A stretch of 64,000 nucleotides of DNA from Salinispira sp. (GCA_965226555.1 CBDDDG010000010.1:529921-593920); one strand, 5' to 3'. Shown: positions 1 to 64,000, counted from the stretch's first letter. The notes: generated by a model not told the origin, from the sequence alone. Made by a program: numbers and translations.

Positions 1-621
1 ATAGAAGGCCCTCAAAGCATTTTCCCGAGCTGCAAGGAGTCGGATAATTTCAGCTTCACTGCGCCCTTCACGTTCCAGAGTAGCCTGCAAATCTCCAAGT
101 TCACCGATAATCAGTTCATCATACTCGCTTTTTCGGGAATCAATTCTCGTGAGTAAATTTTCACTCAGAGACTGACGCTGTTCTTCAAGACCGGTGAGAC
201 GCTGCTCAAAATTCTGGATTTCCTGCTCTTTTGCGGATATTTGATCCTGAGACTGCTTCTGAAGTTCCCTGAGCAGCTGACCTTCCAGACTTGAAAACTC
301 AATACTTGTTCGAGCAATTGTCGTTGAATCATTCTGGAATGCCCGCCCGAGTAAGAAAATAACAACCGCTACTACAATAAATGCCACAAGATTAACCAAA
401 ACAGGAAACAAAATTCCCGATTTTGCTCCCTTCAGGACAAAGGCATCTTCGGTCAGAGATGCAGTATTTTCTGATGTGATATTTTCTATGCTCTTCAGTA
501 CTTCGCGACGGTCATCTTCGGAAATGCCAATGTCTGAAGATTCCGCAAAAGCATCATCGTGCTGAATATCATTTTTCTGAATATCATCTTCGAGAAGATT
601 CGATGAAGTATCTGCTGCCAT
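1..621 (-). CDS. Hypothetical membrane-anchored coiled-coil protein (runs off the window edge)
   Basis: Manual translation from ATG at 621 (RBS AGGAGGAG): MAADTSSNLLEDD...GILFPVLVNLVAFIVVAVVIFLLG (TM) followed by E/Q/L-rich heptads; open to position 1. Confidence 0.75.
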   Translation of the reverse strand, partial: MAADTSSNLLEDDIQKNDIQHDDAFAESSDIGISEDDRREVLKSIENITSENTASLTEDAFVLKGAKSGILFPVLVNLVAFIVVAVVIFLLGRAFQNDSTTIARTSIEFSSLEGQLLRELQKQSQDQISAKEQEIQNFEQRLTGLEEQRQSLSENLLTRIDSRKSEYDELIIGELGDLQATLEREGRSEAEIIRLLAARENALRAFY

Positions 622-718
622 ACAATTTCTCCTCCTTAAAACGAACACAAACTTTGAACAGAATGTACATAAAGAAATATTAATAGTATAATATGCTAAG
701 ATTATATCTTTGTCTACT

Positions 719-818
719 AGAAATTTTGCATAAAGCAAAAATTTCAGATTCGGAATGCTTTCCATGTGCTTAGCATTCTCCTATTTTATAGAATAGTTTT
801 GCATTTTGCAAAACTTTG
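719..818. repeat. AT-rich palindromic repeat, family A (hairpins A-B-C)
   Basis: GAAATTTTGC..GCAAAAATTTC, GAATGCT..AGCATTC and GTTTTGC..GCAAAAC hairpins, matching 10091-10221 and 31360-31487. Confidence 0.8.
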
Positions 819-1451
819 TTATAGATTGTTATGAGGTATTTATGAACACGCGGATCCACCGCCCTGTTATTTTCCATGTTCGCTTAACAGGAAGCGTTTT
901 TGTTACGACGCTCGCCAGCACATGGTTGATACTGGTGAGAAAATTGACCCCCATGGCAATGCAGCACAACAAACACACAGCGGCGATCTTGTTATGCGTC
1001 CGCACTCTCTTTCGGTAAGATACGACATGCTTAAACTCATCATTCTCTTTTCTCCCGCGCAGCAGGCAATGACAGATGTACATCACTCGTAATTGAACGT
1101 CTCCTTCCCTTCAGTGACCCGCAGCACCAGCACCGGCACACCATGCCATTCGTCGCACTGCCTCAACTGGTAACTCGTTGATCGTTGATAATCATACCCG
1201 CTCGGTTTGGACTGCATCACTATAGAACCCCTGATGTTTTTGCGCGATCAAGGAGCAACCGCTCATGTTTCCGCGGAATCCCGCTTTACCGAAGTTTTGC
1301 ATTCACACAGGTAGAGCCCATGCAATTGCGGCAGGGTATCTCCTTCCCTCAAAAGCATTTTTCAGACCCGCGCAGTTCGTGCCCTCTGCCCTTATCGGTC
1401 TCACAACCTGCACATACGTTCCTGTCTTTGTGTTATGAGGTATACTCCGAT

Positions 1452-2008
1452 ATGAACACGCGGATAATATTTCTGTTTTTCTTTTTGAACGCAACTTTCT
1501 TGTTATTTTCTCAGGAACCGGTCGTTTCCGATCGGTTAAATTGTTGAATCTTTGAATAAAGGTTCGGGCCCGACAACAAGAATATCTGAAAAAAACAGTT
1601 CTGTTTTGCCTGAAACAGCGCTTTTCAGGAAGATCTGGCATCCTGAAACAGCGCGCTTCCCGAGCGGGTACCTTTACTGTTCTGGAACTTCCCGCCAATC
1701 CATTGGAGAAGCTTGAGGAAATCGGTATTATTGTTCCTGCGCAGATACGCTGGCAGCTGAATGAATCTCCCACCTCCGAACAATGGACAAGCGCCGGAGC
1801 ATTTTCATTTCTCGTTACACAGTTGTATGATATTCCCGGGGGAATGTTCTACAGCCTCATGCCAGGCGCGCATTATGCAAGCAAGGAATTACAATACCTC
1901 AATCTTCTTCCATTAGATATGCATCACGGAGAACCAATAAGCGGAACAATGGCAACCAGCATACTTGATCGTGTTGACCTCATGCTCGAAAATGGAGATA
2001 TACGATGA
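1452..2008 (+). pseudogene. Disrupted exported hypothetical protein
   Basis: Signal-peptide ORF MNTRIIFLFFFLNATFLLFSQEP stops at 1547; a plausible C-terminal part (1703-2008) is in another frame and overlaps the next gene start. Confidence 0.45.
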
Positions 2009-3264
2009 TAAAACCTCTGCAGCCAATAAAACCGACAAAGCTGACTCTCTTACTGCTTTTGTCCATATTCTCTCTGAGCGAAGTCCTTGGACAATCCGGC
2101 TTTACCTTTGATTTTGATGGACGCATTCAACTCTCTCCGTATCAGTATGATTATCCTGATGGAAATAAAGTGACCATTGAGATAGCTCCGGATCTTCTGC
2201 TTGAAGGAAGAAATTCCCTCGGACCTGATTCTGAGCTTTTGTATCGCCTCGGGGGAAATCTCCTATACTCCCGATACGATAAATTTCAGGGAAACCTCAG
2301 CGATATCGCCATAGAATTACATATTGGACAAGATCAACCCACCTCCTTCGACCTTATTTTGGGTCGTCAGATTTTCTCTGATCCAATAGGAAACATTCTT
2401 TCCCAGGGACTTGACGGAATTAATGCCACTCTCCTCGTAGACGATACATTCGAAGCGCATGTGGGGGTGGGATACCTCGGTCTTTTTCCCGCAAGCTACA
2501 GCAATGCTCAACTCAGTGATGATGAAGTTGAAAATCCGACCGAATGGGGAAGCGCTCCAGACAGGCTTTTTGTGATTGGAGATGCCAGCTTTTTTCCTGC
2601 TCCGACAGTTTCACTGGGACTCCACGGCGGTCTGCAAATTGATCTGCAGGAAAATGCATCAACGTATGACTACACAAGCTGGTATGTCGGCATCGACAGC
2701 GTTGGGATACTTGTGCCTGACGCGCCGCCTGATCTTGAGTATCGGGCGCAGGTAAGCCTTGGAGCAGGACCCTCCAATGAGGATATGGCAGCTGCGCCGG
2801 GAATTTTCCTGAGTAATTACTGGTCAGTGCTTATTCCGGGAACTTTCAGTACCGGAGAAGTTGAGATTGGAGCAGATTTTGCCAGCGGAGAGGGAGACAT
2901 TGGAGGATTTTCGGCTTTTTCGATTGTACCTCAGGGGGAATTCTTCAGAGGCGGGCTTGATGAGATTTTTTCTCTGAGCTGGCGTGTAGGATGGAACCCC
3001 CTCATTAATCTTGATGATTCGATCTGGCTGAGAAATACCAATATCTACTTAAGCGGTAAACATTTCTGGAATACATCAGAAAGCGCAAGAACCATAAGCA
3101 GGCAGCAGACGGCAGGCGGGGAAGATTTTGGGCATGAACTGAGCATTGGCTTCAGCACTAGTCTGCTATCCGATTTTACGATAGAGGGGATCATCGGCGG
3201 TTTATTCAAAGGAACCGAGGATGTCAGGTGGTTCTCAAAAATAACTCTTTCTTTGTTGTTCTAA
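2005..3264 (+). CDS. Putative outer-membrane beta-barrel protein
   Basis: 419-aa ORF with signal peptide, amphipathic beta-strand pattern and C-terminal Phe. Confidence 0.65.
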   Translation: MIKPLQPIKPTKLTLLLLLSIFSLSEVLGQSGFTFDFDGRIQLSPYQYDYPDGNKVTIEIAPDLLLEGRNSLGPDSELLYRLGGNLLYSRYDKFQGNLSDIAIELHIGQDQPTSFDLILGRQIFSDPIGNILSQGLDGINATLLVDDTFEAHVGVGYLGLFPASYSNAQLSDDEVENPTEWGSAPDRLFVIGDASFFPAPTVSLGLHGGLQIDLQENASTYDYTSWYVGIDSVGILVPDAPPDLEYRAQVSLGAGPSNEDMAAAPGIFLSNYWSVLIPGTFSTGEVEIGADFASGEGDIGGFSAFSIVPQGEFFRGGLDEIFSLSWRVGWNPLINLDDSIWLRNTNIYLSGKHFWNTSESARTISRQQTAGGEDFGHELSIGFSTSLLSDFTIEGIIGGLFKGTEDVRWFSKITLSLLF

Positions 3265-3384
3265 CGTGTTCTCAGTTGATGTTGTCTGTCACCGTCAATG
3301 TTGATCAATCCAAACCCTGCGGAGCAGGAAGCACGGCGGAGAAAAGTTGTCTGTCAATGTTGTTCTTCATCAATCCAAAAATAA

Positions 3385-4656
3385 TTAAAAACTGAAACGA
3401 ACACCAAGATTAAAATTTCTGAGGTCAAAGGCGAGTGTTTCATCGGCAAAGATAAAACCGGGAATTTCATTATCGGAAAACAGGTAATTCAGAAACGAAG
3501 CGGCTTTAAATTCAGTGAGATCGGTGGAAATAAACATAACTGGATTATACTCGGCATAAAAACGCAGGAAGCGATCCGGGAGTGAAATTTCCGCTCCCAA
3601 GGTAAGTGAGATTTCCGCCGGAGTAATTTCGTCAATAAATTTTCCTTCGCTATGATCCAAACGCAGCCCAGCTCCGAGAGCAAGATAGGGTCTGAGCAGG
3701 TTTATTTTATCCAAAAAATAAAAACCGCCATCTAAGCGTATAACCGATAAGGGATTTGTGCGGAGGATATCCGGACTGTTGCTGATCAAATAAAGACCAA
3801 AGGCATAGGTCTTAAATCCCAATTTAAAGAATACATCGGCGGGAACGGGAAACCATGCGACATTTACTCCGAAAAATTGAAAATTGTTTAATAAAATATC
3901 GAGATTCCACCGAATTGTCGACTTCTGTTCAAGTTCCAGAGTGGTTTCGTTAAACCCCAAATACAGTTCATTTTCAATGGGATAATGGCCATTGATAACG
4001 GCGCGGTAACTATATATGGCAGGATTCGGAAGATCCAGCGCGGTTGCACCGGTTTCATCTATGAGAATATCTTCGGATGTGAGCCCCGATATTGTTGTTC
4101 CCGGCAGGGCATTTATGGTAAGTTTTTCTTCGTTAACAAGATAAAAGAAATTTTCTTTGATTACCTCAACAAGACCTTCCCAGATGATACCGCGGGAGAG
4201 GGCTTTGAAATCGAGCCGAAGGCCTGTTTCAATAGTGGTTTCACCAAATTTTATGAGTTTCAGCAGATCAAAGGTTTCATAATAATAGCTAACATTATTC
4301 AAATCGCCCTGTACCTGAACAAATACCCAACTGTCGGCATCTGTTTGCCGGATCAGTTCCTGCTTTCCTTCAAAGGTCGGCGGTATCTCGTCTTCTTCAG
4401 ATTCTAGGATAACCACCTCGGGAGTTGAACCAAATATCTGAGTAAGAACAGAATTATATATAAAAAATTTATTAAATTCAGAAAAGTTTTCAGGGGCTTC
4501 AAAAAGAAAAACCATACGGCGGGGGCGGGTAAAATCGATCTGTTCAATGACTTCGGTCTCGGAATCGCTTACTTCTTCGGAGGCTCCGCCCGCGTGGACA
4601 GCAGCCGAAAGCAGAGACAAAATACATACAATACCGAGAACACACTGTTTCTTCAC
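3385..4656 (-). CDS. Exported protein with C-terminal beta-barrel-like region
   Basis: GTG start at 4656 with GGGGAGA RBS, signal peptide, ends NLGVRFSF; similar architecture to 5898-7142. Confidence 0.65.
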   Translation of the reverse strand: MKKQCVLGIVCILSLLSAAVHAGGASEEVSDSETEVIEQIDFTRPRRMVFLFEAPENFSEFNKFFIYNSVLTQIFGSTPEVVILESEEDEIPPTFEGKQELIRQTDADSWVFVQVQGDLNNVSYYYETFDLLKLIKFGETTIETGLRLDFKALSRGIIWEGLVEVIKENFFYLVNEEKLTINALPGTTISGLTSEDILIDETGATALDLPNPAIYSYRAVINGHYPIENELYLGFNETTLELEQKSTIRWNLDILLNNFQFFGVNVAWFPVPADVFFKLGFKTYAFGLYLISNSPDILRTNPLSVIRLDGGFYFLDKINLLRPYLALGAGLRLDHSEGKFIDEITPAEISLTLGAEISLPDRFLRFYAEYNPVMFISTDLTEFKAASFLNYLFSDNEIPGFIFADETLAFDLRNFNLGVRFSF

Positions 4657-4667
4657 TATCTCTCCCC

Positions 4668-5894
4668 TCACCACCATGTATTCATTACCTGAATTTTCAA
4701 AGTTTCAGGATCAAGTCGGTACATAGTGTCCCCACTGGGGCTGAATGTGTACAGAATATTTGAGCGGGCCTCCGTCCGGGTCTCATCAAGTAATGTACCA
4801 TTGAGATCATATCGCTTCAATTTTCCTGTAGGCTCATATACGATAATATTTTCATTCGTGTAGGAAAAGCGGAACGATTTATCGGTTGCGGAAAGATCAA
4901 TTGGCTTAGTATTTCTTTGGTTGCCCGATTGAATACTATCGGGCTGGTATTCTGTTTCATAAGCAATTGCAATTATCTGAGTATTACTGAGTTCCCAGAG
5001 ATGGAGCATGTTGTCTGCCAGATTGTGCAAAAGAAAAAGCGCACCGTCATTAGTTTGAATAATGCCATCAAGCTCATACCCTCGATTATCCTCACTGGCT
5101 TCAGGAGGATCCTTAACAATGTCTATCGTCTTAAGGCCGCCATCACCGTGGGGTTGCAAAGTTCCAGATGGATCAATTTCCTCCTTATACGCAGAGAGAG
5201 AAAGCTGAAAATAGCCTATCGACTCACCTTCAGCCGTTCTGTCGGAAGCTTCACCTACTCCAAAAATATACACGCCGTCTTGGGGAGTTGATGAGAAAAC
5301 AACGGAAAAACCGCCAAGAAGACCATGAGCAACAGTTCCAGCGAACTCCTTGGTCTTTCTGTCAATAGTAACTGAACCAGCAAGAAAAATTGGTTTAGTT
5401 GTATTCTCGCTCTCATCTACATTCTCGCTCTCATCTACATTCTCGCCCTCATCTATAATCTCAACATCAAGGGACGCAAACGGAAGTCCGAATGAACTCT
5501 GAAAATTGAATTCGGGTAGTATTTGCAGATACCACATAAGCTCTCCAGATTTGTTGAGCATCATCAGAATTTGCCTGCCTGCTCCCGGAGACGGACTGAC
5601 GAGAAAAACCACATTCTCCTCATCATTATTCTCCTCATTTTTGTAGATGATGGGCAGGAGCTGATACCGTGTATTTGTTGAATTCGCGATGCCGGAATCA
5701 ATATCAATGATGCGTTGAGCATATGCATGCTCTCTAGTTATGCCTCCCAGATAATTGGGGAAGGGACTACTTTCAAAGAGTTCACAACTGCCAATAAGTA
5801 TAATAATAGCGCAACTACATAGGAGAAAGTTTTGCATTGGAAAATTGTGCAAGCACAATTTCCAGGAGCAAAAGTTTCTCAGTATTTTATTCAT
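4668..5894 (-). CDS. Hypothetical lipoprotein
   Basis: Lipobox-like IIILIGSC; start 3 nt after the upstream stop; contains an 18-bp x3 repeat (ENVDES) and a family-A hairpin in the signal region. Confidence 0.7.
   Translation of the reverse strand: MNKILRNFCSWKLCLHNFPMQNFLLCSCAIIILIGSCELFESSPFPNYLGGITREHAYAQRIIDIDSGIANSTNTRYQLLPIIYKNEENNDEENVVFLVSPSPGAGRQILMMLNKSGELMWYLQILPEFNFQSSFGLPFASLDVEIIDEGENVDESENVDESENTTKPIFLAGSVTIDRKTKEFAGTVAHGLLGGFSVVFSSTPQDGVYIFGVGEASDRTAEGESIGYFQLSLSAYKEEIDPSGTLQPHGDGGLKTIDIVKDPPEASEDNRGYELDGIIQTNDGALFLLHNLADNMLHLWELSNTQIIAIAYETEYQPDSIQSGNQRNTKPIDLSATDKSFRFSYTNENIIVYEPTGKLKRYDLNGTLLDETRTEARSNILYTFSPSGDTMYRLDPETLKIQVMNTWW
5823..5880. repeat. Family A hairpin in frame within a lipoprotein signal sequence
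   Basis: GAGAAAGTTTTGCATTGGAAAATTGTGC-AA-GCACAATTTCCAGGAGCAAAAGTTTCTC. Confidence 0.8.
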
Positions 5895-5897
5895 ATT

Positions 5898-7142
5898 TCA
5901 CCACTGTACCTGAACTCCAAAACTGATGGGCGGGATGCCAATAGGAGTGAATATCCAGTTACGGCCAAGTAACTGATTTCCAATACCAAGAGCATACTTT
6001 AACTCACCTCGGGCAAAAATCTGAAAAAAATCAAGATTAAGCTCAAGCGTGAGGTTTCCCAAACTGACATAGACATCGTTAAAGTCTTTTATTGAGTGTA
6101 GGTTCTCTGAAAGCGATGTTTTGACAACACCCAGTCCGACACCAATGCTCATGCGGAGAAGCGACTCGGGAGGAAAAAATACGTACTGTCCGATGTAAAA
6201 TGAGAAGTCGGTATTTACATTGGAACTTGTGTAGCCGGAACCGGAGGGTTTATATGCAGAGGAATATGTGGCATCATGCAGATGCATGCCAAGGTATGCA
6301 AAGGTTTCATCGGGAAGCAGATACATTTTCAGACCGAAGCCGATTCCCTGCGCTAATCCGAGGGTCCAATACGATTGAAGGGCAAAGCGTTTCTGCGACC
6401 AGAGCTTTTCAAGGTCGATGTTTACATTTTTTTCATCCATGATCACATCAAAGCTGCGGGAATGATATCCCTCTTTTCGTAATTCCATTACCACAGTATC
6501 GTTAACTCTGAAGGGTGTATAGGGAACGAGAATGTCGCCCTCTGAAATGGTACCGACATCCTGACCGGCAAAGAAAACCTGCACTCCCTCCTGTTCTCCG
6601 GTAATAGATATTTCGTTAACCCTGTTTAAAAATGGGCTATATTCATAGCGATTACTCAGATATTCGCGCACCGATTCACCAAGCACGAGAACGGCATCAT
6701 TTATTGTCGTAAAAAAGGTCGCTCCGGTACGGGCACGGGTAAATGCGCCTCGTATTCCGGTATCTGTTAAGGCATCGTACAGATTGTACTGAATAAATAT
6801 ATTTGATCCGTCAACGGAATAAAAGATGGCAATGATAAAACCGGCGCCTTCGGCATCAATTTCCGTGAAGAAATCATTAAGACGGATAGCATTTCCCTCA
6901 CCACTGTCCACGGTATTTCTCTGATAGGTAATAAGCGGATCAGAAACCAGCGGCAGACCAAGAATCGCAACCTCTTCAACAACCCTGTTCACAAGCGGAA
7001 GGGTAACGTCATCGCCGGCCGGTTCATCTGAAAGATCGACAAAATATAAAAGCACAGAATCACCATCTTCCTGAGCTGTTACGAGCTGTGTAATGTGTAT
7101 AAGGAGCATAGCGATTATATAGACACGCGCATGTTTCATCAT
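5898..7142 (-). CDS. Exported protein, PEGA-like middle region and C-terminal beta-barrel-like region
   Basis: Signal peptide, 'ELRKEGYHSRSF' PEGA-like motif, ends FGVQVQW. Confidence 0.6.
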   Translation of the reverse strand: MMKHARVYIIAMLLIHITQLVTAQEDGDSVLLYFVDLSDEPAGDDVTLPLVNRVVEEVAILGLPLVSDPLITYQRNTVDSGEGNAIRLNDFFTEIDAEGAGFIIAIFYSVDGSNIFIQYNLYDALTDTGIRGAFTRARTGATFFTTINDAVLVLGESVREYLSNRYEYSPFLNRVNEISITGEQEGVQVFFAGQDVGTISEGDILVPYTPFRVNDTVVMELRKEGYHSRSFDVIMDEKNVNIDLEKLWSQKRFALQSYWTLGLAQGIGFGLKMYLLPDETFAYLGMHLHDATYSSAYKPSGSGYTSSNVNTDFSFYIGQYVFFPPESLLRMSIGVGLGVVKTSLSENLHSIKDFNDVYVSLGNLTLELNLDFFQIFARGELKYALGIGNQLLGRNWIFTPIGIPPISFGVQVQW

Positions 7143-8830
7143 TTTGATGTCATTACCTCAACACCATTCCAGTCTGGAGGAGGGGGATTTTGTATACAGT
7201 TCTTACTGTCCTTAATCATCTTGTCGATAAGATAATCTTTACCGCCTGTTTGTTTATGTAATTCAGTAAAGCGCTTATAGGCATCTTCGAATTGACGGCT
7301 GTAAAACTGGAGCATCGCCCTATTATGTTCATTCCATACATTCCTGAGATTCTCAGGCGAGTCCTTCTTGGCTACGGTGTAGATACCGAGACCCTCTTTC
7401 TTACCCTTAACGGCAACCTTTCCGACAATGCGGCAGAGAACATCCTTCCTCACCTGCTTGTACAAAGGCTCCGCAATGAGAACTTCCTGCCGAAAATACT
7501 TGGTTAAGCCCTCAAGACGGGAGGCAACGTTTACGGTATCGCCGATTACCGTGTAGTCAAGCTTCTTGTCGGTACCAATGTTGCCAACCGTTACCGGTCC
7601 GTAGTTTATTCCAACGCCGATACGAAACTCAGGAATGTTTTTTTGCCTCTGCTCAGCATTGAATTTGCCAACCGCTTCAATCATTTCTATACCGGTAAGA
7701 ACAGCCTGTAAGGCATCATCATCGCGCTGAACGGGAGCGCCGAAGAAAGCCATGATGGCATCGCCGATATACTTATCGATAACACCATTTCGGTTCATTA
7801 TTATATCGACCATATACTGAAAATAGCGGTTGAGATTGTTCACGAGCTCATCCGGTTTCATGTTTTCTGAAATGGATGTGAAACTTCGGATATCCGAAAA
7901 AAGCACGGACAGAGTTCTGTTTTGTCCGACGAGCATGGATTCAGGACTGGCAAAGAATTGGTTAATCAATTCCTGAGGAACATATTTCTGGAAAATATTA
8001 CGGATCTTGCTTTCTTTTTTCTGAGCAACGGCAGCATCAAAGGCATATCTCTTTATACGTCCATAGGCGCTGTCAAGTTCCCTGATCATCACATTAAAGG
8101 TATTGGAGAGTTGACCAATTTCATCCCTGAACTGGATGGGCACTTGGGCGCTGAAATTATTGGTAGTGATAATTTTCTTCATTACCTCCCCTACCTCACG
8201 AAGAGGCCTGGTAATGAAGCCGGTAAAGAGAAGCAGAAGGATAACCATAATGACTGAACTGATAACTACCAGAAGGGCTGTTTGAATTGTAATCCGATAA
8301 ATATCCTGAAAGAATATATCTCTGCTCTCGGAAAGCAGCACATACCAAGAGAAGGGCGCAAATGAGAACCCCATTGTTACCCGTTCTTCACCGTCAATAA
8401 CCGCGTCGAGGAATTGCCTGTTGTCGGCTTCAGCTCTGGCGAGAAGGGGCGCTGTTTCGTTTTCCTGAAGCATAAATGGCAGAGCGGGATCGGCGAGAGA
8501 ATTTTCCGCGGTTCCAAGTACCACCTTTCCTTCCGCATCCATTACGAAAATGATTTCTGTTTCGCTGCGGAGAATGCTCTCTGCGTAAAGCTCTATGCTT
8601 CCTTCCAGCGCCTGTATCATTTCCGGCTGACCCGCAAGATCATTGTCGACGAGAAGACGCCATTGGCTTTCAATATATTTTTCAAGTTCATTGACCTTGA
8701 ACTCAAAAAACTCCACTGCTACTCTGGTAATACCGGTGCTCGCGCTGTAAAATGATGCAACTCCGCCAATAATCAATCCGACTACCATAAGCGGAAGCAC
8801 AACGAGCACAAATTTAAGCCTAATACTCAT
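7139..8830 (-). CDS. Membrane class III adenylate/guanylate cyclase with HAMP domain
   Basis: Two TM helices, HAMP (DEIGQLSNTFN), cyclase motifs LFSDIRSFT, DKYIGDAIMA, YTVIGDTVNVASRLE. Confidence 0.95.
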   Translation of the reverse strand: MSIRLKFVLVVLPLMVVGLIIGGVASFYSASTGITRVAVEFFEFKVNELEKYIESQWRLLVDNDLAGQPEMIQALEGSIELYAESILRSETEIIFVMDAEGKVVLGTAENSLADPALPFMLQENETAPLLARAEADNRQFLDAVIDGEERVTMGFSFAPFSWYVLLSESRDIFFQDIYRITIQTALLVVISSVIMVILLLLFTGFITRPLREVGEVMKKIITTNNFSAQVPIQFRDEIGQLSNTFNVMIRELDSAYGRIKRYAFDAAVAQKKESKIRNIFQKYVPQELINQFFASPESMLVGQNRTLSVLFSDIRSFTSISENMKPDELVNNLNRYFQYMVDIIMNRNGVIDKYIGDAIMAFFGAPVQRDDDALQAVLTGIEMIEAVGKFNAEQRQKNIPEFRIGVGINYGPVTVGNIGTDKKLDYTVIGDTVNVASRLEGLTKYFRQEVLIAEPLYKQVRKDVLCRIVGKVAVKGKKEGLGIYTVAKKDSPENLRNVWNEHNRAMLQFYSRQFEDAYKRFTELHKQTGGKDYLIDKMIKDSKNCIQNPPPPDWNGVEVMTSK

Positions 8831-9603
8831 AATATTCCTTCTACTTTCCTGCCAATTTTCTATTCTATCAGAAATTTTTGCCTAAAGCAAAAGTTCTTTA
8901 TAATACACTATTAATAATGTGTATACTACCTGAAACTTTATCAATGCAAAACTTTCTACCTGACATATATATCTGGAGACCATTGCATAATCCATGGTTT
9001 TATTGATGTAGGGAAGGATGATAAAAAATTTGAGATAAAGTGATGGGATGATGCGGGAAAAACGGGGTGATAACACCATCTGAGTGCCTGCAAAGGATCG
9101 CATTTCGCTCATTTTCGACCGTTTCTCCGCTGGTTTTCGTCTTTCGGGCGTCTGTTGCCGGTCGGCTTCTGCCGTTTGTCCCGAATGCGGTCGCTAAGCC
9201 GCCCATTTTCCCTGTTTCTGCAATTCCAAAATCTTCGGTACCCGTTTCAAATTATACGCAATAGCAGACAACAGATGCTGCGTATGCGCTTTTGTTATTC
9301 CGACATAGCGGGTTCTCCCCCCGCCAAACCATTGGTGCATTCCTCCGAATGTGCGTTCTATTTTGTACCGTCCGCGCTGTATCTCTTTGTTCCTCAGTTT
9401 CTGCTCCGCGGTCAATTGCTTCTTCTTCTCACCCTTCTTCGCTCTGGCTACCTTCCACATAATGCCGTCTTTCAGCTTTCTCTTCTTCAGCGCCGCTCGG
9501 TTCTTCGTGCTTGTATATCCTTTGTCCGCCTGCACTTCTACGTTCTCATCCAATTGCCCCTTATCGAGTAGCGTTTCAAACACCGTACTGTCATGGACAT
9601 TCG

Positions 9604-9651
9604 CCGGGGCTGGTCGGAGGCTGCGCCTCCTGCTCGCCCATGCGTCCGGGG
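9604..9651. repeat. GC-rich 42-bp repeat (family B) inserted in frame in the transposase
   Basis: Adds DAWASRRRSLRPAP inside the conserved TPANVHD motif; flanked by CCGGGG direct repeats; same sequence at 32383 and 32557, near-identical at 62281. Confidence 0.85.
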
Positions 9652-10090
9652 TGGTCTCGACCGCTACCATAAGCCCATTGTCATCGGCAAGACAATGCTT
9701 CTTCGCTCCAAAATGAAATTCCCCATTCTTTTTCGTCCACCTCATATCGGTATCTACTCTGTCCGCAAACTTCTCCGGTTCCCGCTCTAAGGATTTATTA
9801 TCCGATTGAGCGCATTCATCACTGTCTGTGCGATCAACGATCCCGCGGGGTTTTCTCGGACTTCTGGTAATGCTCGCATCAACTTTAACCGCTTTCTTAA
9901 TCATAATCCCCCGCGTTTCAAGCTGTCGGTTTATTTCATTAAGCAGTCGGTCAAAGATTCCCGCTTTCGTCATGGCTGTGCGAAAACGGCTGAGAACACT
10001 GTGATCCGGCACATCATCTTCCACAATAAGACCGCAGAAATTCGATGCTCCCATGCTGTCATTCACCATATCTTCCACACCATAATCGCT

Positions 10091-10221
10091 ACAAAACTTT
10101 TGCTTTGGAAAATTGTGCTTGCACAATTTCCAATAGCAAAAGTTTCAGATTCGAAATGCTTTCTCTGTGCTTAGCATTCTCCTATGCTATAGAAAGTTTT
10201 GCCTGAGGCAAAACTTCTATT
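10091..10221. mobile_element. Family A 131-bp triple-hairpin element interrupting the transposase
   Basis: Precise removal restores ...CTC AGC GAT TAT (L-S-D-Y); three internal hairpins. Confidence 0.85.
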
Positions 10222-10655
10222 GAGATCATTCCACATTCCCAATAGAAGCATTTTGAACAGCAGCAGGCCAGGGTAGGCAGCCCTGCCGACCGCGCTGCTT
10301 CCTCGGGTATCGTGTTCTGTAATAATTTCCTCAATGGGCTTCCAGTCGATAATCTGGTCAATTTTCCGATAGAAGGTGTTTTTCCGTGTACGTCTTTCCA
10401 TACTGTCTGCGACAAATGACATAGTGTGCTCCTGAGATTTGATCATGGTAAGGATCATAACATATATATGAGGACTGATTACAGCCAGAAAGCAAAAAAT
10501 CGAAAGAAAAATTCAAAAAAGTTCATATGGGATGTTGACACTCTGGATAAATGAACGGTACTATAATATCACCGATGAGACTGTTGCCATGCAATGATCT
10601 CATCTGGTTAATTACCCATACAGATAATTGCATACCACGTTTAGCCCAAGCCTCT

Positions 10656-11669
10656 CTACCCGGGCAGCCGCATAATTTTCTGAAGGCTTGCCGTGATGGA
10701 AGAGATATAACCTGTACCGAAAAGGTTGAGATGATTAAGGAGATGATAAAGATTATAAATCTCCTTTCTTATTTCATATTCTTTTTCAAACGATATAATA
10801 TCAGCATAGCCCTGATAGAAACAATGATCAAAGCCGCCGAAGAGTTCAGTCATGGCGAGTTCGGCTTCATGATGCCCCCAGTATACAGCTGGATCGATGA
10901 GGGCGGTACAGGGTGAAGCAGACAGCATTATTGTTACATAGTTGCCTCCCCAGAGATCGCCATGGAGAAGGCTGGACGGCGGACGTTCGGGAATAAAGTC
11001 TCCAAGTCTTTTCATAAGCTGCCTGATATTTCGGGAAACATGAGGGGGTATACTGAATTTCTTTTCAGCGTCTTCCAACTGACAGGCAAGGCGTTGTTCA
11101 GTAAAGAATGTAACCCAGTTTTCTGAACACTGGTTCAGCTGAACGGTAAGACCAAGATAATTATTATGATCAAGTCCATAGAGGGGCTGGTCGGCGGCGG
11201 CGCGCGGGGGCTGGTCGGCGCTGCTCGCCTGCTCGCCCATGCGCCTGTTGCTGAGACGCGGGGGCTGGGCTGCGCTTTTTTTGTGGAAGCTTGCCAAGGC
11301 CCTCCCGAAATTTTCGGAGAGCTGCGCGCTTGACGGCATGTGTGAGAGAAATTCCATAAGAATGCCATGCGGGAGAACTGCATATACTCGGGGAATGTGA
11401 ATTCCCTCAACGCGATGTTCAGCCAGAAGCCGCAGCCCCTGTGCCTCTGCCGCAAAAAAGGTACGGGGAACATTGCGGTTTTCCTTATACAGAATTTTCC
11501 CGATGCGGGGATGGCTGATTGCCTGAACATTACTTATACATCCGCCGCCGAGGGGTTCCCGTGCGCATTCTTTGGAACTGAGTTCTCCTCCGGCAAGATG
11601 AGAAAGCGCAGAATTAATATCGGGAAATTGCCCGGGTACTTCGGGTTTTCCTCCGGTATGCGCGGACAT
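10656..11669 (-). CDS. Fructosamine kinase family protein
   Basis: GGGCIS, FFAAEAQGL, LLHGDLWGGN, IDPAVYWGHHEAELAM motifs. Confidence 0.92.
   Translation of the reverse strand: MSAHTGGKPEVPGQFPDINSALSHLAGGELSSKECAREPLGGGCISNVQAISHPRIGKILYKENRNVPRTFFAAEAQGLRLLAEHRVEGIHIPRVYAVLPHGILMEFLSHMPSSAQLSENFGRALASFHKKSAAQPPRLSNRRMGEQASSADQPPRAAADQPLYGLDHNNYLGLTVQLNQCSENWVTFFTEQRLACQLEDAEKKFSIPPHVSRNIRQLMKRLGDFIPERPPSSLLHGDLWGGNYVTIMLSASPCTALIDPAVYWGHHEAELAMTELFGGFDHCFYQGYADIISFEKEYEIRKEIYNLYHLLNHLNLFGTGYISSITASLQKIMRLPG
11182..11270. repeat. Family B repeat cluster in frame within the fructosamine kinase gene
   Basis: GGGGCTGGTCGG and CTGCTCGCCCATGCG.CTGTTGCTGAGAC match 29440-29530 and 62281-62350; encodes QPPRLSNRRMGEQASSADQPPRAAADQP. 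Confidence 0.8.
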
Positions 11670-12148
11670 TATAAGCTGCCTGATTTAAATAAGCCGAGCA
11701 TATTATCAATGGTTCGCTTTACGATAATGAAAACATTTTCAAACCCTTCCGCGCCCCCATAGTAGGGATCTGGAACGTCATCCGAGCTGCTGCCTTCAGG
11801 ATCAAATTCACGGAACATGCGGAGGCGGGCTGATGTATTTTCTCCCGCAAGACGCTGAATTTCCCTGTAGTGTCCCCTATCCATAACAAAAACATAATCA
11901 TAGTACTCCATATCTGAGGCTCTGAAATGCCTCGCGGCATGGCTGAATGAAAATCCGTGATGAGCTGCTGTACGTCTCATGCGCGGGTCTGCATTTTCAC
12001 CGACATGGTACCCATGCGTACCGGCAGATTCCACTTCACAATTCATATTCTGTTCCCGCGCGGTCTTCTCAAACACAGCATGTGCCAGCGGACTGCGGCA
12101 AATGTTTCCGGTACATACGAACAAAATTTTTTTTACACGATCTTTCAT
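11669..12148 (-). CDS. Low-molecular-weight protein-tyrosine phosphatase
   Basis: VCTGNICRSP active site and DVPDPYYG. Confidence 0.95.
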   Translation of the reverse strand: MKDRVKKILFVCTGNICRSPLAHAVFEKTAREQNMNCEVESAGTHGYHVGENADPRMRRTAAHHGFSFSHAARHFRASDMEYYDYVFVMDRGHYREIQRLAGENTSARLRMFREFDPEGSSSDDVPDPYYGGAEGFENVFIIVKRTIDNMLGLFKSGSL

Positions 12149-12157
12149 GAATATCCT

Positions 12158-12217
12158 CTAGAAATTTTTGCATTGGAAAATTGCGCTTGCACAATTTTCA
12201 GTAGCAAAAATTTCCTC
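12158..12217. repeat. Family A hairpin (intergenic)
   Basis: GAAATTTTTGCATTGGAAAATTGCGCTTGCACAATTTTCAGTAGCAAAAATTTC. Confidence 0.8.
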
Positions 12218-12774
12218 TATTGGCAGTATTTCTGCAGTTCATTAAGCACACTTTCCAGTAACTGCTGGGGCGTATGGAGTCCTGTGTCAAAAATAATATC
12301 AGCAAACTGATATTGATTATTGTCAATTTTATATGTTTTGAGATAACGCTCACGATCTTCCCTGTCCCGCTTCTCGGTGTGGGCAAGAGCATACTCCTCG
12401 CTCCAGCCTTCCCGCTTCCTGATCCGATCTATTCGTACAGACAGGTCGGCGTGAAGATATACTTTGAGACAGGCATCTTTCTTCAGCCAGATTGCCAAGC
12501 GGGAAGCCAGTACGGAGCCGGTTTCTTCGGCCATCTCACGTTGACGCCTGTCGATAAGGCGGTCAATTTCATCGTTTACGGCAGCTTCTGACATAATATC
12601 CTCCAGACTCTGACCCCGCTCGGCAGCCAGAGCGCGGAAGGTATAGTTGACCAGTTTTAAGTTCAGGGTATTCGCAATGAGAGTACTTAAGGTAGTGTTG
12701 CCGCAGCCGCTTTTACCTGAAACCGCAATAATGGACTTGTTGCGATGGAGACAGCTTTTCACATGTTCTATCAT
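12217..12774 (-). CDS. cmk: Cytidylate kinase (short, archaeal-like type)
   Basis: IAVSGKSGCGNTT P-loop, VLASRLAIW, DRERYLKTYKID. Confidence 0.85.
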   Translation of the reverse strand: MIEHVKSCLHRNKSIIAVSGKSGCGNTTLSTLIANTLNLKLVNYTFRALAAERGQSLEDIMSEAAVNDEIDRLIDRRQREMAEETGSVLASRLAIWLKKDACLKVYLHADLSVRIDRIRKREGWSEEYALAHTEKRDREDRERYLKTYKIDNNQYQFADIIFDTGLHTPQQLLESVLNELQKYCQ

Positions 12775-13637
12775 TCAAGATTCCTCAAATGTTCACGGAT
12801 ATTTTCCAGAGCATTTTTTATTTCGATAATTTGGGCAGGTATATGATCGGTAATGTTTTTTGATGCAATGGTATTTACCTCACGGTTCATCTCCTGACAT
12901 ATAAAATCGAGACGCTTGGCAGCAGCTGCATCTGAGGAAATTTCCCGGACAAACTGTTCAATATGATTGTTCAGCCTGTCCAGCTCTTCGGTAATGGAAT
13001 GTTTGACAAGGAGAACCGCAATTTCAGCGAGTACCCGATCTTCCGGAATGTGATCGCCAAGAACCGCGTGGAAACGATCGCGCAGGCGTTTGTGCACATG
13101 TTCTTCGATCTGCGAGGCAGATTTCTGAACAATACTGAAATGTGATGTGATTTTTTCAAGCTGTGTGGTGATATCCCTGACCGTTTCACTGCCTTCACGC
13201 CTTCGATGCTTTATAAACTCTTCCAGGGCCTGCTCCCCTGCTTTTTCAAGGATATCACGGAGTTCATCGGAAATATGAATAGTATCCGGCATGATATGTT
13301 CCCTGAATTCCAGAATGTGGTCGATGGTGATTTCACCGGGAAGGTTCAGGTCTCTCTGAATTGAAGCGAGCATGTTTCGCAGATCTTCCGCCTTTTTCGG
13401 ATCAATAGTAGGGGCACTGTCTCCGCTGCTGCTGACAGTGAGTTTCACTTCCACACGTCCCCGCCGGCAGCGATCTCGAAGGAGGGAACTGAACCATTCC
13501 TCAAAAAAAATAAAACTGCCGGGAACGGATAATCTCATATCCAGATAGCGGTGATTAAACCCTCGTATTTCCAGAAATACACTGTGCCGCGCATTGGAAC
13601 ATTCAGCATAGGCGTAAGCGGTCATACTGTGAATCAT
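12771..13637 (-). CDS. yicC: YicC/YloC family endoribonuclease
   Basis: MIHSMTAYA, NHRYLD, EELDRL, KRLDFICQEMNREVNTIASK. Confidence 0.92.
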   Translation of the reverse strand: MIHSMTAYAYAECSNARHSVFLEIRGFNHRYLDMRLSVPGSFIFFEEWFSSLLRDRCRRGRVEVKLTVSSSGDSAPTIDPKKAEDLRNMLASIQRDLNLPGEITIDHILEFREHIMPDTIHISDELRDILEKAGEQALEEFIKHRRREGSETVRDITTQLEKITSHFSIVQKSASQIEEHVHKRLRDRFHAVLGDHIPEDRVLAEIAVLLVKHSITEELDRLNNHIEQFVREISSDAAAAKRLDFICQEMNREVNTIASKNITDHIPAQIIEIKNALENIREHLRNLE

Positions 13638-15196
13638 ACATTACTCTCCAGCATCTCTGTCAGCCGTTTTCCGATCTGCCAGTTATTGCCTGCTCCCATA
13701 GTAACAAAAATATCTGTTTTTTGCAGCCGTTCTTTTACAAAAAGAGCCGCTTTTTCAAAATTGGGTATGTAATAGACATGGGGATGTGTTTTTCGGATTT
13801 CCCTGTACAGGCGATCTCCGTGAATGTTCCCCGGATTCGGTTCACGGGCTGAAGCATATATATCGTTTAGAATGAGAAGATCGGCGCATGCAAAGGAAGC
13901 GGCAAAGTCTTCAAGCAGCGCCGTTGTACGGCTGTAGGTATGGGACATAAAATCGACAATGAGTCTGCGCCCGGGGAAAAATTCACGGTAGCCTGCGAGG
14001 GTTGTCTGTATTGCTGTCGGATGATGCGCATAGTCATCCATGATTCTGATTCCGTCAATATCGGCAATGAGCTCACTTCGGCGCTTTGTTCCTGTGTAGT
14101 GAGTGAGCGCCGCGCTCATACGCGGATACGGAGATTCGGCTGATCTTCCATGGGTAGAGGTATATATCTGATTCAAAAGGATAATGGCCGCAACTGCATC
14201 GAGTACCGCATGTCTGCCGGGATAATTCAGTGTGAAGGGGGTATCTATTCCCCGCAAAGAGAAGCGCTGCGCGCCGTTTTCAACCCTGCGGGATCTGATG
14301 CCGTACCTGCCATCTGCCTGAAATCCGTAGGCAATGGGTTCAATATCGGGGCGGGTCTGCCTGCTTTTCCGCGCAAGCGCGGCGGCGCCCGGATCATCGG
14401 CGCAATAGATGAGGGTGCCGGCAGGCGGAACTCTGGCAAGCAATTCTTCAAAGGCGGATTGGACATCGTTTTCATCTCTGAAATAGTCCAGATGATCGGC
14501 TTCAATGCTGGTAACGAGCAGATACTTCGGGGTGAATTTGAGAAAATTACGCCGATATTCGCATGTTTCTGCAATAAAAAAATCGTTGCCGCCCCTGTAC
14601 ACGGCGCTGCCGGCTGCATATGTCGGGGCTGCGCTGCCGGCTGCATATGTCGGGGCTGCGCTGCCGGCTGCATATGTCGGGGCTGGCAGATTAGGCAGAT
14701 TAGGCAGAGCTGAGCCGACAAGCACCTGCCCCGTGAGGCCGAGTTCCCGAGCAATGAGCGCGGTAATGGCAGTAGTGGTGGTCTTGCCATGCACGCCGCT
14801 CACCGCGGCAAAGGGCATGCATGAGGCATACTGCGCAAGGGCCTCCGAAAATTCCAGCGGCTTATAGCCCATTTCCCGCGCCCTCAGGAGCTCAGGATGA
14901 GTCTCAGGATTGTAGGCTGAAGAGTAGATAAGCATATCGGCATGCTCTGGTACGTTTTCAGCGCTGAACCCTTCATGAACAGCTATTCCGTTTCGTTTCA
15001 GAATTTCATCGGTATAAAATACTTCGGCGATATCAGAACCGCTTACCAGCGCTCCCGATTGGGCGCAGAGTTCGGCAAGCGCGGACATACCTGTTCCCTT
15101 GATACCGACCATGTACACGGACATACCGTTGAGTGAATGGGGGGAGAGGCTGCGGGGAACATGAGGCGCATGGGGCGCATGAAAAGCAGAGCGCAT
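13634..15196 (-). CDS. murC: UDP-N-acetylmuramate--L-alanine ligase
   Basis: GIKGTGMSALA, GVHGKTTTT, DHLDYF, DDYAHHPT, TMGAG; exact start uncertain. Confidence 0.95.
   Translation of the reverse strand: MRSAFHAPHAPHVPRSLSPHSLNGMSVYMVGIKGTGMSALAELCAQSGALVSGSDIAEVFYTDEILKRNGIAVHEGFSAENVPEHADMLIYSSAYNPETHPELLRAREMGYKPLEFSEALAQYASCMPFAAVSGVHGKTTTTAITALIARELGLTGQVLVGSALPNLPNLPAPTYAAGSAAPTYAAGSAAPTYAAGSAVYRGGNDFFIAETCEYRRNFLKFTPKYLLVTSIEADHLDYFRDENDVQSAFEELLARVPPAGTLIYCADDPGAAALARKSRQTRPDIEPIAYGFQADGRYGIRSRRVENGAQRFSLRGIDTPFTLNYPGRHAVLDAVAAIILLNQIYTSTHGRSAESPYPRMSAALTHYTGTKRRSELIADIDGIRIMDDYAHHPTAIQTTLAGYREFFPGRRLIVDFMSHTYSRTTALLEDFAASFACADLLILNDIYASAREPNPGNIHGDRLYREIRKTHPHVYYIPNFEKAALFVKERLQKTDIFVTMGAGNNWQIGKRLTEMLESNV
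14604..14708. repeat. 27-bp x3 plus 9-bp tandem repeats inside murC
   Basis: GCGCTGCCGGCTGCATATGTCGGGGCT x3 (APTYAAGSA) and GGCAGATTA repeats (LPN). Confidence 0.9.
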
Positions 15197-15205
15197 GAAT
15201 ACAGA

Positions 15206-15979
15206 TTACTGAATGGTGCTTGTTTTGGCAATGAGTTTTTCGAGCAGATCAGATTGACGGGAGAGAAAGCGCCGTTTTCTCGGATGAGGTTCTGAAACGG
15301 AAATATTTTCGATAATGCGGGCGGGGGAAGCGCTGAGAATGATGATTTCATCGGCAAGAAGAAGAGCTTCTTCAGGGTCATGGGTAACCAGCACGAAACC
15401 CGGGCGGTGCTCCATACAGTATTGCTGGAACCAGCCGTATATTTTGTTCCGGGTAAGAAAGTCCAGACGGGAGAATGGTTCATCGAGAAGGAGGAAGTCG
15501 CTTCGAAGGAGGCAGGCGCGCATGAAGGCGGCGCGCTGCCGCATTCCTCCCGAAAGTTGGCGCGGATAATGATCGCCGAAATCCGCCAGGCCGAAGTTCT
15601 CCAGTTCTCCGCGCGCCCTTTCCAGAGCATCATGATCCCTGCGGATAATGAGCGGCAGGGCGGCATTTTCCGTAATGGTTTTCCAAGGGAGGAGGAGATC
15701 GTTTTGCTGCATGTAGCTTATCCAGCCGGGTTCGGCGAGACGGGAGGCGCCATCGTAAAAGAGGTCGCCCGAAGAAGGCGCGAGTAAGCCGGCGGCAATA
15801 TGAAGAAGGGTGCTCTTTCCGCAGCCGCTTGGACCGAGTACTGCCGTTGCCTTCCCCGGGGGAACCTGGAAACTGATGCCGTTGAGTACCGTATTGTCGC
15901 CATAGGCATGGCTGATGTTTCTCAACTCAAGCAGGCGGACTGACCCGCTGCTGCTATGAGCAGCAGTCTGGTTCAGCAC
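15206..15979 (-). CDS. ABC transporter ATP-binding protein (thiamine/HMP, TauB/SsuB-like)
   Basis: GPSGCGKST, LSGGMRQR, LLLDEPF, VTHD; start approximate. Confidence 0.9.
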   Translation of the reverse strand: MLNQTAAHSSSGSVRLLELRNISHAYGDNTVLNGISFQVPPGKATAVLGPSGCGKSTLLHIAAGLLAPSSGDLFYDGASRLAEPGWISYMQQNDLLLPWKTITENAALPLIIRRDHDALERARGELENFGLADFGDHYPRQLSGGMRQRAAFMRACLLRSDFLLLDEPFSRLDFLTRNKIYGWFQQYCMEHRPGFVLVTHDPEEALLLADEIIILSASPARIIENISVSEPHPRKRRFLSRQSDLLEKLIAKTSTIQ

Positions 15980-15995
15980 ATCTCCTGAAACATTT

Positions 15996-17006
15996 TCAGG
16001 GAAGGTAGTCATTGGTGAAGCTATTCTCAGTATCGAGCCTTCGCGGAATGAGATCATTTTCAAAGAGCCAATGCGCATAACGTTCCCAGACAACGGCACG
16101 CATCTCTCCCCATCGCGGGGCATCTGAAATGAACTCATCTGCCAGAAATATGAGACTTTCCCTGGCCAGATCAAGGGGAATTTCGGGGGCTGCCTCAACC
16201 AGCAGTTCTGCCGCCTGCCGAGGATTGTTAACAGCATAGTCGTATCCTCTGCTGATTGCCCGCATGAATTTCCGCGCCAGTTCAGGATTGCTCCGCAGCA
16301 TTTCTTCACTGCTGATAATGACGGGGGTATAGTAGTCAAATACCTCGTTCATTTCTGCCAGAGCCAGATAACTGAGTTCAACACCTCTATTTTGCGCCTC
16401 CGCCATTGTCCATCCTTCAAAGACCCATGAGAAATCTACCTCCCGTTCAGCAACGGCAAAGAAGTCGGCCGTGCCGGTGTTCAGAATTCTGATATCATCC
16501 AGTGAAGCGCCCTCCGCCTTCAGGAGAGTATCGAGCATGGCTGTTTCAACAGGGCTTCCCCAGCCGCCATAGGTGAGACCCACCAGATCAGCAACAGAGC
16601 GCAGGTTTTCCGGTGAGGCAAAACCTGAGGTATTGTGCTGAATGACCGCTGCAAGAGCGACAATTGGTACATTGTCCTCTCCTGTTCGGGCAAAGGTTAC
16701 CGCTTCCTGATAACTGTAGCCAAACTGGGCCTGATTAAGAGCAACGAGAACTTCGGCGCTCGCCTCAGCGGGTTGAATAATAGTAACTTCAAGCCCCTCC
16801 TCGGCAAAATACCCCAGAGAATCGGCCAGATAGGCTCCGGTATGGTTTGTGTTCGGAACCCAGTCCAGCACAAGAACAAGGGAAACGACATCTTCACGCT
16901 CCCCCTGTGTCTCCACATTCCCTGCGGCAATGAGTATGCCGGGCATGAGTATGAGTACAAGTACGAGCGCACATGCGCGTACTACGATATGGTATCGAAA
17001 AATCAT
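15996..17006 (-). CDS. NMT1/THI5-family ABC substrate-binding protein (ThiY-like)
   Basis: LDWVPNTNHTG, QHNTSGFAS, DYYTPVII; ATG at 17006 with GGAGG RBS. Confidence 0.92.
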   Translation of the reverse strand: MIFRYHIVVRACALVLVLILMPGILIAAGNVETQGEREDVVSLVLVLDWVPNTNHTGAYLADSLGYFAEEGLEVTIIQPAEASAEVLVALNQAQFGYSYQEAVTFARTGEDNVPIVALAAVIQHNTSGFASPENLRSVADLVGLTYGGWGSPVETAMLDTLLKAEGASLDDIRILNTGTADFFAVAEREVDFSWVFEGWTMAEAQNRGVELSYLALAEMNEVFDYYTPVIISSEEMLRSNPELARKFMRAISRGYDYAVNNPRQAAELLVEAAPEIPLDLARESLIFLADEFISDAPRWGEMRAVVWERYAHWLFENDLIPRRLDTENSFTNDYLP

Positions 17007-17890
17007 CAATGTATTCCTCCTGTATGATATGAATATTTCTGATGTTGATGTTGATTGTGCCGATTGTGGGCATTTCCGCCTTGGCGGACTGTCAGACCTT
17101 CGAGAAGCAGGACAAACAGGAAGAGCCCGATACTGAGCAGCATAATTGTTACAATTGCTGCAAATAATTGTGCCGCAGCAAAGGATTTCTGACTGCGGAT
17201 GAGGTACACGCCCAATCCTGATGCCCCGCCAAGCCACTCTCCGATAACTGCCCCCATGACCGCATAGGTAGCTGAAATGCGCAGTCCGGCAAAAAATGCC
17301 GGTATTGATCCGGGGAGTTTTACATGACAGATAAGCTGCCAACGGTTCGCCCCCATGCTCCGCATCAGATCGATATAGTCGCTGTCTAATGCCCGGAAAC
17401 TCTTGAGGAGATTTATCAGCATGGGGAAAAAACAGACCAGCACTACCGCGAGTATTTTCGGAAGGAAGCCGAAGCCAAACCAGAGAACAAAGAGCGGCGC
17501 TACCGCAATGAGCGGAATTGTCTGGCTCATAACTGCCGCCGGATAGAGTAATTTGTAGACTGTTCGAAGCATATCCATGAGAAATGCGAGAATGAGGGCA
17601 AAAATGGTGGCAATAAAAAGTCCGAGGAGGGCGGCTGCCAGAGTTCCCCGGGCATGTTTCATAATTAACGGAAACTGCTCAAAGAAGGTTAACAGGACGG
17701 CATAGGGTGAAGGAAGAGCATACGGCGGCAAAAATAACGAGAGGATATGCCAGAAAGCAATGAAGAGAATGAAAGAAAGGAGGGCAAAGCTGTATTTTTG
17801 CCGGAAGTTCTGCCGGAACGTTTGCCAAAACGCGGCAAAAAACGGTGTTCCTTTGGGAGCGGTTATTTTTGGAACAGTTATGTTTGAAAT
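17006..17890 (-). CDS. ABC transporter permease (ThiX-like); start uncertain, possibly non-canonical
   Basis: LPSP, QTIPLIAVAPL, GAVIGEWLG; the frame stays open upstream of the TTG at 17731 through a TM helix. Confidence 0.85.
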   Translation of the reverse strand: MSNITVPKITAPKGTPFFAAFWQTFRQNFRQKYSFALLSFILFIAFWHILSLFLPPYALPSPYAVLLTFFEQFPLIMKHARGTLAAALLGLFIATIFALILAFLMDMLRTVYKLLYPAAVMSQTIPLIAVAPLFVLWFGFGFLPKILAVVLVCFFPMLINLLKSFRALDSDYIDLMRSMGANRWQLICHVKLPGSIPAFFAGLRISATYAVMGAVIGEWLGGASGLGVYLIRSQKSFAAAQLFAAIVTIMLLSIGLFLFVLLLEGLTVRQGGNAHNRHNQHQHQKYSYHTGGIH

Positions 17891-17892
17891 AG

Positions 17893-17980
17893 AATGTCCC
17901 TCCGCCGGTATTATCCGGATCAGGTAAAGGGTCGAAGATCATTCTTCCTCTCAGCCGACAGAGTCAGCTCCCCTGCTGTC
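17893..17980 (-). promoter_or_regulatory. TPP riboswitch
   Basis: Minus strand GGGGAGC..GCTGAGA..GACCCTTTACCTGATCCGGATAATACCGGCGGAGGGA matches the THI-box consensus; directly upstream of the thiamine ABC genes. Confidence 0.93.
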
Positions 17981-19184
17981 ATGAACGTTTTGCAAAATTT
18001 TCAGCAGCAAAACTTTGTGTTACGTGGAATATACCGAAAATATGGATGGGAGTCAATAGCTGCCGAACACCCTTATTCTGCCTTAGGCGATCGGGCCTGA
18101 GTCGCTAAGTCGTAGGCAAAGATTTTGTCAGCCACATCATCTACCACCCACATTGTTGTGCCATCCGACCAGATGCCAGCGGGGTTAGCATTCCCTGCAT
18201 CAGAAAGTGTGGCGGCATCGAAATCCGGCGGATCAGCACCGGGCGTTTTGGTTCCTCTGTTGTAGGCAAAAATTTTACTAGTGGCTGAGGGAGGCCTACT
18301 CACCACCCACATCGTTGTCTCATTCGCCCAGATGCCTTTGGGAGCGAACTTCGCAGAAAGAGTAAAATCGTTATCACTATCGCGCATTTTGCTTGCTATG
18401 GTGTAGGCTTGAAGGCTATTAATGTTTGCGGTCGTTGTCCACATTGTTGTTCCATTTGACCAGATGCTCTCAGGAGTGGAAAGTCCGGTAGCAACAATAT
18501 CAGTAATATCTTTTGCTGAATCGCGTCCTTTGTCGCTCATCCTGTAGGCACGGATGTCGGCAGGAGCTGGACCATCTGCATTCATTACCCACATTGTTGT
18601 GCCATCCGACCAGATGCCTGAGTAAGTTCTATTACCTCCTCCATCGGGAAGTGTGAATTCTTTATCTTCATCGCGCGCCTTGGTCCCCATGTTGTAGGCA
18701 TAAATTTTGTTATCCCTCCTATCCGACACCCACATTGTTGTGCCATCCGACCAGATGTCATTAGGGTCAGTATTCCCAGAGGCAAGCGCGGGGAAATCGT
18801 CTCTGTGATTCCCTGCGGAGTCATATCCTCCTTCGTCATAGTCGTCTTTGTCATAACCGTAGAGGTCGTATTCCGTGTCGGTGTCGCGGTGTTTGCCTTC
18901 AGCATTAAAGCCTTCTGCGTCATAACCCTGTTCGTCATAACCATCCGGCCCATATTTCTTTCCGTTACGATGATTGCCGTCTACATTGAAACCCGCTGCG
19001 TTATAGCCATCTTTGCCATAACCGTAGAGGTCGTATTTCATGCCGGTGTCGCGATGTTTGCCTTCAGCATTAAAGCCCTTAGCGTTGTAACCATCTTCGC
19101 CATAGCCATCATCGTTGAATTTCGTTCCGTTACGATGTTTGCCATCAGCATTAAAACCGGCAGCATTGTAACCGTCTGCTTTAT

Positions 19185-20908
19185 GAGCCTGTCGTACATA
19201 AATACCTCATGTTGTTTGATGTGAGTCGATGGATGTGGGAATGATGGTGGGAATGAGTATTGCCGTCAGTTATCGCGTTGTTTTCTTCAGGCGCGGGGTG
19301 GCATCGTGAACCCATTCGCGCTTCGATGATGCCAGTTGGAACTATGCGCGGGCGCAACGGGGGGAGTTTTTCTATTATCCATAGGTCATTTTCAGTCGAT
19401 GAAGTCTCTTGCAATTATAAGCCAACGCGACAAGTTCCCATTCACTCGTAACATGTGCAAGGCCTCTGTGGAGAAATTGTCGAAATCCCATGCACTGCTT
19501 AATAATCCCGAATACCGGTTCCACCGTCTGCTTCCTGCGGGCATAGAGCTTTCGGTTCTCGGACTTCTGAAATTTGGCGTTCATATCTTTTATCCATGGC
19601 TTGGATTCTTTTGGAGGCGTGTTGTTGGCATTCTTCTCTTCCGGTCGATAGTCATATTCTCGCGGATTATGTGTCTCTTCAGCCCGAACAGACACCAGAA
19701 CATCTATCCCCATTTCTTCCTCTACTGTTTTCACTTCATCGCCATTGACAAAGCCCGCGTCAGCAAGCGCTCGCTCGGGCTTCCCGACATCTGGGGAAAC
19801 AGAGAGACAATCGTTTACCAGTTCATTCCGGTCAGATGAACACTGGGAAACACGCGTCCCGACAATTAATTGCGTGCCATCGGCATCGACTACCGCCTGA
19901 GCATTATAGGCCTGCTGTGTTCCCGATCCCTTTGTCATAATACGGCTGTCAGGATCAGTGTTGTTGCATGCCTGCTCGCCCTTCGGCAGAATCTCCTGCG
20001 CCTTCGCTGAAATGTCTTCAGGTTCATCATCGGCAAAAAGTGTTTTCTGTCCGTCCGCAGGCGGGATCGCCCGATCAGGAGGACCTTCGCTCTGAGCGTC
20101 TGTCTTCGCTCCCCCGCCGGGGGAAACATCTTCCGTATCATTTGCTCCATCTTTTTTCTCCGCTTTCTCCTGTTCTCTTTCCTCGCGGACACGCGCGCGT
20201 CTTTCCACTTCAGCTCGCGCATGGATCATCTTTTCGCGGAGTTTCTGCCTTCGGGCAATCTCCTGTGGTAATCTGTTCGCATCCTCATCGTCTGCGGTAT
20301 CGGCCGCTTCTGCCTCCACTAACAATTTCTGAATGTCCTCATCAAGCCGTTTCTCCAGCTCCTCAGCCCGATCATAGCTCACATTTTCGAATTTACTCGC
20401 ATTGGCTTTAATGTGTGTCCCATCTATACTGACCGTCCCGACCTTCAGAATGCCTATCTCTTTGGCAAGCAGCAGAATACGGATAAACGCTTTGTGTATC
20501 GCTTCTGTATTTTTTCGGCGAAAGCGACAAATAGTATCGTGATCGGGATGCGTGTTGCCGGTCAGATAGAGCGCACAGATATTCTCGTACGTTGACCGTT
20601 CTATCCGGCGACTGCTAAATCGTCCTTCCGTGTAGCTATATATCAGCAAGGCAAGCATCATTTTCGGATGATATTGCTCGCTCCCGCTTCCCCGCCTATT
20701 GATATGAAAAACGGTACTGTCTATGGTGCTTACCGCTTCGTTAATAAAATTGACCAGATGATCTTCGGGAACCCAATCTCTCATATCAAGAGGCATCAGG
20801 AATTGTTGATCTTGACTACATGACTTAAATCGTTGCATGAAAAAACTATATCAGATTCTCCAATCAAACGCAATACCACTATCAACCCGGGTAAAGTCCG
20901 ACAGGCTC
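19185..20908 (-). mobile_element. IS1182-family insertion sequence
   Basis: IRs GAGCCTGTCG / CGACAGGCTC; 4-bp target duplication TTAT. Confidence 0.93.
19375..20838 (-). CDS. IS1182-family transposase
   Basis: YHPKMMLALLIY, PDHDTICRFR, IDGTHIKANAS, TDPDSRIM, ADAGF, RKQTVEPVFG. Confidence 0.95.
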   Translation of the reverse strand: MQRFKSCSQDQQFLMPLDMRDWVPEDHLVNFINEAVSTIDSTVFHINRRGSGSEQYHPKMMLALLIYSYTEGRFSSRRIERSTYENICALYLTGNTHPDHDTICRFRRKNTEAIHKAFIRILLLAKEIGILKVGTVSIDGTHIKANASKFENVSYDRAEELEKRLDEDIQKLLVEAEAADTADDEDANRLPQEIARRQKLREKMIHARAEVERRARVREEREQEKAEKKDGANDTEDVSPGGGAKTDAQSEGPPDRAIPPADGQKTLFADDEPEDISAKAQEILPKGEQACNNTDPDSRIMTKGSGTQQAYNAQAVVDADGTQLIVGTRVSQCSSDRNELVNDCLSVSPDVGKPERALADAGFVNGDEVKTVEEEMGIDVLVSVRAEETHNPREYDYRPEEKNANNTPPKESKPWIKDMNAKFQKSENRKLYARRKQTVEPVFGIIKQCMGFRQFLHRGLAHVTSEWELVALAYNCKRLHRLKMTYG

Positions 20909-21520
20909 TTATAACCATTTCTATTGTAGCCATTTGCGTTGTAGCCGTCTGCGGTGTAGCCCTCCGCATCGTAGCCAGCTGCGTTATAACCGTCTTTGTT
21001 GTAGCCATCCGCATCGTAACCATCTGCGTTATAGCCGTCAATATCGTAACCGGCAGCATCGTAGCCGTCTTTGTTGTAACCGTAGAGGTCGTATTCCGTG
21101 CCGGTGATATAGTGAATACCATCGTCATAAAACCCCCACATGTCGCAGGCAGTGAGAAGTATTCCCGCAATAAAAAATGCCGCGAGCATATATAATCCGA
21201 AACGTTTCTGCGCGGAATGCTTCCGGGCATTTTTCTTTTTGTTTAAGTTCAAATTCTTCATGAATTTCCTCCATATAGGATAGAGTATAATGGCAGGCAT
21301 AAGCCAAGGTCAAGCAAAACTTTCATATATTGCAATTCGTAAGTACACCATCAAAGCCTAATCATCCCAACACACAGCGATGTCCGGTAAATCGTACATC
21401 GCTTTTTTTTAATGATCTCCCTGTTGCGCCTGTTGTACATCCATCCTCCCTACACTTTTTATGAATGTTCTGATATAATGCCGTGTTATGCATCCAAAAT
21501 GAGCGGCAAAAGGAGCTATT

Positions 21521-23104
21521 ATGCGGAATGGGAACGAGCGGAACGTGAGAGTTGGTCTGTTTGGGGTGGGGCTGGACACCTACTGGCCCCAATTTGCTGG
21601 TCTTAAAGAGCGGCTTGAAGGATATCTGCAGGCAGTTGCCGGTATTATCTGTTCCGATAGTCCCGATAACTCCGACATTCGGACGGATGCCCTGCCAAAC
21701 GCCCACACCCGACAGCCAAACGAACAACCAGACGCGCAGCCAAACGAGCAGCCAAACGAGCAGCCAAACGCGCACCGGGCGCAGAGCCTCCATGCAGGGA
21801 AATCGGCGGGGGTGGAGATGGTGAATGCCGGGTTGGTGGATAATCCGCAGAAGGCAGCGCTGACTGGCACTATGTTCAGGGAGCAGCGGGTCGATATCAT
21901 TTTTTTATATATTTCGACCTATGCGCTGTCTTCGACTGTGCTGCCGGTGGTTCGTGAAGCCGGAGCGCCCGTCATTGTTCTGAACATTCAGCCGGTGGCT
22001 GCGATCAATTACACCTCATTTAATGCCATGAATGACCGCGGCAGAATGACCGGCGAATGGCTGGCTCATTGTCAGGCCTGCGCTGCGCCCGAAATTGCCA
22101 ATGTGTGTAACCGAGCCGGCATAGACTATCATATTCTCACCGGTTATCTGGGCGATGAGTCAATGGAGGCGGAAATTCATGAATGGATTGCTGCTGCCCG
22201 AACGGCAAAAATTATGCGCGCCAATCGTTTGGGGTTGATGGGGCATTATTACGGCGGCATGCTCGATGTCTACAGCGATCTTACCCGTCAGTTGTCGGCC
22301 TTTGGCGGGCATGCGGAAATTGTGGAAATTGATGAGCTTGCCGCCCTCTGCCGTGAGCCGGGCGAGGATGATGTGGCGGGCAGAATTGCCGAATTTAGGC
22401 GGGTGTTTCAGGTTGCCCCCGAATGCGGACAGGCGGAGCTGGAGCGGGCGGCGCGGACATCGCTGGGTCTGGACAGGCTTGTCGAGCGTCATGAGCTGGG
22501 TTCGCTTGCCTATTTTTATGCGGGGGAGCCGGGATCGGTTCATGAAGATATTATCAGTTCGGTCATTGCCGGCAACACGCTGCTCACTGCCCGCCATGTG
22601 CCGGTGGCGGGGGAATATGAGGTAAAGAATGCGCAGGCAATGAAGATAATGGATAGCTTCGATGCCGGCGGGTCTTTTTCCGAGTTTTACGCCATGGATT
22701 TTGCCGATGATGTTGTGCTGCTCGGGCACGATGGGCCTGCGCACGCGGCAATTGCCGATGGGCGGGTTGGTCTTGTGCCTCTGCCGGTTTACCACGGCAA
22801 ACCCGGGCGGGGACTTTCCATACAGATGACAGTGAAAAACGGGCCGGTTACCGTTTTGTCGGTGGTGGAGGGGGCGCATGAAATGTTTCTGCTTGCGGCC
22901 GAAGGGGAGAGCGTGCCCGGGCCGGTGCTGCACATTGGTAATACGAACAGCCGTTACCGCTTTCCCATTCCGGTGAAAGATTTCATAAACCGCTGGGCGA
23001 TGGTCGGCCCCTCGCATCATTCTGCCATCGGCATCGGCCATATCGCTTCCAAAATAGATAAATTTGCCCAGTTAACGGGCATCTCCATGAAACAAATCTG
23101 TTGA
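21521..23104 (+). CDS. L-fucose/L-arabinose isomerase family protein
   Basis: GLDTYWPQF, AGEYEVKN, LLGHDGPAH, GPSHHSAIG; includes a 12-bp QPNE tandem insert at 21713-21772. Confidence 0.85.
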   Translation: MRNGNERNVRVGLFGVGLDTYWPQFAGLKERLEGYLQAVAGIICSDSPDNSDIRTDALPNAHTRQPNEQPDAQPNEQPNEQPNAHRAQSLHAGKSAGVEMVNAGLVDNPQKAALTGTMFREQRVDIIFLYISTYALSSTVLPVVREAGAPVIVLNIQPVAAINYTSFNAMNDRGRMTGEWLAHCQACAAPEIANVCNRAGIDYHILTGYLGDESMEAEIHEWIAAARTAKIMRANRLGLMGHYYGGMLDVYSDLTRQLSAFGGHAEIVEIDELAALCREPGEDDVAGRIAEFRRVFQVAPECGQAELERAARTSLGLDRLVERHELGSLAYFYAGEPGSVHEDIISSVIAGNTLLTARHVPVAGEYEVKNAQAMKIMDSFDAGGSFSEFYAMDFADDVVLLGHDGPAHAAIADGRVGLVPLPVYHGKPGRGLSIQMTVKNGPVTVLSVVEGAHEMFLLAAEGESVPGPVLHIGNTNSRYRFPIPVKDFINRWAMVGPSHHSAIGIGHIASKIDKFAQLTGISMKQIC

Positions 23105-23118
23105 ATGAGGTGAATACA

Positions 23119-23436
23119 ATGATGAAACGTGTCGGCTTTGCCATGCAGCTTATGCCGGGCAGGGTCAGGGAGTATCGGCGGCGGCATAATGAAATATGGC
23201 CGGAGCTGGTTAAGGAACTGGAGGCAGCCGGAGTGCGGGACTATGTTATCTATTTTGATCTGCGCAGCAACACCCTCTTTGCCAGCCAGAAACTGACTGA
23301 GGATAACAGCGCCGAACTTTTGCCGGGCAGTGAAATTGTGAAAAAATGGTGGGATTCAATGGCAGACCTCATGGAAACCCATGCCGATAATTCCCCCGTT
23401 GTGTATGATCTTGAAGAAGTGTTCTTCATGGAGTAG
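23119..23436 (+). CDS. rhaM: L-rhamnose mutarotase
   Basis: EYRRRHNEIWPEL, KKWWDSMADLM, LEEVFFME. Confidence 0.93.
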   Translation: MMKRVGFAMQLMPGRVREYRRRHNEIWPELVKELEAAGVRDYVIYFDLRSNTLFASQKLTEDNSAELLPGSEIVKKWWDSMADLMETHADNSPVVYDLEEVFFME

Positions 23437-23437
23437 G

Positions 23438-25000
23438 ATGGAGCCGATGGCAGAGACCGTTCTGAAATTGAAGAATATCAGCAAGACCTTTCCCGGGGTA
23501 CGCGCCCTCAATGCTGTGTCATTTGAGTTGCGCCGGGGGGAGGTTCACGGCATTCTGGGAGAGAACGGGGCAGGAAAATCGACCCTCATTAAAATTATTA
23601 CCGGTGTTCATCAGCCCGATGAGGGCGAAATCTACCTGCATGGCGAGGCAGTGCATTTTGCCTCCCCGCGTGAGGCTCAAAACAGCGGCATTGCTGCTAT
23701 TTATCAGCATGTTACCTGCTATCCCGATCTGAGTGTTGCCGAAAATATCTTCATGGGCCATGAGAGCATACATCCTGTCAGTAAAACCATCGACTGGAAG
23801 CGCATGCGCGAGCGGGCGCAGGAACTTCTGGATCAGCTTGATGCGCCCTTTTCTCCTCGGGCGCGCATGGGCGATCTGTCGGTAGCGCGGCAGCAGATTG
23901 TGGAAATTGCCAAGGCGCTTTCCATGAATGCCCGCATTATTATTATGGATGAGCCGACGGCGGCGCTCTCGCAGCATGAGAGCGAGGAGCTGTACCGCAT
24001 AATTGCCAAGCTTCGGGCTGAGGGAACGTCAATTATTTTCATATCGCATCGGCTGGAAGATATTTACCGGCTCGCTGAACGGGTTACTGTTTTTCGCGAT
24101 GCTGAGTATATCGGCACCTGGAATACCGAGGGGCTTTCCCGAGATGAAATTGTTGTTGCCATGGTCGGCCGGGAGATTACGCAGATGTTTCCCCGGCACA
24201 GCGCCGAGCCCGGAGAGGAGCTGCTGCGCGTGGAGGGGCTGGGGCGAGTCGGATTTTTCAGAGATGTATCGTTTTCCCTGCGGCGGGGGGAGATACTTGC
24301 CCTCACCGGTCTTGTGGGCGCCGGAAGAACCGAGCTCTGCGAGGCCATATACGGCATTGCTCCGGCGGATGTGGGAAGCATGAGTATTGACGGGGTGGAG
24401 TGCCGCATCAGTACGCCGATGCAGGCGCTGCATGCCGGTATTGGTTATATGCCGGAGGATCGGCAGAAGCAGGGGCTCATTCTGAGCTGGTCCATAAGCC
24501 GGAACATTACCCTCCCGGAACTGTCGGCATACGCCCGCAGGGGCTGGCTGCGGGAAAGCCGCGAGTATGAGGCTGCCGGCAGGCTGGCAGACAGGCTGGC
24601 TGTGAAGGCAGGCGATGTGTTCACGGCTGTTTCGACGCTTTCCGGCGGTAATCAGCAGAAGGTCGTTGTCGCAAAAATCATCTCCGGCACGCTCAAAATT
24701 ATTATTCTGGATGAGCCGACAAAGGGAGTGGACATTGGCGCCAAGGCGGCAATTTATGAAATTATCAACGGACTTGCCTCCCAGGGCTACGGCATTATTA
24801 TGGTATCGTCCGAAATGCCGGAGGTTCTGGGGCTGAGCGACCGCATTGCCGTTATGCGCAAGGGGCGCCTGACCGCCCTCCTTCAGACCTCCGAAACCAG
24901 TCAGGAAGAAATTCTCCATGCTGCCATGCACATAGAAAAGGCGGAGTGGCAGCCGGAAAAGGCGGAACAGCCGGAAAAGGCGGAGCGGCATGAGGGGTAA
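23438..25000 (+). CDS. Rhamnose ABC transporter ATP-binding protein (RhaT-like)
   Basis: GENGAGKST, two ABC halves, LSGGNQQKVV; rhamnose gene context. Confidence 0.92.
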   Translation: MEPMAETVLKLKNISKTFPGVRALNAVSFELRRGEVHGILGENGAGKSTLIKIITGVHQPDEGEIYLHGEAVHFASPREAQNSGIAAIYQHVTCYPDLSVAENIFMGHESIHPVSKTIDWKRMRERAQELLDQLDAPFSPRARMGDLSVARQQIVEIAKALSMNARIIIMDEPTAALSQHESEELYRIIAKLRAEGTSIIFISHRLEDIYRLAERVTVFRDAEYIGTWNTEGLSRDEIVVAMVGREITQMFPRHSAEPGEELLRVEGLGRVGFFRDVSFSLRRGEILALTGLVGAGRTELCEAIYGIAPADVGSMSIDGVECRISTPMQALHAGIGYMPEDRQKQGLILSWSISRNITLPELSAYARRGWLRESREYEAAGRLADRLAVKAGDVFTAVSTLSGGNQQKVVVAKIISGTLKIIILDEPTKGVDIGAKAAIYEIINGLASQGYGIIMVSSEMPEVLGLSDRIAVMRKGRLTALLQTSETSQEEILHAAMHIEKAEWQPEKAEQPEKAERHEG

Positions 25001-25964
25001 TATGCGCGCGCGGGAGCTGGGCATGCTCTTGTTCATTGCCGCGCTCAGTCTGATCATTCAGCTTCGGAATCCGGTGTTTCTGAGCATCAGCAACATCACA
25101 TCGCTTTTAACGAATACCTCCATTCTTGCCATATTAGCTGTGGGCATGATGCTCGTGCTGGTGACGCGGGGCATTGATCTGTCCATTGGGGCCATTATTG
25201 CCTTCAGCGGTATGATAACCGCCCTGACGGTGGCGGCGAATCCTGCCCTTCACCCCCTGCTTGCCCTGCTGGAGGGAACGCTCGTTGGACTGGCGGTGGG
25301 GGTTATTAACGGCGCGCTGGTGGCATACGGGGGCATAATGCCCATTATTGCAACGCTGGGAATGATGAATGCCGTGCGCGGTCTTACCTATGTTGTTTCG
25401 GGGGGGCAGTGGGTGAGTTCCTACCAAATGTCCGATGGCTTTAAGGCCATTGCCACCGGCAGTACCCTCGGCATCAATAACCTTATTTTCATAACCATCT
25501 GCGTGTATGCGGGAGCTGTCTTTTTTGTGCAGCATACGCGCATTGGGCGGCGCATTTACGCTGTCGGCTCCAACCCCGATGCCGCCGAAGTATCGGGACT
25601 GCCGAAGAAACGCCTCATTTTACTGGCCTACAGCATTATGGGCGCACTCGCCGGGCTGGCGGGGGTACTGTGGGTGGCGAAGTTTGCATCGGCACAGGGA
25701 AACACCGCGCTGGGCTATGAGCTTCTGGTCATTGCTGCCTGCATTCTCGGCGGCGTGAGCATATCCGGCGGGGTCGGGCGCCTCTCCGGTCTCATTCTCG
25801 GCGCCATTCTGCTCGGTATTCTGAACAACGCCCTTCCGCTCATAAACATTTCCCCTTTCTGGCAGTTGGCCATTCAGGGCATAACAATAATGATTGCCGC
25901 CATAACCAATGTTCTCGTGCGGCGCAATAATGAGCGGGCAGTGCTCGCAGGCAGGGAAAGATGA
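24990..25964 (+). CDS. Rhamnose ABC transporter permease (RhaP-like)
   Basis: GIDLSIG, IYAVGSNP, ELLVIAACILGG. Confidence 0.9.
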   Translation: MRGNMRARELGMLLFIAALSLIIQLRNPVFLSISNITSLLTNTSILAILAVGMMLVLVTRGIDLSIGAIIAFSGMITALTVAANPALHPLLALLEGTLVGLAVGVINGALVAYGGIMPIIATLGMMNAVRGLTYVVSGGQWVSSYQMSDGFKAIATGSTLGINNLIFITICVYAGAVFFVQHTRIGRRIYAVGSNPDAAEVSGLPKKRLILLAYSIMGALAGLAGVLWVAKFASAQGNTALGYELLVIAACILGGVSISGGVGRLSGLILGAILLGILNNALPLINISPFWQLAIQGITIMIAAITNVLVRRNNERAVLAGRER

Positions 25965-26968
25965 TCGGGAAGAATTCAGATGGGCAGGGGGGCCAGGGGC
26001 GGCAGGTGCGGAGCCTTGCCATCCAGCGCCAGTTCAGTTGGCGGCAGTTCTTTTTTCAGTGGGAATGGGCGCTGTTTGTTCTGCTCATTCTTGTGTTCGC
26101 GGTGAACTCCGGAATATCACCCTATTTTCTTTCTCTGAAAAACATTATCAATGCCCCATCGACATTTCTGGACAAGGCCTTCATTGTGTTTCCCATGATC
26201 TTTGTTATTATTCTGGGCAAAATTGATATTTCGGCGGCATCGACCGCCGCCCTGTCGGCAGTGCTCATGGCAGTGGCATACAATGCCGGACTGCCCATGC
26301 CGCTGGCAATGCTTCTCTGCCTGCTGGTCGGCATTCTTGCGGGCGCCATTAATGCTCTCATTATGATTCGCTTTAAGGAACTGTCGTTCGTCATTGTAAC
26401 TCTGGCAACCATGATTCTCTACCGCGGTATTGCCTACATTATTCTCGGCGATCAGGCATCGGGAGATTTTCCGCGCTGGTTTTCGTTTCTGGGCTGGGGC
26501 TCGGTGCTGGGCATTCCCTTCATTGTTATTGCCTTTGTTGTTGCGGCGGTCATTTTTGGTCTGATTCTGCATAAAACAGTTCTGGGGAGGATGATTTACG
26601 GCATGGGATCAAACGCCGAAACCTGCCGTTATTCAGGGATCAATGTCGATAGGGTTACCTTCATTGTTTTTACGCTTACCGGGCTCATGTCTGCTGTGAC
26701 GGCGCTGTTTCTGGCTTCCCGTACCGGCAGCACCAGACCGAACATTGCTACCGGGTATGAGCTGGAGATCATTACCATGGTGGTACTCGGGGGGGTGAGC
26801 ACCAGCGGCGGAATCGGGCGCATTGGCGGGCCAATTCTGGCAGTGTTCATTATCGGTTATGTGAGCTATGGCATGGGGCTTGCCAACATTCAGGCTCCCA
26901 TTGTGCTTGTGGTCATTGGGCTGCTGCTCATTTTTTCCGTCCTAACACAGAAATTCCGCGCTGCGTAA
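25961..26968 (+). CDS. Rhamnose ABC transporter permease (RhaQ-like)
   Basis: GKIDIS, STRPNIATGYELEIITMVVLGG. Confidence 0.9.
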   Translation: MIGKNSDGQGGQGRQVRSLAIQRQFSWRQFFFQWEWALFVLLILVFAVNSGISPYFLSLKNIINAPSTFLDKAFIVFPMIFVIILGKIDISAASTAALSAVLMAVAYNAGLPMPLAMLLCLLVGILAGAINALIMIRFKELSFVIVTLATMILYRGIAYIILGDQASGDFPRWFSFLGWGSVLGIPFIVIAFVVAAVIFGLILHKTVLGRMIYGMGSNAETCRYSGINVDRVTFIVFTLTGLMSAVTALFLASRTGSTRPNIATGYELEIITMVVLGGVSTSGGIGRIGGPILAVFIIGYVSYGMGLANIQAPIVLVVIGLLLIFSVLTQKFRAA

Positions 26969-27169
26969 GTTCCTGCGCTGCGGGAAATAATGAAAAAAAG
27001 AATGAATTTTAGGGTTTTGGGGTATGTAAGGGGTGGAGAATGGTGTAGTCTGAGTACTCAGAACCGATGAATAATTTTTTCTGCGTGGAAAAAAGACTAC
27101 CGGCAGATATAATGGAGTTATGCAAAAGTTTCTGTTATAATACTTCCAGTTATTAAGAAGGAGGAAAAT

Positions 27170-29341
27170 ATGTGTGTTCATTTTATGCGGAGAGGAACCC
27201 TTTTTCTATTCTGCTCAATGTTTATTGTATTGATGGCGGGATGTCCAATGCCGGAACCCAATATGGGGGGGGGGGGGGGGGGGGGTAATGTAAGCCCGCC
27301 GGGCACAATGGATGCCCCAACTCTTGAAGCGGGAGATGAGCAACTCATTGCAACATGGACTGCGCCAACAAACACCGGCGGCAGCGAAATTACCGGCTAT
27401 GAACTGCAATATAGCTCAGATGGCGGAACCACATGGTCAGATCCTCCTATTGAAGTCGCCGCGCTAGCCGCAAAGGCCATCATCTCCGGCCTGAGCAACG
27501 GCAGCAGTTATGAAGTACAGGTACGCGCAGTCAACGCGCAGGGCGCAGGCGGCTGGTCGGACAGCGCATTAGCAAGCCCTGTTGCCGTTCCCCATGCTCC
27601 GAACGCTCCCGGGCTTACCCCGGAAAATAGTCAACTAACAGTTTATTGGACTGCGCCGACCAGCGATGGTGGCAGCGCCATTACCGGCTATGAGCTGCAA
27701 TATAGACAATATAGCTCAGACGGCGGAACCACATGGTCGGATCCTCCTATTGAAGTCGCCGCTCCAGCCACAAAGACCATCATCACCGGCCTAATCAACG
27801 GCAGCAGTTATGAAGTACAGGTACGCGCCGTCAACGCGCAGGGCGCAGGCGGCTGGTCGGACAGCGCATTAGCAAGCCCTGTTGCCGTTCCCGGTGCTCC
27901 CGACTTGCCAAGCCTCACCGTGGAAAATGAGCAACTTCGCATTTCATGGGCAGCGCCGACCAACACCGGCGGCAGCGACATTACCGGCTATGACCTGCGC
28001 TACGCACTAAACAATTCACCCCTGCCGGACGATCCGCAAATTAGCAACACAAGCAATACCTCTCATACCATTATGCAACTGGAAATTGGCAGCCGCTACA
28101 CCGTACAGGTGCGCGGCATCAACGCGCAGGGCAGGGGTTCGTGGTCAGAATCCGCAGCGAAAACATTCCCGCTCATTGCGACACAGGTGCCGGAGGGTAC
28201 GGAGGTCTTTGTCATTCTTTCGACTGTTGACAACGCAATTGCCAATGCCGCAAACCCAAACATTACTGTGGTTCCAGTTACTTCCCCGGCATTAACGGTC
28301 GTCTTACCGACAATTGATGCGGCTACCGGAATTATTATGGTTACCGCAAGCACAAGCCCGGGAACATATACGGTATCTGGTACAGACGGAGGAAGCGAAC
28401 TGTTTGCCCCCGAAAAGTTCTCTGTTACCCTGAGTCCTCCTACTAACGCTGAACTGAAAACAGCGGTAACTAATGGAATATCAAACTGGGGACAAACTGC
28501 CGATCTCAACTACATTCTTACCGCGGCAGTAACGGACATGTCCGAAGTGTTCAAAGATAAAACCGCATTCAATGGAAATATCTCGGGTTGGACTGTCAGC
28601 GCTGTAACGGATATGTCGGAAATGTTCAATAACGCAGACGCATTCAATCGTGATCTTAATAATTGGGATGTCAGCGCGGTAACGGATATGTCGGGGATGT
28701 TCCATCGCACAGACGCATTCAATGGCAATATCTCAAGCTGGAATGTCAGCTCGGTAACAGATATGTCGCAAATGTTCAGTGACACAGACGCATTCAATAG
28801 CAACATCTCGGGCTGGACTGTCAGTAAGGTAACGGATATGTTGGGGATGTTCAATAACGCAAGCGCATTCAATGGCAATATCTCGGGATGGAATGTCAGC
28901 GCGGTAACGAATATGTCGGGGATGTTTGGTAACACAAGCGCATTCAATGGCGACATTTCCGGTTGGGATGTCAGTAAGGTAACGACTATGGCCAGTATGT
29001 TCCAGAGCGCAATCGCATTCAATGGCAACATTTCCGGTTGGGATGTCAGCTCGGTAACGACTATGAGCAATATGTTCGTTTTTACAAGCGCATTCAATGG
29101 CGACATCTCCGGTTGGGATGTCAGCTCGGTAACGACTATGTATTCTATGTTCTTTTTGGCAAGCGCATTCAATCAGAATCTTACTGCATGGGGCGGGACA
29201 GATGAAGGGAGCTTACGGCGTGATCCTAATGATAATAGCAAATATGGAGTAACGGTAACGGATATGTTTACGAGTTCCGGCGTTGTGGATACCGGGGGCG
29301 TGGGTGTTCCCGATTGGTATACTGAGATTATTGCCTATTAA
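27170..29341 (+). CDS. Surface lipoprotein with 3 FN3 domains and DUF285 (BspA-like) repeats
   Basis: Lipobox LMAGC; FN3 motifs W.AP...GGS.ITGY and YEVQVRAVN; ~8 copies of the 26-aa FNGNISGWDVSxVTxM unit. Confidence 0.92.
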   Translation: MCVHFMRRGTLFLFCSMFIVLMAGCPMPEPNMGGGGGGGNVSPPGTMDAPTLEAGDEQLIATWTAPTNTGGSEITGYELQYSSDGGTTWSDPPIEVAALAAKAIISGLSNGSSYEVQVRAVNAQGAGGWSDSALASPVAVPHAPNAPGLTPENSQLTVYWTAPTSDGGSAITGYELQYRQYSSDGGTTWSDPPIEVAAPATKTIITGLINGSSYEVQVRAVNAQGAGGWSDSALASPVAVPGAPDLPSLTVENEQLRISWAAPTNTGGSDITGYDLRYALNNSPLPDDPQISNTSNTSHTIMQLEIGSRYTVQVRGINAQGRGSWSESAAKTFPLIATQVPEGTEVFVILSTVDNAIANAANPNITVVPVTSPALTVVLPTIDAATGIIMVTASTSPGTYTVSGTDGGSELFAPEKFSVTLSPPTNAELKTAVTNGISNWGQTADLNYILTAAVTDMSEVFKDKTAFNGNISGWTVSAVTDMSEMFNNADAFNRDLNNWDVSAVTDMSGMFHRTDAFNGNISSWNVSSVTDMSQMFSDTDAFNSNISGWTVSKVTDMLGMFNNASAFNGNISGWNVSAVTNMSGMFGNTSAFNGDISGWDVSKVTTMASMFQSAIAFNGNISGWDVSSVTTMSNMFVFTSAFNGDISGWDVSSVTTMYSMFFLASAFNQNLTAWGGTDEGSLRRDPNDNSKYGVTVTDMFTSSGVVDTGGVGVPDWYTEIIAY
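27265..27285 (+). repeat. G21 homopolymer (candidate phase-variation tract)
   Basis: 21 consecutive G just after the lipoprotein cysteine region; currently in frame. Confidence 0.85.
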
Positions 29342-29360
29342 CGAGTTGCAATTCAACTCA

Positions 29361-29396
29361 GGCAGGCGCGGAAAAAAATCCGTGCCTGCCTTTTTT
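29361..29396 (+). terminator. Rho-independent terminator
   Basis: GGCAGGCGCGG-loop-CCGTGCCTGCC followed by T6. Confidence 0.85.
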
Positions 29397-29608
29397 CGAT
29401 AGAGACGGCTGCCTGTTTGTTATCTGTCTGCCCGATTCGGCTGCCCATGCGACTGTTGCTGAGACGGGGGGCTAGTCGGCGCTCCGCGCCTGCTCGCCCA
29501 AGCATCCGGCTCACCCAAGCGGCGGGATCAGGTCAATATCCCAAAATAATAAAAATAATTACAAAAATTTTTCATATTCACCATTCATATTTTACCCGTC
29601 TATATAGT

Positions 29609-29824
29609 ATGGGGAAAGATTATATCGATATGGTACATGATAAAATCTGGAAATATGTTTTCGGGAATGCTCAGATATTCCGTGATTTCATATATTCATA
29701 CTTCAACAAAGACCTCGCACGGAGCATGGAGAGCATCAACACAGAGCATACCAGCCCCCGCATTCCCCAATCCCCTGAAAAAAATTCACAAATTTTGCAA
29801 AATTCTCTCAAAAAACATAGTTAA
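29609..29824 (+). pseudogene. Rpn/YhgA N-terminal remnant in the leader
   Basis: MGKDYIDMVHDKIWKYVFGNAQIFRDFIYSYF resembles the Rpn N-terminal HDxxFKxxF motif. Confidence 0.6.
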
Positions 29825-29940
29825 AAATGACTTTTTACCCGTTATAGATATATAAGGGAGAATTCACCATGGGACCATGTCGCCATGGGAGCTCCCCTAT
29901 TAAGAAAAAAACGTTCAAAAAAAATCTTCAGGAGGATTGT

Positions 29941-31077
29941 ATGATCGATTTCAAAGAAAAACCCGCCCCCGTTCCCTACGACCAAGGATACCGCTCCCTA
30001 CTGTTCCAACCCGCAATAATGCTCCAATTTCTTCAACGCTTTGTCGGAGGCGCATGGACGAAAAAACTCCGAACCGAGGATATAACCATTGAAAACGGTA
30101 CCTTTTTTATCGACCATGCGAAAACACGGATGGCCGACATCGTCTGCAAAATCAGGACTCGGGATCACACGGGAGATGTTGCTATCTATGTGCTCCTTGA
30201 GCATCAGTCTGGAGTGGACAAAGACATGCCCCTCCGCATGTCGGAATATACGAATCTGCTCTATCGGAACATTCACCGCTCCGGAGAAATTCCCGATGAC
30301 TGCGAGGTGGTATTTCTGCCCATTGTGTTCTATAATGGTACGCGAAAATGGAAGGTGCCGGGGAATGTCAGAGAGCGGAACACGCGGGAATTCCCGCAGT
30401 ATCTTGCTCCTTTTCCCTACGATCTTATTAACGAGAGCGATTATTCTGCGGAGCAGCTGCAGCAGCGGGGAAGAATGTTTGCGGCTGTCATGTACCTTGA
30501 TCTGTACTCGAAAAATCTACTGAATACGGATTGGGACATTCGGAAGGTGGAGAAAGCGATAGCAGAAATGCTGAATGAGGAATCGCTGGAGCTGATAGAG
30601 GAATTTGTCGGCGTGGTAGATTCGATGTTCGGAATTGTTATAGACTTTGACACGTTAATGAAACAATTACAAAGAACAAAAGAACCGAGAGGTAAGGAGG
30701 TAGCAAAAATGTTCAGAATGAATGCGGAAACATTCAGAGCGCGCATTGCGGAAATGGGTCGGCAGGAAGGACTTCAGGCAGGATTGCAGACAGGTCGTGA
30801 AGAAGGACTTCAGACAGGTCGGCAGGAAGGATTGCAAGAAGGACTTCAGACAGGATTGCAGACAGGTCGTGAAGAAGGACTGCAGACAGGTCGGCAGGAA
30901 GGACTTCAGACAGGATTGCAGACAGGTCGGCAGGAAGGCCGCGCGGAGGGGCATATTGAGGAACGGAGAAAAAACGCCCGCAGTATGTTTTTGGAAGGCT
31001 TGTCGACCGAGGCTGTTCAGAGAATTACCGGGCTGAGCGATGAGGAAATGCGGACAGTGCGGAACGGATCGCATTAA
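29941..31077 (+). CDS. Rpn/YhgA-family PD-(D/E)XK nuclease
   Basis: YDQGYR, RMADIV, YVLLEHQS..DKDMPLRM, PIVFYNGTRKW, G-x-x-E repeats, C-terminal HTH GLSTEAVQRITGLS; GGAGG RBS. Confidence 0.92.
   Translation: MIDFKEKPAPVPYDQGYRSLLFQPAIMLQFLQRFVGGAWTKKLRTEDITIENGTFFIDHAKTRMADIVCKIRTRDHTGDVAIYVLLEHQSGVDKDMPLRMSEYTNLLYRNIHRSGEIPDDCEVVFLPIVFYNGTRKWKVPGNVRERNTREFPQYLAPFPYDLINESDYSAEQLQQRGRMFAAVMYLDLYSKNLLNTDWDIRKVEKAIAEMLNEESLELIEEFVGVVDSMFGIVIDFDTLMKQLQRTKEPRGKEVAKMFRMNAETFRARIAEMGRQEGLQAGLQTGREEGLQTGRQEGLQEGLQTGLQTGREEGLQTGRQEGLQTGLQTGRQEGRAEGHIEERRKNARSMFLEGLSTEAVQRITGLSDEEMRTVRNGSH
30709..31077 (+). CDS. Putative intragenic RpnS-like small protein (in-frame internal start)
   Basis: TAAGGAGGT followed after 7 nt by in-frame ATG 30709. 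Confidence 0.6.
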   Translation: MFRMNAETFRARIAEMGRQEGLQAGLQTGREEGLQTGRQEGLQEGLQTGLQTGREEGLQTGRQEGLQTGLQTGRQEGRAEGHIEERRKNARSMFLEGLSTEAVQRITGLSDEEMRTVRNGSH

Positions 31078-31081
31078 TTGG

Positions 31082-31195
31082 CGCTGCTCGGCCTGCTCAC
31101 CCAAGCCTCCTGCTCGCCATGCGACTGTTGCTGGGGCTAGGGGCTGGTCGGAGGCTTGCGCATCCGGTTCGCTTATGCGGCGGGGTTAGGTCAAA
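31082..31195. repeat. Family B repeat cluster
   Basis: CTCCTGCTCGCCATGCGACTGTTGCTG..GGGGCTGGTCGGAGGC..TTAGGTCAA. Confidence 0.8.
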
Positions 31196-31259
31196 TAGTA
31201 GAAAGTTTTGCATAAATAAAATTTTGCCTTGAAAAATTGTGCAGAGCACAATTTTCTGT

Positions 31260-31689
31260 GAGAATATCGGGTCAATAAAAGACTATTCAAAAGAAACAAT
31301 TGCCATACTCAAAGATATGATACAGAATGAGAGTGCCGAAAATAAAGAGGTATTGTATGACAAAGTTTTGCATTCTGCAAAACTTTCTACAAAGTGCGAG
31401 AATGCTCCGCACATAAAAGCATTCCAAATGAGAAACTTTTGCTACTGGAAATTGTGCAAGCACAATTTTCCAATGCAAAAGTTTCTGTGAATGGATAAGC
31501 ATACGGTTTTATGGTACGATAACGAAAGATGAGGCAAAGAAATTATTTGCTGCTCGGACCCAGCGTGATCATGCAATCAAAATGTTCAAAGAGGGTCTGT
31601 CTATGGACCTTATTCATAAGATTACCGATCTCAGCAGGGATGAAATTCGAGCATTTCAGAAAAACGGTAGTGAAAACGGTAAAAAGTAA
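31260..31689 (+). pseudogene. Rpn C-terminal-like fragment interrupted by a family A element
   Basis: ENIGSIKDY...EVLY joins EWISIRFYG...AIKMFKEGLSMDLIHKITDLSRDEI when 31360-31487 and one TGA are removed. Confidence 0.65.
31360..31487. mobile_element. Family A triple-hairpin element, reverse orientation relative to 10091
   Basis: C-B-A hairpin order, flanked by TGA on both sides. Confidence 0.8.
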
Positions 31690-31919
31690 CAGCACAGCCG
31701 CGCATTGCCCCCATGTGTCTGTTGCTGAGGATGGGGTGCTGAGGATGGGGTCAGATCACAGTAATATCCCCCCAACGTCCGTAGTCTCATCCTTTGATAT
31801 GTGTTCCTGAATGTAGTATACTCATTGAAAGGTTTACTACTGGAAATTGTGCACGCACAATTTTCCAATGCAAAACTTTCTGTTATTTAATGACCACATA
31901 AGGATCGGAGGGAAACAAT

Positions 31920-32162
31920 ATGAAAACAAATATTGTTGATATAGGTAACTCAAAAGGCATTTTGGTATCACAAGAAATCTTACAACAATGCCATATTACC
32001 GATAAGGCTGATATGAGTGTTCATAAAAACCGTATTGTGTTAGCACCCGTTAAAAAAGTAAGAAAAAACTGGGATCGTGCTTTTCGAAAAATGGCGGAAC
32101 GGAAAGAAGATACACTTTTAATGGAATCAGTCCCTTATAACAACGAAGACTGGCAATGGTGA
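31920..32162 (+). CDS. AbrB/MazE-family antitoxin
   Basis: IGNSKGIL motif, RKNWDRAF, ends EDWQW; GGAGG RBS. Confidence 0.88.
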   Translation: MKTNIVDIGNSKGILVSQEILQQCHITDKADMSVHKNRIVLAPVKKVRKNWDRAFRKMAERKEDTLLMESVPYNNEDWQW

Positions 32163-32262
32163 TAAACCAATACGAAATTTATCTGGTTTGCTTAGATCCG
32201 ACCATCGGTGCAGAAACCAAAAAGTCAAAGATATCATTAAAGAAATGTTGGTGGATGAATAA
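32156..32262 (+). pseudogene. MazF/PemK toxin remnant with large internal deletion
   Basis: N-terminus MVINQYEIYLVCLDPTIGAETKKS fused out of frame to the C-terminus VKDIIKEMLVDE*; RP catalytic core missing. Confidence 0.8.
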
Positions 32263-32288
32263 AATCAATTACTGAGACTATGAGAAAC

Positions 32289-32660
32289 TTTTCCAATGCA
32301 AAAGTTTCCTGTACAAAGTTTTGCAAAATGCAAAACTTTCTATAAAATAGGAGAATGCTAAGCACAAAGAAAGCATTCCTGACGGACGCATGGGCGAGCA
32401 GGAGGCGCAGCCTCCGACCAGCCCTCGGAAACTTTTGCTACTGGAAATTGCGTTCTGCACAATTTTCCAATGCAAAAGTTTCCTGTACAAAGTTTTGCAA
32501 AATGCAAAACTTTCTATAAAATAGGAGAATGCTAAGCACAAAGAAAGCATTCCTGACGGACGCATGGGCGAGCAGGAGGCGCAGCCTCCGACCAGCCCTC
32601 GGAAACTTTTGCTACTGGAAATTGCGTTCTGCACAATTTTCCAATGCAAAAGTTTCCTGT
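32289..32660. repeat. 174-bp perfect tandem duplication of a composite A+B repeat
   Basis: TTTTCCAATGCAAAAGTTTCCTGT starts at 32289, 32463 and 32637; each unit has a family B copy nested in family A. Confidence 0.92.
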
Positions 32661-32684
32661 ATAAATTCATAAAAGGAGGTTTTT

Positions 32685-33716
32685 ATGAAAAAAACTTTAT
32701 GGATCGCTCTGTTGCTAATTATTGCTATTAGTAGCGGAGCATTGTTTGCTGGTGGAGGCAGTGAGTCCGGAGAAGCATCCGGGCGGCATGCCTTCGTGTT
32801 TAAGAATACCGGAAATCCTTATGGCGATAAGCAGATGGAAGGTTTCGCGGATGGTATACGGGAACTGGGGCTTGAACCCATTACCCGCGCTCCCGATCAG
32901 CCCAGTGCTGAGGCTCAAATTCAGATTATTGAGCAGCTCATTGCGCAGGGGGTCGATTCCATTACCATTACTGCCAACGATTTTGATGCCCTGCAGCCGG
33001 TGCTTGAAAAGGCCCGCGATGCCGGCATTGCGGTACTCTCGGCCGACTCGGCGCTGAATCCTGCAAGCCGCATCACCCACATTAATCAGGCTGACTCGGA
33101 GAGGATCGGAAGAACCCTCATTCAGGCTGCCTACGATATGGCGGGAGGCGCCGGAGAAATTGCCATTCTTTCGGCAACAAGCCAGGCTTCCAATCAGAAT
33201 CTGTGGATTGAGTGGATGGAGAAGGAGCTTGCGGAGAATGCCGATAAGTACAAGGATATCGATCTGGTAGCCGTTGTGTATGGCGATGATCTGCGCGACA
33301 AGTCGGTGAGTGAGACTGAAGCTCTGCTCCAGCGCTTTCCGAATTTAAAGGTCATTATTGCGCCCACCACGGTAGGTATTGCAGCTGCCGGACGGGTAAT
33401 TACTGACCGCGGTCTCATTGGGCAAATAAGTGTTACCGGTCTCGGGTTGCCGTCTGAAATGGCTGAGTACATTGAGAACGGGGCAACGCCCTATATGTTC
33501 CTGTGGAATCCTGTTGATGTTGGTTATCTTTCCGCCTTTGCCGCGGTTTCCGCTTCCGAAGGGGAGCTGAATGGCGCTGTGGGCGAAGGGTTTTCTGCCG
33601 GACGTCTGGGCAATTTTGAGGTGGTTCAAGCCGGCGATGGCGGTACTGAGGTACTCCTTGGCGCGCCCTTCAAGTTTGAACCGGGCAACATTGCCGAATG
33701 GAAGACTGTCTACTAA
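32685..33716 (+). CDS. Rhamnose ABC transporter substrate-binding protein
   Basis: KNTGNPYG, ILSATSQASNQNLWI, IIAPTTVGI, LWNPVDVGY. Confidence 0.92.
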   Translation: MKKTLWIALLLIIAISSGALFAGGGSESGEASGRHAFVFKNTGNPYGDKQMEGFADGIRELGLEPITRAPDQPSAEAQIQIIEQLIAQGVDSITITANDFDALQPVLEKARDAGIAVLSADSALNPASRITHINQADSERIGRTLIQAAYDMAGGAGEIAILSATSQASNQNLWIEWMEKELAENADKYKDIDLVAVVYGDDLRDKSVSETEALLQRFPNLKVIIAPTTVGIAAAGRVITDRGLIGQISVTGLGLPSEMAEYIENGATPYMFLWNPVDVGYLSAFAAVSASEGELNGAVGEGFSAGRLGNFEVVQAGDGGTEVLLGAPFKFEPGNIAEWKTVY

Positions 33717-33729
33717 GCCGACCGGTTGT

Positions 33730-33778
33730 CCGCGCAGCTACATGACGAGCCGCGCAGCTACATGACGAGCCGCGCAGC
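33730..33778. repeat. 20-bp tandem repeat x2.5
   Basis: CCGCGCAGCTACATGACGAG repeated. Confidence 0.8.
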
Positions 33779-33805
33779 GGCAGGTAGTATAGGTAGATAT
33801 AATAG

Positions 33806-33835
33806 AGGCTCGGGGAATTCCCCGAGCCTTTTTTT
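33806..33835 (+). terminator. Rho-independent terminator
   Basis: AGGCTCGGGG-AATT-CCCCGAGCC followed by T7. Confidence 0.88.
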
Positions 33836-33872
33836 GAGCGTAAAGTCCTCGCTCGGCGGTTAATGCTGCGGC

Positions 33873-35363
33873 TTAGTTCTGCGGGTTGTAGTTCTGCGGG
33901 GGGTGATGTTTGCGGATGAGCGCCCGTCCTTCTGCAATGGATGATATTTCCCCGCAGGTCAGGGACTGCATGAGCAGGTTGCCTAAGGCGGTTGCCTCCG
34001 CGGGGCCCGCGCTGTTTGTAATGCCGGTTTCGTTTGCGGTGAGCTGGCAGAGCAGTTCATTCCGGCAGCCGCCTCCTATTATATAGAGGGTTTTCGCGCG
34101 GGAACCGGTGAGTTCGGCGAGAATGTCCAGATTTTCTGCGTAGCACTTCGCAAGGCTTTCCATAATAACCAACGCTGTTTCGCCCATGTTTTGAGGCGGC
34201 TGCTGGGCTGTTTCCCTGCAGAATTCCTGCACCCGCTGAACCATACCATTGCCCGGCTCGCCGGGTTTGAGGAAGCGCGGGTCATCAACATCGATGAGCG
34301 AAGGGCGCAGCATCCGATTGCCCTCTGCCGCTGCATCTGCCGTTTCCTTGGCTGCGCTGACAATGCTGCCATAATCCGGGAGCCCGCCATCTGCCCACTC
34401 GCGGCGGCATTCCTGCAGAATCCATAACCCCATAATGTTTTTCAGAAATCGGAAACCCCCATCCGCCCCGCCCTCATTGGTGAAGTTGGCTGCCAGCGCT
34501 GCCTCGTTTATGAGCACCTCGTCCGACTCACGTCCCAGCAGGCTCCATGTCCCGCTTGAGAGATAGGCGTAAGTGCTGTTTTCGCTGCCACCGCCGCCAA
34601 TGGAACCGCCGCCGGTGTGGGCGGCGGTTTCGGGGAGGGGCAGGGCTGCCACTGCCGAGCCGGTGTCGTGGCAGGCGGGGGCAATAACTTTTACCCCGGA
34701 CGGAGCGCCAACGGCGCGGCGGATATCATCATTCAATGACCCCAGAACTGTGCCCGAGGGCACCACCCTGCCGAAGAGCTGCCGTGGAATGTTCAGCTCG
34801 TCAATGAGATCCCATGCCCAGTCCCGGGCAAGCGGATTATAAAGCTGGGTGGTGGTGGCATTGCTGAATTCGTTGGCTTTCACACCGCAGAGCCAGTAAT
34901 TGAGCAGGTCGGGAATGGTCAGGAAACTGCGGGCGGCTGCCAGCCGGGCACTTCGGTTTTCGACTTCTTCCCGGAGTTGATAGATGGTGTTAAAGGGCAG
35001 AAACTGAATGCCGGTTGCGCCGTAAATCCGCATATCGCCCAGCATGGCCCGCACCGATTCCATGATTCCATCGCTTCGGGCATCACGATAATGGAAGGGA
35101 TTGCCCAGCATATCGCCCGAGGCATCGAGCAGGGCATAATCGACCCCCCATGAATCGATGCCGATGGAAACAATGCGCTTCCCGTAGCGGGTGAACGCTG
35201 CCCGGCAACCCGCCAGTATTTCGGCATATAATGCCGCTGCGTCCCAGTACAGGTGGCGGACGCGCAGTAATGGGGTGGGAAAACGGTGAATAACATCGAA
35301 TGTTGTCAGATCACCGGCAATGACCCGACCGCTTTCGGCTCCTAAATCGATTGCAATGTGCAT
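33873..35363 (-). CDS. rhaB: Rhamnulokinase
   Basis: AIDLGAESGR, GIDSWGVDY, CHDTGSAV, SSGTWSLLG, FLKNIMGLWILQEC; ATG 35363 with GAGGAG RBS. Confidence 0.93.
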   Translation of the reverse strand: MHIAIDLGAESGRVIAGDLTTFDVIHRFPTPLLRVRHLYWDAAALYAEILAGCRAAFTRYGKRIVSIGIDSWGVDYALLDASGDMLGNPFHYRDARSDGIMESVRAMLGDMRIYGATGIQFLPFNTIYQLREEVENRSARLAAARSFLTIPDLLNYWLCGVKANEFSNATTTQLYNPLARDWAWDLIDELNIPRQLFGRVVPSGTVLGSLNDDIRRAVGAPSGVKVIAPACHDTGSAVAALPLPETAAHTGGGSIGGGGSENSTYAYLSSGTWSLLGRESDEVLINEAALAANFTNEGGADGGFRFLKNIMGLWILQECRREWADGGLPDYGSIVSAAKETADAAAEGNRMLRPSLIDVDDPRFLKPGEPGNGMVQRVQEFCRETAQQPPQNMGETALVIMESLAKCYAENLDILAELTGSRAKTLYIIGGGCRNELLCQLTANETGITNSAGPAEATALGNLLMQSLTCGEISSIAEGRALIRKHHPPQNYNPQN

Positions 35364-35425
35364 TGTTTTCTCCTCTTTGTCGGCTGCGCTCAATGGCTTG
35401 CTGGCGCGGGCGCGGGGCGGGCGGA

Positions 35426-36553
35426 TCAGGTAGTTTTCGCAGCGCGGTATTTTTCTGCCTCCCAGTTCCGAATAAAATTGATGTTGGCCTCCGGCATGAA
35501 TTGGACGCCGCCGAAGGAACGGGCATACATGACAATTTTCACATTGTCCTCAAAAAGCTGTCTGGCCAGCGCTGCTTTCCGGTCATTTTCCTGAGCGGCA
35601 ATAATTCCCTGCCCCTTCACGGCAATTATTACCGGCGCGAATCCTTCATTGTGCTGAAAGGCAGCAATATCATGCTCCAGTTCGGCAGGATCGTTCACGA
35701 AGAGCGGGCGGTATCCGCAATAGACAATGTGATCGGGGGTAATGCTGAGCCTGAGCCCGGCGAAGTTCTGCTCATTCATAATGCAGTTGTCGATGTCGCT
35801 GTTCGTGAACATGAGCAGGGACTTGCCGGGGAGGGCGGCTGCGGCTCTGGTCATTAAACGCCTGCTCACGCTGTCGGTGAGTTCATGGCTGTTCTGCGCT
35901 GGTTCTTTGTCGATGCGCTGCGCGATGCGGCTGAACAGCGCGCCGTATATGCTGCGTATTTCCGCGGCGCTGTCGGCAGCGGCGAAGACGCCGTGGTTCT
36001 GCAAAAGCATCAGCTTCGTTGATGCAGGGCGGGAACGGGAGCGCTCAAGGGCTTCCCTCAGCGCGGCAGCCAGAACATATCCGGGATCCAGCACCGGCAA
36101 CCAGATAAATTCCTCCCCGAGTATTTCCCGGGCGGCGCGGACATTGTCCGCTGAGCAGGTCAGTCCATTGACCATTGTCGGATGAATGTGCACCACATAG
36201 CGGAAGGGAAAGAGATTGTGCAGCAGAGACTCCACGCTGGGTCTCCGGGCATTCCCGGCAGCGCTGCCCCCCGCTGCGCGGGCATTCATCATGTCGGCGA
36301 GCACGGCAGCCTCGCGCGCATCGGCATCGCGCGAATAGGTTTTTGTCCATATGGCATTGAGAGCTCTGCGCGACATTGCAACGAAGCCATCGGCATTAAT
36401 GCCCGCGAGCGGAATGCCGGAGGCCTTCACGTGGAGAATCTCATTGTTCTTAACCGACGTGTTGCCGCCGCCGCCCAGCACATAGTCCGGGTTGGCTCCG
36501 TATTCGCGGGAGAGGGCGATAATGGTGTTCAAATCCTGGTCAGCGCTGCGCAT
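35426..36553 (-). CDS. Class II aldolase/adducin-family protein (RhaD-like)
   Basis: GGGGNTSVK, RPSVESLLH, HIHP, LQNHG, TPDHIVYCG; lies between rhaA and rhaB. Confidence 0.85.
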   Translation of the reverse strand: MRSADQDLNTIIALSREYGANPDYVLGGGGNTSVKNNEILHVKASGIPLAGINADGFVAMSRRALNAIWTKTYSRDADAREAAVLADMMNARAAGGSAAGNARRPSVESLLHNLFPFRYVVHIHPTMVNGLTCSADNVRAAREILGEEFIWLPVLDPGYVLAAALREALERSRSRPASTKLMLLQNHGVFAAADSAAEIRSIYGALFSRIAQRIDKEPAQNSHELTDSVSRRLMTRAAAALPGKSLLMFTNSDIDNCIMNEQNFAGLRLSITPDHIVYCGYRPLFVNDPAELEHDIAAFQHNEGFAPVIIAVKGQGIIAAQENDRKAALARQLFEDNVKIVMYARSFGGVQFMPEANINFIRNWEAEKYRAAKTT

Positions 36554-36554
36554 G

Positions 36555-37808
36555 TCAGCTCCGTACCGATAATACCCTTCGCTCGTAGTTCATAACCTCG
36601 GTAATGAGTTCGCGGTCGGTCGGCACATTCTCCGAACGGCAGTATTCATCCCAGACCAGTCCCAACGGCATTGTCTTGAGTTCCTCCAGCAGCGCGAGCC
36701 GGGCGAAGAAATTGCCCTCAGCATCGTATTTTTGCAGGATATCACGGGGTTCGAGCAGGGCGGCTAACAGGGCCTTCAGGGTAGCGCGGCTGCCGAGGGC
36801 GTAGGCGCCAATGCGGTTAATGGTGGCATCAAAAAAATCTAATCCAATGTGAGTTTTCTCCAAAACATCGGCGCGCGCCAATTCCTGCATGAGGGCGAGG
36901 AGATCATCGTTGAGAATGACCACGTGGTCCGAGTCCCAGCGCATCGGGCGGCTGACATGCAGCAGCAGTTCATCCTGAAATTGGAAGATGGCCGATATTT
37001 TATCGGCAAGCGATTCAGTCGGATGAAAATGTCCCATGTCGAGGCAGAGAAGAATGTGACGGGTGAGCGAATATCCGAGATAAAACTCATGAGAACCCGT
37101 TACGTAGGCCTCGCTGCCAATACCGAAGAGCTTCGACTCCACCGCATCGCGCATGAAATTCCGGGGAAACTTCAGGCTCAGTATTTCATCGAGGCTTTCG
37201 GTCAGCAAACGGCGGTGACCGCAGCGGTCCACCGGCAGATCCTTGGAGCCATCGGGAATCCAGATATTATGGATGCAGGGGCTGCCCTGCGCTTCCCCGA
37301 ACCATGCCGCAATCTTCCTGCTCTGCTTCACATGGTCAATCCAGAACCGTCGTATTCCGCTGTCCTTATGACTCAGGGTAAATCCATCGTCCGCATGACG
37401 ATGCGCGAAGAGGGTGGCGTTAAAATCGAGCGCTATGCCATGCTCCATTCCCCATTCCAGCCAGCTTGCGAAATGCCGGGTGTCAATTTCATCGCGATCG
37501 ACCTGTTCATCGGCAAAATCGCCGTAACTGGCATGGAGGCTGAGCCGGTGCCGACCGGGAATAAGACTACAGGCCATTATCAGATCATCGCGGAGCTCGG
37601 CAATACTGCCCGCCCTGCCCGGATAATTACCGGTAACCTGTATGCCCCCCTTGTCCAGCCCCCCGCGGGCTGTCTCAAAGCCGCCGACATCATCGCCCTG
37701 CCAGCAATGGATACTCAGCGGCTGCTGCCTCAATGCGGCAATGGCCTCATCAACATTGACCCCCAGTTCTCCGTAAGAACTGCGCGCAAAATCCAGTGAT
37801 GCATTCAT
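36555..37808 (-). CDS. rhaA: L-rhamnose isomerase
   Basis: SIHCWQGDDVGGFE, NIWIPDGSKD, ESKLFGIGSE, RPMRWDSDHVV, LDFFDATINRI. Confidence 0.96.
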   Translation of the reverse strand: MNASLDFARSSYGELGVNVDEAIAALRQQPLSIHCWQGDDVGGFETARGGLDKGGIQVTGNYPGRAGSIAELRDDLIMACSLIPGRHRLSLHASYGDFADEQVDRDEIDTRHFASWLEWGMEHGIALDFNATLFAHRHADDGFTLSHKDSGIRRFWIDHVKQSRKIAAWFGEAQGSPCIHNIWIPDGSKDLPVDRCGHRRLLTESLDEILSLKFPRNFMRDAVESKLFGIGSEAYVTGSHEFYLGYSLTRHILLCLDMGHFHPTESLADKISAIFQFQDELLLHVSRPMRWDSDHVVILNDDLLALMQELARADVLEKTHIGLDFFDATINRIGAYALGSRATLKALLAALLEPRDILQKYDAEGNFFARLALLEELKTMPLGLVWDEYCRSENVPTDRELITEVMNYERRVLSVRS

Positions 37809-38012
37809 ATATCCTCCCATTAGCACATTTTGCATTATACACAAAATCGGAACAACGGCGCTGCGCCTGTATTTCCCATATAATAGAAACTTTTGCAAAA
37901 GTTTGGGATATTACGGTTTGATCAGACCCCACTTTGACCTATTTATGCGATCATTTCTTCCGATTCCCTCCATCGCCCGCGGGGAGATCGCGTGAGCCGT
38001 TGCTGGGGAGAA

Positions 38013-38960
38013 TTAGAAGTTGCCGATGGGTATGAGCTGCGATTGGATAATGTTCCGGCTCTCTTCATCGCTGAGGCCGCTGATATGGGGACGGGGTGTT
38101 TCAGGGGGGAGAATATCATCCAGAACCCCCGCGCCCCCCACATCTTCCACATCTTCCGAAACCTCCGCAATAGATATGCCTTCCGGCGGCAAGTGGCTGC
38201 TCCCCGTGGACTGATGCAGCTCTGTGATATTGCCGTAAACGGTCAGGTTCACCGTTCCTCTGAGTTGATTATGCGGAAAAAGACGAATGAACGCGTAATT
38301 GTCGGTAAAAGGGAGGAGCTGCACCCAGCCGGGAAAGGTACTTTCTATTTTGAAACTTCGTTCGGGAACATCGGGCAGGGGGATTTTGAGAAGCACTTCA
38401 TCATAGGCAGCGCTTTCGGGATTTTTCAGCTCAACTCGGTGGGTATAGAGGGCTTGCCCAGATGTATTGTCGTACACAATTGTGTTATTTCCATTATGCA
38501 TGGTAAGAATGTCATTGAAGTGATACTCGCGGAGAGAATGCTGCGGAGGTGTTCTGTCTTCCACGAGCTCCGCCTGCAATGAGGGGGAGGTATTGTGAGC
38601 AAGCGGACGGGGAATAGTATTGATGTTGGTGAGGAGCATGCCGTTGCTCTCCCGCTGATTCCGGGTAACAACAATATCGCCGGAGCGCATTTCATCGGGC
38701 ATGCGGAACTCAATGCGGGAAGATTCCCACAGAAGAATATGCGATTTTGTTATGTGTTGATTTCCGACGCGAAGCGTACTCCCGGGTTCCTGTAGTCCGA
38801 AAAAGTATCCGCGAATGGTAACGGAGGAGCCCGGAAATGCCTGCTGGGGAGATACATGCGTTAACACGGGTTTTCTCAGGAATAGAAAAACCGCAATGAG
38901 GAAACACAGCAGAACAAGGACGGAGGCAATGAGAAGCCAGCGGTGATGTTTCAGACTCAT
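38013..38960 (-). CDS. IPT/TIG domain membrane-anchored protein
   Basis: N-terminal TM, then PVLTHVSP..PGSSVTIRGYFFG and WESSRIEFRMP. Confidence 0.7.
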   Translation of the reverse strand: MSLKHHRWLLIASVLVLLCFLIAVFLFLRKPVLTHVSPQQAFPGSSVTIRGYFFGLQEPGSTLRVGNQHITKSHILLWESSRIEFRMPDEMRSGDIVVTRNQRESNGMLLTNINTIPRPLAHNTSPSLQAELVEDRTPPQHSLREYHFNDILTMHNGNNTIVYDNTSGQALYTHRVELKNPESAAYDEVLLKIPLPDVPERSFKIESTFPGWVQLLPFTDNYAFIRLFPHNQLRGTVNLTVYGNITELHQSTGSSHLPPEGISIAEVSEDVEDVGGAGVLDDILPPETPRPHISGLSDEESRNIIQSQLIPIGNF

Positions 38961-39466
38961 TGCCCTTCCGATTCCGCTGTGTCAGCGGCCGTTACGACAA
39001 GTTGATATTCGGATACCAGAATTTCAAGCTCAAGATTTGCCGACTGTTCATTTCCGGCGTCTATACCAAGAGGATAGAAAATAACCGGAGTGCCGGAGTT
39101 AATGGGAATACTCTTCAAGCTTGTCTGATAACGCATTTTGTTATCGGTGTTATTTCTCACCCAGGCCTCTCCCTGAGCAATTAAGGTTATTGTCTCGTTT
39201 CTGTTCCGAAACGGAACAAATTCCACATCGACAATAATGTTGCCCCCGCTGAGATGTAAATCGACTCCCTTTCCGGGAATGGTCCATTCATCGATGTCGA
39301 AGTTCCAGATAACCTCATTGTTGTTCTGCAGCACGCGGACATTGATGTATATTCTGAGGATATTGTCGCCTGTGTTTTCACGGTTACTCCCCTCGTCCTG
39401 CGCAGGGAGGAGATTACCCGCAAATCCGTTGATAAAAAGAAAGAAAAGGAGAACTGCCAGCCTCAT
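38957..39466 (-). CDS. Exported hypothetical protein
   Basis: Signal peptide; overlaps both neighbours in the sigma-factor operon. Confidence 0.7.
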   Translation of the reverse strand: MRLAVLLFFLFINGFAGNLLPAQDEGSNRENTGDNILRIYINVRVLQNNNEVIWNFDIDEWTIPGKGVDLHLSGGNIIVDVEFVPFRNRNETITLIAQGEAWVRNNTDNKMRYQTSLKSIPINSGTPVIFYPLGIDAGNEQSANLELEILVSEYQLVVTAADTAESEGQ

Positions 39467-40221
39467 GGATCTCCTTCGATAAACGGAGCGCGTATAAACC
39501 GCGACTCACCGAGAAGTTCGAATTCATTAATATCGGGAAGCTGAATGGTGAGGGTATTAATGGAACCGTTGAGATTATCGATTCCTTCCAGAAATCTGAG
39601 GAGCTGTTCGATATCCTGCACATTTACCTGAAGGTCAATGCCGTCTGTACTGCCTGCGCCGTTGGCGCCCGTTGCGCCCTCTTTGTCGGAGCTGCCTGCG
39701 CCGTTGGCGCCCGTTGCGCCCTCTTTGTCGGAGCTGCCTGCGCCGTTGGCGCCCGTTGCGCCGCGTCTGCCGGTATTGACCGGAAGAACCTCAATGGAGG
39801 AGGTATTGTATTCAGAAAATTCCGATGTGTTTACGAGGTTGAAATTTTGGGGGAGCCGGGAAGGAGTATTTTCCGACACAAAAAAGAACGCAAAAATAAG
39901 AATAGCAGCCGCAAAAACCGCAATCCAATGAGTTGAACGCTGTGAATTGTTCTGGGAATTGTTCTGTTCCGGCATATCGATAACATTTTTTGCGAGGGCT
40001 TCGACCCGGGCAGCAGCTTCGGTATAGGCATGAGACATATGTTCGTCATCTTCCCGCATTGTTTTCTGCAGCAATTGATAAGCCTCAAGGCGGGGAGCCA
40101 ATGCGGGGTCGGCCAGAACCCGCGCCTCAACCGATGAGCGATACTGCTCGGGAACTTCGTTATCCAGCAGTTCCATGAGGATGTCATCATTCAGGGCATC
40201 ATTCCGGGGCATGCAAACCAT
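39463..40221 (-). CDS. Putative anti-sigma factor
   Basis: LMELLDNEV-type N-terminus, single TM, directly downstream of the ECF sigma. Confidence 0.75.
   Translation of the reverse strand: MVCMPRNDALNDDILMELLDNEVPEQYRSSVEARVLADPALAPRLEAYQLLQKTMREDDEHMSHAYTEAAARVEALAKNVIDMPEQNNSQNNSQRSTHWIAVFAAAILIFAFFFVSENTPSRLPQNFNLVNTSEFSEYNTSSIEVLPVNTGRRGATGANGAGSSDKEGATGANGAGSSDKEGATGANGAGSTDGIDLQVNVQDIEQLLRFLEGIDNLNGSINTLTIQLPDINEFELLGESRFIRAPFIEGDP
39651..39760. repeat. 42-bp tandem repeat in the anti-sigma gene
   Basis: GATGANGAGSSDKE x~2.7. Confidence 0.85.
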
Positions 40222-40729
40222 CCTTTTTCAGAAGATTCGACATTTTCTCACGCGCTCTGAATACGCGCATTTTCACGTTTGCTTCACTGATCTTCAGTAC
40301 CTTTCCTATTTCTCTGTAGTTTAATCGACCATATTCTACCAGAACAAGTACTTCCCGCAATTTTTGCGGCAATGTATTCACGGCCTGCCGCACGGAAAGC
40401 GAGGTTTCCTGTTTGAGAAAAATGTCCTCGCCCGATTCGGCGCTGCGGGTGTCGCCGGTAAGCACTTTTTCGTAGGCCCAGCGTTCGCGCTTCTGCCGTT
40501 TGGCATGATTGAGCGCCATATTTTTCACAACCCGAATGAGCCAGTACTTGATCTGATTCTGGTTCGGAATGCGTTCCGGGCGCTCACAGAGCTTTATGAA
40601 TGCTTCATGGCATAATTCTTCCGCTACTTCCATGTTAAAGGTAATGCGATAGGCAATACGGATAAGAATAACACTTGTTTCGGCATAGGCCTTCTTGAAA
40701 AATTGTTCCCGCTCATCACTCCATTTCAT
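40199..40729 (-). CDS. ECF-type RNA polymerase sigma factor
   Basis: AEELCHEAFIK, WLIRVVKNMALN, YREIGKVLKISEANVKMRVFRAR. Confidence 0.92.
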   Translation of the reverse strand: MKWSDEREQFFKKAYAETSVILIRIAYRITFNMEVAEELCHEAFIKLCERPERIPNQNQIKYWLIRVVKNMALNHAKRQKRERWAYEKVLTGDTRSAESGEDIFLKQETSLSVRQAVNTLPQKLREVLVLVEYGRLNYREIGKVLKISEANVKMRVFRAREKMSNLLKKDGLHAPE

Positions 40730-40811
40730 TAAACAACTAATCCCCTGCCAAAGTTACATATATAGAAAATTTTGCTCAGCAAAATTTTCAGTAGCAAAAT
40801 TTTGATATTCT

Positions 40812-42281
40812 TTATCGGGAAGATTCTGTTTCCCAGCGGGTTCCATGCGGACCATCAATAAGAATAATACCTTTTTTTGCCAGTTGCTCACGGATCTGAT
40901 CGGCGCGGGCAAAATTGTTATGTTTACGAGCCGCGCTGCGTTCATCTATAAGATTCTGAATAGTTTCTGGTATTTTTTCCGAAGTTCCAGAGCTGTCGCT
41001 TTTCGATTCTCCCGCTCCCGCATGCGGCTGTTTCATAAGATCAAGACCGAGAACGCTGTCCATCTCTTCAATGAGCATTCGCTTTTCACCGGGCGGAACT
41101 GCCGAATCTTTCACAAGAGCCCAGAGCTCGGCGAGAGCTTTTGGCGTATTCAGATCATCGGCAAGCGCCGCAGTAAATGCTTCCCGCCTCAGGGAAGCCG
41201 CCTCGCCCAGTTCTGCAGCGGGCGGAAAATCCTGCAATTCCTTCACAAACCGGTAAAGCCGTGAACGGGCAGCGCCGGCAGCCGACATGGATTCATCGCT
41301 GAAGTGGAGCTGGGTACGATAATGCGCTCCGAGAACCAGATACCGGTAATCGAGCGGATGATATTTCATATTCAGCAGATTTTTGACGGTAAGAAACGTT
41401 CCGCTTGATCTGCTCATTTTACCGCGGTCTAACAACAGAAAGGCAGAATGAAACCAGAAACGCACCCAAGGACTTTTTCCGCTGAATGCCTCACTTTGGG
41501 CAATTTCGTTACTATGATGAACGGGAATAAGATCGGTTCCGCCGCAGTGAATGTCGAACTGCTCGCCAAGGAAGGTCAGGCTCATGGCTGAACATTCAAT
41601 GTGCCAGCCCGGATATCCCCGTCCCCAGGGGCTGTTCCAGTTCAGGGCATGATTCTCGAATTTCGATTTTGTGAACCAGAGCACAAAGTCATGCGGATTC
41701 CGCTTAACGCTGTCGGTTCCAACACGGGAACGTTCGTTACTGAAATTGAGACGGGCCATTTTACCATAATCGGCAACCTTCGCAACATCGAAATAGACAT
41801 TGCCTCCAGCCTCATAGGCATAGCCTTTTTTCTGAAGAACAGTGATCATCTCAATCATTTCAGGAATGTGATCACTGGCCTTACACAGAACATCCGGCAT
41901 CTCAATGTTCAGGAGCGCGCTGTCCTTCAGAAAGACCTCGGTAAAATGTTCGGCAATTTCCAGAATAGTGCGCTGCTGTTCCCGGGCGCTCCTGAGCATT
42001 TTATCTTCACCGCTGTCTCCATCGTCGCTGAGGTGGCCAATGTCGGTAATGTTCATAACATGGCGCAGTTCATAGCCGAAGAATGTGAGGGTGCGGCGCA
42101 GAATGTCTTCGGCAATAAAGGTTCGGAAATTGCCTATATGAATATAGTTATAGACTGTCGGCCCGCAGGCATATATTTTGACCATGTTATTCCGGACGGT
42201 GAGGGGTTCCTTGCAGCGGGAGGCGGTGTTATAGAGATTGAGAATCGGCTTAGAGGGGGTCACTTTTGTAGTCAGCTCCAC
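40812..42281 (-). CDS. cysS: Cysteine--tRNA ligase
   Basis: [25 protein letters not shown]. Confidence 0.97.
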
Positions 42282-42295
42282 TATACTATGGGAAT

Positions 42296-43219
42296 ATGAG
42301 CATTCTATTTCAGAACCTGAAAAGTATCAAGCTGCGCGGCAGAATACGCTGGAACTTTCCCATGGCAGAGCTGAGCAGTTTCAAAACCGGCGGTTCTGCC
42401 GACATTGCGACATGGCCCGAGAGTACGGAGGAGCTGCTCGCGCTTGTACATGCGGCGCGGGCGCAGAACCTGCCATGGATTGTTCTGGGCGGCGGGTCGA
42501 ACATCCTCATTTCCGACCGGGGCATACGCGGAATGGTCATTCTCACCACGGAAATGAATGATATACGGCGGGAAGGGCAGCGTGTTATTGCGGCTCCCGG
42601 GGCGCCTATGAGCGAAGTGTCTGCCAGAGCAGCAAACTGGGGACTGGCCGGGCTCGATTTTATATACGCGATGCCCGGCAGTTCCGGCGGCGCCGTGTGG
42701 ATGAATGCCCGTTGTTACGGATCGGAAATTGCCGATGTTCTTGAATGGACGGAGTATATTGATATTGATGCCGATCCGCTCGAAGTGAAGCGGCTTGCCA
42801 TTCATGCAGATGATTTTTCCTACAAGCGCTCACCTTTTCAGCGTAACCGGAACATTATCCTTGAGAGCTCCTACCTGCTTACACTGGGAAAACGGGAAGA
42901 ACTCTGGAAAAAGATGCGGGAACATGAGGACGACAGAACACGAAAGGGGCATTTTCTTGCGCCCTGCGCGGGAAGCATATTCAAAAACAACCGGAGCTTT
43001 GGCGCGCCATCGGGAAAGATCATTGATAGCCTCAAAATGCGGGGAACAAGAATTGGCGGAGCAAAGGTATCCGATCTTCATGCGAACATTATCATTAATG
43101 AAAACACAGCATCCGCCGCCGAAATTGCGCGGCTCATTCATCTCATTCATGAGCGGGTGCTGGAAGAATTGGGATTCGACCTTGAGCCTGAGGTCATTAA
43201 GATCGGGCAATGGAGCTAA
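42296..43219 (+). CDS. murB: UDP-N-acetylenolpyruvoylglucosamine reductase
   Basis: GGGSNILISD, MNARCYG, AGSIFKN, HANIIIN, LEPEV. Confidence 0.95.
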   Translation: MSILFQNLKSIKLRGRIRWNFPMAELSSFKTGGSADIATWPESTEELLALVHAARAQNLPWIVLGGGSNILISDRGIRGMVILTTEMNDIRREGQRVIAAPGAPMSEVSARAANWGLAGLDFIYAMPGSSGGAVWMNARCYGSEIADVLEWTEYIDIDADPLEVKRLAIHADDFSYKRSPFQRNRNIILESSYLLTLGKREELWKKMREHEDDRTRKGHFLAPCAGSIFKNNRSFGAPSGKIIDSLKMRGTRIGGAKVSDLHANIIINENTASAAEIARLIHLIHERVLEELGFDLEPEVIKIGQWS

Positions 43220-44871
43220 TTTTTTAGGGAGCATTCAACATTGAATTCCCAGCCCTCCAGGAATGCCCTCGGTTCGGCACCGTAGAGTATGCGGTCGAAA
43301 AAGATATTTCCGGGCGAGCGCATGCTGTATTCCAACGTGAACTGATGTGTGGGGCGATCAATGCTCAGGGCTGCGCGCAGTTCCATACCGACCATTATGT
43401 CGAAGGGACTGGGCAGGAAGTCTATGCGCTGTTCCGCATCGTTTGTGCCCCAAATACCTGTCTCCAGCACGAAGGAGGGCAGCGTCAAAACAAGGGAGGC
43501 CGACATCCTATCAAAATAGGGCTGCAAATCTTCCCATAGAATCTTGAAATCAATTTCCGATCGGACAACATCGCCGATGGAGGCAGCAATGAGGGTGGAG
43601 AAATTGTTCTGGTTGGGACGATACTCAACATTCAGTTTTCCCTTCAGCAGATTCGAACCGCCCTCCACTCCCAGAACAATACGTGTATCGTCCTGCCACT
43701 TTTCCAGAAATGATATATATGTCGAAAAGCTGTTTTTAATATCCATTCTTCCCTCGAATTTGACAAACCTCCCCTTTTTTACATCGATGCCGTAATTGGA
43801 ATCGGGATCGGAACCTGAGCCGGATCGCAGGTAGCTTTCGGAAAGATATGCCCCCCGCACAGCAACATTCCATGAGATGGAATCTTCCAATGGGGAGCCG
43901 AAACCATATGGTATTTTTCCCTTAACCTGCCAGTTTAGTCTTAGCCACCAGGAAGGAGGATTGACAACATAGGGAATTTCGGGGTGCAGGGATACCTGCA
44001 AACCAGCATAGGCATTCAGATTTTCGGAAATTTGTGTGTCGATATCGGAGGACTGTGTCTTAACCGCGAGTACATTGTTCAGCAAAACACGATTACCCGG
44101 CATCCACAAATTATGAAGCAGATCATCCCTGCCAGCCCCCTCCCAGTTTTCAACCTGACTTATGATGCGAAGGGAAAACGGGGCAGCAGCGGTCGTGGAG
44201 CTGGCAGGCGGGCTGGCAGCAGCGCCCGGCACACCGGCATCGCCCGGCGGGTTACCGGTCGGGTTACCGGTCGAGTTACCGGTCGAGTTACCGGTCGGGT
44301 TACCGGTCGGGTTGCCGGAAAACATTCCCGGGACAATGTGCAGTATTATCCCGAAATTTCTGAACTGGCCGTTCGGGAAAAAGGAGGATGCAAGAAGCAT
44401 GGACGGCAAACTGAGCTGAAGAGCCGGAAAATGCGCATCGGAGCCGGGGAGACCGAAGAATATCATGCTGTCCGATGCCTTTGTGCCTGACAGCGGATTC
44501 CGAATGAGCCCCGATATTCCCCGCTGACTGAGCATTCCCGCAGTGAGATGAATAGCATTATCGGGGAAGGCGTACTCGGCTGCGAGCAGATAGTTAGAAA
44601 AGCACAGGGGATATGGACCGCAGCGTACCGAGAGATCGGATACTGCCATTCTGAGAATGATATTGTCGTTTTCCAGTTCGATCTGGAGATCATACGAACG
44701 AAAATCCAATGTTTTCGTGCTTATCTCAAAATTCTGGAAAATTTCATCCCCAAACAATCCGGGAGGCTTGAGAACCTGCACAGCGATGAAAATAAAAATG
44801 CAAAGAACGTTTTGCCTTATGCAAAATTTTCTTCCCGGATATTCCTGTTTTGATGAAATACACCTGCCCAT
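43216..44871 (-). CDS. Hypothetical exported protein with GNPT/GNST repeat linker
   Basis: 551-aa ORF with hydrophobic N-region; 12-bp x6 repeat at 44246-44318. Confidence 0.6.
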   Translation of the reverse strand: MGRCISSKQEYPGRKFCIRQNVLCIFIFIAVQVLKPPGLFGDEIFQNFEISTKTLDFRSYDLQIELENDNIILRMAVSDLSVRCGPYPLCFSNYLLAAEYAFPDNAIHLTAGMLSQRGISGLIRNPLSGTKASDSMIFFGLPGSDAHFPALQLSLPSMLLASSFFPNGQFRNFGIILHIVPGMFSGNPTGNPTGNSTGNSTGNPTGNPPGDAGVPGAAASPPASSTTAAAPFSLRIISQVENWEGAGRDDLLHNLWMPGNRVLLNNVLAVKTQSSDIDTQISENLNAYAGLQVSLHPEIPYVVNPPSWWLRLNWQVKGKIPYGFGSPLEDSISWNVAVRGAYLSESYLRSGSGSDPDSNYGIDVKKGRFVKFEGRMDIKNSFSTYISFLEKWQDDTRIVLGVEGGSNLLKGKLNVEYRPNQNNFSTLIAASIGDVVRSEIDFKILWEDLQPYFDRMSASLVLTLPSFVLETGIWGTNDAEQRIDFLPSPFDIMVGMELRAALSIDRPTHQFTLEYSMRSPGNIFFDRILYGAEPRAFLEGWEFNVECSLKN

Positions 44872-45011
44872 ACATTAGAAACAGGGCAAAAAGAATTCAT
44901 GACTGAGAATTATTGAAAATTATTGAAAATTATTGAGAAAAGCGCGCGCAGGGCGCAGACAAGCGCTTCAGCGCGCAGGGCAGACAAGCGCTTCAACGCG
45001 CAGGGCGATCT

Positions 45012-45566
45012 TCAGGGCTGTATGGTTGTGGTATGAACCGCCGAGGCAGTAGCTTTGTCCTTCAAATGCTCAATAATGGCCACGGAAAATTCGGCTGCGG
45101 CGCCCGCTCCGACAGCAGTAATAAGCCCTTCATCGTACAGAACCCGCTCGGGGGTATAGATGCCGGAACCCGCCTGATCCTCAAAGCCCGGGTAGCAAGT
45201 AAACCGGCGGTTTCCGAGGATACCTGCCCCCGAACGGCCGAGCGTTACCGCGGGGGCAGCGCATATGGCGCACATGAGAACCCCAGCGTCATTGCTCTCG
45301 CGCAGCAGCGCAACAAGGTCCGCATTAGCGGCAAGATTTGCCGAACCGGGCATTCCTCCCGGGCATATAATTGCATCGGGAGCGGAATCGGCAAAATCGG
45401 CAATGCACATATCGGCCTTCACGGTAACATTGTGGCTGCCTGTCGGATAAAGATCATTATTTAACGAGACCGTTGTAAGCTCTATGCCCGCTCTGCGCAG
45501 AAAATCGATGGGGGTAACGGCTTCAACCTCCTCAAAACCATCTGCCAGAAAAACATATACGCTCAT
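45012..45566 (-). CDS. DJ-1/PfpI (ThiJ/YajL) family protein
   Basis: ADGFEEVEA, PGGMPGS, AICAAP, TCYPG. Confidence 0.93.
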   Translation of the reverse strand: MSVYVFLADGFEEVEAVTPIDFLRRAGIELTTVSLNNDLYPTGSHNVTVKADMCIADFADSAPDAIICPGGMPGSANLAANADLVALLRESNDAGVLMCAICAAPAVTLGRSGAGILGNRRFTCYPGFEDQAGSGIYTPERVLYDEGLITAVGAGAAAEFSVAIIEHLKDKATASAVHTTTIQP

Positions 45567-45620
45567 ACTTCCTCCTCATGCGGGAACCCCGCCTATCATC
45601 CTGCGGGAACCCCGCCAGCT

Positions 45621-48194
45621 TCAGCGATCCAGAATAAACTCAACTCGCCTGTTTTTCCAGCGGTTCTGAGTATCGGCATAGGGAACAACCGGCATACTGC
45701 CGCCCAGTCCCCGAATGGTCATACGTTCCCAATCGACCCCGAGAATAGAGAGCGCCTGTTTGACCTCCAAGGCACGGTTCCGGCTCAGGGGGATGAGGGT
45801 ATTTACCTGTTCCCGCTGGCCGGCAAGGCCTGAAAGAATCTGTGACGCATGTCCTTCAATGACAATGTTGTAGTTCGGGTACCGGTTGAGAACTTCAGCG
45901 AGTCGCCGGAGCGTAGTGAAATTGATCATCTGCTCAGGAGGATCGACATCGAAGAGATATTCGGTATTGGCAGCAAAATAGATAGATGAAACCCTAATCT
46001 TGAAGCGGTCGCCATCTGCAATAATGAGAATATCTATTGGAATAACATCGGAACTTATCGCTACATTGCCCTCGCCATCAATAAGATTGAACACAACCGT
46101 ATATTCTAAACCCGATTGAACAAGCTCGGAATTATCTGAGAGACCATCCCAAATTACTTCTTTGGGAGGACGATCATTTCCGCTCCAGCTTCTGAAGAGA
46201 TTGGCGGCAGGATCAAGAATGTCGAGGGACCAGCTCCTGACGTTTCCGCCGCTGGTGTGCAGACCGATACGTTTTGTATCGTTCACGCCATCGCCATCGG
46301 GGCTGAACAGGCTGTCATCAAGAACAATATCACCCGCGTATTCCAAAACAGAATCGTCTTCCGAAACAGCGCCGAGTGTCGGACCATTCTGCCCCAGAGT
46401 GATAATATCCGAACTGCGGACAACAATTCTGTCGCCATTAAAATAGAGAATGTCGAGTTCCGCGCGGTAGGTACCGGGAGGCGCCGGTCTATTGTTATTG
46501 CGCGATCCGTTCCAATCGAGATAGGGAAGCGCCTGCCGCAACTGTCGGACATAGTACATTTTCCCGTCTTCTTCGTTTACCACATTGATAATGAAATGCT
46601 TTATGCCATCGCTCACCGGAACCACCGGGGTCATACGAACCAAGCCCTCCTGCGGTACCGAGAGACCTATTGCCGTGGCAGCGCGCGCTGCGCCGTCTCT
46701 TCTGAAACGGGCAACATTTGAAATTCCAACATTACCCGCAGCATCGCTCGCCCTCAGAAAAACCTGATACAAACCATCCGGAATCGGATATCCGGTGAAA
46801 GGATTTGTACCGTCCCAAGTGAAGGGAAAGGTAAAACCCGCATCCAGAAAAGCCTGAAGCGGCTCCACAATGTCTTCACCATCCTCATAGGTAGCGACAA
46901 CATCCCAGTTGATGCTTTCATCGTAGTTTGCATCAATTACCAGATAGGGACGCGATTCGCCGCCGAAATAGAGCGGATCGCCCAGTTCACTCTTAATGGG
47001 GGCAGAATCTGCCGTAAGATATGCCTCAGGGGCTGTGCTATCCATAACTATGGTGAGCGGCGCGGAGGCCGAAACATTTCCGTTGCCGTAATAGGCAAGA
47101 AAAGCAGCAGTGTATAGCCCGTCATCCAGAGAAAGCGCGCCGCTTTCAGGCCGGCTGGAATTTCCTCTGCCATCAAACTCAAGTTGCCGAGGCAGATCGG
47201 CGGATGATCCCGCAAAACGGCGGAAGATAATACCCTCGCTGTCGGTAATATCCATCTCCCATCGGCGCAGCCCATCGGTATTGTTCAGCGATACAAGAAT
47301 ATCCATGCTCTCTCTTTCATTCAGAGAAAAATAGGGATTGTTGTCGGAAATTGTGAGTTCGATATTGGCGGCAGCAGTACTGAGGATGATATCTGTTCCT
47401 CTCTGAACGATATTGCCTGCGCGGTCTGTTCCCTCAAGAATGAAGCGATATTTTCCCTCACCCTGAAGTACACCGGAACTATTTTCGCCGTTCCATTCAA
47501 CATTGGAGGGAGCCGGAACATCGCTCGCCGCAGTATCTCCCTGTGAAACAACGGAATCGGTGAAAACAGGAGTGCCCGATGCGTCTTGTATTTTCCACAC
47601 CCAGCTTTCTGCCGGTCCTGTCTGTATGAAGAATGAAACACTGTCCTGACTGCCGTCATTGTTCGGAGAAAAGATGTAGTTGCTGGTATTCAGGCTGATA
47701 ATTTCGGGTGAAACCCTGTCGACAACCACCAAAAGCGGCGCAGTGAAGGAAAGGTTGTCGTTGGAATCGCGCACATAGATTTGGTAGAAGTATTCGCCGT
47801 CATCCACTAGGAGGCCATCGTTATTTCGACCGTCCCAGATGATCGTTTGGGGAATGGTTATTAAGGGAAGTCCAGCGACATTGAAAATGTTTTCTGGAAA
47901 TCCCCTGCCCTCAAGGTTTTCCTCCGAGACCACATAGATGAGCTGTCCTATTTTATCATAGATGCGGAGTTCGTACCGCTGAATTGACACATTATCGTCA
48001 ATATCAATTTGAATAGCGGCGGTTATGAGTGTGTCCCTTCCTCTTTCAGGGTTCCCCGGACTGATGTAGACCGGGAAATGATTGAGATATATCTCGGTTT
48101 CCGGCTCAGGAGCTCCTCCCGCAAAGGCCGAAAGAGTAATGCAGAGCATAAAGCACGCACACACGATTTTTTTCATAGGTTTTATGAATTTCAT
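45621..48194 (-). CDS. FlgD Ig-like repeat plus OmpA-domain protein
   Basis: Repeated FSPxxDG and WDG..DG.Y motifs; C-terminal IEGHA..LSRNRA..NRRVEFIL; ATG 48194 with GGAGG RBS. Confidence 0.9.
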   Translation of the reverse strand: MKFIKPMKKIVCACFMLCITLSAFAGGAPEPETEIYLNHFPVYISPGNPERGRDTLITAAIQIDIDDNVSIQRYELRIYDKIGQLIYVVSEENLEGRGFPENIFNVAGLPLITIPQTIIWDGRNNDGLLVDDGEYFYQIYVRDSNDNLSFTAPLLVVVDRVSPEIISLNTSNYIFSPNNDGSQDSVSFFIQTGPAESWVWKIQDASGTPVFTDSVVSQGDTAASDVPAPSNVEWNGENSSGVLQGEGKYRFILEGTDRAGNIVQRGTDIILSTAAANIELTISDNNPYFSLNERESMDILVSLNNTDGLRRWEMDITDSEGIIFRRFAGSSADLPRQLEFDGRGNSSRPESGALSLDDGLYTAAFLAYYGNGNVSASAPLTIVMDSTAPEAYLTADSAPIKSELGDPLYFGGESRPYLVIDANYDESINWDVVATYEDGEDIVEPLQAFLDAGFTFPFTWDGTNPFTGYPIPDGLYQVFLRASDAAGNVGISNVARFRRDGAARAATAIGLSVPQEGLVRMTPVVPVSDGIKHFIINVVNEEDGKMYYVRQLRQALPYLDWNGSRNNNRPAPPGTYRAELDILYFNGDRIVVRSSDIITLGQNGPTLGAVSEDDSVLEYAGDIVLDDSLFSPDGDGVNDTKRIGLHTSGGNVRSWSLDILDPAANLFRSWSGNDRPPKEVIWDGLSDNSELVQSGLEYTVVFNLIDGEGNVAISSDVIPIDILIIADGDRFKIRVSSIYFAANTEYLFDVDPPEQMINFTTLRRLAEVLNRYPNYNIVIEGHASQILSGLAGQREQVNTLIPLSRNRALEVKQALSILGVDWERMTIRGLGGSMPVVPYADTQNRWKNRRVEFILDR

Positions 48195-48255
48195 AGGGTT
48201 GATACCTCCTCGTATCTTTATAGAAACTTTCTCATTGCCGATGCGGGCTATGAAA

Positions 48256-49731
48256 CTACTCATACCATGACGGAATCAGATCACCTATTACGCCGGAATC
48301 CTTAAACATATCTGTTGTGGTTCCGGTATATTTGCCATTAGCATTAAGCGTCCAATGATCCCCCCACGCCTCAAGATCTTGATTGAATGCGCTTAAGTCA
48401 AAGAACATATATGATATATTCATTACCGAGCTGACATCCCAGCCGGAAATATCGCCATTGAAGACGACTGCACTATAGAACATAGTTGTCATATTCGTTA
48501 CTGAGCTGACATCCCAGCCGGAAATATCACCATTGAATGCGCCTGTGCCAGCAAACATACCGTTCATATTCGTTACCGCGCCAGTATCCCAGAGCGAGAT
48601 ATCGCCATTGAATGAGTTTTTGTTACCGAAGACAGTGGACATATCCGTTACTGCCGCGGTAACAATGTAGTTGAAATCGGCAGTTGGTCCCCAAGCAGCT
48701 ATCCCGTCAGTTACCGCTGTGTCCAGTTGAGCGTTAGTAGTAGGACTCACAGTAACAGAGAAATACTCGGCAAAGAGTATGTCTTCAGTTTCTGTTTCAC
48801 CATATACCAGATATATTCCTGCCGTTGTATTTTCGGTAACCGTAACAATTCCGATACTTTCATTAAATACATGAGCTATATTAATTATTGGTGGGGTGAA
48901 CGCGCCCGGCGGAGTTGTGGAGGTTACCGTAATGTCTCCAGACATTTCATCAACCCCGTGAGTGCCCGTGATCAAATAAACGCTGAGGTTCTCGCTGGCA
49001 ATAATAACGGCATTAACGGCATCTGAAAGGCTCACAGATTTTGCCGTACCCGCGGGGGTCTGTATTCTTAACGGCATTGCTGTTGCGGATTCAGACCAGT
49101 TACCACTGCCAACCGCATTGACGGCGCGCGCCTGTACGTCGTAGGCAGTGCCGTTTGTCAGGTCCGTAATGCTGTGGTCGTGCGTGCCCGGTGCCGGAGC
49201 GATTTTCATCCATGCTCCGCTGCCTGCGCGATACTGCAATTCGTACTCGGTAATGGGGCTGCCGCCATCATCCGGCGTAGTCCATCTCACGATGATCCGC
49301 CCAGTGCCCGCATAAAGGGTTGGAGCAGCCGGCGCGTCAGGAACAGCGGCAGGGGTTGCAGCGGCAGATTCCGACCAGTCGCCAGCGCCGACTGCATTGA
49401 CGGCGCGCGCCTGTACGTCGTAGGCAGCGCCGTTTGTTAGGCCGGTAATGGCGTGGCTTGTGTTTGTGCCGATGCCTTCGGTAATTTCCGCCCATGCTCC
49501 CTCGCCTGAGCGATATTGCAGCTCATACCCGGTAATGGGGCTGCCGTTGTCGGCAGGCGCATCCCAATCCACGGTAAGCGCGGCGTCTCCGGCGGTGAGC
49601 GTGAGACCGGTCGGCGCATCGGGAACGGATCCCGGGGTTGGCTCGGGTTCCGGCATCGGACATCCTGCAATCAACATAATAAACATTGAGCAGAGTAGAA
49701 AACGGCTTCCCTTGTATAATTTGACATTCAT
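48256..49731 (-). CDS. Surface lipoprotein with 2 FN3 domains and DUF285 repeats
   Basis: LIAGC lipobox, signal nearly identical to the 27170 gene; ATG 49731 with GAGGAG RBS. Confidence 0.9.
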   Translation of the reverse strand: MNVKLYKGSRFLLCSMFIMLIAGCPMPEPEPTPGSVPDAPTGLTLTAGDAALTVDWDAPADNGSPITGYELQYRSGEGAWAEITEGIGTNTSHAITGLTNGAAYDVQARAVNAVGAGDWSESAAATPAAVPDAPAAPTLYAGTGRIIVRWTTPDDGGSPITEYELQYRAGSGAWMKIAPAPGTHDHSITDLTNGTAYDVQARAVNAVGSGNWSESATAMPLRIQTPAGTAKSVSLSDAVNAVIIASENLSVYLITGTHGVDEMSGDITVTSTTPPGAFTPPIINIAHVFNESIGIVTVTENTTAGIYLVYGETETEDILFAEYFSVTVSPTTNAQLDTAVTDGIAAWGPTADFNYIVTAAVTDMSTVFGNKNSFNGDISLWDTGAVTNMNGMFAGTGAFNGDISGWDVSSVTNMTTMFYSAVVFNGDISGWDVSSVMNISYMFFDLSAFNQDLEAWGDHWTLNANGKYTGTTTDMFKDSGVIGDLIPSWYE

Positions 49732-49769
49732 GATATACTCCTCATGGTAACAATTATAAAAGATTGTTG

Positions 49770-49915
49770 TATAGAAAGTTTTGCATTGGAAAATTGCTTG
49801 CGCAATTTCCAGTTTGGAAAATTGCTTGCGCAATTTCCAGTTTGGAAAACTTTCGTATAGTATCATTTTAAGAAAATCTATGCAACAATAAAATTTTGCA
49901 AAATGCAAAAAAGTT
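49770..49915. repeat. Family A repeat cluster with internal duplication
   Basis: TTGGAAAATTGCTTGCGCAATTTCCAGT x2 and AAATTTTGCAAAATGCAAAA. Confidence 0.8.
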
Positions 49916-49923
49916 TATGAGGA

Positions 49924-50400
49924 GTGTATATGCTGAACATATTTTTACCCAAACACGCGGACAATGCCTATGAATTTCACAAGGGAATTCTGTTCGTATT
50001 TACCGCTATGACATTGCTGACTCTGGGGCGGAGTCTGGCTCATATGTTTCTGCCCGATGGCGGAGCGAATTCAATAGCGACAATTATTAGCTTTGACGGA
50101 ACACCCGATCCTGACGCGGTTATTTACCATATATTTGCGCTCTGGGGGCTTGCTCAACTGGCCATGGGAGTAATCTATGGTATTGTTCTGCTCCGCTACC
50201 GGAATCTCGTTCCGCTCATGTGGGTCTTCATTCTGGTGGAATATGCCATGCGCATTTTTATCGGCAGAGTTCTCAAGCCGATGGGAGATGCCTACTTCAG
50301 CGGAACAGCCCCCGGTGAAATAGGAAACTTCATTTTTGTGCCGCTGGCATTAATTATGATTATTTGGTCGGTGGTAAGCGGGAAGAAAAACGTCGACTAA
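49924..50400 (+). CDS. Hypothetical integral membrane protein (4 TM)
   Basis: Four hydrophobic segments; GAGGAG RBS. Confidence 0.75.
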   Translation: MYMLNIFLPKHADNAYEFHKGILFVFTAMTLLTLGRSLAHMFLPDGGANSIATIISFDGTPDPDAVIYHIFALWGLAQLAMGVIYGIVLLRYRNLVPLMWVFILVEYAMRIFIGRVLKPMGDAYFSGTAPGEIGNFIFVPLALIMIIWSVVSGKKNVD

Positions 50401-50444
50401 CAGAGGGCAGCAGGCAGGAATGCGTTTCTGCGCTTAGCATTCTC

Positions 50445-52556
50445 TCATTTTGTAATTTTCACGGCGACATATATGACACCGTCTCGCATCTCCTTCCAGA
50501 ATGAATCGGGATTTTTATTAATGATTCCATAAATACTTGATCGGATTTGCCCACCATTAACAAGAATACGCACGAGATCTCGTAAAGGTAATTCACCATG
50601 TTTCGATGCCGTTATTTCATCAATAATGCTTTGCTTAAGAATATCTGCTTTTTTTGCCTGCCGCACAGGGTTCGTGATAGCTGCCTCATGATTGTATGAA
50701 TAATAATTCTTGTTCTTCTTCTTTGTTTTCATAAGAAATGGAAATTTGCTCAGTCGGATATAGCAATAATGCACAGACCAGAAAACATTGTATTTCTCTA
50801 ACTGTTGGCGAATTTCCTGGATTGACAATTCTGATTGAGCGGATTTTTGAAATATGTCCATTACATATGACTGAAATTGTTTAAGAGACACACCCACAGG
50901 TATTCCTCCAATGTCCTTTGCTTCCGGATAGTATGGGAGCCATTCTTTTAAGATATATTGCCCTCTCTCCAATTTAAGGAACTTTTGCCTATACTGTAAA
51001 AGAATTGACAACACCGATTTTAAACGTATATCATCTCGTACCGATACTATATATTCCAAAATCATCTGTATTGAGCAGGGCGTATTAAAATAATGGAATG
51101 CGTTTACAATCAATTCAATAATCAACTGTGTATTTTGATTCCATTCTGACAAAATCCACATTCCTGTTCTGCCAATAGGCTTAAAACGGTTATCATTGAC
51201 CATTTGACTCTTCATGGATCTCCCTGTTCCCCAGGCTTTCCCCATCTGATGAACTAACCGGCGCTGTATTTCTTCGAATATTTCGTTTGGATGCATTGCT
51301 TCTTTTTTCTCATGGAGAATTCTATACGCCATATCTTTTAACGACATGAGTTTAACCATACTCACCTGGAAATGCTCTTCACCGCCATGATCTATTGCTT
51401 CAATGTACGGGATGAATGATATTGCACGTTCGATGATAGAGTTCGGGAATGTGATATTCCGGCCGATATTCCTCTTTTTCACCTCAATAACCAAATTGGA
51501 AAGGGTAATAGGTTTTACAACCTGCCAGAGTACTACAAGTATGGATTCGCATATTCTGTTGAATCCGGTATGGTCAAAATTATTCGGTCTGCAGAAATAG
51601 ATGAGTCCTTTGTACTGATATTGAAAAAGACCCAAGAAGATCAAAACAAATTGGAAAATCGGCATACTGGGTGTTTTATTGGTACCGATGCGAGATTTCA
51701 CTCTATGAAGCGCATCATTTTTTACAATAAAATTCAGCTCTTTTAATTCATCGGCAATGGAAGTGAATATGGACGTGATCGCCGGATGTACGCAGACATG
51801 CGGATTCGTTATTACTTCTCCATGGAGCAGTTTTCTCATTTTAGTAAACTGCCTCTTTTCAATTTGCCGGACTCGTTCTCGTGTTACATTATAGAACAGA
51901 CCAAGTTTTTCAAGCGTGTACCGACTATTCCCAAGCAAGCCATGTCGTTTTGCAAGTACATCCCGATCCTTTCCATTCGTTTTCTCTCTAAAGTAGCCAT
52001 GGAGAAGTTCTTCAACATTCTCAAAAAAATCATCTTTCAGGATCTTCGGGAGTATTTTTGGTGAATATTTGTTTATTTCTTCTTTAATTGCGTCGGGCAT
52101 GTTATAGATAAGGTTGAGGAGATCACTAAACTCTTCTATCGTTTTTTGCCCAACCGCTTTTTGCGAAGCTAATTGCTCTAGTGAAATTTGAACGACATCA
52201 TGGATCGTCTGGCAATGCAATTCCTGCAATATCTTTCTCAGTTTATTTCCTATTGAGTCTGTGAGCACATCGATACTGATGTTGGGAATTTCCAGCGGCA
52301 TTTCAAATTTCAGGCTTCCGCGCACGGGCGATGATGTAACCAAACTATCGGGATCCGTATTCAAGATCGCTTTCAGTTCAATGAATTCGGACACGGTCTT
52401 TATGCCAACAGACTTTTGCCGTTGAAATTCCGCAACCGATAAGGAATATATTTCACCAACAGTCAGAATACCAAGAATTTTTAGTTTGTTCATTAATCTA
52501 TTCGATACAGTGTTGCGTATCTTACTTATATCTATTTCATCTATCATCTTTTTCAT
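50445..52556 (-). CDS. Multidomain protein: 2x RNAP alpha-CTD-like, sigma-70 region 4 HTH, HARE-HTH/winged-helix
   Basis: SNRLMNKL..VGIKTVSEF and GNKLRKIL..VGQKTIEEF repeats; TLEKLGLFYNVTRERVRQIE; AYRILHEKKEAMHPNEI..RFKPIGRTGMWILSEW. Confidence 0.78.
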   Translation of the reverse strand: MKKMIDEIDISKIRNTVSNRLMNKLKILGILTVGEIYSLSVAEFQRQKSVGIKTVSEFIELKAILNTDPDSLVTSSPVRGSLKFEMPLEIPNISIDVLTDSIGNKLRKILQELHCQTIHDVVQISLEQLASQKAVGQKTIEEFSDLLNLIYNMPDAIKEEINKYSPKILPKILKDDFFENVEELLHGYFREKTNGKDRDVLAKRHGLLGNSRYTLEKLGLFYNVTRERVRQIEKRQFTKMRKLLHGEVITNPHVCVHPAITSIFTSIADELKELNFIVKNDALHRVKSRIGTNKTPSMPIFQFVLIFLGLFQYQYKGLIYFCRPNNFDHTGFNRICESILVVLWQVVKPITLSNLVIEVKKRNIGRNITFPNSIIERAISFIPYIEAIDHGGEEHFQVSMVKLMSLKDMAYRILHEKKEAMHPNEIFEEIQRRLVHQMGKAWGTGRSMKSQMVNDNRFKPIGRTGMWILSEWNQNTQLIIELIVNAFHYFNTPCSIQMILEYIVSVRDDIRLKSVLSILLQYRQKFLKLERGQYILKEWLPYYPEAKDIGGIPVGVSLKQFQSYVMDIFQKSAQSELSIQEIRQQLEKYNVFWSVHYCYIRLSKFPFLMKTKKKNKNYYSYNHEAAITNPVRQAKKADILKQSIIDEITASKHGELPLRDLVRILVNGGQIRSSIYGIINKNPDSFWKEMRDGVIYVAVKITK

Positions 52557-52710
52557 CTTTCATCTTTCCTTGAAACTGATTATCAGGAGAATTGAGAATA
52601 TCCAGAATAACGTATTATATTGGGTTTGTCATGGGTTTTACTAACTTACTCACTGTGAGCAAACTGCTGCCGCGTTAATTATGCTGGCCAGCATAAGCAG
52701 ACTTCCTCCT

Positions 52711-53364
52711 TTATATATGGTATATTCGGTCGCATATGCGGCGGGCCTTCCTCGCCCGCTGTTCAATGTGATCCCACTGCTCGTGTATAATCAATTCATG
52801 CGGGGCAAGCCATGATCCGCCTACCGCGATAACCGGCGGGTACGCAAGCCAATCTTGTAGATTCTCTGCGCTCAGTCCGCCGAGGGGGATGTACTGCAGT
52901 TCAAGATGCTTGTAGGGGCCATTCATACTCTTAAGCCACGGAAGTCCTCCGAGAGCCTGAGCAGGAAAAAGTTTGAGAATTGTACAGCCGAGGGAATAGG
53001 CCTTTTCCAACTCAGAGGGCGTCGCGATGCCTGGCGCAAAGGGCACACCATGTTCGGCAGCAGCTTTTACTACATCTGGGTTGAAACCCGGCGCAACAAG
53101 AAAGGATGCGCCGGCGCGTACTGCTTTCGCGCAGTCATCTGGAGAAAGTACTGTTCCCGCTCCCACAAGTATCTCAGGCACTGAAGCCCGAATTCTCTGA
53201 ATACTCTCAAGAGCGGCAGGTGTTCTGAGAGTGAGTTCAATAATATCAACTCCCCCGCGCGCCAGCGCCGTTGCTGTCCGAAGGGCATGCTCTGATCTTT
53301 CGATCACCAGCACGGCAATTATTTTTTTCCTTTTCAATGTGTTCTGAAGTTCATCGGACCACAT
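52711..53364 (-). CDS. eda: KHG/KDPG aldolase
   Basis: ELTLRT, VGAGTVL, PGIATPSE, KLFPA, PLGG, VGGSW. Confidence 0.95.
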   Translation of the reverse strand: MWSDELQNTLKRKKIIAVLVIERSEHALRTATALARGGVDIIELTLRTPAALESIQRIRASVPEILVGAGTVLSPDDCAKAVRAGASFLVAPGFNPDVVKAAAEHGVPFAPGIATPSELEKAYSLGCTILKLFPAQALGGLPWLKSMNGPYKHLELQYIPLGGLSAENLQDWLAYPPVIAVGGSWLAPHELIIHEQWDHIEQRARKARRICDRIYHI

Positions 53365-53456
53365 AGTGAAACTCCCTTATAATTTGTACAATTAATGAGC
53401 CTGTGAGAGGCAATAATAACATTCGATGTAGAAACTTTTGCATTGATGTACTATTT

Positions 53457-54566
53457 GCTGGATTCAACATTTGAAGTGCACCACTTCGGGCCCACTGTGA
53501 GATAGTTTAAGCATTCTATCAAAAGCTTCCTGCGGTGTCAAATAGTTCAGAATTTTTCGCGGTCGATTGTTGAGCGACCGCTGAAACTCCAGTATTTTCC
53601 CTGCGTCAATCATATTGAAATCGCAGGACTTGGGAAATTGTCGGCGTATGAGACCGTTGGTGTTCTCTACCGTTCCCTTTTCCCAACTGTGATACGGCTG
53701 GCAAAAATATACCTGCATACCAGTCAGCCGCTCAATGTTCTTATGACGAGCGTTCTCGCTTCCGTTGTCGAGAGTGAGTGTCCTCCGCAGGTCGGGGGGC
53801 AATGACCCGAGCAGCGAAATGGCATGATGAGCAAAGGTAAATGATGTTCTATCCGCAAGCGGAGCAATGAAGGTCATCCGGGTTGCCCGTTCAACAAATA
53901 CCGCCACAGCGCTGCGCTGACCCTTTCCAATTATACAATCGCCTTCCCAATGTCCTTCCTCGACACGGGCGTCAACCTCTTTTGGGCGCTCGCTAATTCC
54001 TTTCTTGCCAACGACATCGGGGTTCTTCTTACAATAAGCTCTCCGGTCGCAGCGTCTCTTCCGTTTCTTTCTCCGGGTCGGCAGCAGAACGCACCACTGA
54101 CGATTTTTCGGTCGGTAACAATACTGGTAAATGGCTTCATGGCTTATCGATTGACCGGTAATATCAATACCAATGCGCCCTGAGATTTGCTCGGGAGACC
54201 AGCTGCATTCCAGCTTTTCATGAACATAGTTCAGGACAATATCATTTTTCAGATGCGTATACTGACCTTTGTTTTTCCGACGCTCCCGCGCCTTCCGCTG
54301 AGCCTGATGAGCTACATACCGCCCGTGATCATTCCGGTTACGGTTCAATTCGCGGTAAATGGTCGTATGGCAACACCCAATGGCCCGGGCTATCTCCCTG
54401 ACGGGATATCCTTTTCGTCGATAATAGGCAATATCCTCTCGATTATCCGTATCCAACTGATTATACTGTCTGTGCACCACCTTTTTGTCCTCCTCGTAGT
54501 GGTTTTTTCTTATACTCACTATATCTCAGAGGGCGGGGAGGTGGTGCACTTATGGTTGAATTCGCC
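53457..54566 (-). mobile_element. IS30-family insertion sequence
   Basis: Imperfect IRs GCTGGATTCAACATTTGAAGTGCACCAC / GTGGTGCACTTATGGTTGAATTCGCC; TTT on both flanks. Confidence 0.88.
53464..54519 (-). CDS. IS30-family transposase
   Basis: TIYRELNRN, WSPEQISGR, GHWEGD, DNGSE, WEKGTVENTNGLIR, NNRPRKIL. Confidence 0.96.
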   Translation of the reverse strand: MSIRKNHYEEDKKVVHRQYNQLDTDNREDIAYYRRKGYPVREIARAIGCCHTTIYRELNRNRNDHGRYVAHQAQRKARERRKNKGQYTHLKNDIVLNYVHEKLECSWSPEQISGRIGIDITGQSISHEAIYQYCYRPKNRQWCVLLPTRRKKRKRRCDRRAYCKKNPDVVGKKGISERPKEVDARVEEGHWEGDCIIGKGQRSAVAVFVERATRMTFIAPLADRTSFTFAHHAISLLGSLPPDLRRTLTLDNGSENARHKNIERLTGMQVYFCQPYHSWEKGTVENTNGLIRRQFPKSCDFNMIDAGKILEFQRSLNNRPRKILNYLTPQEAFDRMLKLSHSGPEVVHFKC

Positions 54567-54573
54567 TTTTATC

Positions 54574-55568
54574 AGCCCGTGTGAGGGTTTTTTGTGTAGT
54601 GGCTTGAAAAAAGAGCACCCCTTCCCGTAAAGTATTAAAAAAACCTTACACCAAACGGGAGGGAAAGGTGCTCAGAGAGGATTTTATCATAGAAATATTC
54701 TGTATGATAAGTGATTGGATGAAAATGAATAAAAATAGTATGGAACGGTTGCGATCACGCGGGCCGAAACCAAAACTTGGCGATGATGAGGTGTTAACCA
54801 TGGGAATTGTTGGTGAGTTTTTCGGTATTGATACCGACAAAGGTATTCATCGGTATTTTGTCGAGCATTGGAGAACTCTCTTTCCACATATTGGACATCG
54901 GACGGCCTATGTCCGTCAATCAGCGCATCTCTGGGGGATTAAACAGGAACTTCACAAATACATCACGCAAACATTGATCTCACAGAGTGCTCCGGTCTAT
55001 TGCGTTGACGGATTTCCTCTGCCCCTGTGTAATTTCCGCAGAGCGAATCGTTGCAGACTATTCAAAGGTCAGGCATCGTATGGATTTTGCGCGGCAAAAA
55101 ACATGCATTATTATGGGTTTAAGGGACATATTCTGATAACCGCCGATGGGCTGATTATCGACTATACTCTTACCCCTGCGAATGTCGATGAGAGAGAAGC
55201 GGCGGAAGATTTCTGTAACAGTATGCAGGGAATACTTTTAGGCGATAAGGGATACATTGGCAAAGCGCCGTTCTTTGCGGAACACAATATCGCACTTGAA
55301 ACACCCGTGAGAAAAAATATGAAACAGATACACAGCCCTGAGCAGATGAGCTGGATGATGAATACCCGAAGAATAATTGAAACGGTTATCAGCCAGTTAT
55401 CAGAACGATTTCATATTCAAAAAATACGGGCGCGGGATATATGGCATTTCACATCCCGATTATGGAGAAAACTCCTCGCTCACACTATGGCAGTGTATTT
55501 GTGTAAAAAGCATTGCAATTCATGGTTAGAATTTAGACATTTATGCGGTTAAAACCCTCACACGGGCT
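54574..55568 (+). mobile_element. IS982-family insertion sequence
   Basis: Perfect 18-bp IR AGCCCGTGTGAGGGTTTT; 7-bp target duplication TTTTATC. Confidence 0.93.
54668..55552 (+). CDS. IS982-family transposase
   Basis: LGDDEVLT, VDGFPL, YYGFKGH, GDKGY, RRIIETVISQL. Confidence 0.93.
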   Translation: MLREDFIIEIFCMISDWMKMNKNSMERLRSRGPKPKLGDDEVLTMGIVGEFFGIDTDKGIHRYFVEHWRTLFPHIGHRTAYVRQSAHLWGIKQELHKYITQTLISQSAPVYCVDGFPLPLCNFRRANRCRLFKGQASYGFCAAKNMHYYGFKGHILITADGLIIDYTLTPANVDEREAAEDFCNSMQGILLGDKGYIGKAPFFAEHNIALETPVRKNMKQIHSPEQMSWMMNTRRIIETVISQLSERFHIQKIRARDIWHFTSRLWRKLLAHTMAVYLCKKHCNSWLEFRHLCG

Positions 55569-55666
55569 TTTTATCATAAAATAGTATTGCACTACATACA
55601 ATGTTCTGTTAGAATAGTATATCTTTGCAAAAATTGTTTATGTATTATTGATACGAGGAGAATATT

Positions 55667-57214
55667 GTGAATAACGCTGCCGTTCAGACAAAGCACAAAA
55701 CACATGAGGGCGCGAACAGCCTGATACTTGATATGAAGAACATTGATAAACGCTTCACAGGTGTTCATGCGCTCAGGAATGTTAATTTTAATCTGCATAC
55801 TGGTGAAATACTTGGTCTGGTAGGTGAAAACGGCGCCGGAAAATCGACCCTCATGAAAATTCTTACCGGCATTTATACAAAAGATCGGGGAGAAATATAC
55901 TATCGCGGGGAATTGTTTGACCCTCATAATCCCCGTTATACCATAGACCGGGGCATTTCAATTATTCACCAGGAACTGAGCCTCATGGAAGATCTCACTG
56001 TTGCTGAAAATGTTCTTATTGGAAGAGAACCCTTACAAAAAAATAAAATTTTTCTTAATAACCGCAGGCAAATTACACAAACCCAGGAACTTTTCGACAG
56101 ACTCAACATTCACCTTGATCCGCAGCAGCCGCTCTCCGAACTCACTGTTGGAAAGCAGCAGATGGTTGAAATTGCCCGCGCAGTATCTACCGACATCCGC
56201 CTTCTCATACTCGATGAACCGAGCGCGGCACTCAGTAAGAGAGAAGCCGATGATCTTTTCAAGATAATGAAAGATATGAAAGATCAGGGTGTATCCATGA
56301 TCTACATTTCCCACCGGCTTGAAGAAATTCATCAGATTACCGACCGGGTTACGGTATTGCGGGATGGAGAGCTCATTGATACTCGGCCTGTGAGCGACGT
56401 TAGCCGGCAGGACATTATCGGCATGATGGTCGGCCGCACAATTTATGAAAGTCATCAGGAAGATGACCAGAGTCAGGTTATTGAAAAGGGTCCTGTTGTT
56501 CTCAGTGTGAAGAATGTTAATGCCGGAAGACGGGTGCAAAATATCAGCTTCGATCTTCACGAGGGAGAAATTCTCGGCTTCGCAGGACTCATTGGGGCAG
56601 GGAGGACAGAAACTGCCCGCGCCATCTTTGGCGCTGATCCATTACAAAGCGGAGAAATTGCAGTAGACGGAAAGCCCGTGACCATCAATTCACCGACCGA
56701 GGCTGTTTCTCTTGGAATAGGATATCTTTCAGAAGACCGTAAACGCTACGGTCTGGCTGTCGGTCTCAATCTTTGCGATAACATTATGCTCGCTTCATAC
56801 TCGCTGGTGGGTAAGGGACCGATGATTTCAAACTCAGAAATTGTTGAAGTAAGCAGAAAATACATCGACAAGCTCAGAATAAAAACCCCCGATATTAAGC
56901 AGCTCGTTCGAAATCTTTCAGGCGGCAACCAACAGAAGGTCGTTCTCGCAAAATGGCTTCTGAGAAACAGCAAAATACTTATTTTCGATGAACCGACACG
57001 AGGCATAGATGTTGGAGCAAAAAGTGAAATATATCATCTTATGAATGAACTTACCGATATGGGAAAATCCATTATAATGATTTCTTCCGAACTGCCGGAA
57101 ATTCTCCGCATGAGTGACAGAATTGCTGTAATGTCTAATGGCAAAATTACCGGTATACTCGGTATTGAAGACGCAGATCAAGAATCAATTATGGACCTGG
57201 CAACAAGTGAATAG
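55667..57214 (+). CDS. Sugar ABC transporter ATP-binding protein
   Basis: GENGAGKST, LSGGNQQKVV, DEPTRGIDVGAK. Confidence 0.94.
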   Translation: MNNAAVQTKHKTHEGANSLILDMKNIDKRFTGVHALRNVNFNLHTGEILGLVGENGAGKSTLMKILTGIYTKDRGEIYYRGELFDPHNPRYTIDRGISIIHQELSLMEDLTVAENVLIGREPLQKNKIFLNNRRQITQTQELFDRLNIHLDPQQPLSELTVGKQQMVEIARAVSTDIRLLILDEPSAALSKREADDLFKIMKDMKDQGVSMIYISHRLEEIHQITDRVTVLRDGELIDTRPVSDVSRQDIIGMMVGRTIYESHQEDDQSQVIEKGPVVLSVKNVNAGRRVQNISFDLHEGEILGFAGLIGAGRTETARAIFGADPLQSGEIAVDGKPVTINSPTEAVSLGIGYLSEDRKRYGLAVGLNLCDNIMLASYSLVGKGPMISNSEIVEVSRKYIDKLRIKTPDIKQLVRNLSGGNQQKVVLAKWLLRNSKILIFDEPTRGIDVGAKSEIYHLMNELTDMGKSIIMISSELPEILRMSDRIAVMSNGKITGILGIEDADQESIMDLATSE

Positions 57215-57229
57215 GAATACATATATATA

Positions 57230-58615
57230 GTGAGGATACGGCATATGAGTAATTTATCTACAAAAAGGTTCAGGCAGGACCTGTTGCGATCGGCATTGGC
57301 ACCCATAGCGCTTATATTGCTATACGGATTTTTTGGCATATTCGGCAGAAATTTCTTTTCCTACAATTCTCTGGTGAATGTTATTGACGCATCGTATTAC
57401 ATTGGTTTCATTTCCATTGGGGTTACCTTTGTTATTATATCCGGCGGCATTGATCTTTCGGTTGGAACCGTAATGATGTGCGGCGCTATTGTCGGGGGAA
57501 CCGCATACAAGTCATGGGGATGGCCAATTGAGGCATCGCTTGTGCTCATTATTCTTGTCTGTATTGCCTTCGGTTTCTTTAACGGGTTCATGGTATCCCG
57601 CCTGAAATTGCCGCCCTTTATTGCCACTCTCGGTACCATGATGATTTCCCTAGGGGTTGGTTCAATTGTATCGCAGGTTCGAAGCGCCACATTTCCCGTG
57701 CGCTCGCATGAAGACGGCTGGTTCAAGAATATTTTTAAAATTATTAATGAGGACGGCTTTGCCATACCCACCGGAGCAATTCTTCTCGCTGTAGTAGCCA
57801 TTCTTGCGCATATTATTCTTACAAAGACAAAAATGGGGCGTTATATTTATGCAATTGGCAGTAATAAGGAAGCCGCTCGCCTTTCAGGTGTGAATGTGGA
57901 GTTCTGGGAGATGATGGCCTATGTCGTTGCAGGCACCTGCGCCGGAATTGGGGGCATTTCCTTTGCAGCGGTGTACACAACGGTTATTCCCGCTCAGGGG
58001 CAGGGCTTTGAGCTCTTTGCCATTGCCGGAGCGGTTATTGGAGGCACATCGTTATCGGGAGGAGTTGGTACAATTTTCGGAACAATTATTGGCGTGTTCA
58101 TTATGTCTGTTCTGAGTGTGGGACTCCCGTCCATGGACCTTCAGTCACATTATCAGGCCTTTTTCACTGGCGTGGTCGTTGTGGGAGCGGTACTTCTCGA
58201 TATGTACCGTAATAAGAAAACAGTCGCTGCGAAAACTGAAAATATTTCCAAAAAAAATACTTGGATATACACATTGTGTTTGATTTTTTTAGGCGTATTT
58301 GGCATTCACCAATTTTATGTCGATAAACCAAAACGCGGCATACTCTATTTAGTCTTATTTATTTGCGTTCAACTTAATGTTGGTTTTATTGCTAGCTTAC
58401 TTGCACCTGAGCTCGGCATAATCGTTACCGTGCTACTCATTAGTTTATTGAGTGGTCTTGTTCTGAATGATTTATTCCGACTTGGATTTGCTGATCCGAA
58501 AGATGGGAGCGGATGTATCTTGAAAAGGATAAAAGCCGCGAGAATATTAAGCGCTAGTTTTGCTATTGTGGTATCTTTTTCACTGGTGATTCTGGCAGCA
58601 ATCCTCAATGCATAA
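57230..58615 (+). CDS. Sugar ABC permease with C-terminal TM2-like extension
   Basis: GGIDLSVG, YAIGSN, GTSLSGG, then LIFLGVFGIHQFY..GILYL. Confidence 0.88.
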   Translation: MRIRHMSNLSTKRFRQDLLRSALAPIALILLYGFFGIFGRNFFSYNSLVNVIDASYYIGFISIGVTFVIISGGIDLSVGTVMMCGAIVGGTAYKSWGWPIEASLVLIILVCIAFGFFNGFMVSRLKLPPFIATLGTMMISLGVGSIVSQVRSATFPVRSHEDGWFKNIFKIINEDGFAIPTGAILLAVVAILAHIILTKTKMGRYIYAIGSNKEAARLSGVNVEFWEMMAYVVAGTCAGIGGISFAAVYTTVIPAQGQGFELFAIAGAVIGGTSLSGGVGTIFGTIIGVFIMSVLSVGLPSMDLQSHYQAFFTGVVVVGAVLLDMYRNKKTVAAKTENISKKNTWIYTLCLIFLGVFGIHQFYVDKPKRGILYLVLFICVQLNVGFIASLLAPELGIIVTVLLISLLSGLVLNDLFRLGFADPKDGSGCILKRIKAARILSASFAIVVSFSLVILAAILNA

Positions 58616-58698
58616 TTGAGAATTCTTGGAAATAACGGGGACTCGTTCCCTATTATAGTGGGAAACCTTGTTTCCCTAAAAAATTTAGGAGGTTTTTA

Positions 58699-59790
58699 AT
58701 GAAGAGGTTCATTTTAACCATCACAAGCGTAATGTTTATTACTTTTCTCGCACTGCCGGTTTTCGCTGGCGGAGCTAACGAAGGGGAGGTATACATTCCG
58801 GTTATATCAAAGGGATTTCAGCATGACTTCTGGCAGGCCGTAAAACGGGGAAGTGATGATGCCGCAGCTGATCTTGGGGTCACAATAGTTTTTGAGGGTC
58901 CTGAGGGTGAGGCAGCAGTTCAGGATCAGGTAATTATGCTCAAGAATGCTCTCGCAAAGGATCCTTCTGCTATTGCTCTCGCAGCTCTTTCAACAACAGC
59001 GGTTGTTGACCAGCTTGAAGAGGCGATCCGCAGAAACATTCCTGTTATCGGTTTCGACTCCGGCGTTCCCGACGCTCCGGACGGTTCAATTTATGCCAAT
59101 GCTTCCACCGATAATATGGCAGCAGGCGGAATTGCGGCTGAAGAAATGTTCAATGTTATTAAGGCCGATATCGAAGCAGCCACGAGCCGCAATCCGGTAA
59201 CCATCGTTGTATTCAATCAGGATGCTTCAGGTGAATCGTTACTCGGAAGAGGTAAGGGTTTCCGCGACAAGCTGGTTGATCTTATCGCAAATAACTCATC
59301 TATGAGCCGTAATGATATCGCGGTAGTCGGTAACCCGGCATACATTGCTTCCGACAACCCGACATCGGGCGACAAGGTCATCATTGACATGGTTGTACCC
59401 GCCACATCGGGTACTCAGGATGTTGTATCTGCGGCAAACGCAATTTTAAACCGCGTAACTGACGATAATGTACTCGGGATATTCTGTTCTAATGAAGGAA
59501 CAATTGGAGGCCTTCTCTCGGCTACTAATGATGGCGCAGACCTTGCCTCACGGTACAGCGATCTTATAGTCATCGGATTTGACGCGGGTATAAGTCAGAA
59601 AAATGCCGTGCGTCAGCAGCTTGTGTATGGTTCCATAACCCAGGATCCGTATCAGATCGGCTATCAGGCTGTTGAACTTGCCTACAAGGCTTCACAGGGT
59701 GAATCGGTAGAGGATGTTGATACCGGAGCGCGTTTCTATAACTATCAAAACATAGATGACCCGGCTATTGCGCCGCTTCTCTATGATTGA
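58699..59790 (+). CDS. Sugar ABC transporter substrate-binding protein
   Basis: SKGFQHDFWQAV, IGFDSG, ITQDPYQIGY. Confidence 0.92.
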   Translation: MKRFILTITSVMFITFLALPVFAGGANEGEVYIPVISKGFQHDFWQAVKRGSDDAAADLGVTIVFEGPEGEAAVQDQVIMLKNALAKDPSAIALAALSTTAVVDQLEEAIRRNIPVIGFDSGVPDAPDGSIYANASTDNMAAGGIAAEEMFNVIKADIEAATSRNPVTIVVFNQDASGESLLGRGKGFRDKLVDLIANNSSMSRNDIAVVGNPAYIASDNPTSGDKVIIDMVVPATSGTQDVVSAANAILNRVTDDNVLGIFCSNEGTIGGLLSATNDGADLASRYSDLIVIGFDAGISQKNAVRQQLVYGSITQDPYQIGYQAVELAYKASQGESVEDVDTGARFYNYQNIDDPAIAPLLYD

Positions 59791-59851
59791 TTCTTCAGAG
59801 ATTGATTCCAGAAGGAATTGATTCTACAAGATCCGTGTAAAGCAAACGCAC

Positions 59852-59884
59852 AGGGCTGTCTCTTTTTGGGAGGCAGCCCTTTTT
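59852..59884 (+). terminator. Rho-independent terminator
   Basis: AGGGCTGTCTC..GAGGCAGCCC followed by T5. Confidence 0.8.
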
Positions 59885-59903
59885 CTGTTATGGATAGAGC
59901 TTC

Positions 59904-60803
59904 TTATAGGCAGAGGGGGACAGCATATGAATTGCACAGCATCTGCGGCCAGTGGGCAGAGAGTCCGCCGCCGCCGAGCAGCGACAATTCCTGAAAGGGC
60001 GCGTATTCCCGAACTATTTCAGCAATAATGGCGAGGTTATGGTTTACTCCTTCAAGGAGCGCGCGGGCCATATCTGCCAAACCATGCTCCTGCGAGAGAC
60101 CCAGCCAAGCAGCGCGGCATTCGGTATTCCACCAAGGAGAGCGTTCTCCGAGAAGATAGGGAAGAAACATGAGCCCCCTGCTTCCCGCTGCCGAAGCTGA
60201 GGCGAGGCGGTCAAATTCCTCGGATGGATCACCATCAACATGGGATAAAAATTTCCGGCAGAACCATTCAACGGCTGCCCCGGCAGTCTGCATGACGCCA
60301 AGGGGATGGTACAGGCCGGGAACGGCATGGGCGAAGGTAACAACCCGCATATGAGGATCGGCAACAGGCGCGCTGCTTGTGTTCGCGATCCAGGAAGTTG
60401 TGCCGATGTAGTTATAGGCGGCGCCCGGCTCAACCGATGCAGCCCCAACTCCGGCGCAGATACCATCGCCTGCTCCCGCAACCACAACAGCGCTCTCAGG
60501 CAGGCCTGTGAGTCCGACAGCCCAGGCGCCTTCAGCGCCCTTTGAGGTAGTAATGCCGAATCCGGCCATCATATGCCCGCTCAGGCCAAGTGTTACGACC
60601 CTTTTCCGCTCTTTTTCGGGGAGTTTCGCAAGGCAGGTTAAGAGGGTACTCCACCAGTCATTGGGTCTTTGCTCTGCCCGATTTTCTGCGGGGTACATGG
60701 TCGTGTATCCCGCATCGGACTGGGAGATAATTTTCCCGTCTGCGGTGAATAGTGTTGTTTTCATGGAAGAGGTTCCAAGATCAATGGAAAGAATGATGCT
60801 CAT
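59904..60803 (-). pseudogene. Xylulokinase-like FGGY kinase with internal deletion and C-terminal truncation
   Basis: IDLGTSSMK, SGHM, AGAGD, IGTTS, FLPYLLGERSP and GGG present, but only 299 aa versus ~500 typical; the segment after SGHM is missing. Confidence 0.8.
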
Positions 60804-61022
60804 GCTTGCCTCCGCTATTCTATCTCATAAAAGTCCTAAAATAGTAGCACAAAATTGATATTGACATCACGCGCATAAAAAACGGCGTGCAACGCCGACC
60901 AGCCGTCTTATCGAAAAAAGTCTATCAACATACCCTCCCTGAGCATTCCTGAAAGAACTGGTATGTGAGGTTGATCCAGATGTTGATATTATCCGCTCTG
61001 CGCGCAGGTCGATCGGCGCCAA

Positions 61023-61298
61023 TTAATGCGATCCGTTCCGCACTGTCCGAATTTCCTCATCGCTCAGCCCGGTAATTCTCTGAACAGCCTCGGTCGACAA
61101 CCCTTCCAAAAACATACTGCGGGCCGTTTCTCGAATGCCTTCAACCCGGCCTTTCAGAATACCTTTCTCAATGCCCTCAGCCCGGCCCTTTGAGATACCC
61201 TGCTCAAGACCCTCAACACGGCCTTTCAGAATACCTTTCTCCATACCCTTCGCAATGCCTTCCCTTACGAAGGCGTTGGTTATATTATATGTCCGCAT
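61023..61298 (-). CDS. Putative intragenic RpnS-like small protein
   Basis: GAAGGAGA followed by AAACAAT and in-frame ATG 61298 (MRTYNITNAF). Confidence 0.55.
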   Translation of the reverse strand: MRTYNITNAFVREGIAKGMEKGILKGRVEGLEQGISKGRAEGIEKGILKGRVEGIRETARSMFLEGLSTEAVQRITGLSDEEIRTVRNGSH

Positions 61299-62048
61299 AT
61301 TGTTTTCTCCTTCAGGATATAATTTCCTGTTAATTTTCTCAAACTGTTCATACAGTCCCAAATCTTTTAGATAACCCAGCACACTCTCTGCCAGATCAGT
61401 AAAGTCTTGTGAAGACAGACCGTTCAGGAGCTGCGCAACCTCTTTCAGCCCCTCAGCGTTCATTTTATTGTCTCTCATAATATACCACAACGCAGTTGAT
61501 GTATATCGTTTTCCATCGTAGCGCAATGCCAACTGCTTCTTTGTCATTCGCCCCAGATCGCGCACAATGTACGACACTTTCACCCTGACATCTACCGTGC
61601 CTTCGGTAAGGGATTCGGAAGATGGGTTTTCATGCGAACTGTAAAATGTGAGTGGGAGGTTCCATTTCTTTTTTCCATGGTAGAACAGCAGTATATAGAT
61701 AGCATCATTTTCATTGTACACATTGCTGTTTCTGAGGGCATATTGATAATTATCGATTTGAGTGAGAACGTGTTTATTCAGGTAGCTTTTGTGTTCAATA
61801 ATGAACAGGGCCTTCCGGTCGGGGTCTGAGAGGAAGGGGGCGCTGACAACGAGATCGCAGTGAAGGTTCTTTTTTCCCGCAATGTAGCTGGGGGTTTCAA
61901 TGCGGATTTTGTCCATGTCCAGCTTGGCAAGCGTTGTATCCTCACAGAACAGTCCCAGCAGGTCGGGAATCAGCCGGGGGGTTCTGTAGTAGGCGATCTT
62001 GAAGGCTATGTCGTGGATATGGCCTGTGCTGTGGGATGATTTTTTCAT
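61023..62048 (-). CDS. Rpn/YhgA-family PD-(D/E)XK nuclease
   Basis: HDIAFK, HCDLV, FIIEHKS, LFYHGKKKW, G-x-x-K/E repeats, same C-terminus as the 29941 gene. Confidence 0.92.
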   Translation of the reverse strand: MKKSSHSTGHIHDIAFKIAYYRTPRLIPDLLGLFCEDTTLAKLDMDKIRIETPSYIAGKKNLHCDLVVSAPFLSDPDRKALFIIEHKSYLNKHVLTQIDNYQYALRNSNVYNENDAIYILLFYHGKKKWNLPLTFYSSHENPSSESLTEGTVDVRVKVSYIVRDLGRMTKKQLALRYDGKRYTSTALWYIMRDNKMNAEGLKEVAQLLNGLSSQDFTDLAESVLGYLKDLGLYEQFEKINRKLYPEGENNMRTYNITNAFVREGIAKGMEKGILKGRVEGLEQGISKGRAEGIEKGILKGRVEGIRETARSMFLEGLSTEAVQRITGLSDEEIRTVRNGSH

Positions 62049-62049
62049 A

Positions 62050-62412
62050 AATATTCCTCTTACATCTATAACGGGTAAAAAGTCATTCTTGACTATGTTT
62101 TTGGAAGGGATTTGAAAGAATGTTGTGTTTTTTTCGGGGAGTCGGGAATGGGGGGCTGGTATGCTCTGTGTCGATATACTTTTTGCTCATACCATATAGA
62201 CGGGTAAAATATGAATGGTGAATATGAGAAAGTTTTTCAAAAAGTTTTATTATTTTGAGATATTACTATTGACCTGATCCGGACGCATGGGCGAGCAGGA
62301 GGCGCAGGCATCCGACCAGCCCCGTCTCAGCAACAGTCGCATGGGCGAGCAATCGAAAAAAGGCAGGCACGGGGGCTGGTCGGCGCCCCGCGCCTGCCTG
62401 AGTTGAATTGCA
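62050..62412 (-). repeat. Second copy of the conserved leader block
   Basis: Homologous to 29345-29865; includes family B repeats at 62281-62350. Confidence 0.9.
62356..62399 (-). terminator. Rho-independent terminator
   Basis: Same stem as 29361-29396; loop replaced by the family B fragment GGCGCCGACCAGCCC. Confidence 0.8.
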
Positions 62413-62448
62413 ACGTTTCAATAGCCCCTGCGGGCTATGAAACTACTC

Positions 62449-64000
62449 CTAATACCATGACGGCGTTGTTGTTACGCCGGAATCCCTAAACATATCTGTT
62501 GTGGTTCCGGTGTATTTGCCACTGTCATTGAGCGTCCAATGAGCCCCCCACTCCTCAAGATTTTGATTGAATGCGCTTGCTGTCAGGAACATATAGGACA
62601 TATCCGTTACCGCGACAGGCTCCCATTGGGAGATATTGCCATTAAATAAAGGTAGGTTCTGGAAAATCCTAGACATATCCGTTACTGCCGTGGTAACAAT
62701 GTAGTTGATATCGGCATAGGTGTAGTCGTCACCGGTTTTGCCGGTATCGTTGCCATCGCCAGCAGGATCAATGACTGCTGTGCCCCAAGTTGTTATCCCA
62801 TTATTTACCGCTGTTTTCAGTGCAGCGTTATCAGCAGGACTCACGATAACATAAAAATACTCGGCAAAGAGTATGTCTGTACCTCCAGATTCAGTGCCGT
62901 ATACCAGATATGTTCCTGCCGTTGTCGTCGCGGTAACCGTAACCATGCCGGTACCCGAATCAACTGTCGGAATGGCAACCCCAGCGGGCGTAGTTGCGGC
63001 GGTAACCGTAATGACTCCTGATCCACTAACAGCGAGAGTGCCCGGTTCCACCACGGTTAAAGCAACGGTTGGGCTCTCATTGGTAATAATGGCATTAGCG
63101 GCAGCCGAAAGGTTTACCGTTGCTGCCGTACCCGCGGGAGTCTGTGTCGATGAAATTATTAGTGCCAGCATTTCCGTTGCGGATTCAGACCAGCCGCCAG
63201 TACCCACCGCGTTAACGGCGCGTACCTGTACGTGGTAGCTGGCGCCGTTTGTCAGCCCAGTAATGGTGTGGCTTGTGCCGGTGATGCCGGAGGTAATGGG
63301 CGTCCATGTGGTTCCTCCGTCCGCGCTATGGCGAAGGTGATACCCGGTAATGGCGCTGCCGCCGTCATCGGTTGGCGCTGTCCATGTCGCGGTGATCTGG
63401 GCATTTCCGACTGTGAGCGTGGGAGCAGTTGGCGCGGCAGGAACAGTGGAAGTTGAGAGAGGGGTTGCAGTGGCAGGCTGCGACCATGCGCCAAGCAATG
63501 TATCCTCATTTTCTGCGCGCACCCGTACATCGTACGAGCTGCCGCCTATCAGCCCGGAAATGATGTGGCGTGTAGCAGTGCCGTCATTAATAGTGGCGGT
63601 GTCCGTTGAGTCGTCCGTTGGCCAGCTTGCGGTGCTTAGTTTGTGCTGCACATGGTACGTGGTAATGGCGCTGGCACCGGCGGCAATAGTCGGCATTTCC
63701 CAGGTAACAGTTAGCTTCCCGTTCCCCGCAACAAGGGTGGGCGTATTCGGCGCTGGAGGATGTGATGCGCTTGGTGTTGCAGCGGCAGATGTCGACCAGT
63801 TCCCCGCGCCCTGCGCATTGACCGCGCGCACCCGCACATCGTAACTGGTCGTGTTGTTGAGTTCGGTAATGGTGTGGCTTGTTACAGTACCGCCGATAGT
63901 GGCGGTATCGGTTGTGCCGTCCGCTGGCCAGTCTGCGGTGCTTTCTTTGTGCTGCACATGGTACTCGGTAATTTCGCTGCCGCCGTTATCGGGCGCTGCC
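62449..64000 (-). CDS. FN3-repeat plus DUF285 surface protein (5' end outside the window)
   Basis: At least 3 FN3 domains, short DUF285 block, C-terminus nearly identical to the 48256 gene. Confidence 0.9.
   Translation of the reverse strand, partial: AAPDNGGSEITEYHVQHKESTADWPADGTTDTATIGGTVTSHTITELNNTTSYDVRVRAVNAQGAGNWSTSAAATPSASHPPAPNTPTLVAGNGKLTVTWEMPTIAAGASAITTYHVQHKLSTASWPTDDSTDTATINDGTATRHIISGLIGGSSYDVRVRAENEDTLLGAWSQPATATPLSTSTVPAAPTAPTLTVGNAQITATWTAPTDDGGSAITGYHLRHSADGGTTWTPITSGITGTSHTITGLTNGASYHVQVRAVNAVGTGGWSESATEMLALIISSTQTPAGTAATVNLSAAANAIITNESPTVALTVVEPGTLAVSGSGVITVTAATTPAGVAIPTVDSGTGMVTVTATTTAGTYLVYGTESGGTDILFAEYFYVIVSPADNAALKTAVNNGITTWGTAVIDPAGDGNDTGKTGDDYTYADINYIVTTAVTDMSRIFQNLPLFNGNISQWEPVAVTDMSYMFLTASAFNQNLEEWGAHWTLNDSGKYTGTTTDMFRDSGVTTTPSWY

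Follow-up and report, generated by a model that had tools for sequence, protein, structure and literature searches.

Rpn nuclease genes and adhesin-like lipoprotein genes as a genome-wide mosaic, probably shaped by short-tract gene conversion, in an uncultured Salinispira-like spirochaete

The natural role of the Rpn/YhgA-like nucleases (PF04754) is disputed, with promotion of recombination and antiphage toxicity both proposed, and a toxin-antitoxin logic has been described for RpnL and RpnS (Zhong et al., 2023, PMC10327210). Overexpression of Rpn boosts RecA-independent replacement, and the 3'-OH ends that are left fit template switching; the chromosomal rpn genes of E. coli are dispensable for basal RecA-independent recombination (Kingston et al., 2017, PMC5350276). 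The genes described here resemble the known ones in their PD-(D/E)XK body, predicted internal start with its ribosome-binding site, variable-number 4-aa repeats, three-helix tail overlaying RpnA-S, orphan RpnS genes, tandem arrays and lack of transposon ends (PMC10327210; PMC5350276). They differ in number, with about 145 bodies against 26, a figure given as a high example and not as a stated maximum (PMC10327210); in lying for the most part scattered, with 87 of the 109 arrays consisting of one gene, rather than solely in tandem; in tails shared by five families, where the E. coli orphan RpnS group with their own parent; and in a setting of surface lipoproteins rather than defence islands.

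A second relative is vlsE/vls of Borrelia burgdorferi (PMC9159922), in which a spirochaete surface lipoprotein likewise varies by short homology-driven conversion, with a reported mean tract of 16.4 bp, the same scale as the linkage collapse reported below. The vls system has one expression site and 15 silent cassettes, is unidirectional and requires RuvAB and MutL, whereas here the apparent donors and recipients are one and the same, over 100 complete genes scattered through the genome, each with a putative promoter and poly-G switch of its own, and nuclease genes are shuffled too. With the DUF285/PARCEL (BspA-like) lipoproteins (PF03382, TIGR02167) the adhesins share 25-aa repeats, a lipoprotein anchor and multicopy expansion; unlike other such families, they carry FN3 domains in front and, in 44 of 102 members, a full rpn gene behind. 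Integron cassette arrays and shufflons also combine one promoter, or one pair of flanks, with coding bodies that differ, but here the right side has no fixed recombination site, no recombinase is linked, and exchange reaches down to single SNPs. Our literature search returned no paper with both DUF285 and Rpn, and none on YhgA-like paralogs in spirochetes or on Rpn family copies per genome.

The genome of this host measures 2.98 Mb (93.5% complete, 6.67% contamination flagged), and the window, the whole stretch of 64,000 nt that was analysed, contains two adhesin-rpn modules (Table 1). A first-pass annotation had read the same order of FN3/DUF285 gene, hairpin and terminator, GC repeat, leader and rpn at 27170-31085 (+) and 61016-64000 (-), and this order is found at both. 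As it had noted, the two rpn tails differ at just 2 positions across about 108 nt and the nuclease bodies are divergent, the whole proteins being 29% identical with the tail included and representative A and B bodies 20% over 117 aa. Alignment of the leaders is blockwise (mean column identity 75%), interrupted by a 111-nt gap and smaller gaps, and they are not non-coding throughout: inside lie the initial ~45-50 codons of an rpn from a fifth family, E. At locus A the family A cassette is flanked by the 5' and 3' stubs of one E gene, and P1 also precedes an intact E gene on contig C1. A promoter scan gave nothing beyond chance (4 vs 3.4), so that P1 and P2 are regarded as promoters by position. 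The longest open reading frame of the locus A rpn begins at 29869; the start is most likely 29941, which has a ribosome-binding site upstream. The lipobox of adhesin A was read from the sequence, and its poly-G tract is likely a phase-variation switch.

Table 1. Features of the two modules and their surroundings, in window coordinates; functions given as promoter-like or predicted are putative.
Feature	Position	Strand	Remarks
Sugar ABC permease	25961..26968	+	Pfam; left flank of locus A island
Adhesin-like lipoprotein A	27170..29341	+	Lipobox, 3 FN3 domains, linker, DUF285/PARCEL repeats
Poly-G tract	27265..27285	+	21 nt, near adhesin A start; in frame in assembly
TERM module	29343..29397	+	Small hairpin and intrinsic-terminator-like hairpin
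GC-rich dispersed repeat	29442..29494	+	
P1	29526..29607	+	Promoter-like region upstream of E-family rpn
5' stub of E-family rpn	29609..29747	+	~45 codons; fossil portion of the leader
P2	29748..29852	+	Promoter-like block common to families A, B, D; left homology arm of body swaps
rpn family A, intact RpnL	29941..31077	+	PF04754, 68 bits vs cut-off 21
Predicted internal RpnS-A	30709..31077	+	Strong ribosome-binding site, family-specific head, 4-aa repeats, common tail
Shared tail, allele t1	30971..31085	+	Right homology arm
GC repeat, then palindromic hairpin elements	31114..31485	.	
3' stub of E-family rpn	31465..31690	+	Own tail type t4
Addiction-module antidote	31920..32162	+	TIGR02609, weak match below cut-off; broken partner stub after
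Palindromic element, family D11	32289..32656	.	Exact 174-nt duplication; right end of island
Sugar-binding protein	32685..33716	+	Right flank of island
Third FN3/DUF285 lipoprotein	48256..49908	-	Without TERM module or rpn
Shared tail, allele t1, locus B	61016..61129	-	
Predicted internal RpnS-B	61023..61298	-	
rpn family B, intact RpnL	61023..62048	-	PF04754, 45 bits vs cut-off 21
P1 + P2 of locus B	62060..62277	-	E stub nearly all deleted
TERM module + GC repeat, locus B	62293..62413	-	
Adhesin-like lipoprotein B	62449..64000	-	5' portion missing at contig end

These shared stretches are no chance resemblance, as BLAST against the whole genome returned 278 and 307 hits for the leader queries and 187 and 143 for the tails. 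The rpn bodies fall into five families with mutual identity of 20-33%; 143 span at least 60% of their family reference, and 4 full-span E genes come in addition. PF04754 has 140 matches in this genome compared with 0-6 in each of 30 relatives. Rpn-related DNA makes up 6.3% of the genome and adhesin genes 8.5%. Directly upstream of 52 of 107 rpn arrays lies a co-oriented DUF285/FN3 lipoprotein gene, against a background of 131 among 1981 genes (6.6%; p about 1e-32); two arrays without an upstream gene were excluded, and shadow ORFs in leaders (more than 15% covered by module features and <350 aa) were removed, the count before removal being 47/108. A full rpn follows 37 of the 56 adhesin genes with a TERM module versus 7 of the 46 without. 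The 102 DUF285 genes are dispersed, and 97 of the 131 DUF285/FN3 genes have a recognisable lipobox and their own upstream region. The coupling of adhesin and rpn proposed from the window is therefore borne out within this genome but rare in relatives (1/80 and 0/21 rpn loci; 1/30 DUF285 loci). Likewise, neither of the outcomes named beforehand as contradicting exchange or coupling, namely two lone copies with flanks no more alike than bodies, or a linkage absent at other loci, was what this genome held. In JGI metagenomes the leader motif had 0 matches and a family B query found distant rpn genes only; family A had no match in viral contigs.

Both window nucleases pass the curated cut-off for the Transposase_31 domain (PF04754; Table 1); for TIGR01784 they score 47.2 and 46.4, just short of the cut-off of 52.1, which family D exceeds at 55.3. 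Positions D31, D83, E104 and Q106 are near-invariant among 118 sequences and correspond to PD-(D/E)XK-type acidic residues plus an E-x-K/Q motif. The predicted structure of a family member (pLDDT 86) has PD-(D/E)XK nucleases as its best VIA-align rows (Z 6.5-8.0), while Foldseek gave no match at E<=0.001. Its three-helix tail overlays E. coli RpnA-S (PDB 7TH0) over 46/46 residues with rmsd 1.6 and a Z of 7.0, middling for a small helical domain; no Rpn chain came up when the RpnS-A sequence was searched against the PDB, and PADLOC 2023 had no matching model. A strong ribosome-binding site and ATG are conserved at the predicted internal RpnS start in all five families and in orphan RpnS genes. 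In 48/49 A and 57/64 B copies the length varies in steps of 4 aa, and RpnS sequences are nearly all unique (49/49 A, 61/64 B; more than 140 genome-wide, nearly all different). The C-terminal repeat portion is hypervariable here as in E. coli, leaving only the last ~35 aa of the conserved C-terminus that had been contrasted with it. Of the A-D bodies 71/133 are intact and 62/133 broken, many via insertions that spread between copies, and the RpnS frame is preserved in 47/50 A/B copies with a broken body. Catalytic-type residues are retained in most intact copies and pN/pS is 0.19-0.26 in families A and B, so that the nucleases look alive; the ratio is equal in broken and intact copies and may thus record old selection spread by conversion.

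The families have the promoter block and the last ~35 codons in common, and the tail allele is independent of body type: t1 and t2 occur in 29 and 19 A copies and in 33 and 15 B copies (p=0.52), 44 cross-family tail pairs are identical, and tail identity is 0.893 within and 0.892 between families (Mantel r about 0). One tandem array carries B and D bodies inside a 459-nt upstream stretch of 99% identity and near-identical tails, and is, as far as sequence can tell, a direct snapshot of a body swap. Linkage among rpn copies collapses within 10-25 bp: across 47 A and 63 B copies r2 is 0.40/0.28 at <=3 bp and has dropped to 0.07/0.04 at 16-25 bp. In addition, five palindromic insertions in family B show four gametes in 10/10 pairs. 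At fourfold sites, 51/102 are invariant and 16 lie above 0.3, a spectrum that excludes independent mutation on a star tree. The 5' and 3' body halves are still correlated (Mantel r 0.27 and 0.50), and mixing is thus not complete. The adhesins are patchworks as well, as are their upstream regions; 87% of adhesin A is covered by exact pieces from 11 paralogues. Together with the linkage decay this gives a pattern of short-tract segmental conversion in surface lipoprotein genes, to be read as a pattern and not as real-time switching.

We hold with moderate confidence that the rpn family and the adhesins are a genome-wide mosaic generated by short-tract gene conversion, which would swap whole bodies between the shared promoter and tail, with Rpn as the putative, likely source of breaks. 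It is best read as an unprogrammed network in which any copy may be donor or recipient. The founding unit would have been adhesin-terminator-P1-rpnE; a P2-driven cassette would then have invaded the E gene, leaving its stubs, and common tails may have reached families A, B and D, as well as C, which has a promoter of its own, via crossovers within the 12-bp repeats. From the time promoter and tail became common to the copies, every locus would have been open to every body. On the E. coli model, each gene would encode RpnL, the toxic nuclease, together with its internal antitoxin RpnS, with specificity presumably maintained despite the common tail by the family-specific head and a copy-specific number of 4-aa repeats. 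Breaks putatively made by Rpn enzymes would be repaired by template switching among paralogues, and such repair may carry the unit to new sites via dispersed repeats, reshuffle adhesins and rearrange the chromosome. Islands sit at synteny breaks in 29/45 intervals vs 66/190 matched boundaries (p=3.5e-4; one distant relative as reference, 2.8 of 3.87 Mb covered), which favours this reading, although IS elements do so too (7/8).

The genome offers a natural experiment: it has five nuclease families and a record of exchange, and its more than 140 RpnS each combine a family head and a number of repeats with the shared tail. Questions that it opens to experiment are where in RpnS the specificity lies, how some 70 intact toxins are tolerated in one cell, and whether cleavage by Rpn can drive short-tract conversion. 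Surface proteins here appear to be diversified by conversion without the silent-cassette layout of pathogenic spirochaetes.

The strongest competitor, possible but on the whole unlikely, makes Rpn a passenger, amplified as an antiphage toxin-antitoxin or by hitchhiking with expanding adhesins in variable islands, while RecA-type conversion by the host shuffles multicopy DNA. RecA and MutS are present, and ordinary recombination among so many repeats could suffice. Intact rpn has no cis effect on patchiness: adhesins beside intact and broken rpn are equally patchwork (22 vs 22, p=0.58), while their excess over adhesins lacking rpn falls to p=0.05 after matching for the TERM module. In DNA of unrelated spirochaetes (L227, G376, G014), too, DUF285 genes have rpn or other toxin-antitoxin-like genes nearby, and the near-total uniqueness of RpnS is what the phage-driven repeat variation put forward in PMC10327210 would give. 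Against the passenger role stand the many broken bodies, their insertions passed between copies, and the loss of linkage within so few bases at 6-8% divergence despite MutS. Classical RecA recombination is expected to give coarser tracts. IS elements offer a weak control in the same direction, as the other families are near-identical or keep linkage over longer distance; the sole IS family with enough variants has 9-13 distinct copies, too few to show fine mosaicism to be system-specific.

A bolder extension of gene conversion with Rpn-made breaks, to be regarded as speculative and somewhat more doubtful than the passenger role, is that the symbiont domesticated Rpn toxin-antitoxin nucleases as a decentralised surface-variation engine: dozens of self-neutralised, interchangeable nucleases with common promoter and tail would cut DNA and sustain short-tract conversion in over 100 adhesin genes, addiction retaining adhesin loci and letting them colonise new sites.

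It is improbable that Rpn is the mobilising enzyme of a composite element bringing adhesin cargo to new sites, although mobility has some footing. Fifteen of the 45 islands lie between genes adjacent in the relative G006, the locus A island separates a permease and binding-protein pair that adjoin in four relatives, and two other samples diverge immediately past the permease stop (one low-depth contig each; a search of the genome with the two loose ends of 30 nt gave no informative match). Yet the left end is mosaic rather than fixed and the right end variable, and the listings showed no terminal inverted repeats or target duplications, with empty sites from distant relatives alone, so that a short duplication could escape. 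Many rpn genes lack an adhesin and many adhesins lack an rpn, pairs above 98% identity number only 2/1081 in A and 4/1953 in B, unlike near-identical IS copies, and rpn genes in general lack ends (PMC10327210). A RAYT/HUH transposase considered for the hairpin elements was rejected, PF01797 not being found in the genome (93.5% complete).

The first-pass annotation had favoured cassette exchange between fixed flanks. Trading of bodies between shared flanks stands, but a dedicated, integron- or shufflon-like system acting at fixed recombination sites is very improbable. Families A, B and D do depart from the common P2 block at the same few bases (read by eye from the listing; a motif anchor missed most copies), and this left edge is fixed because homology ends there. 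The right junction, which largely refutes programmed exchange, floats in the 12-bp repeats (A-type units occur in 27/64 B genes, B-type units in 1/49 A genes), and homology past the stop ends variably. Promoter, body, tail and adhesin are each a fine mosaic, SNPs in P2, bodies and tails assorting freely, and roughly one array in two lacks an adhesin ahead. The genome has three tyrosine-recombinase matches (PF00589), on contigs C2 and C12, remote from most of the 109 arrays; one (C2:12550-13053) adjoins an island, and arrays as a class have no linked recombinase. No silent-donor/expression-site layout was seen.

An origin of the mosaic in faulty assembly or polishing of a mixed-strain sample can be nearly discounted despite the flagged contamination, the comparison by contigs and some window alleles in repeats not seen in those contigs, as eight B-type proteins from contigs whose lengths match none in the assembly (G000) recombine alleles of the same pool in novel ways (each has 0-5 new residues and differs from its nearest copy at 9-23 positions), there is a synonymous excess, unique flanks match run X1/X2 exactly, module junction types reappear in short-read contigs, and the mosaic blocks are much shorter than one read.

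The two modules in the window have the composition that the first-pass annotation described (adhesin, here a DUF285/FN3 lipoprotein, then terminator, GC repeat, leader and rpn), and they are two among very many: the genome carries 143 rpn bodies covering at least 60% of a reference, which fall into the divergent families B (67), A (48), C (17) and D (9) with two singletons, and a fifth family, E, contributes four further full-span genes. Matches to PF04754 (YhgA-like nuclease) number 140, with 150 of 164 candidates scored, and the genes are distributed over 109 arrays, 87 of which hold a single gene. Each of 30 relatives, none from the same genus, has 0-6 PF04754 matches and 0-14 DUF285 matches. 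Identity among the family references is 20-33%, and the closest relatives of family A beyond the lineage are at most 38% identical. The single-copy rpn genes F and G share 43% identity and have related tails; they may represent families that have not expanded or that arrived recently. Related PD-(D/E)XK genes are greatly expanded in Orientia, Wolbachia and treponemes, so the rpn copy number may be no record.

The proposed coupling of adhesin and nuclease holds inside the genome, where a co-oriented DUF285 or FN3 gene immediately precedes 52 of 107 arrays (background 131/1981 genes) and nine further arrays stand head to head with one, but it is rare elsewhere. Viewed from the adhesin side, an array comes next after 44 of 102 DUF285 genes, and E-family DNA after four more. 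This coupling rides on the terminator module (a hairpin plus an intrinsic-terminator-like hairpin): a full rpn accompanies 37 of 56 adhesins bearing the module and 7 of 46 lacking it. Among distant metagenome rpn loci, a DUF285 lipoprotein was found 147 nt upstream in 1 of 80 (48 of the 80 loci being at least 3 kb); no DUF285 gene lay within about 1.5 kb at 21 rpn loci of other Spirochaetia, and overlapping DUF285 loci from 13 genomes had rpn 1 kb downstream in 1 of 30. In another genome, G014, the two occur in one island, 7.6 kb apart (locus L357). A second lipoprotein family is the upstream partner of family C rpn in five arrays. Poly-G tracts near the starts of many DUF285/FN3 lipoprotein genes, in the signal-peptide region, are likely phase-variation switches, and the adhesin promoters and signal peptides are mosaics built from few blocks.

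Features of the window and of related loci on other contigs
Contig or locus	Position	Strand	Feature
Window	2005-7142		Four ORFs (408-430 aa), none matching Pfam; four-member paralogue cluster of similar size, judged by lengths alone
Window	5825-5878		Palindromic hairpin element
Window	10094-10216		Palindromic hairpin element
Window	12161-12214		Palindromic hairpin element
Window	18073-21300		Lipoprotein-like gene split by an IS (19375-20838); belongs to the second repeat family (38 members), the one that usually precedes family C rpn
Window	27170-31085	+	Locus A
Window	27265-27285		Poly-G tract near the start of the locus A adhesin gene
Window	31198-32656		Palindromic hairpin elements
Window	31920-32275		Antidote-like gene, then broken stub, inside the locus A island
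Window	49774-49854		Palindromic hairpin element
Window	59904-60803		FGGY kinase, 299 aa, directly downstream of rpn locus B; internal loss, N-domain 82/245 positions
Window	61016-64000	-	Locus B
C21, same genome	298600		rpn F, single copy
C16, same genome	70565		rpn G, single copy
L227, unrelated metagenome contig	1770-5161		Two DUF285 ORFs, then rpn directly, with the same head-repeat-tail layout
L356 (G376:C244), other genome			DUF285 lipoprotein, nucleotidyltransferase pair, then rpn 1 kb downstream

The leader is itself composite, consisting of hairpin and terminator, GC repeat, a promoter-like block (P1), a family E stub of about 45-50 codons and a second promoter-like block (P2). On contig C1 an intact E gene follows P1, and most E pieces end at codons 40-60. 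P1 precedes 79 of 124 A, B or D bodies, in five of which, locus A included, an E 3' stub also lies behind the cassette. P2 is common to A, B and D until a few bases short of the family's own ribosome-binding region; in family C a separate but related block takes its place. The founding unit was probably adhesin-terminator-P1-rpnE, which P2 cassettes would then have invaded.

An exchange of nuclease bodies between shared flanks, as suggested earlier, can be seen in two neighbouring units on contig C12, which are 99% identical over 459 nt to the end of P2, continue with a B and a D body respectively, converge again in the repeats and stay alike until about 27 nt beyond the stop. The flanks are not fixed, however: none of 2844 cross-family pairs shares both the 250 nt upstream and the 60 nt past the stop, against 13 of 2307 pairs within families, and the point beyond the stop at which homology is lost varies. 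Exchange operates at all scales. Within bodies, r2 has dropped almost to background by 16-25 bp (47 copies of A, 63 of B), P2 behaving likewise, and for the five palindromic insertions in B each of the 10/10 pairs shows all four combinations. Residual structure is present, the body halves being correlated (r 0.27 and 0.50) and the longest shared tracts (192 and 156 nt) exceeding those in shuffled data (133 and 96 nt). The adhesins form a similar patchwork, a median of 58-70% being covered by exact pieces of at least 25 nt from about 15 paralogues (87% and 11 paralogues for the locus A adhesin).

The site spectrum rules out independent mutation on a star tree as the source of this mosaicism. 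An assembly artefact is disfavoured, since proteins in other assemblies are built from the same allele pool. Short-tract gene conversion is the cause that we infer, and the scale resembles the 16.4-bp tracts reported for vlsE (PMC9159922).

The 3' end of the genes follows a history of its own. In all families the gene carries, close to its C-terminal end, a strong ribosome-binding site with an ATG, as described for RpnS (PMC10327210; Fig. S1 legend in the supplement PMC10400941), and the predicted internal product comprises a family-specific head, 4-aa repeats and a tail from a common pool. Tail alleles t1 and t2 number 29 and 19 in A and 33 and 15 in B (p=0.52), C and D also using the pool; tail identity does not differ between same-family and cross-family comparisons and shows no correlation with the body. 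Twelve B copies have acquired the E tail, and three B/D copies retain a tail that is likely their own old one. A-type repeat units occur in 27 of 64 B genes and B-type units in 1 of 49 A genes, which locates crossovers inside the repeats. The repeats are copy-unique in 49/49 A and 61/64 B genes, fitting the suggestion that repeat variation prevents inhibition in trans (PMC10400984), a commentary by Koonin that does not describe a shared tail. In a structure model of an A protein (pLDDT 86), the predicted core is PD-(D/E)XK-like and the modelled tail overlays E. coli RpnA-S.

Intact bodies make up 71 of 133 in families A-D; the others are broken mainly by hairpin elements of about 100-130 bp or by deletions, and one recurring insertion lies just 5' of the RpnS ribosome-binding site in A, B and D. 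Of the 50 A/B copies with a broken body, 47 keep the RpnS frame, and pN/pS (A 0.19, B 0.26) does not differ between broken and intact copies. Palindromic hairpin elements (50-170 bp) form about 338 clusters genome-wide, 55 within rpn genes and one within conserved genes. Those in rpn recur at a few sites, frequently immediately 5' of the RpnS ribosome-binding site, and some of the sites show imperfect 2-nt duplications; no PF01797 transposase for them was found in the genome.

What the sequence shows directly is the amplification, the linkage, the shared flanks and the mosaicism. By analogy, the rpn genes may function as toxin-antitoxin units, and Rpn could be a source of DNA breaks. When overexpressed, Rpn stimulated RecA-independent replacement and produced ends suited to priming, native rpn genes being dispensable (PMC5350276). 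A driving role is disfavoured by the presence of RecA and MutS and by the lack of any cis effect of an intact rpn on its own adhesin, although a diffusible enzyme need not act in cis. The parts are of known kinds and the observation is real. In the open-access literature searched, with the Zhong datasets covered by few keywords, we found neither such a scale, nor tails and promoters shared across families whose bodies replace one another, nor the coupling to DUF285 lipoproteins.

Locus A interrupts a permease/binding-protein pair whose two genes are neighbours, 70-171 nt apart, in the four relatives with close orthologues; two other samples diverge immediately after the permease stop. In a comparison with 2.8 Mb of the relative G006, 15 of 45 islands separate genes that are neighbours there, and 29 of 45 occupy synteny breaks, a larger share than among matched boundaries (66/190); no fixed ends were seen at rpn islands. 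A hairpin or GC repeat lies behind 58 of 164 RpnS stops compared with 62 of 761 conserved genes, making homology available for ectopic copying. The start of the stub in the locus A island resembles a MazF/PemK toxin, and with its antidote-like gene it is probably another toxin-antitoxin remnant.

The genome comprises 2.98 Mb in 26 contigs, the window being the end of C10. Duplicated gyrB- and dnaA-like genes at the start of C1 and the end of C12 suggest that contigs overlap or that the bin includes a second strain. For a housekeeping protein, the best matches among those listed are about 50% identical and belong to Spirochaetaceae/Treponemataceae, and two B-type proteins of 87-89% identity are named Salinispira sp. 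at NCBI. Sponge symbionts classified as Salinispira are described in PMC12478362, whose main text does not refer to transposases, fibronectin, DUF285 or nucleases. Near-identical DNA is present in sequencing runs labelled cave and sponge metagenome, with 7 differences over 636 nt in the sponge run, and the spirochaete may have a host-associated life.
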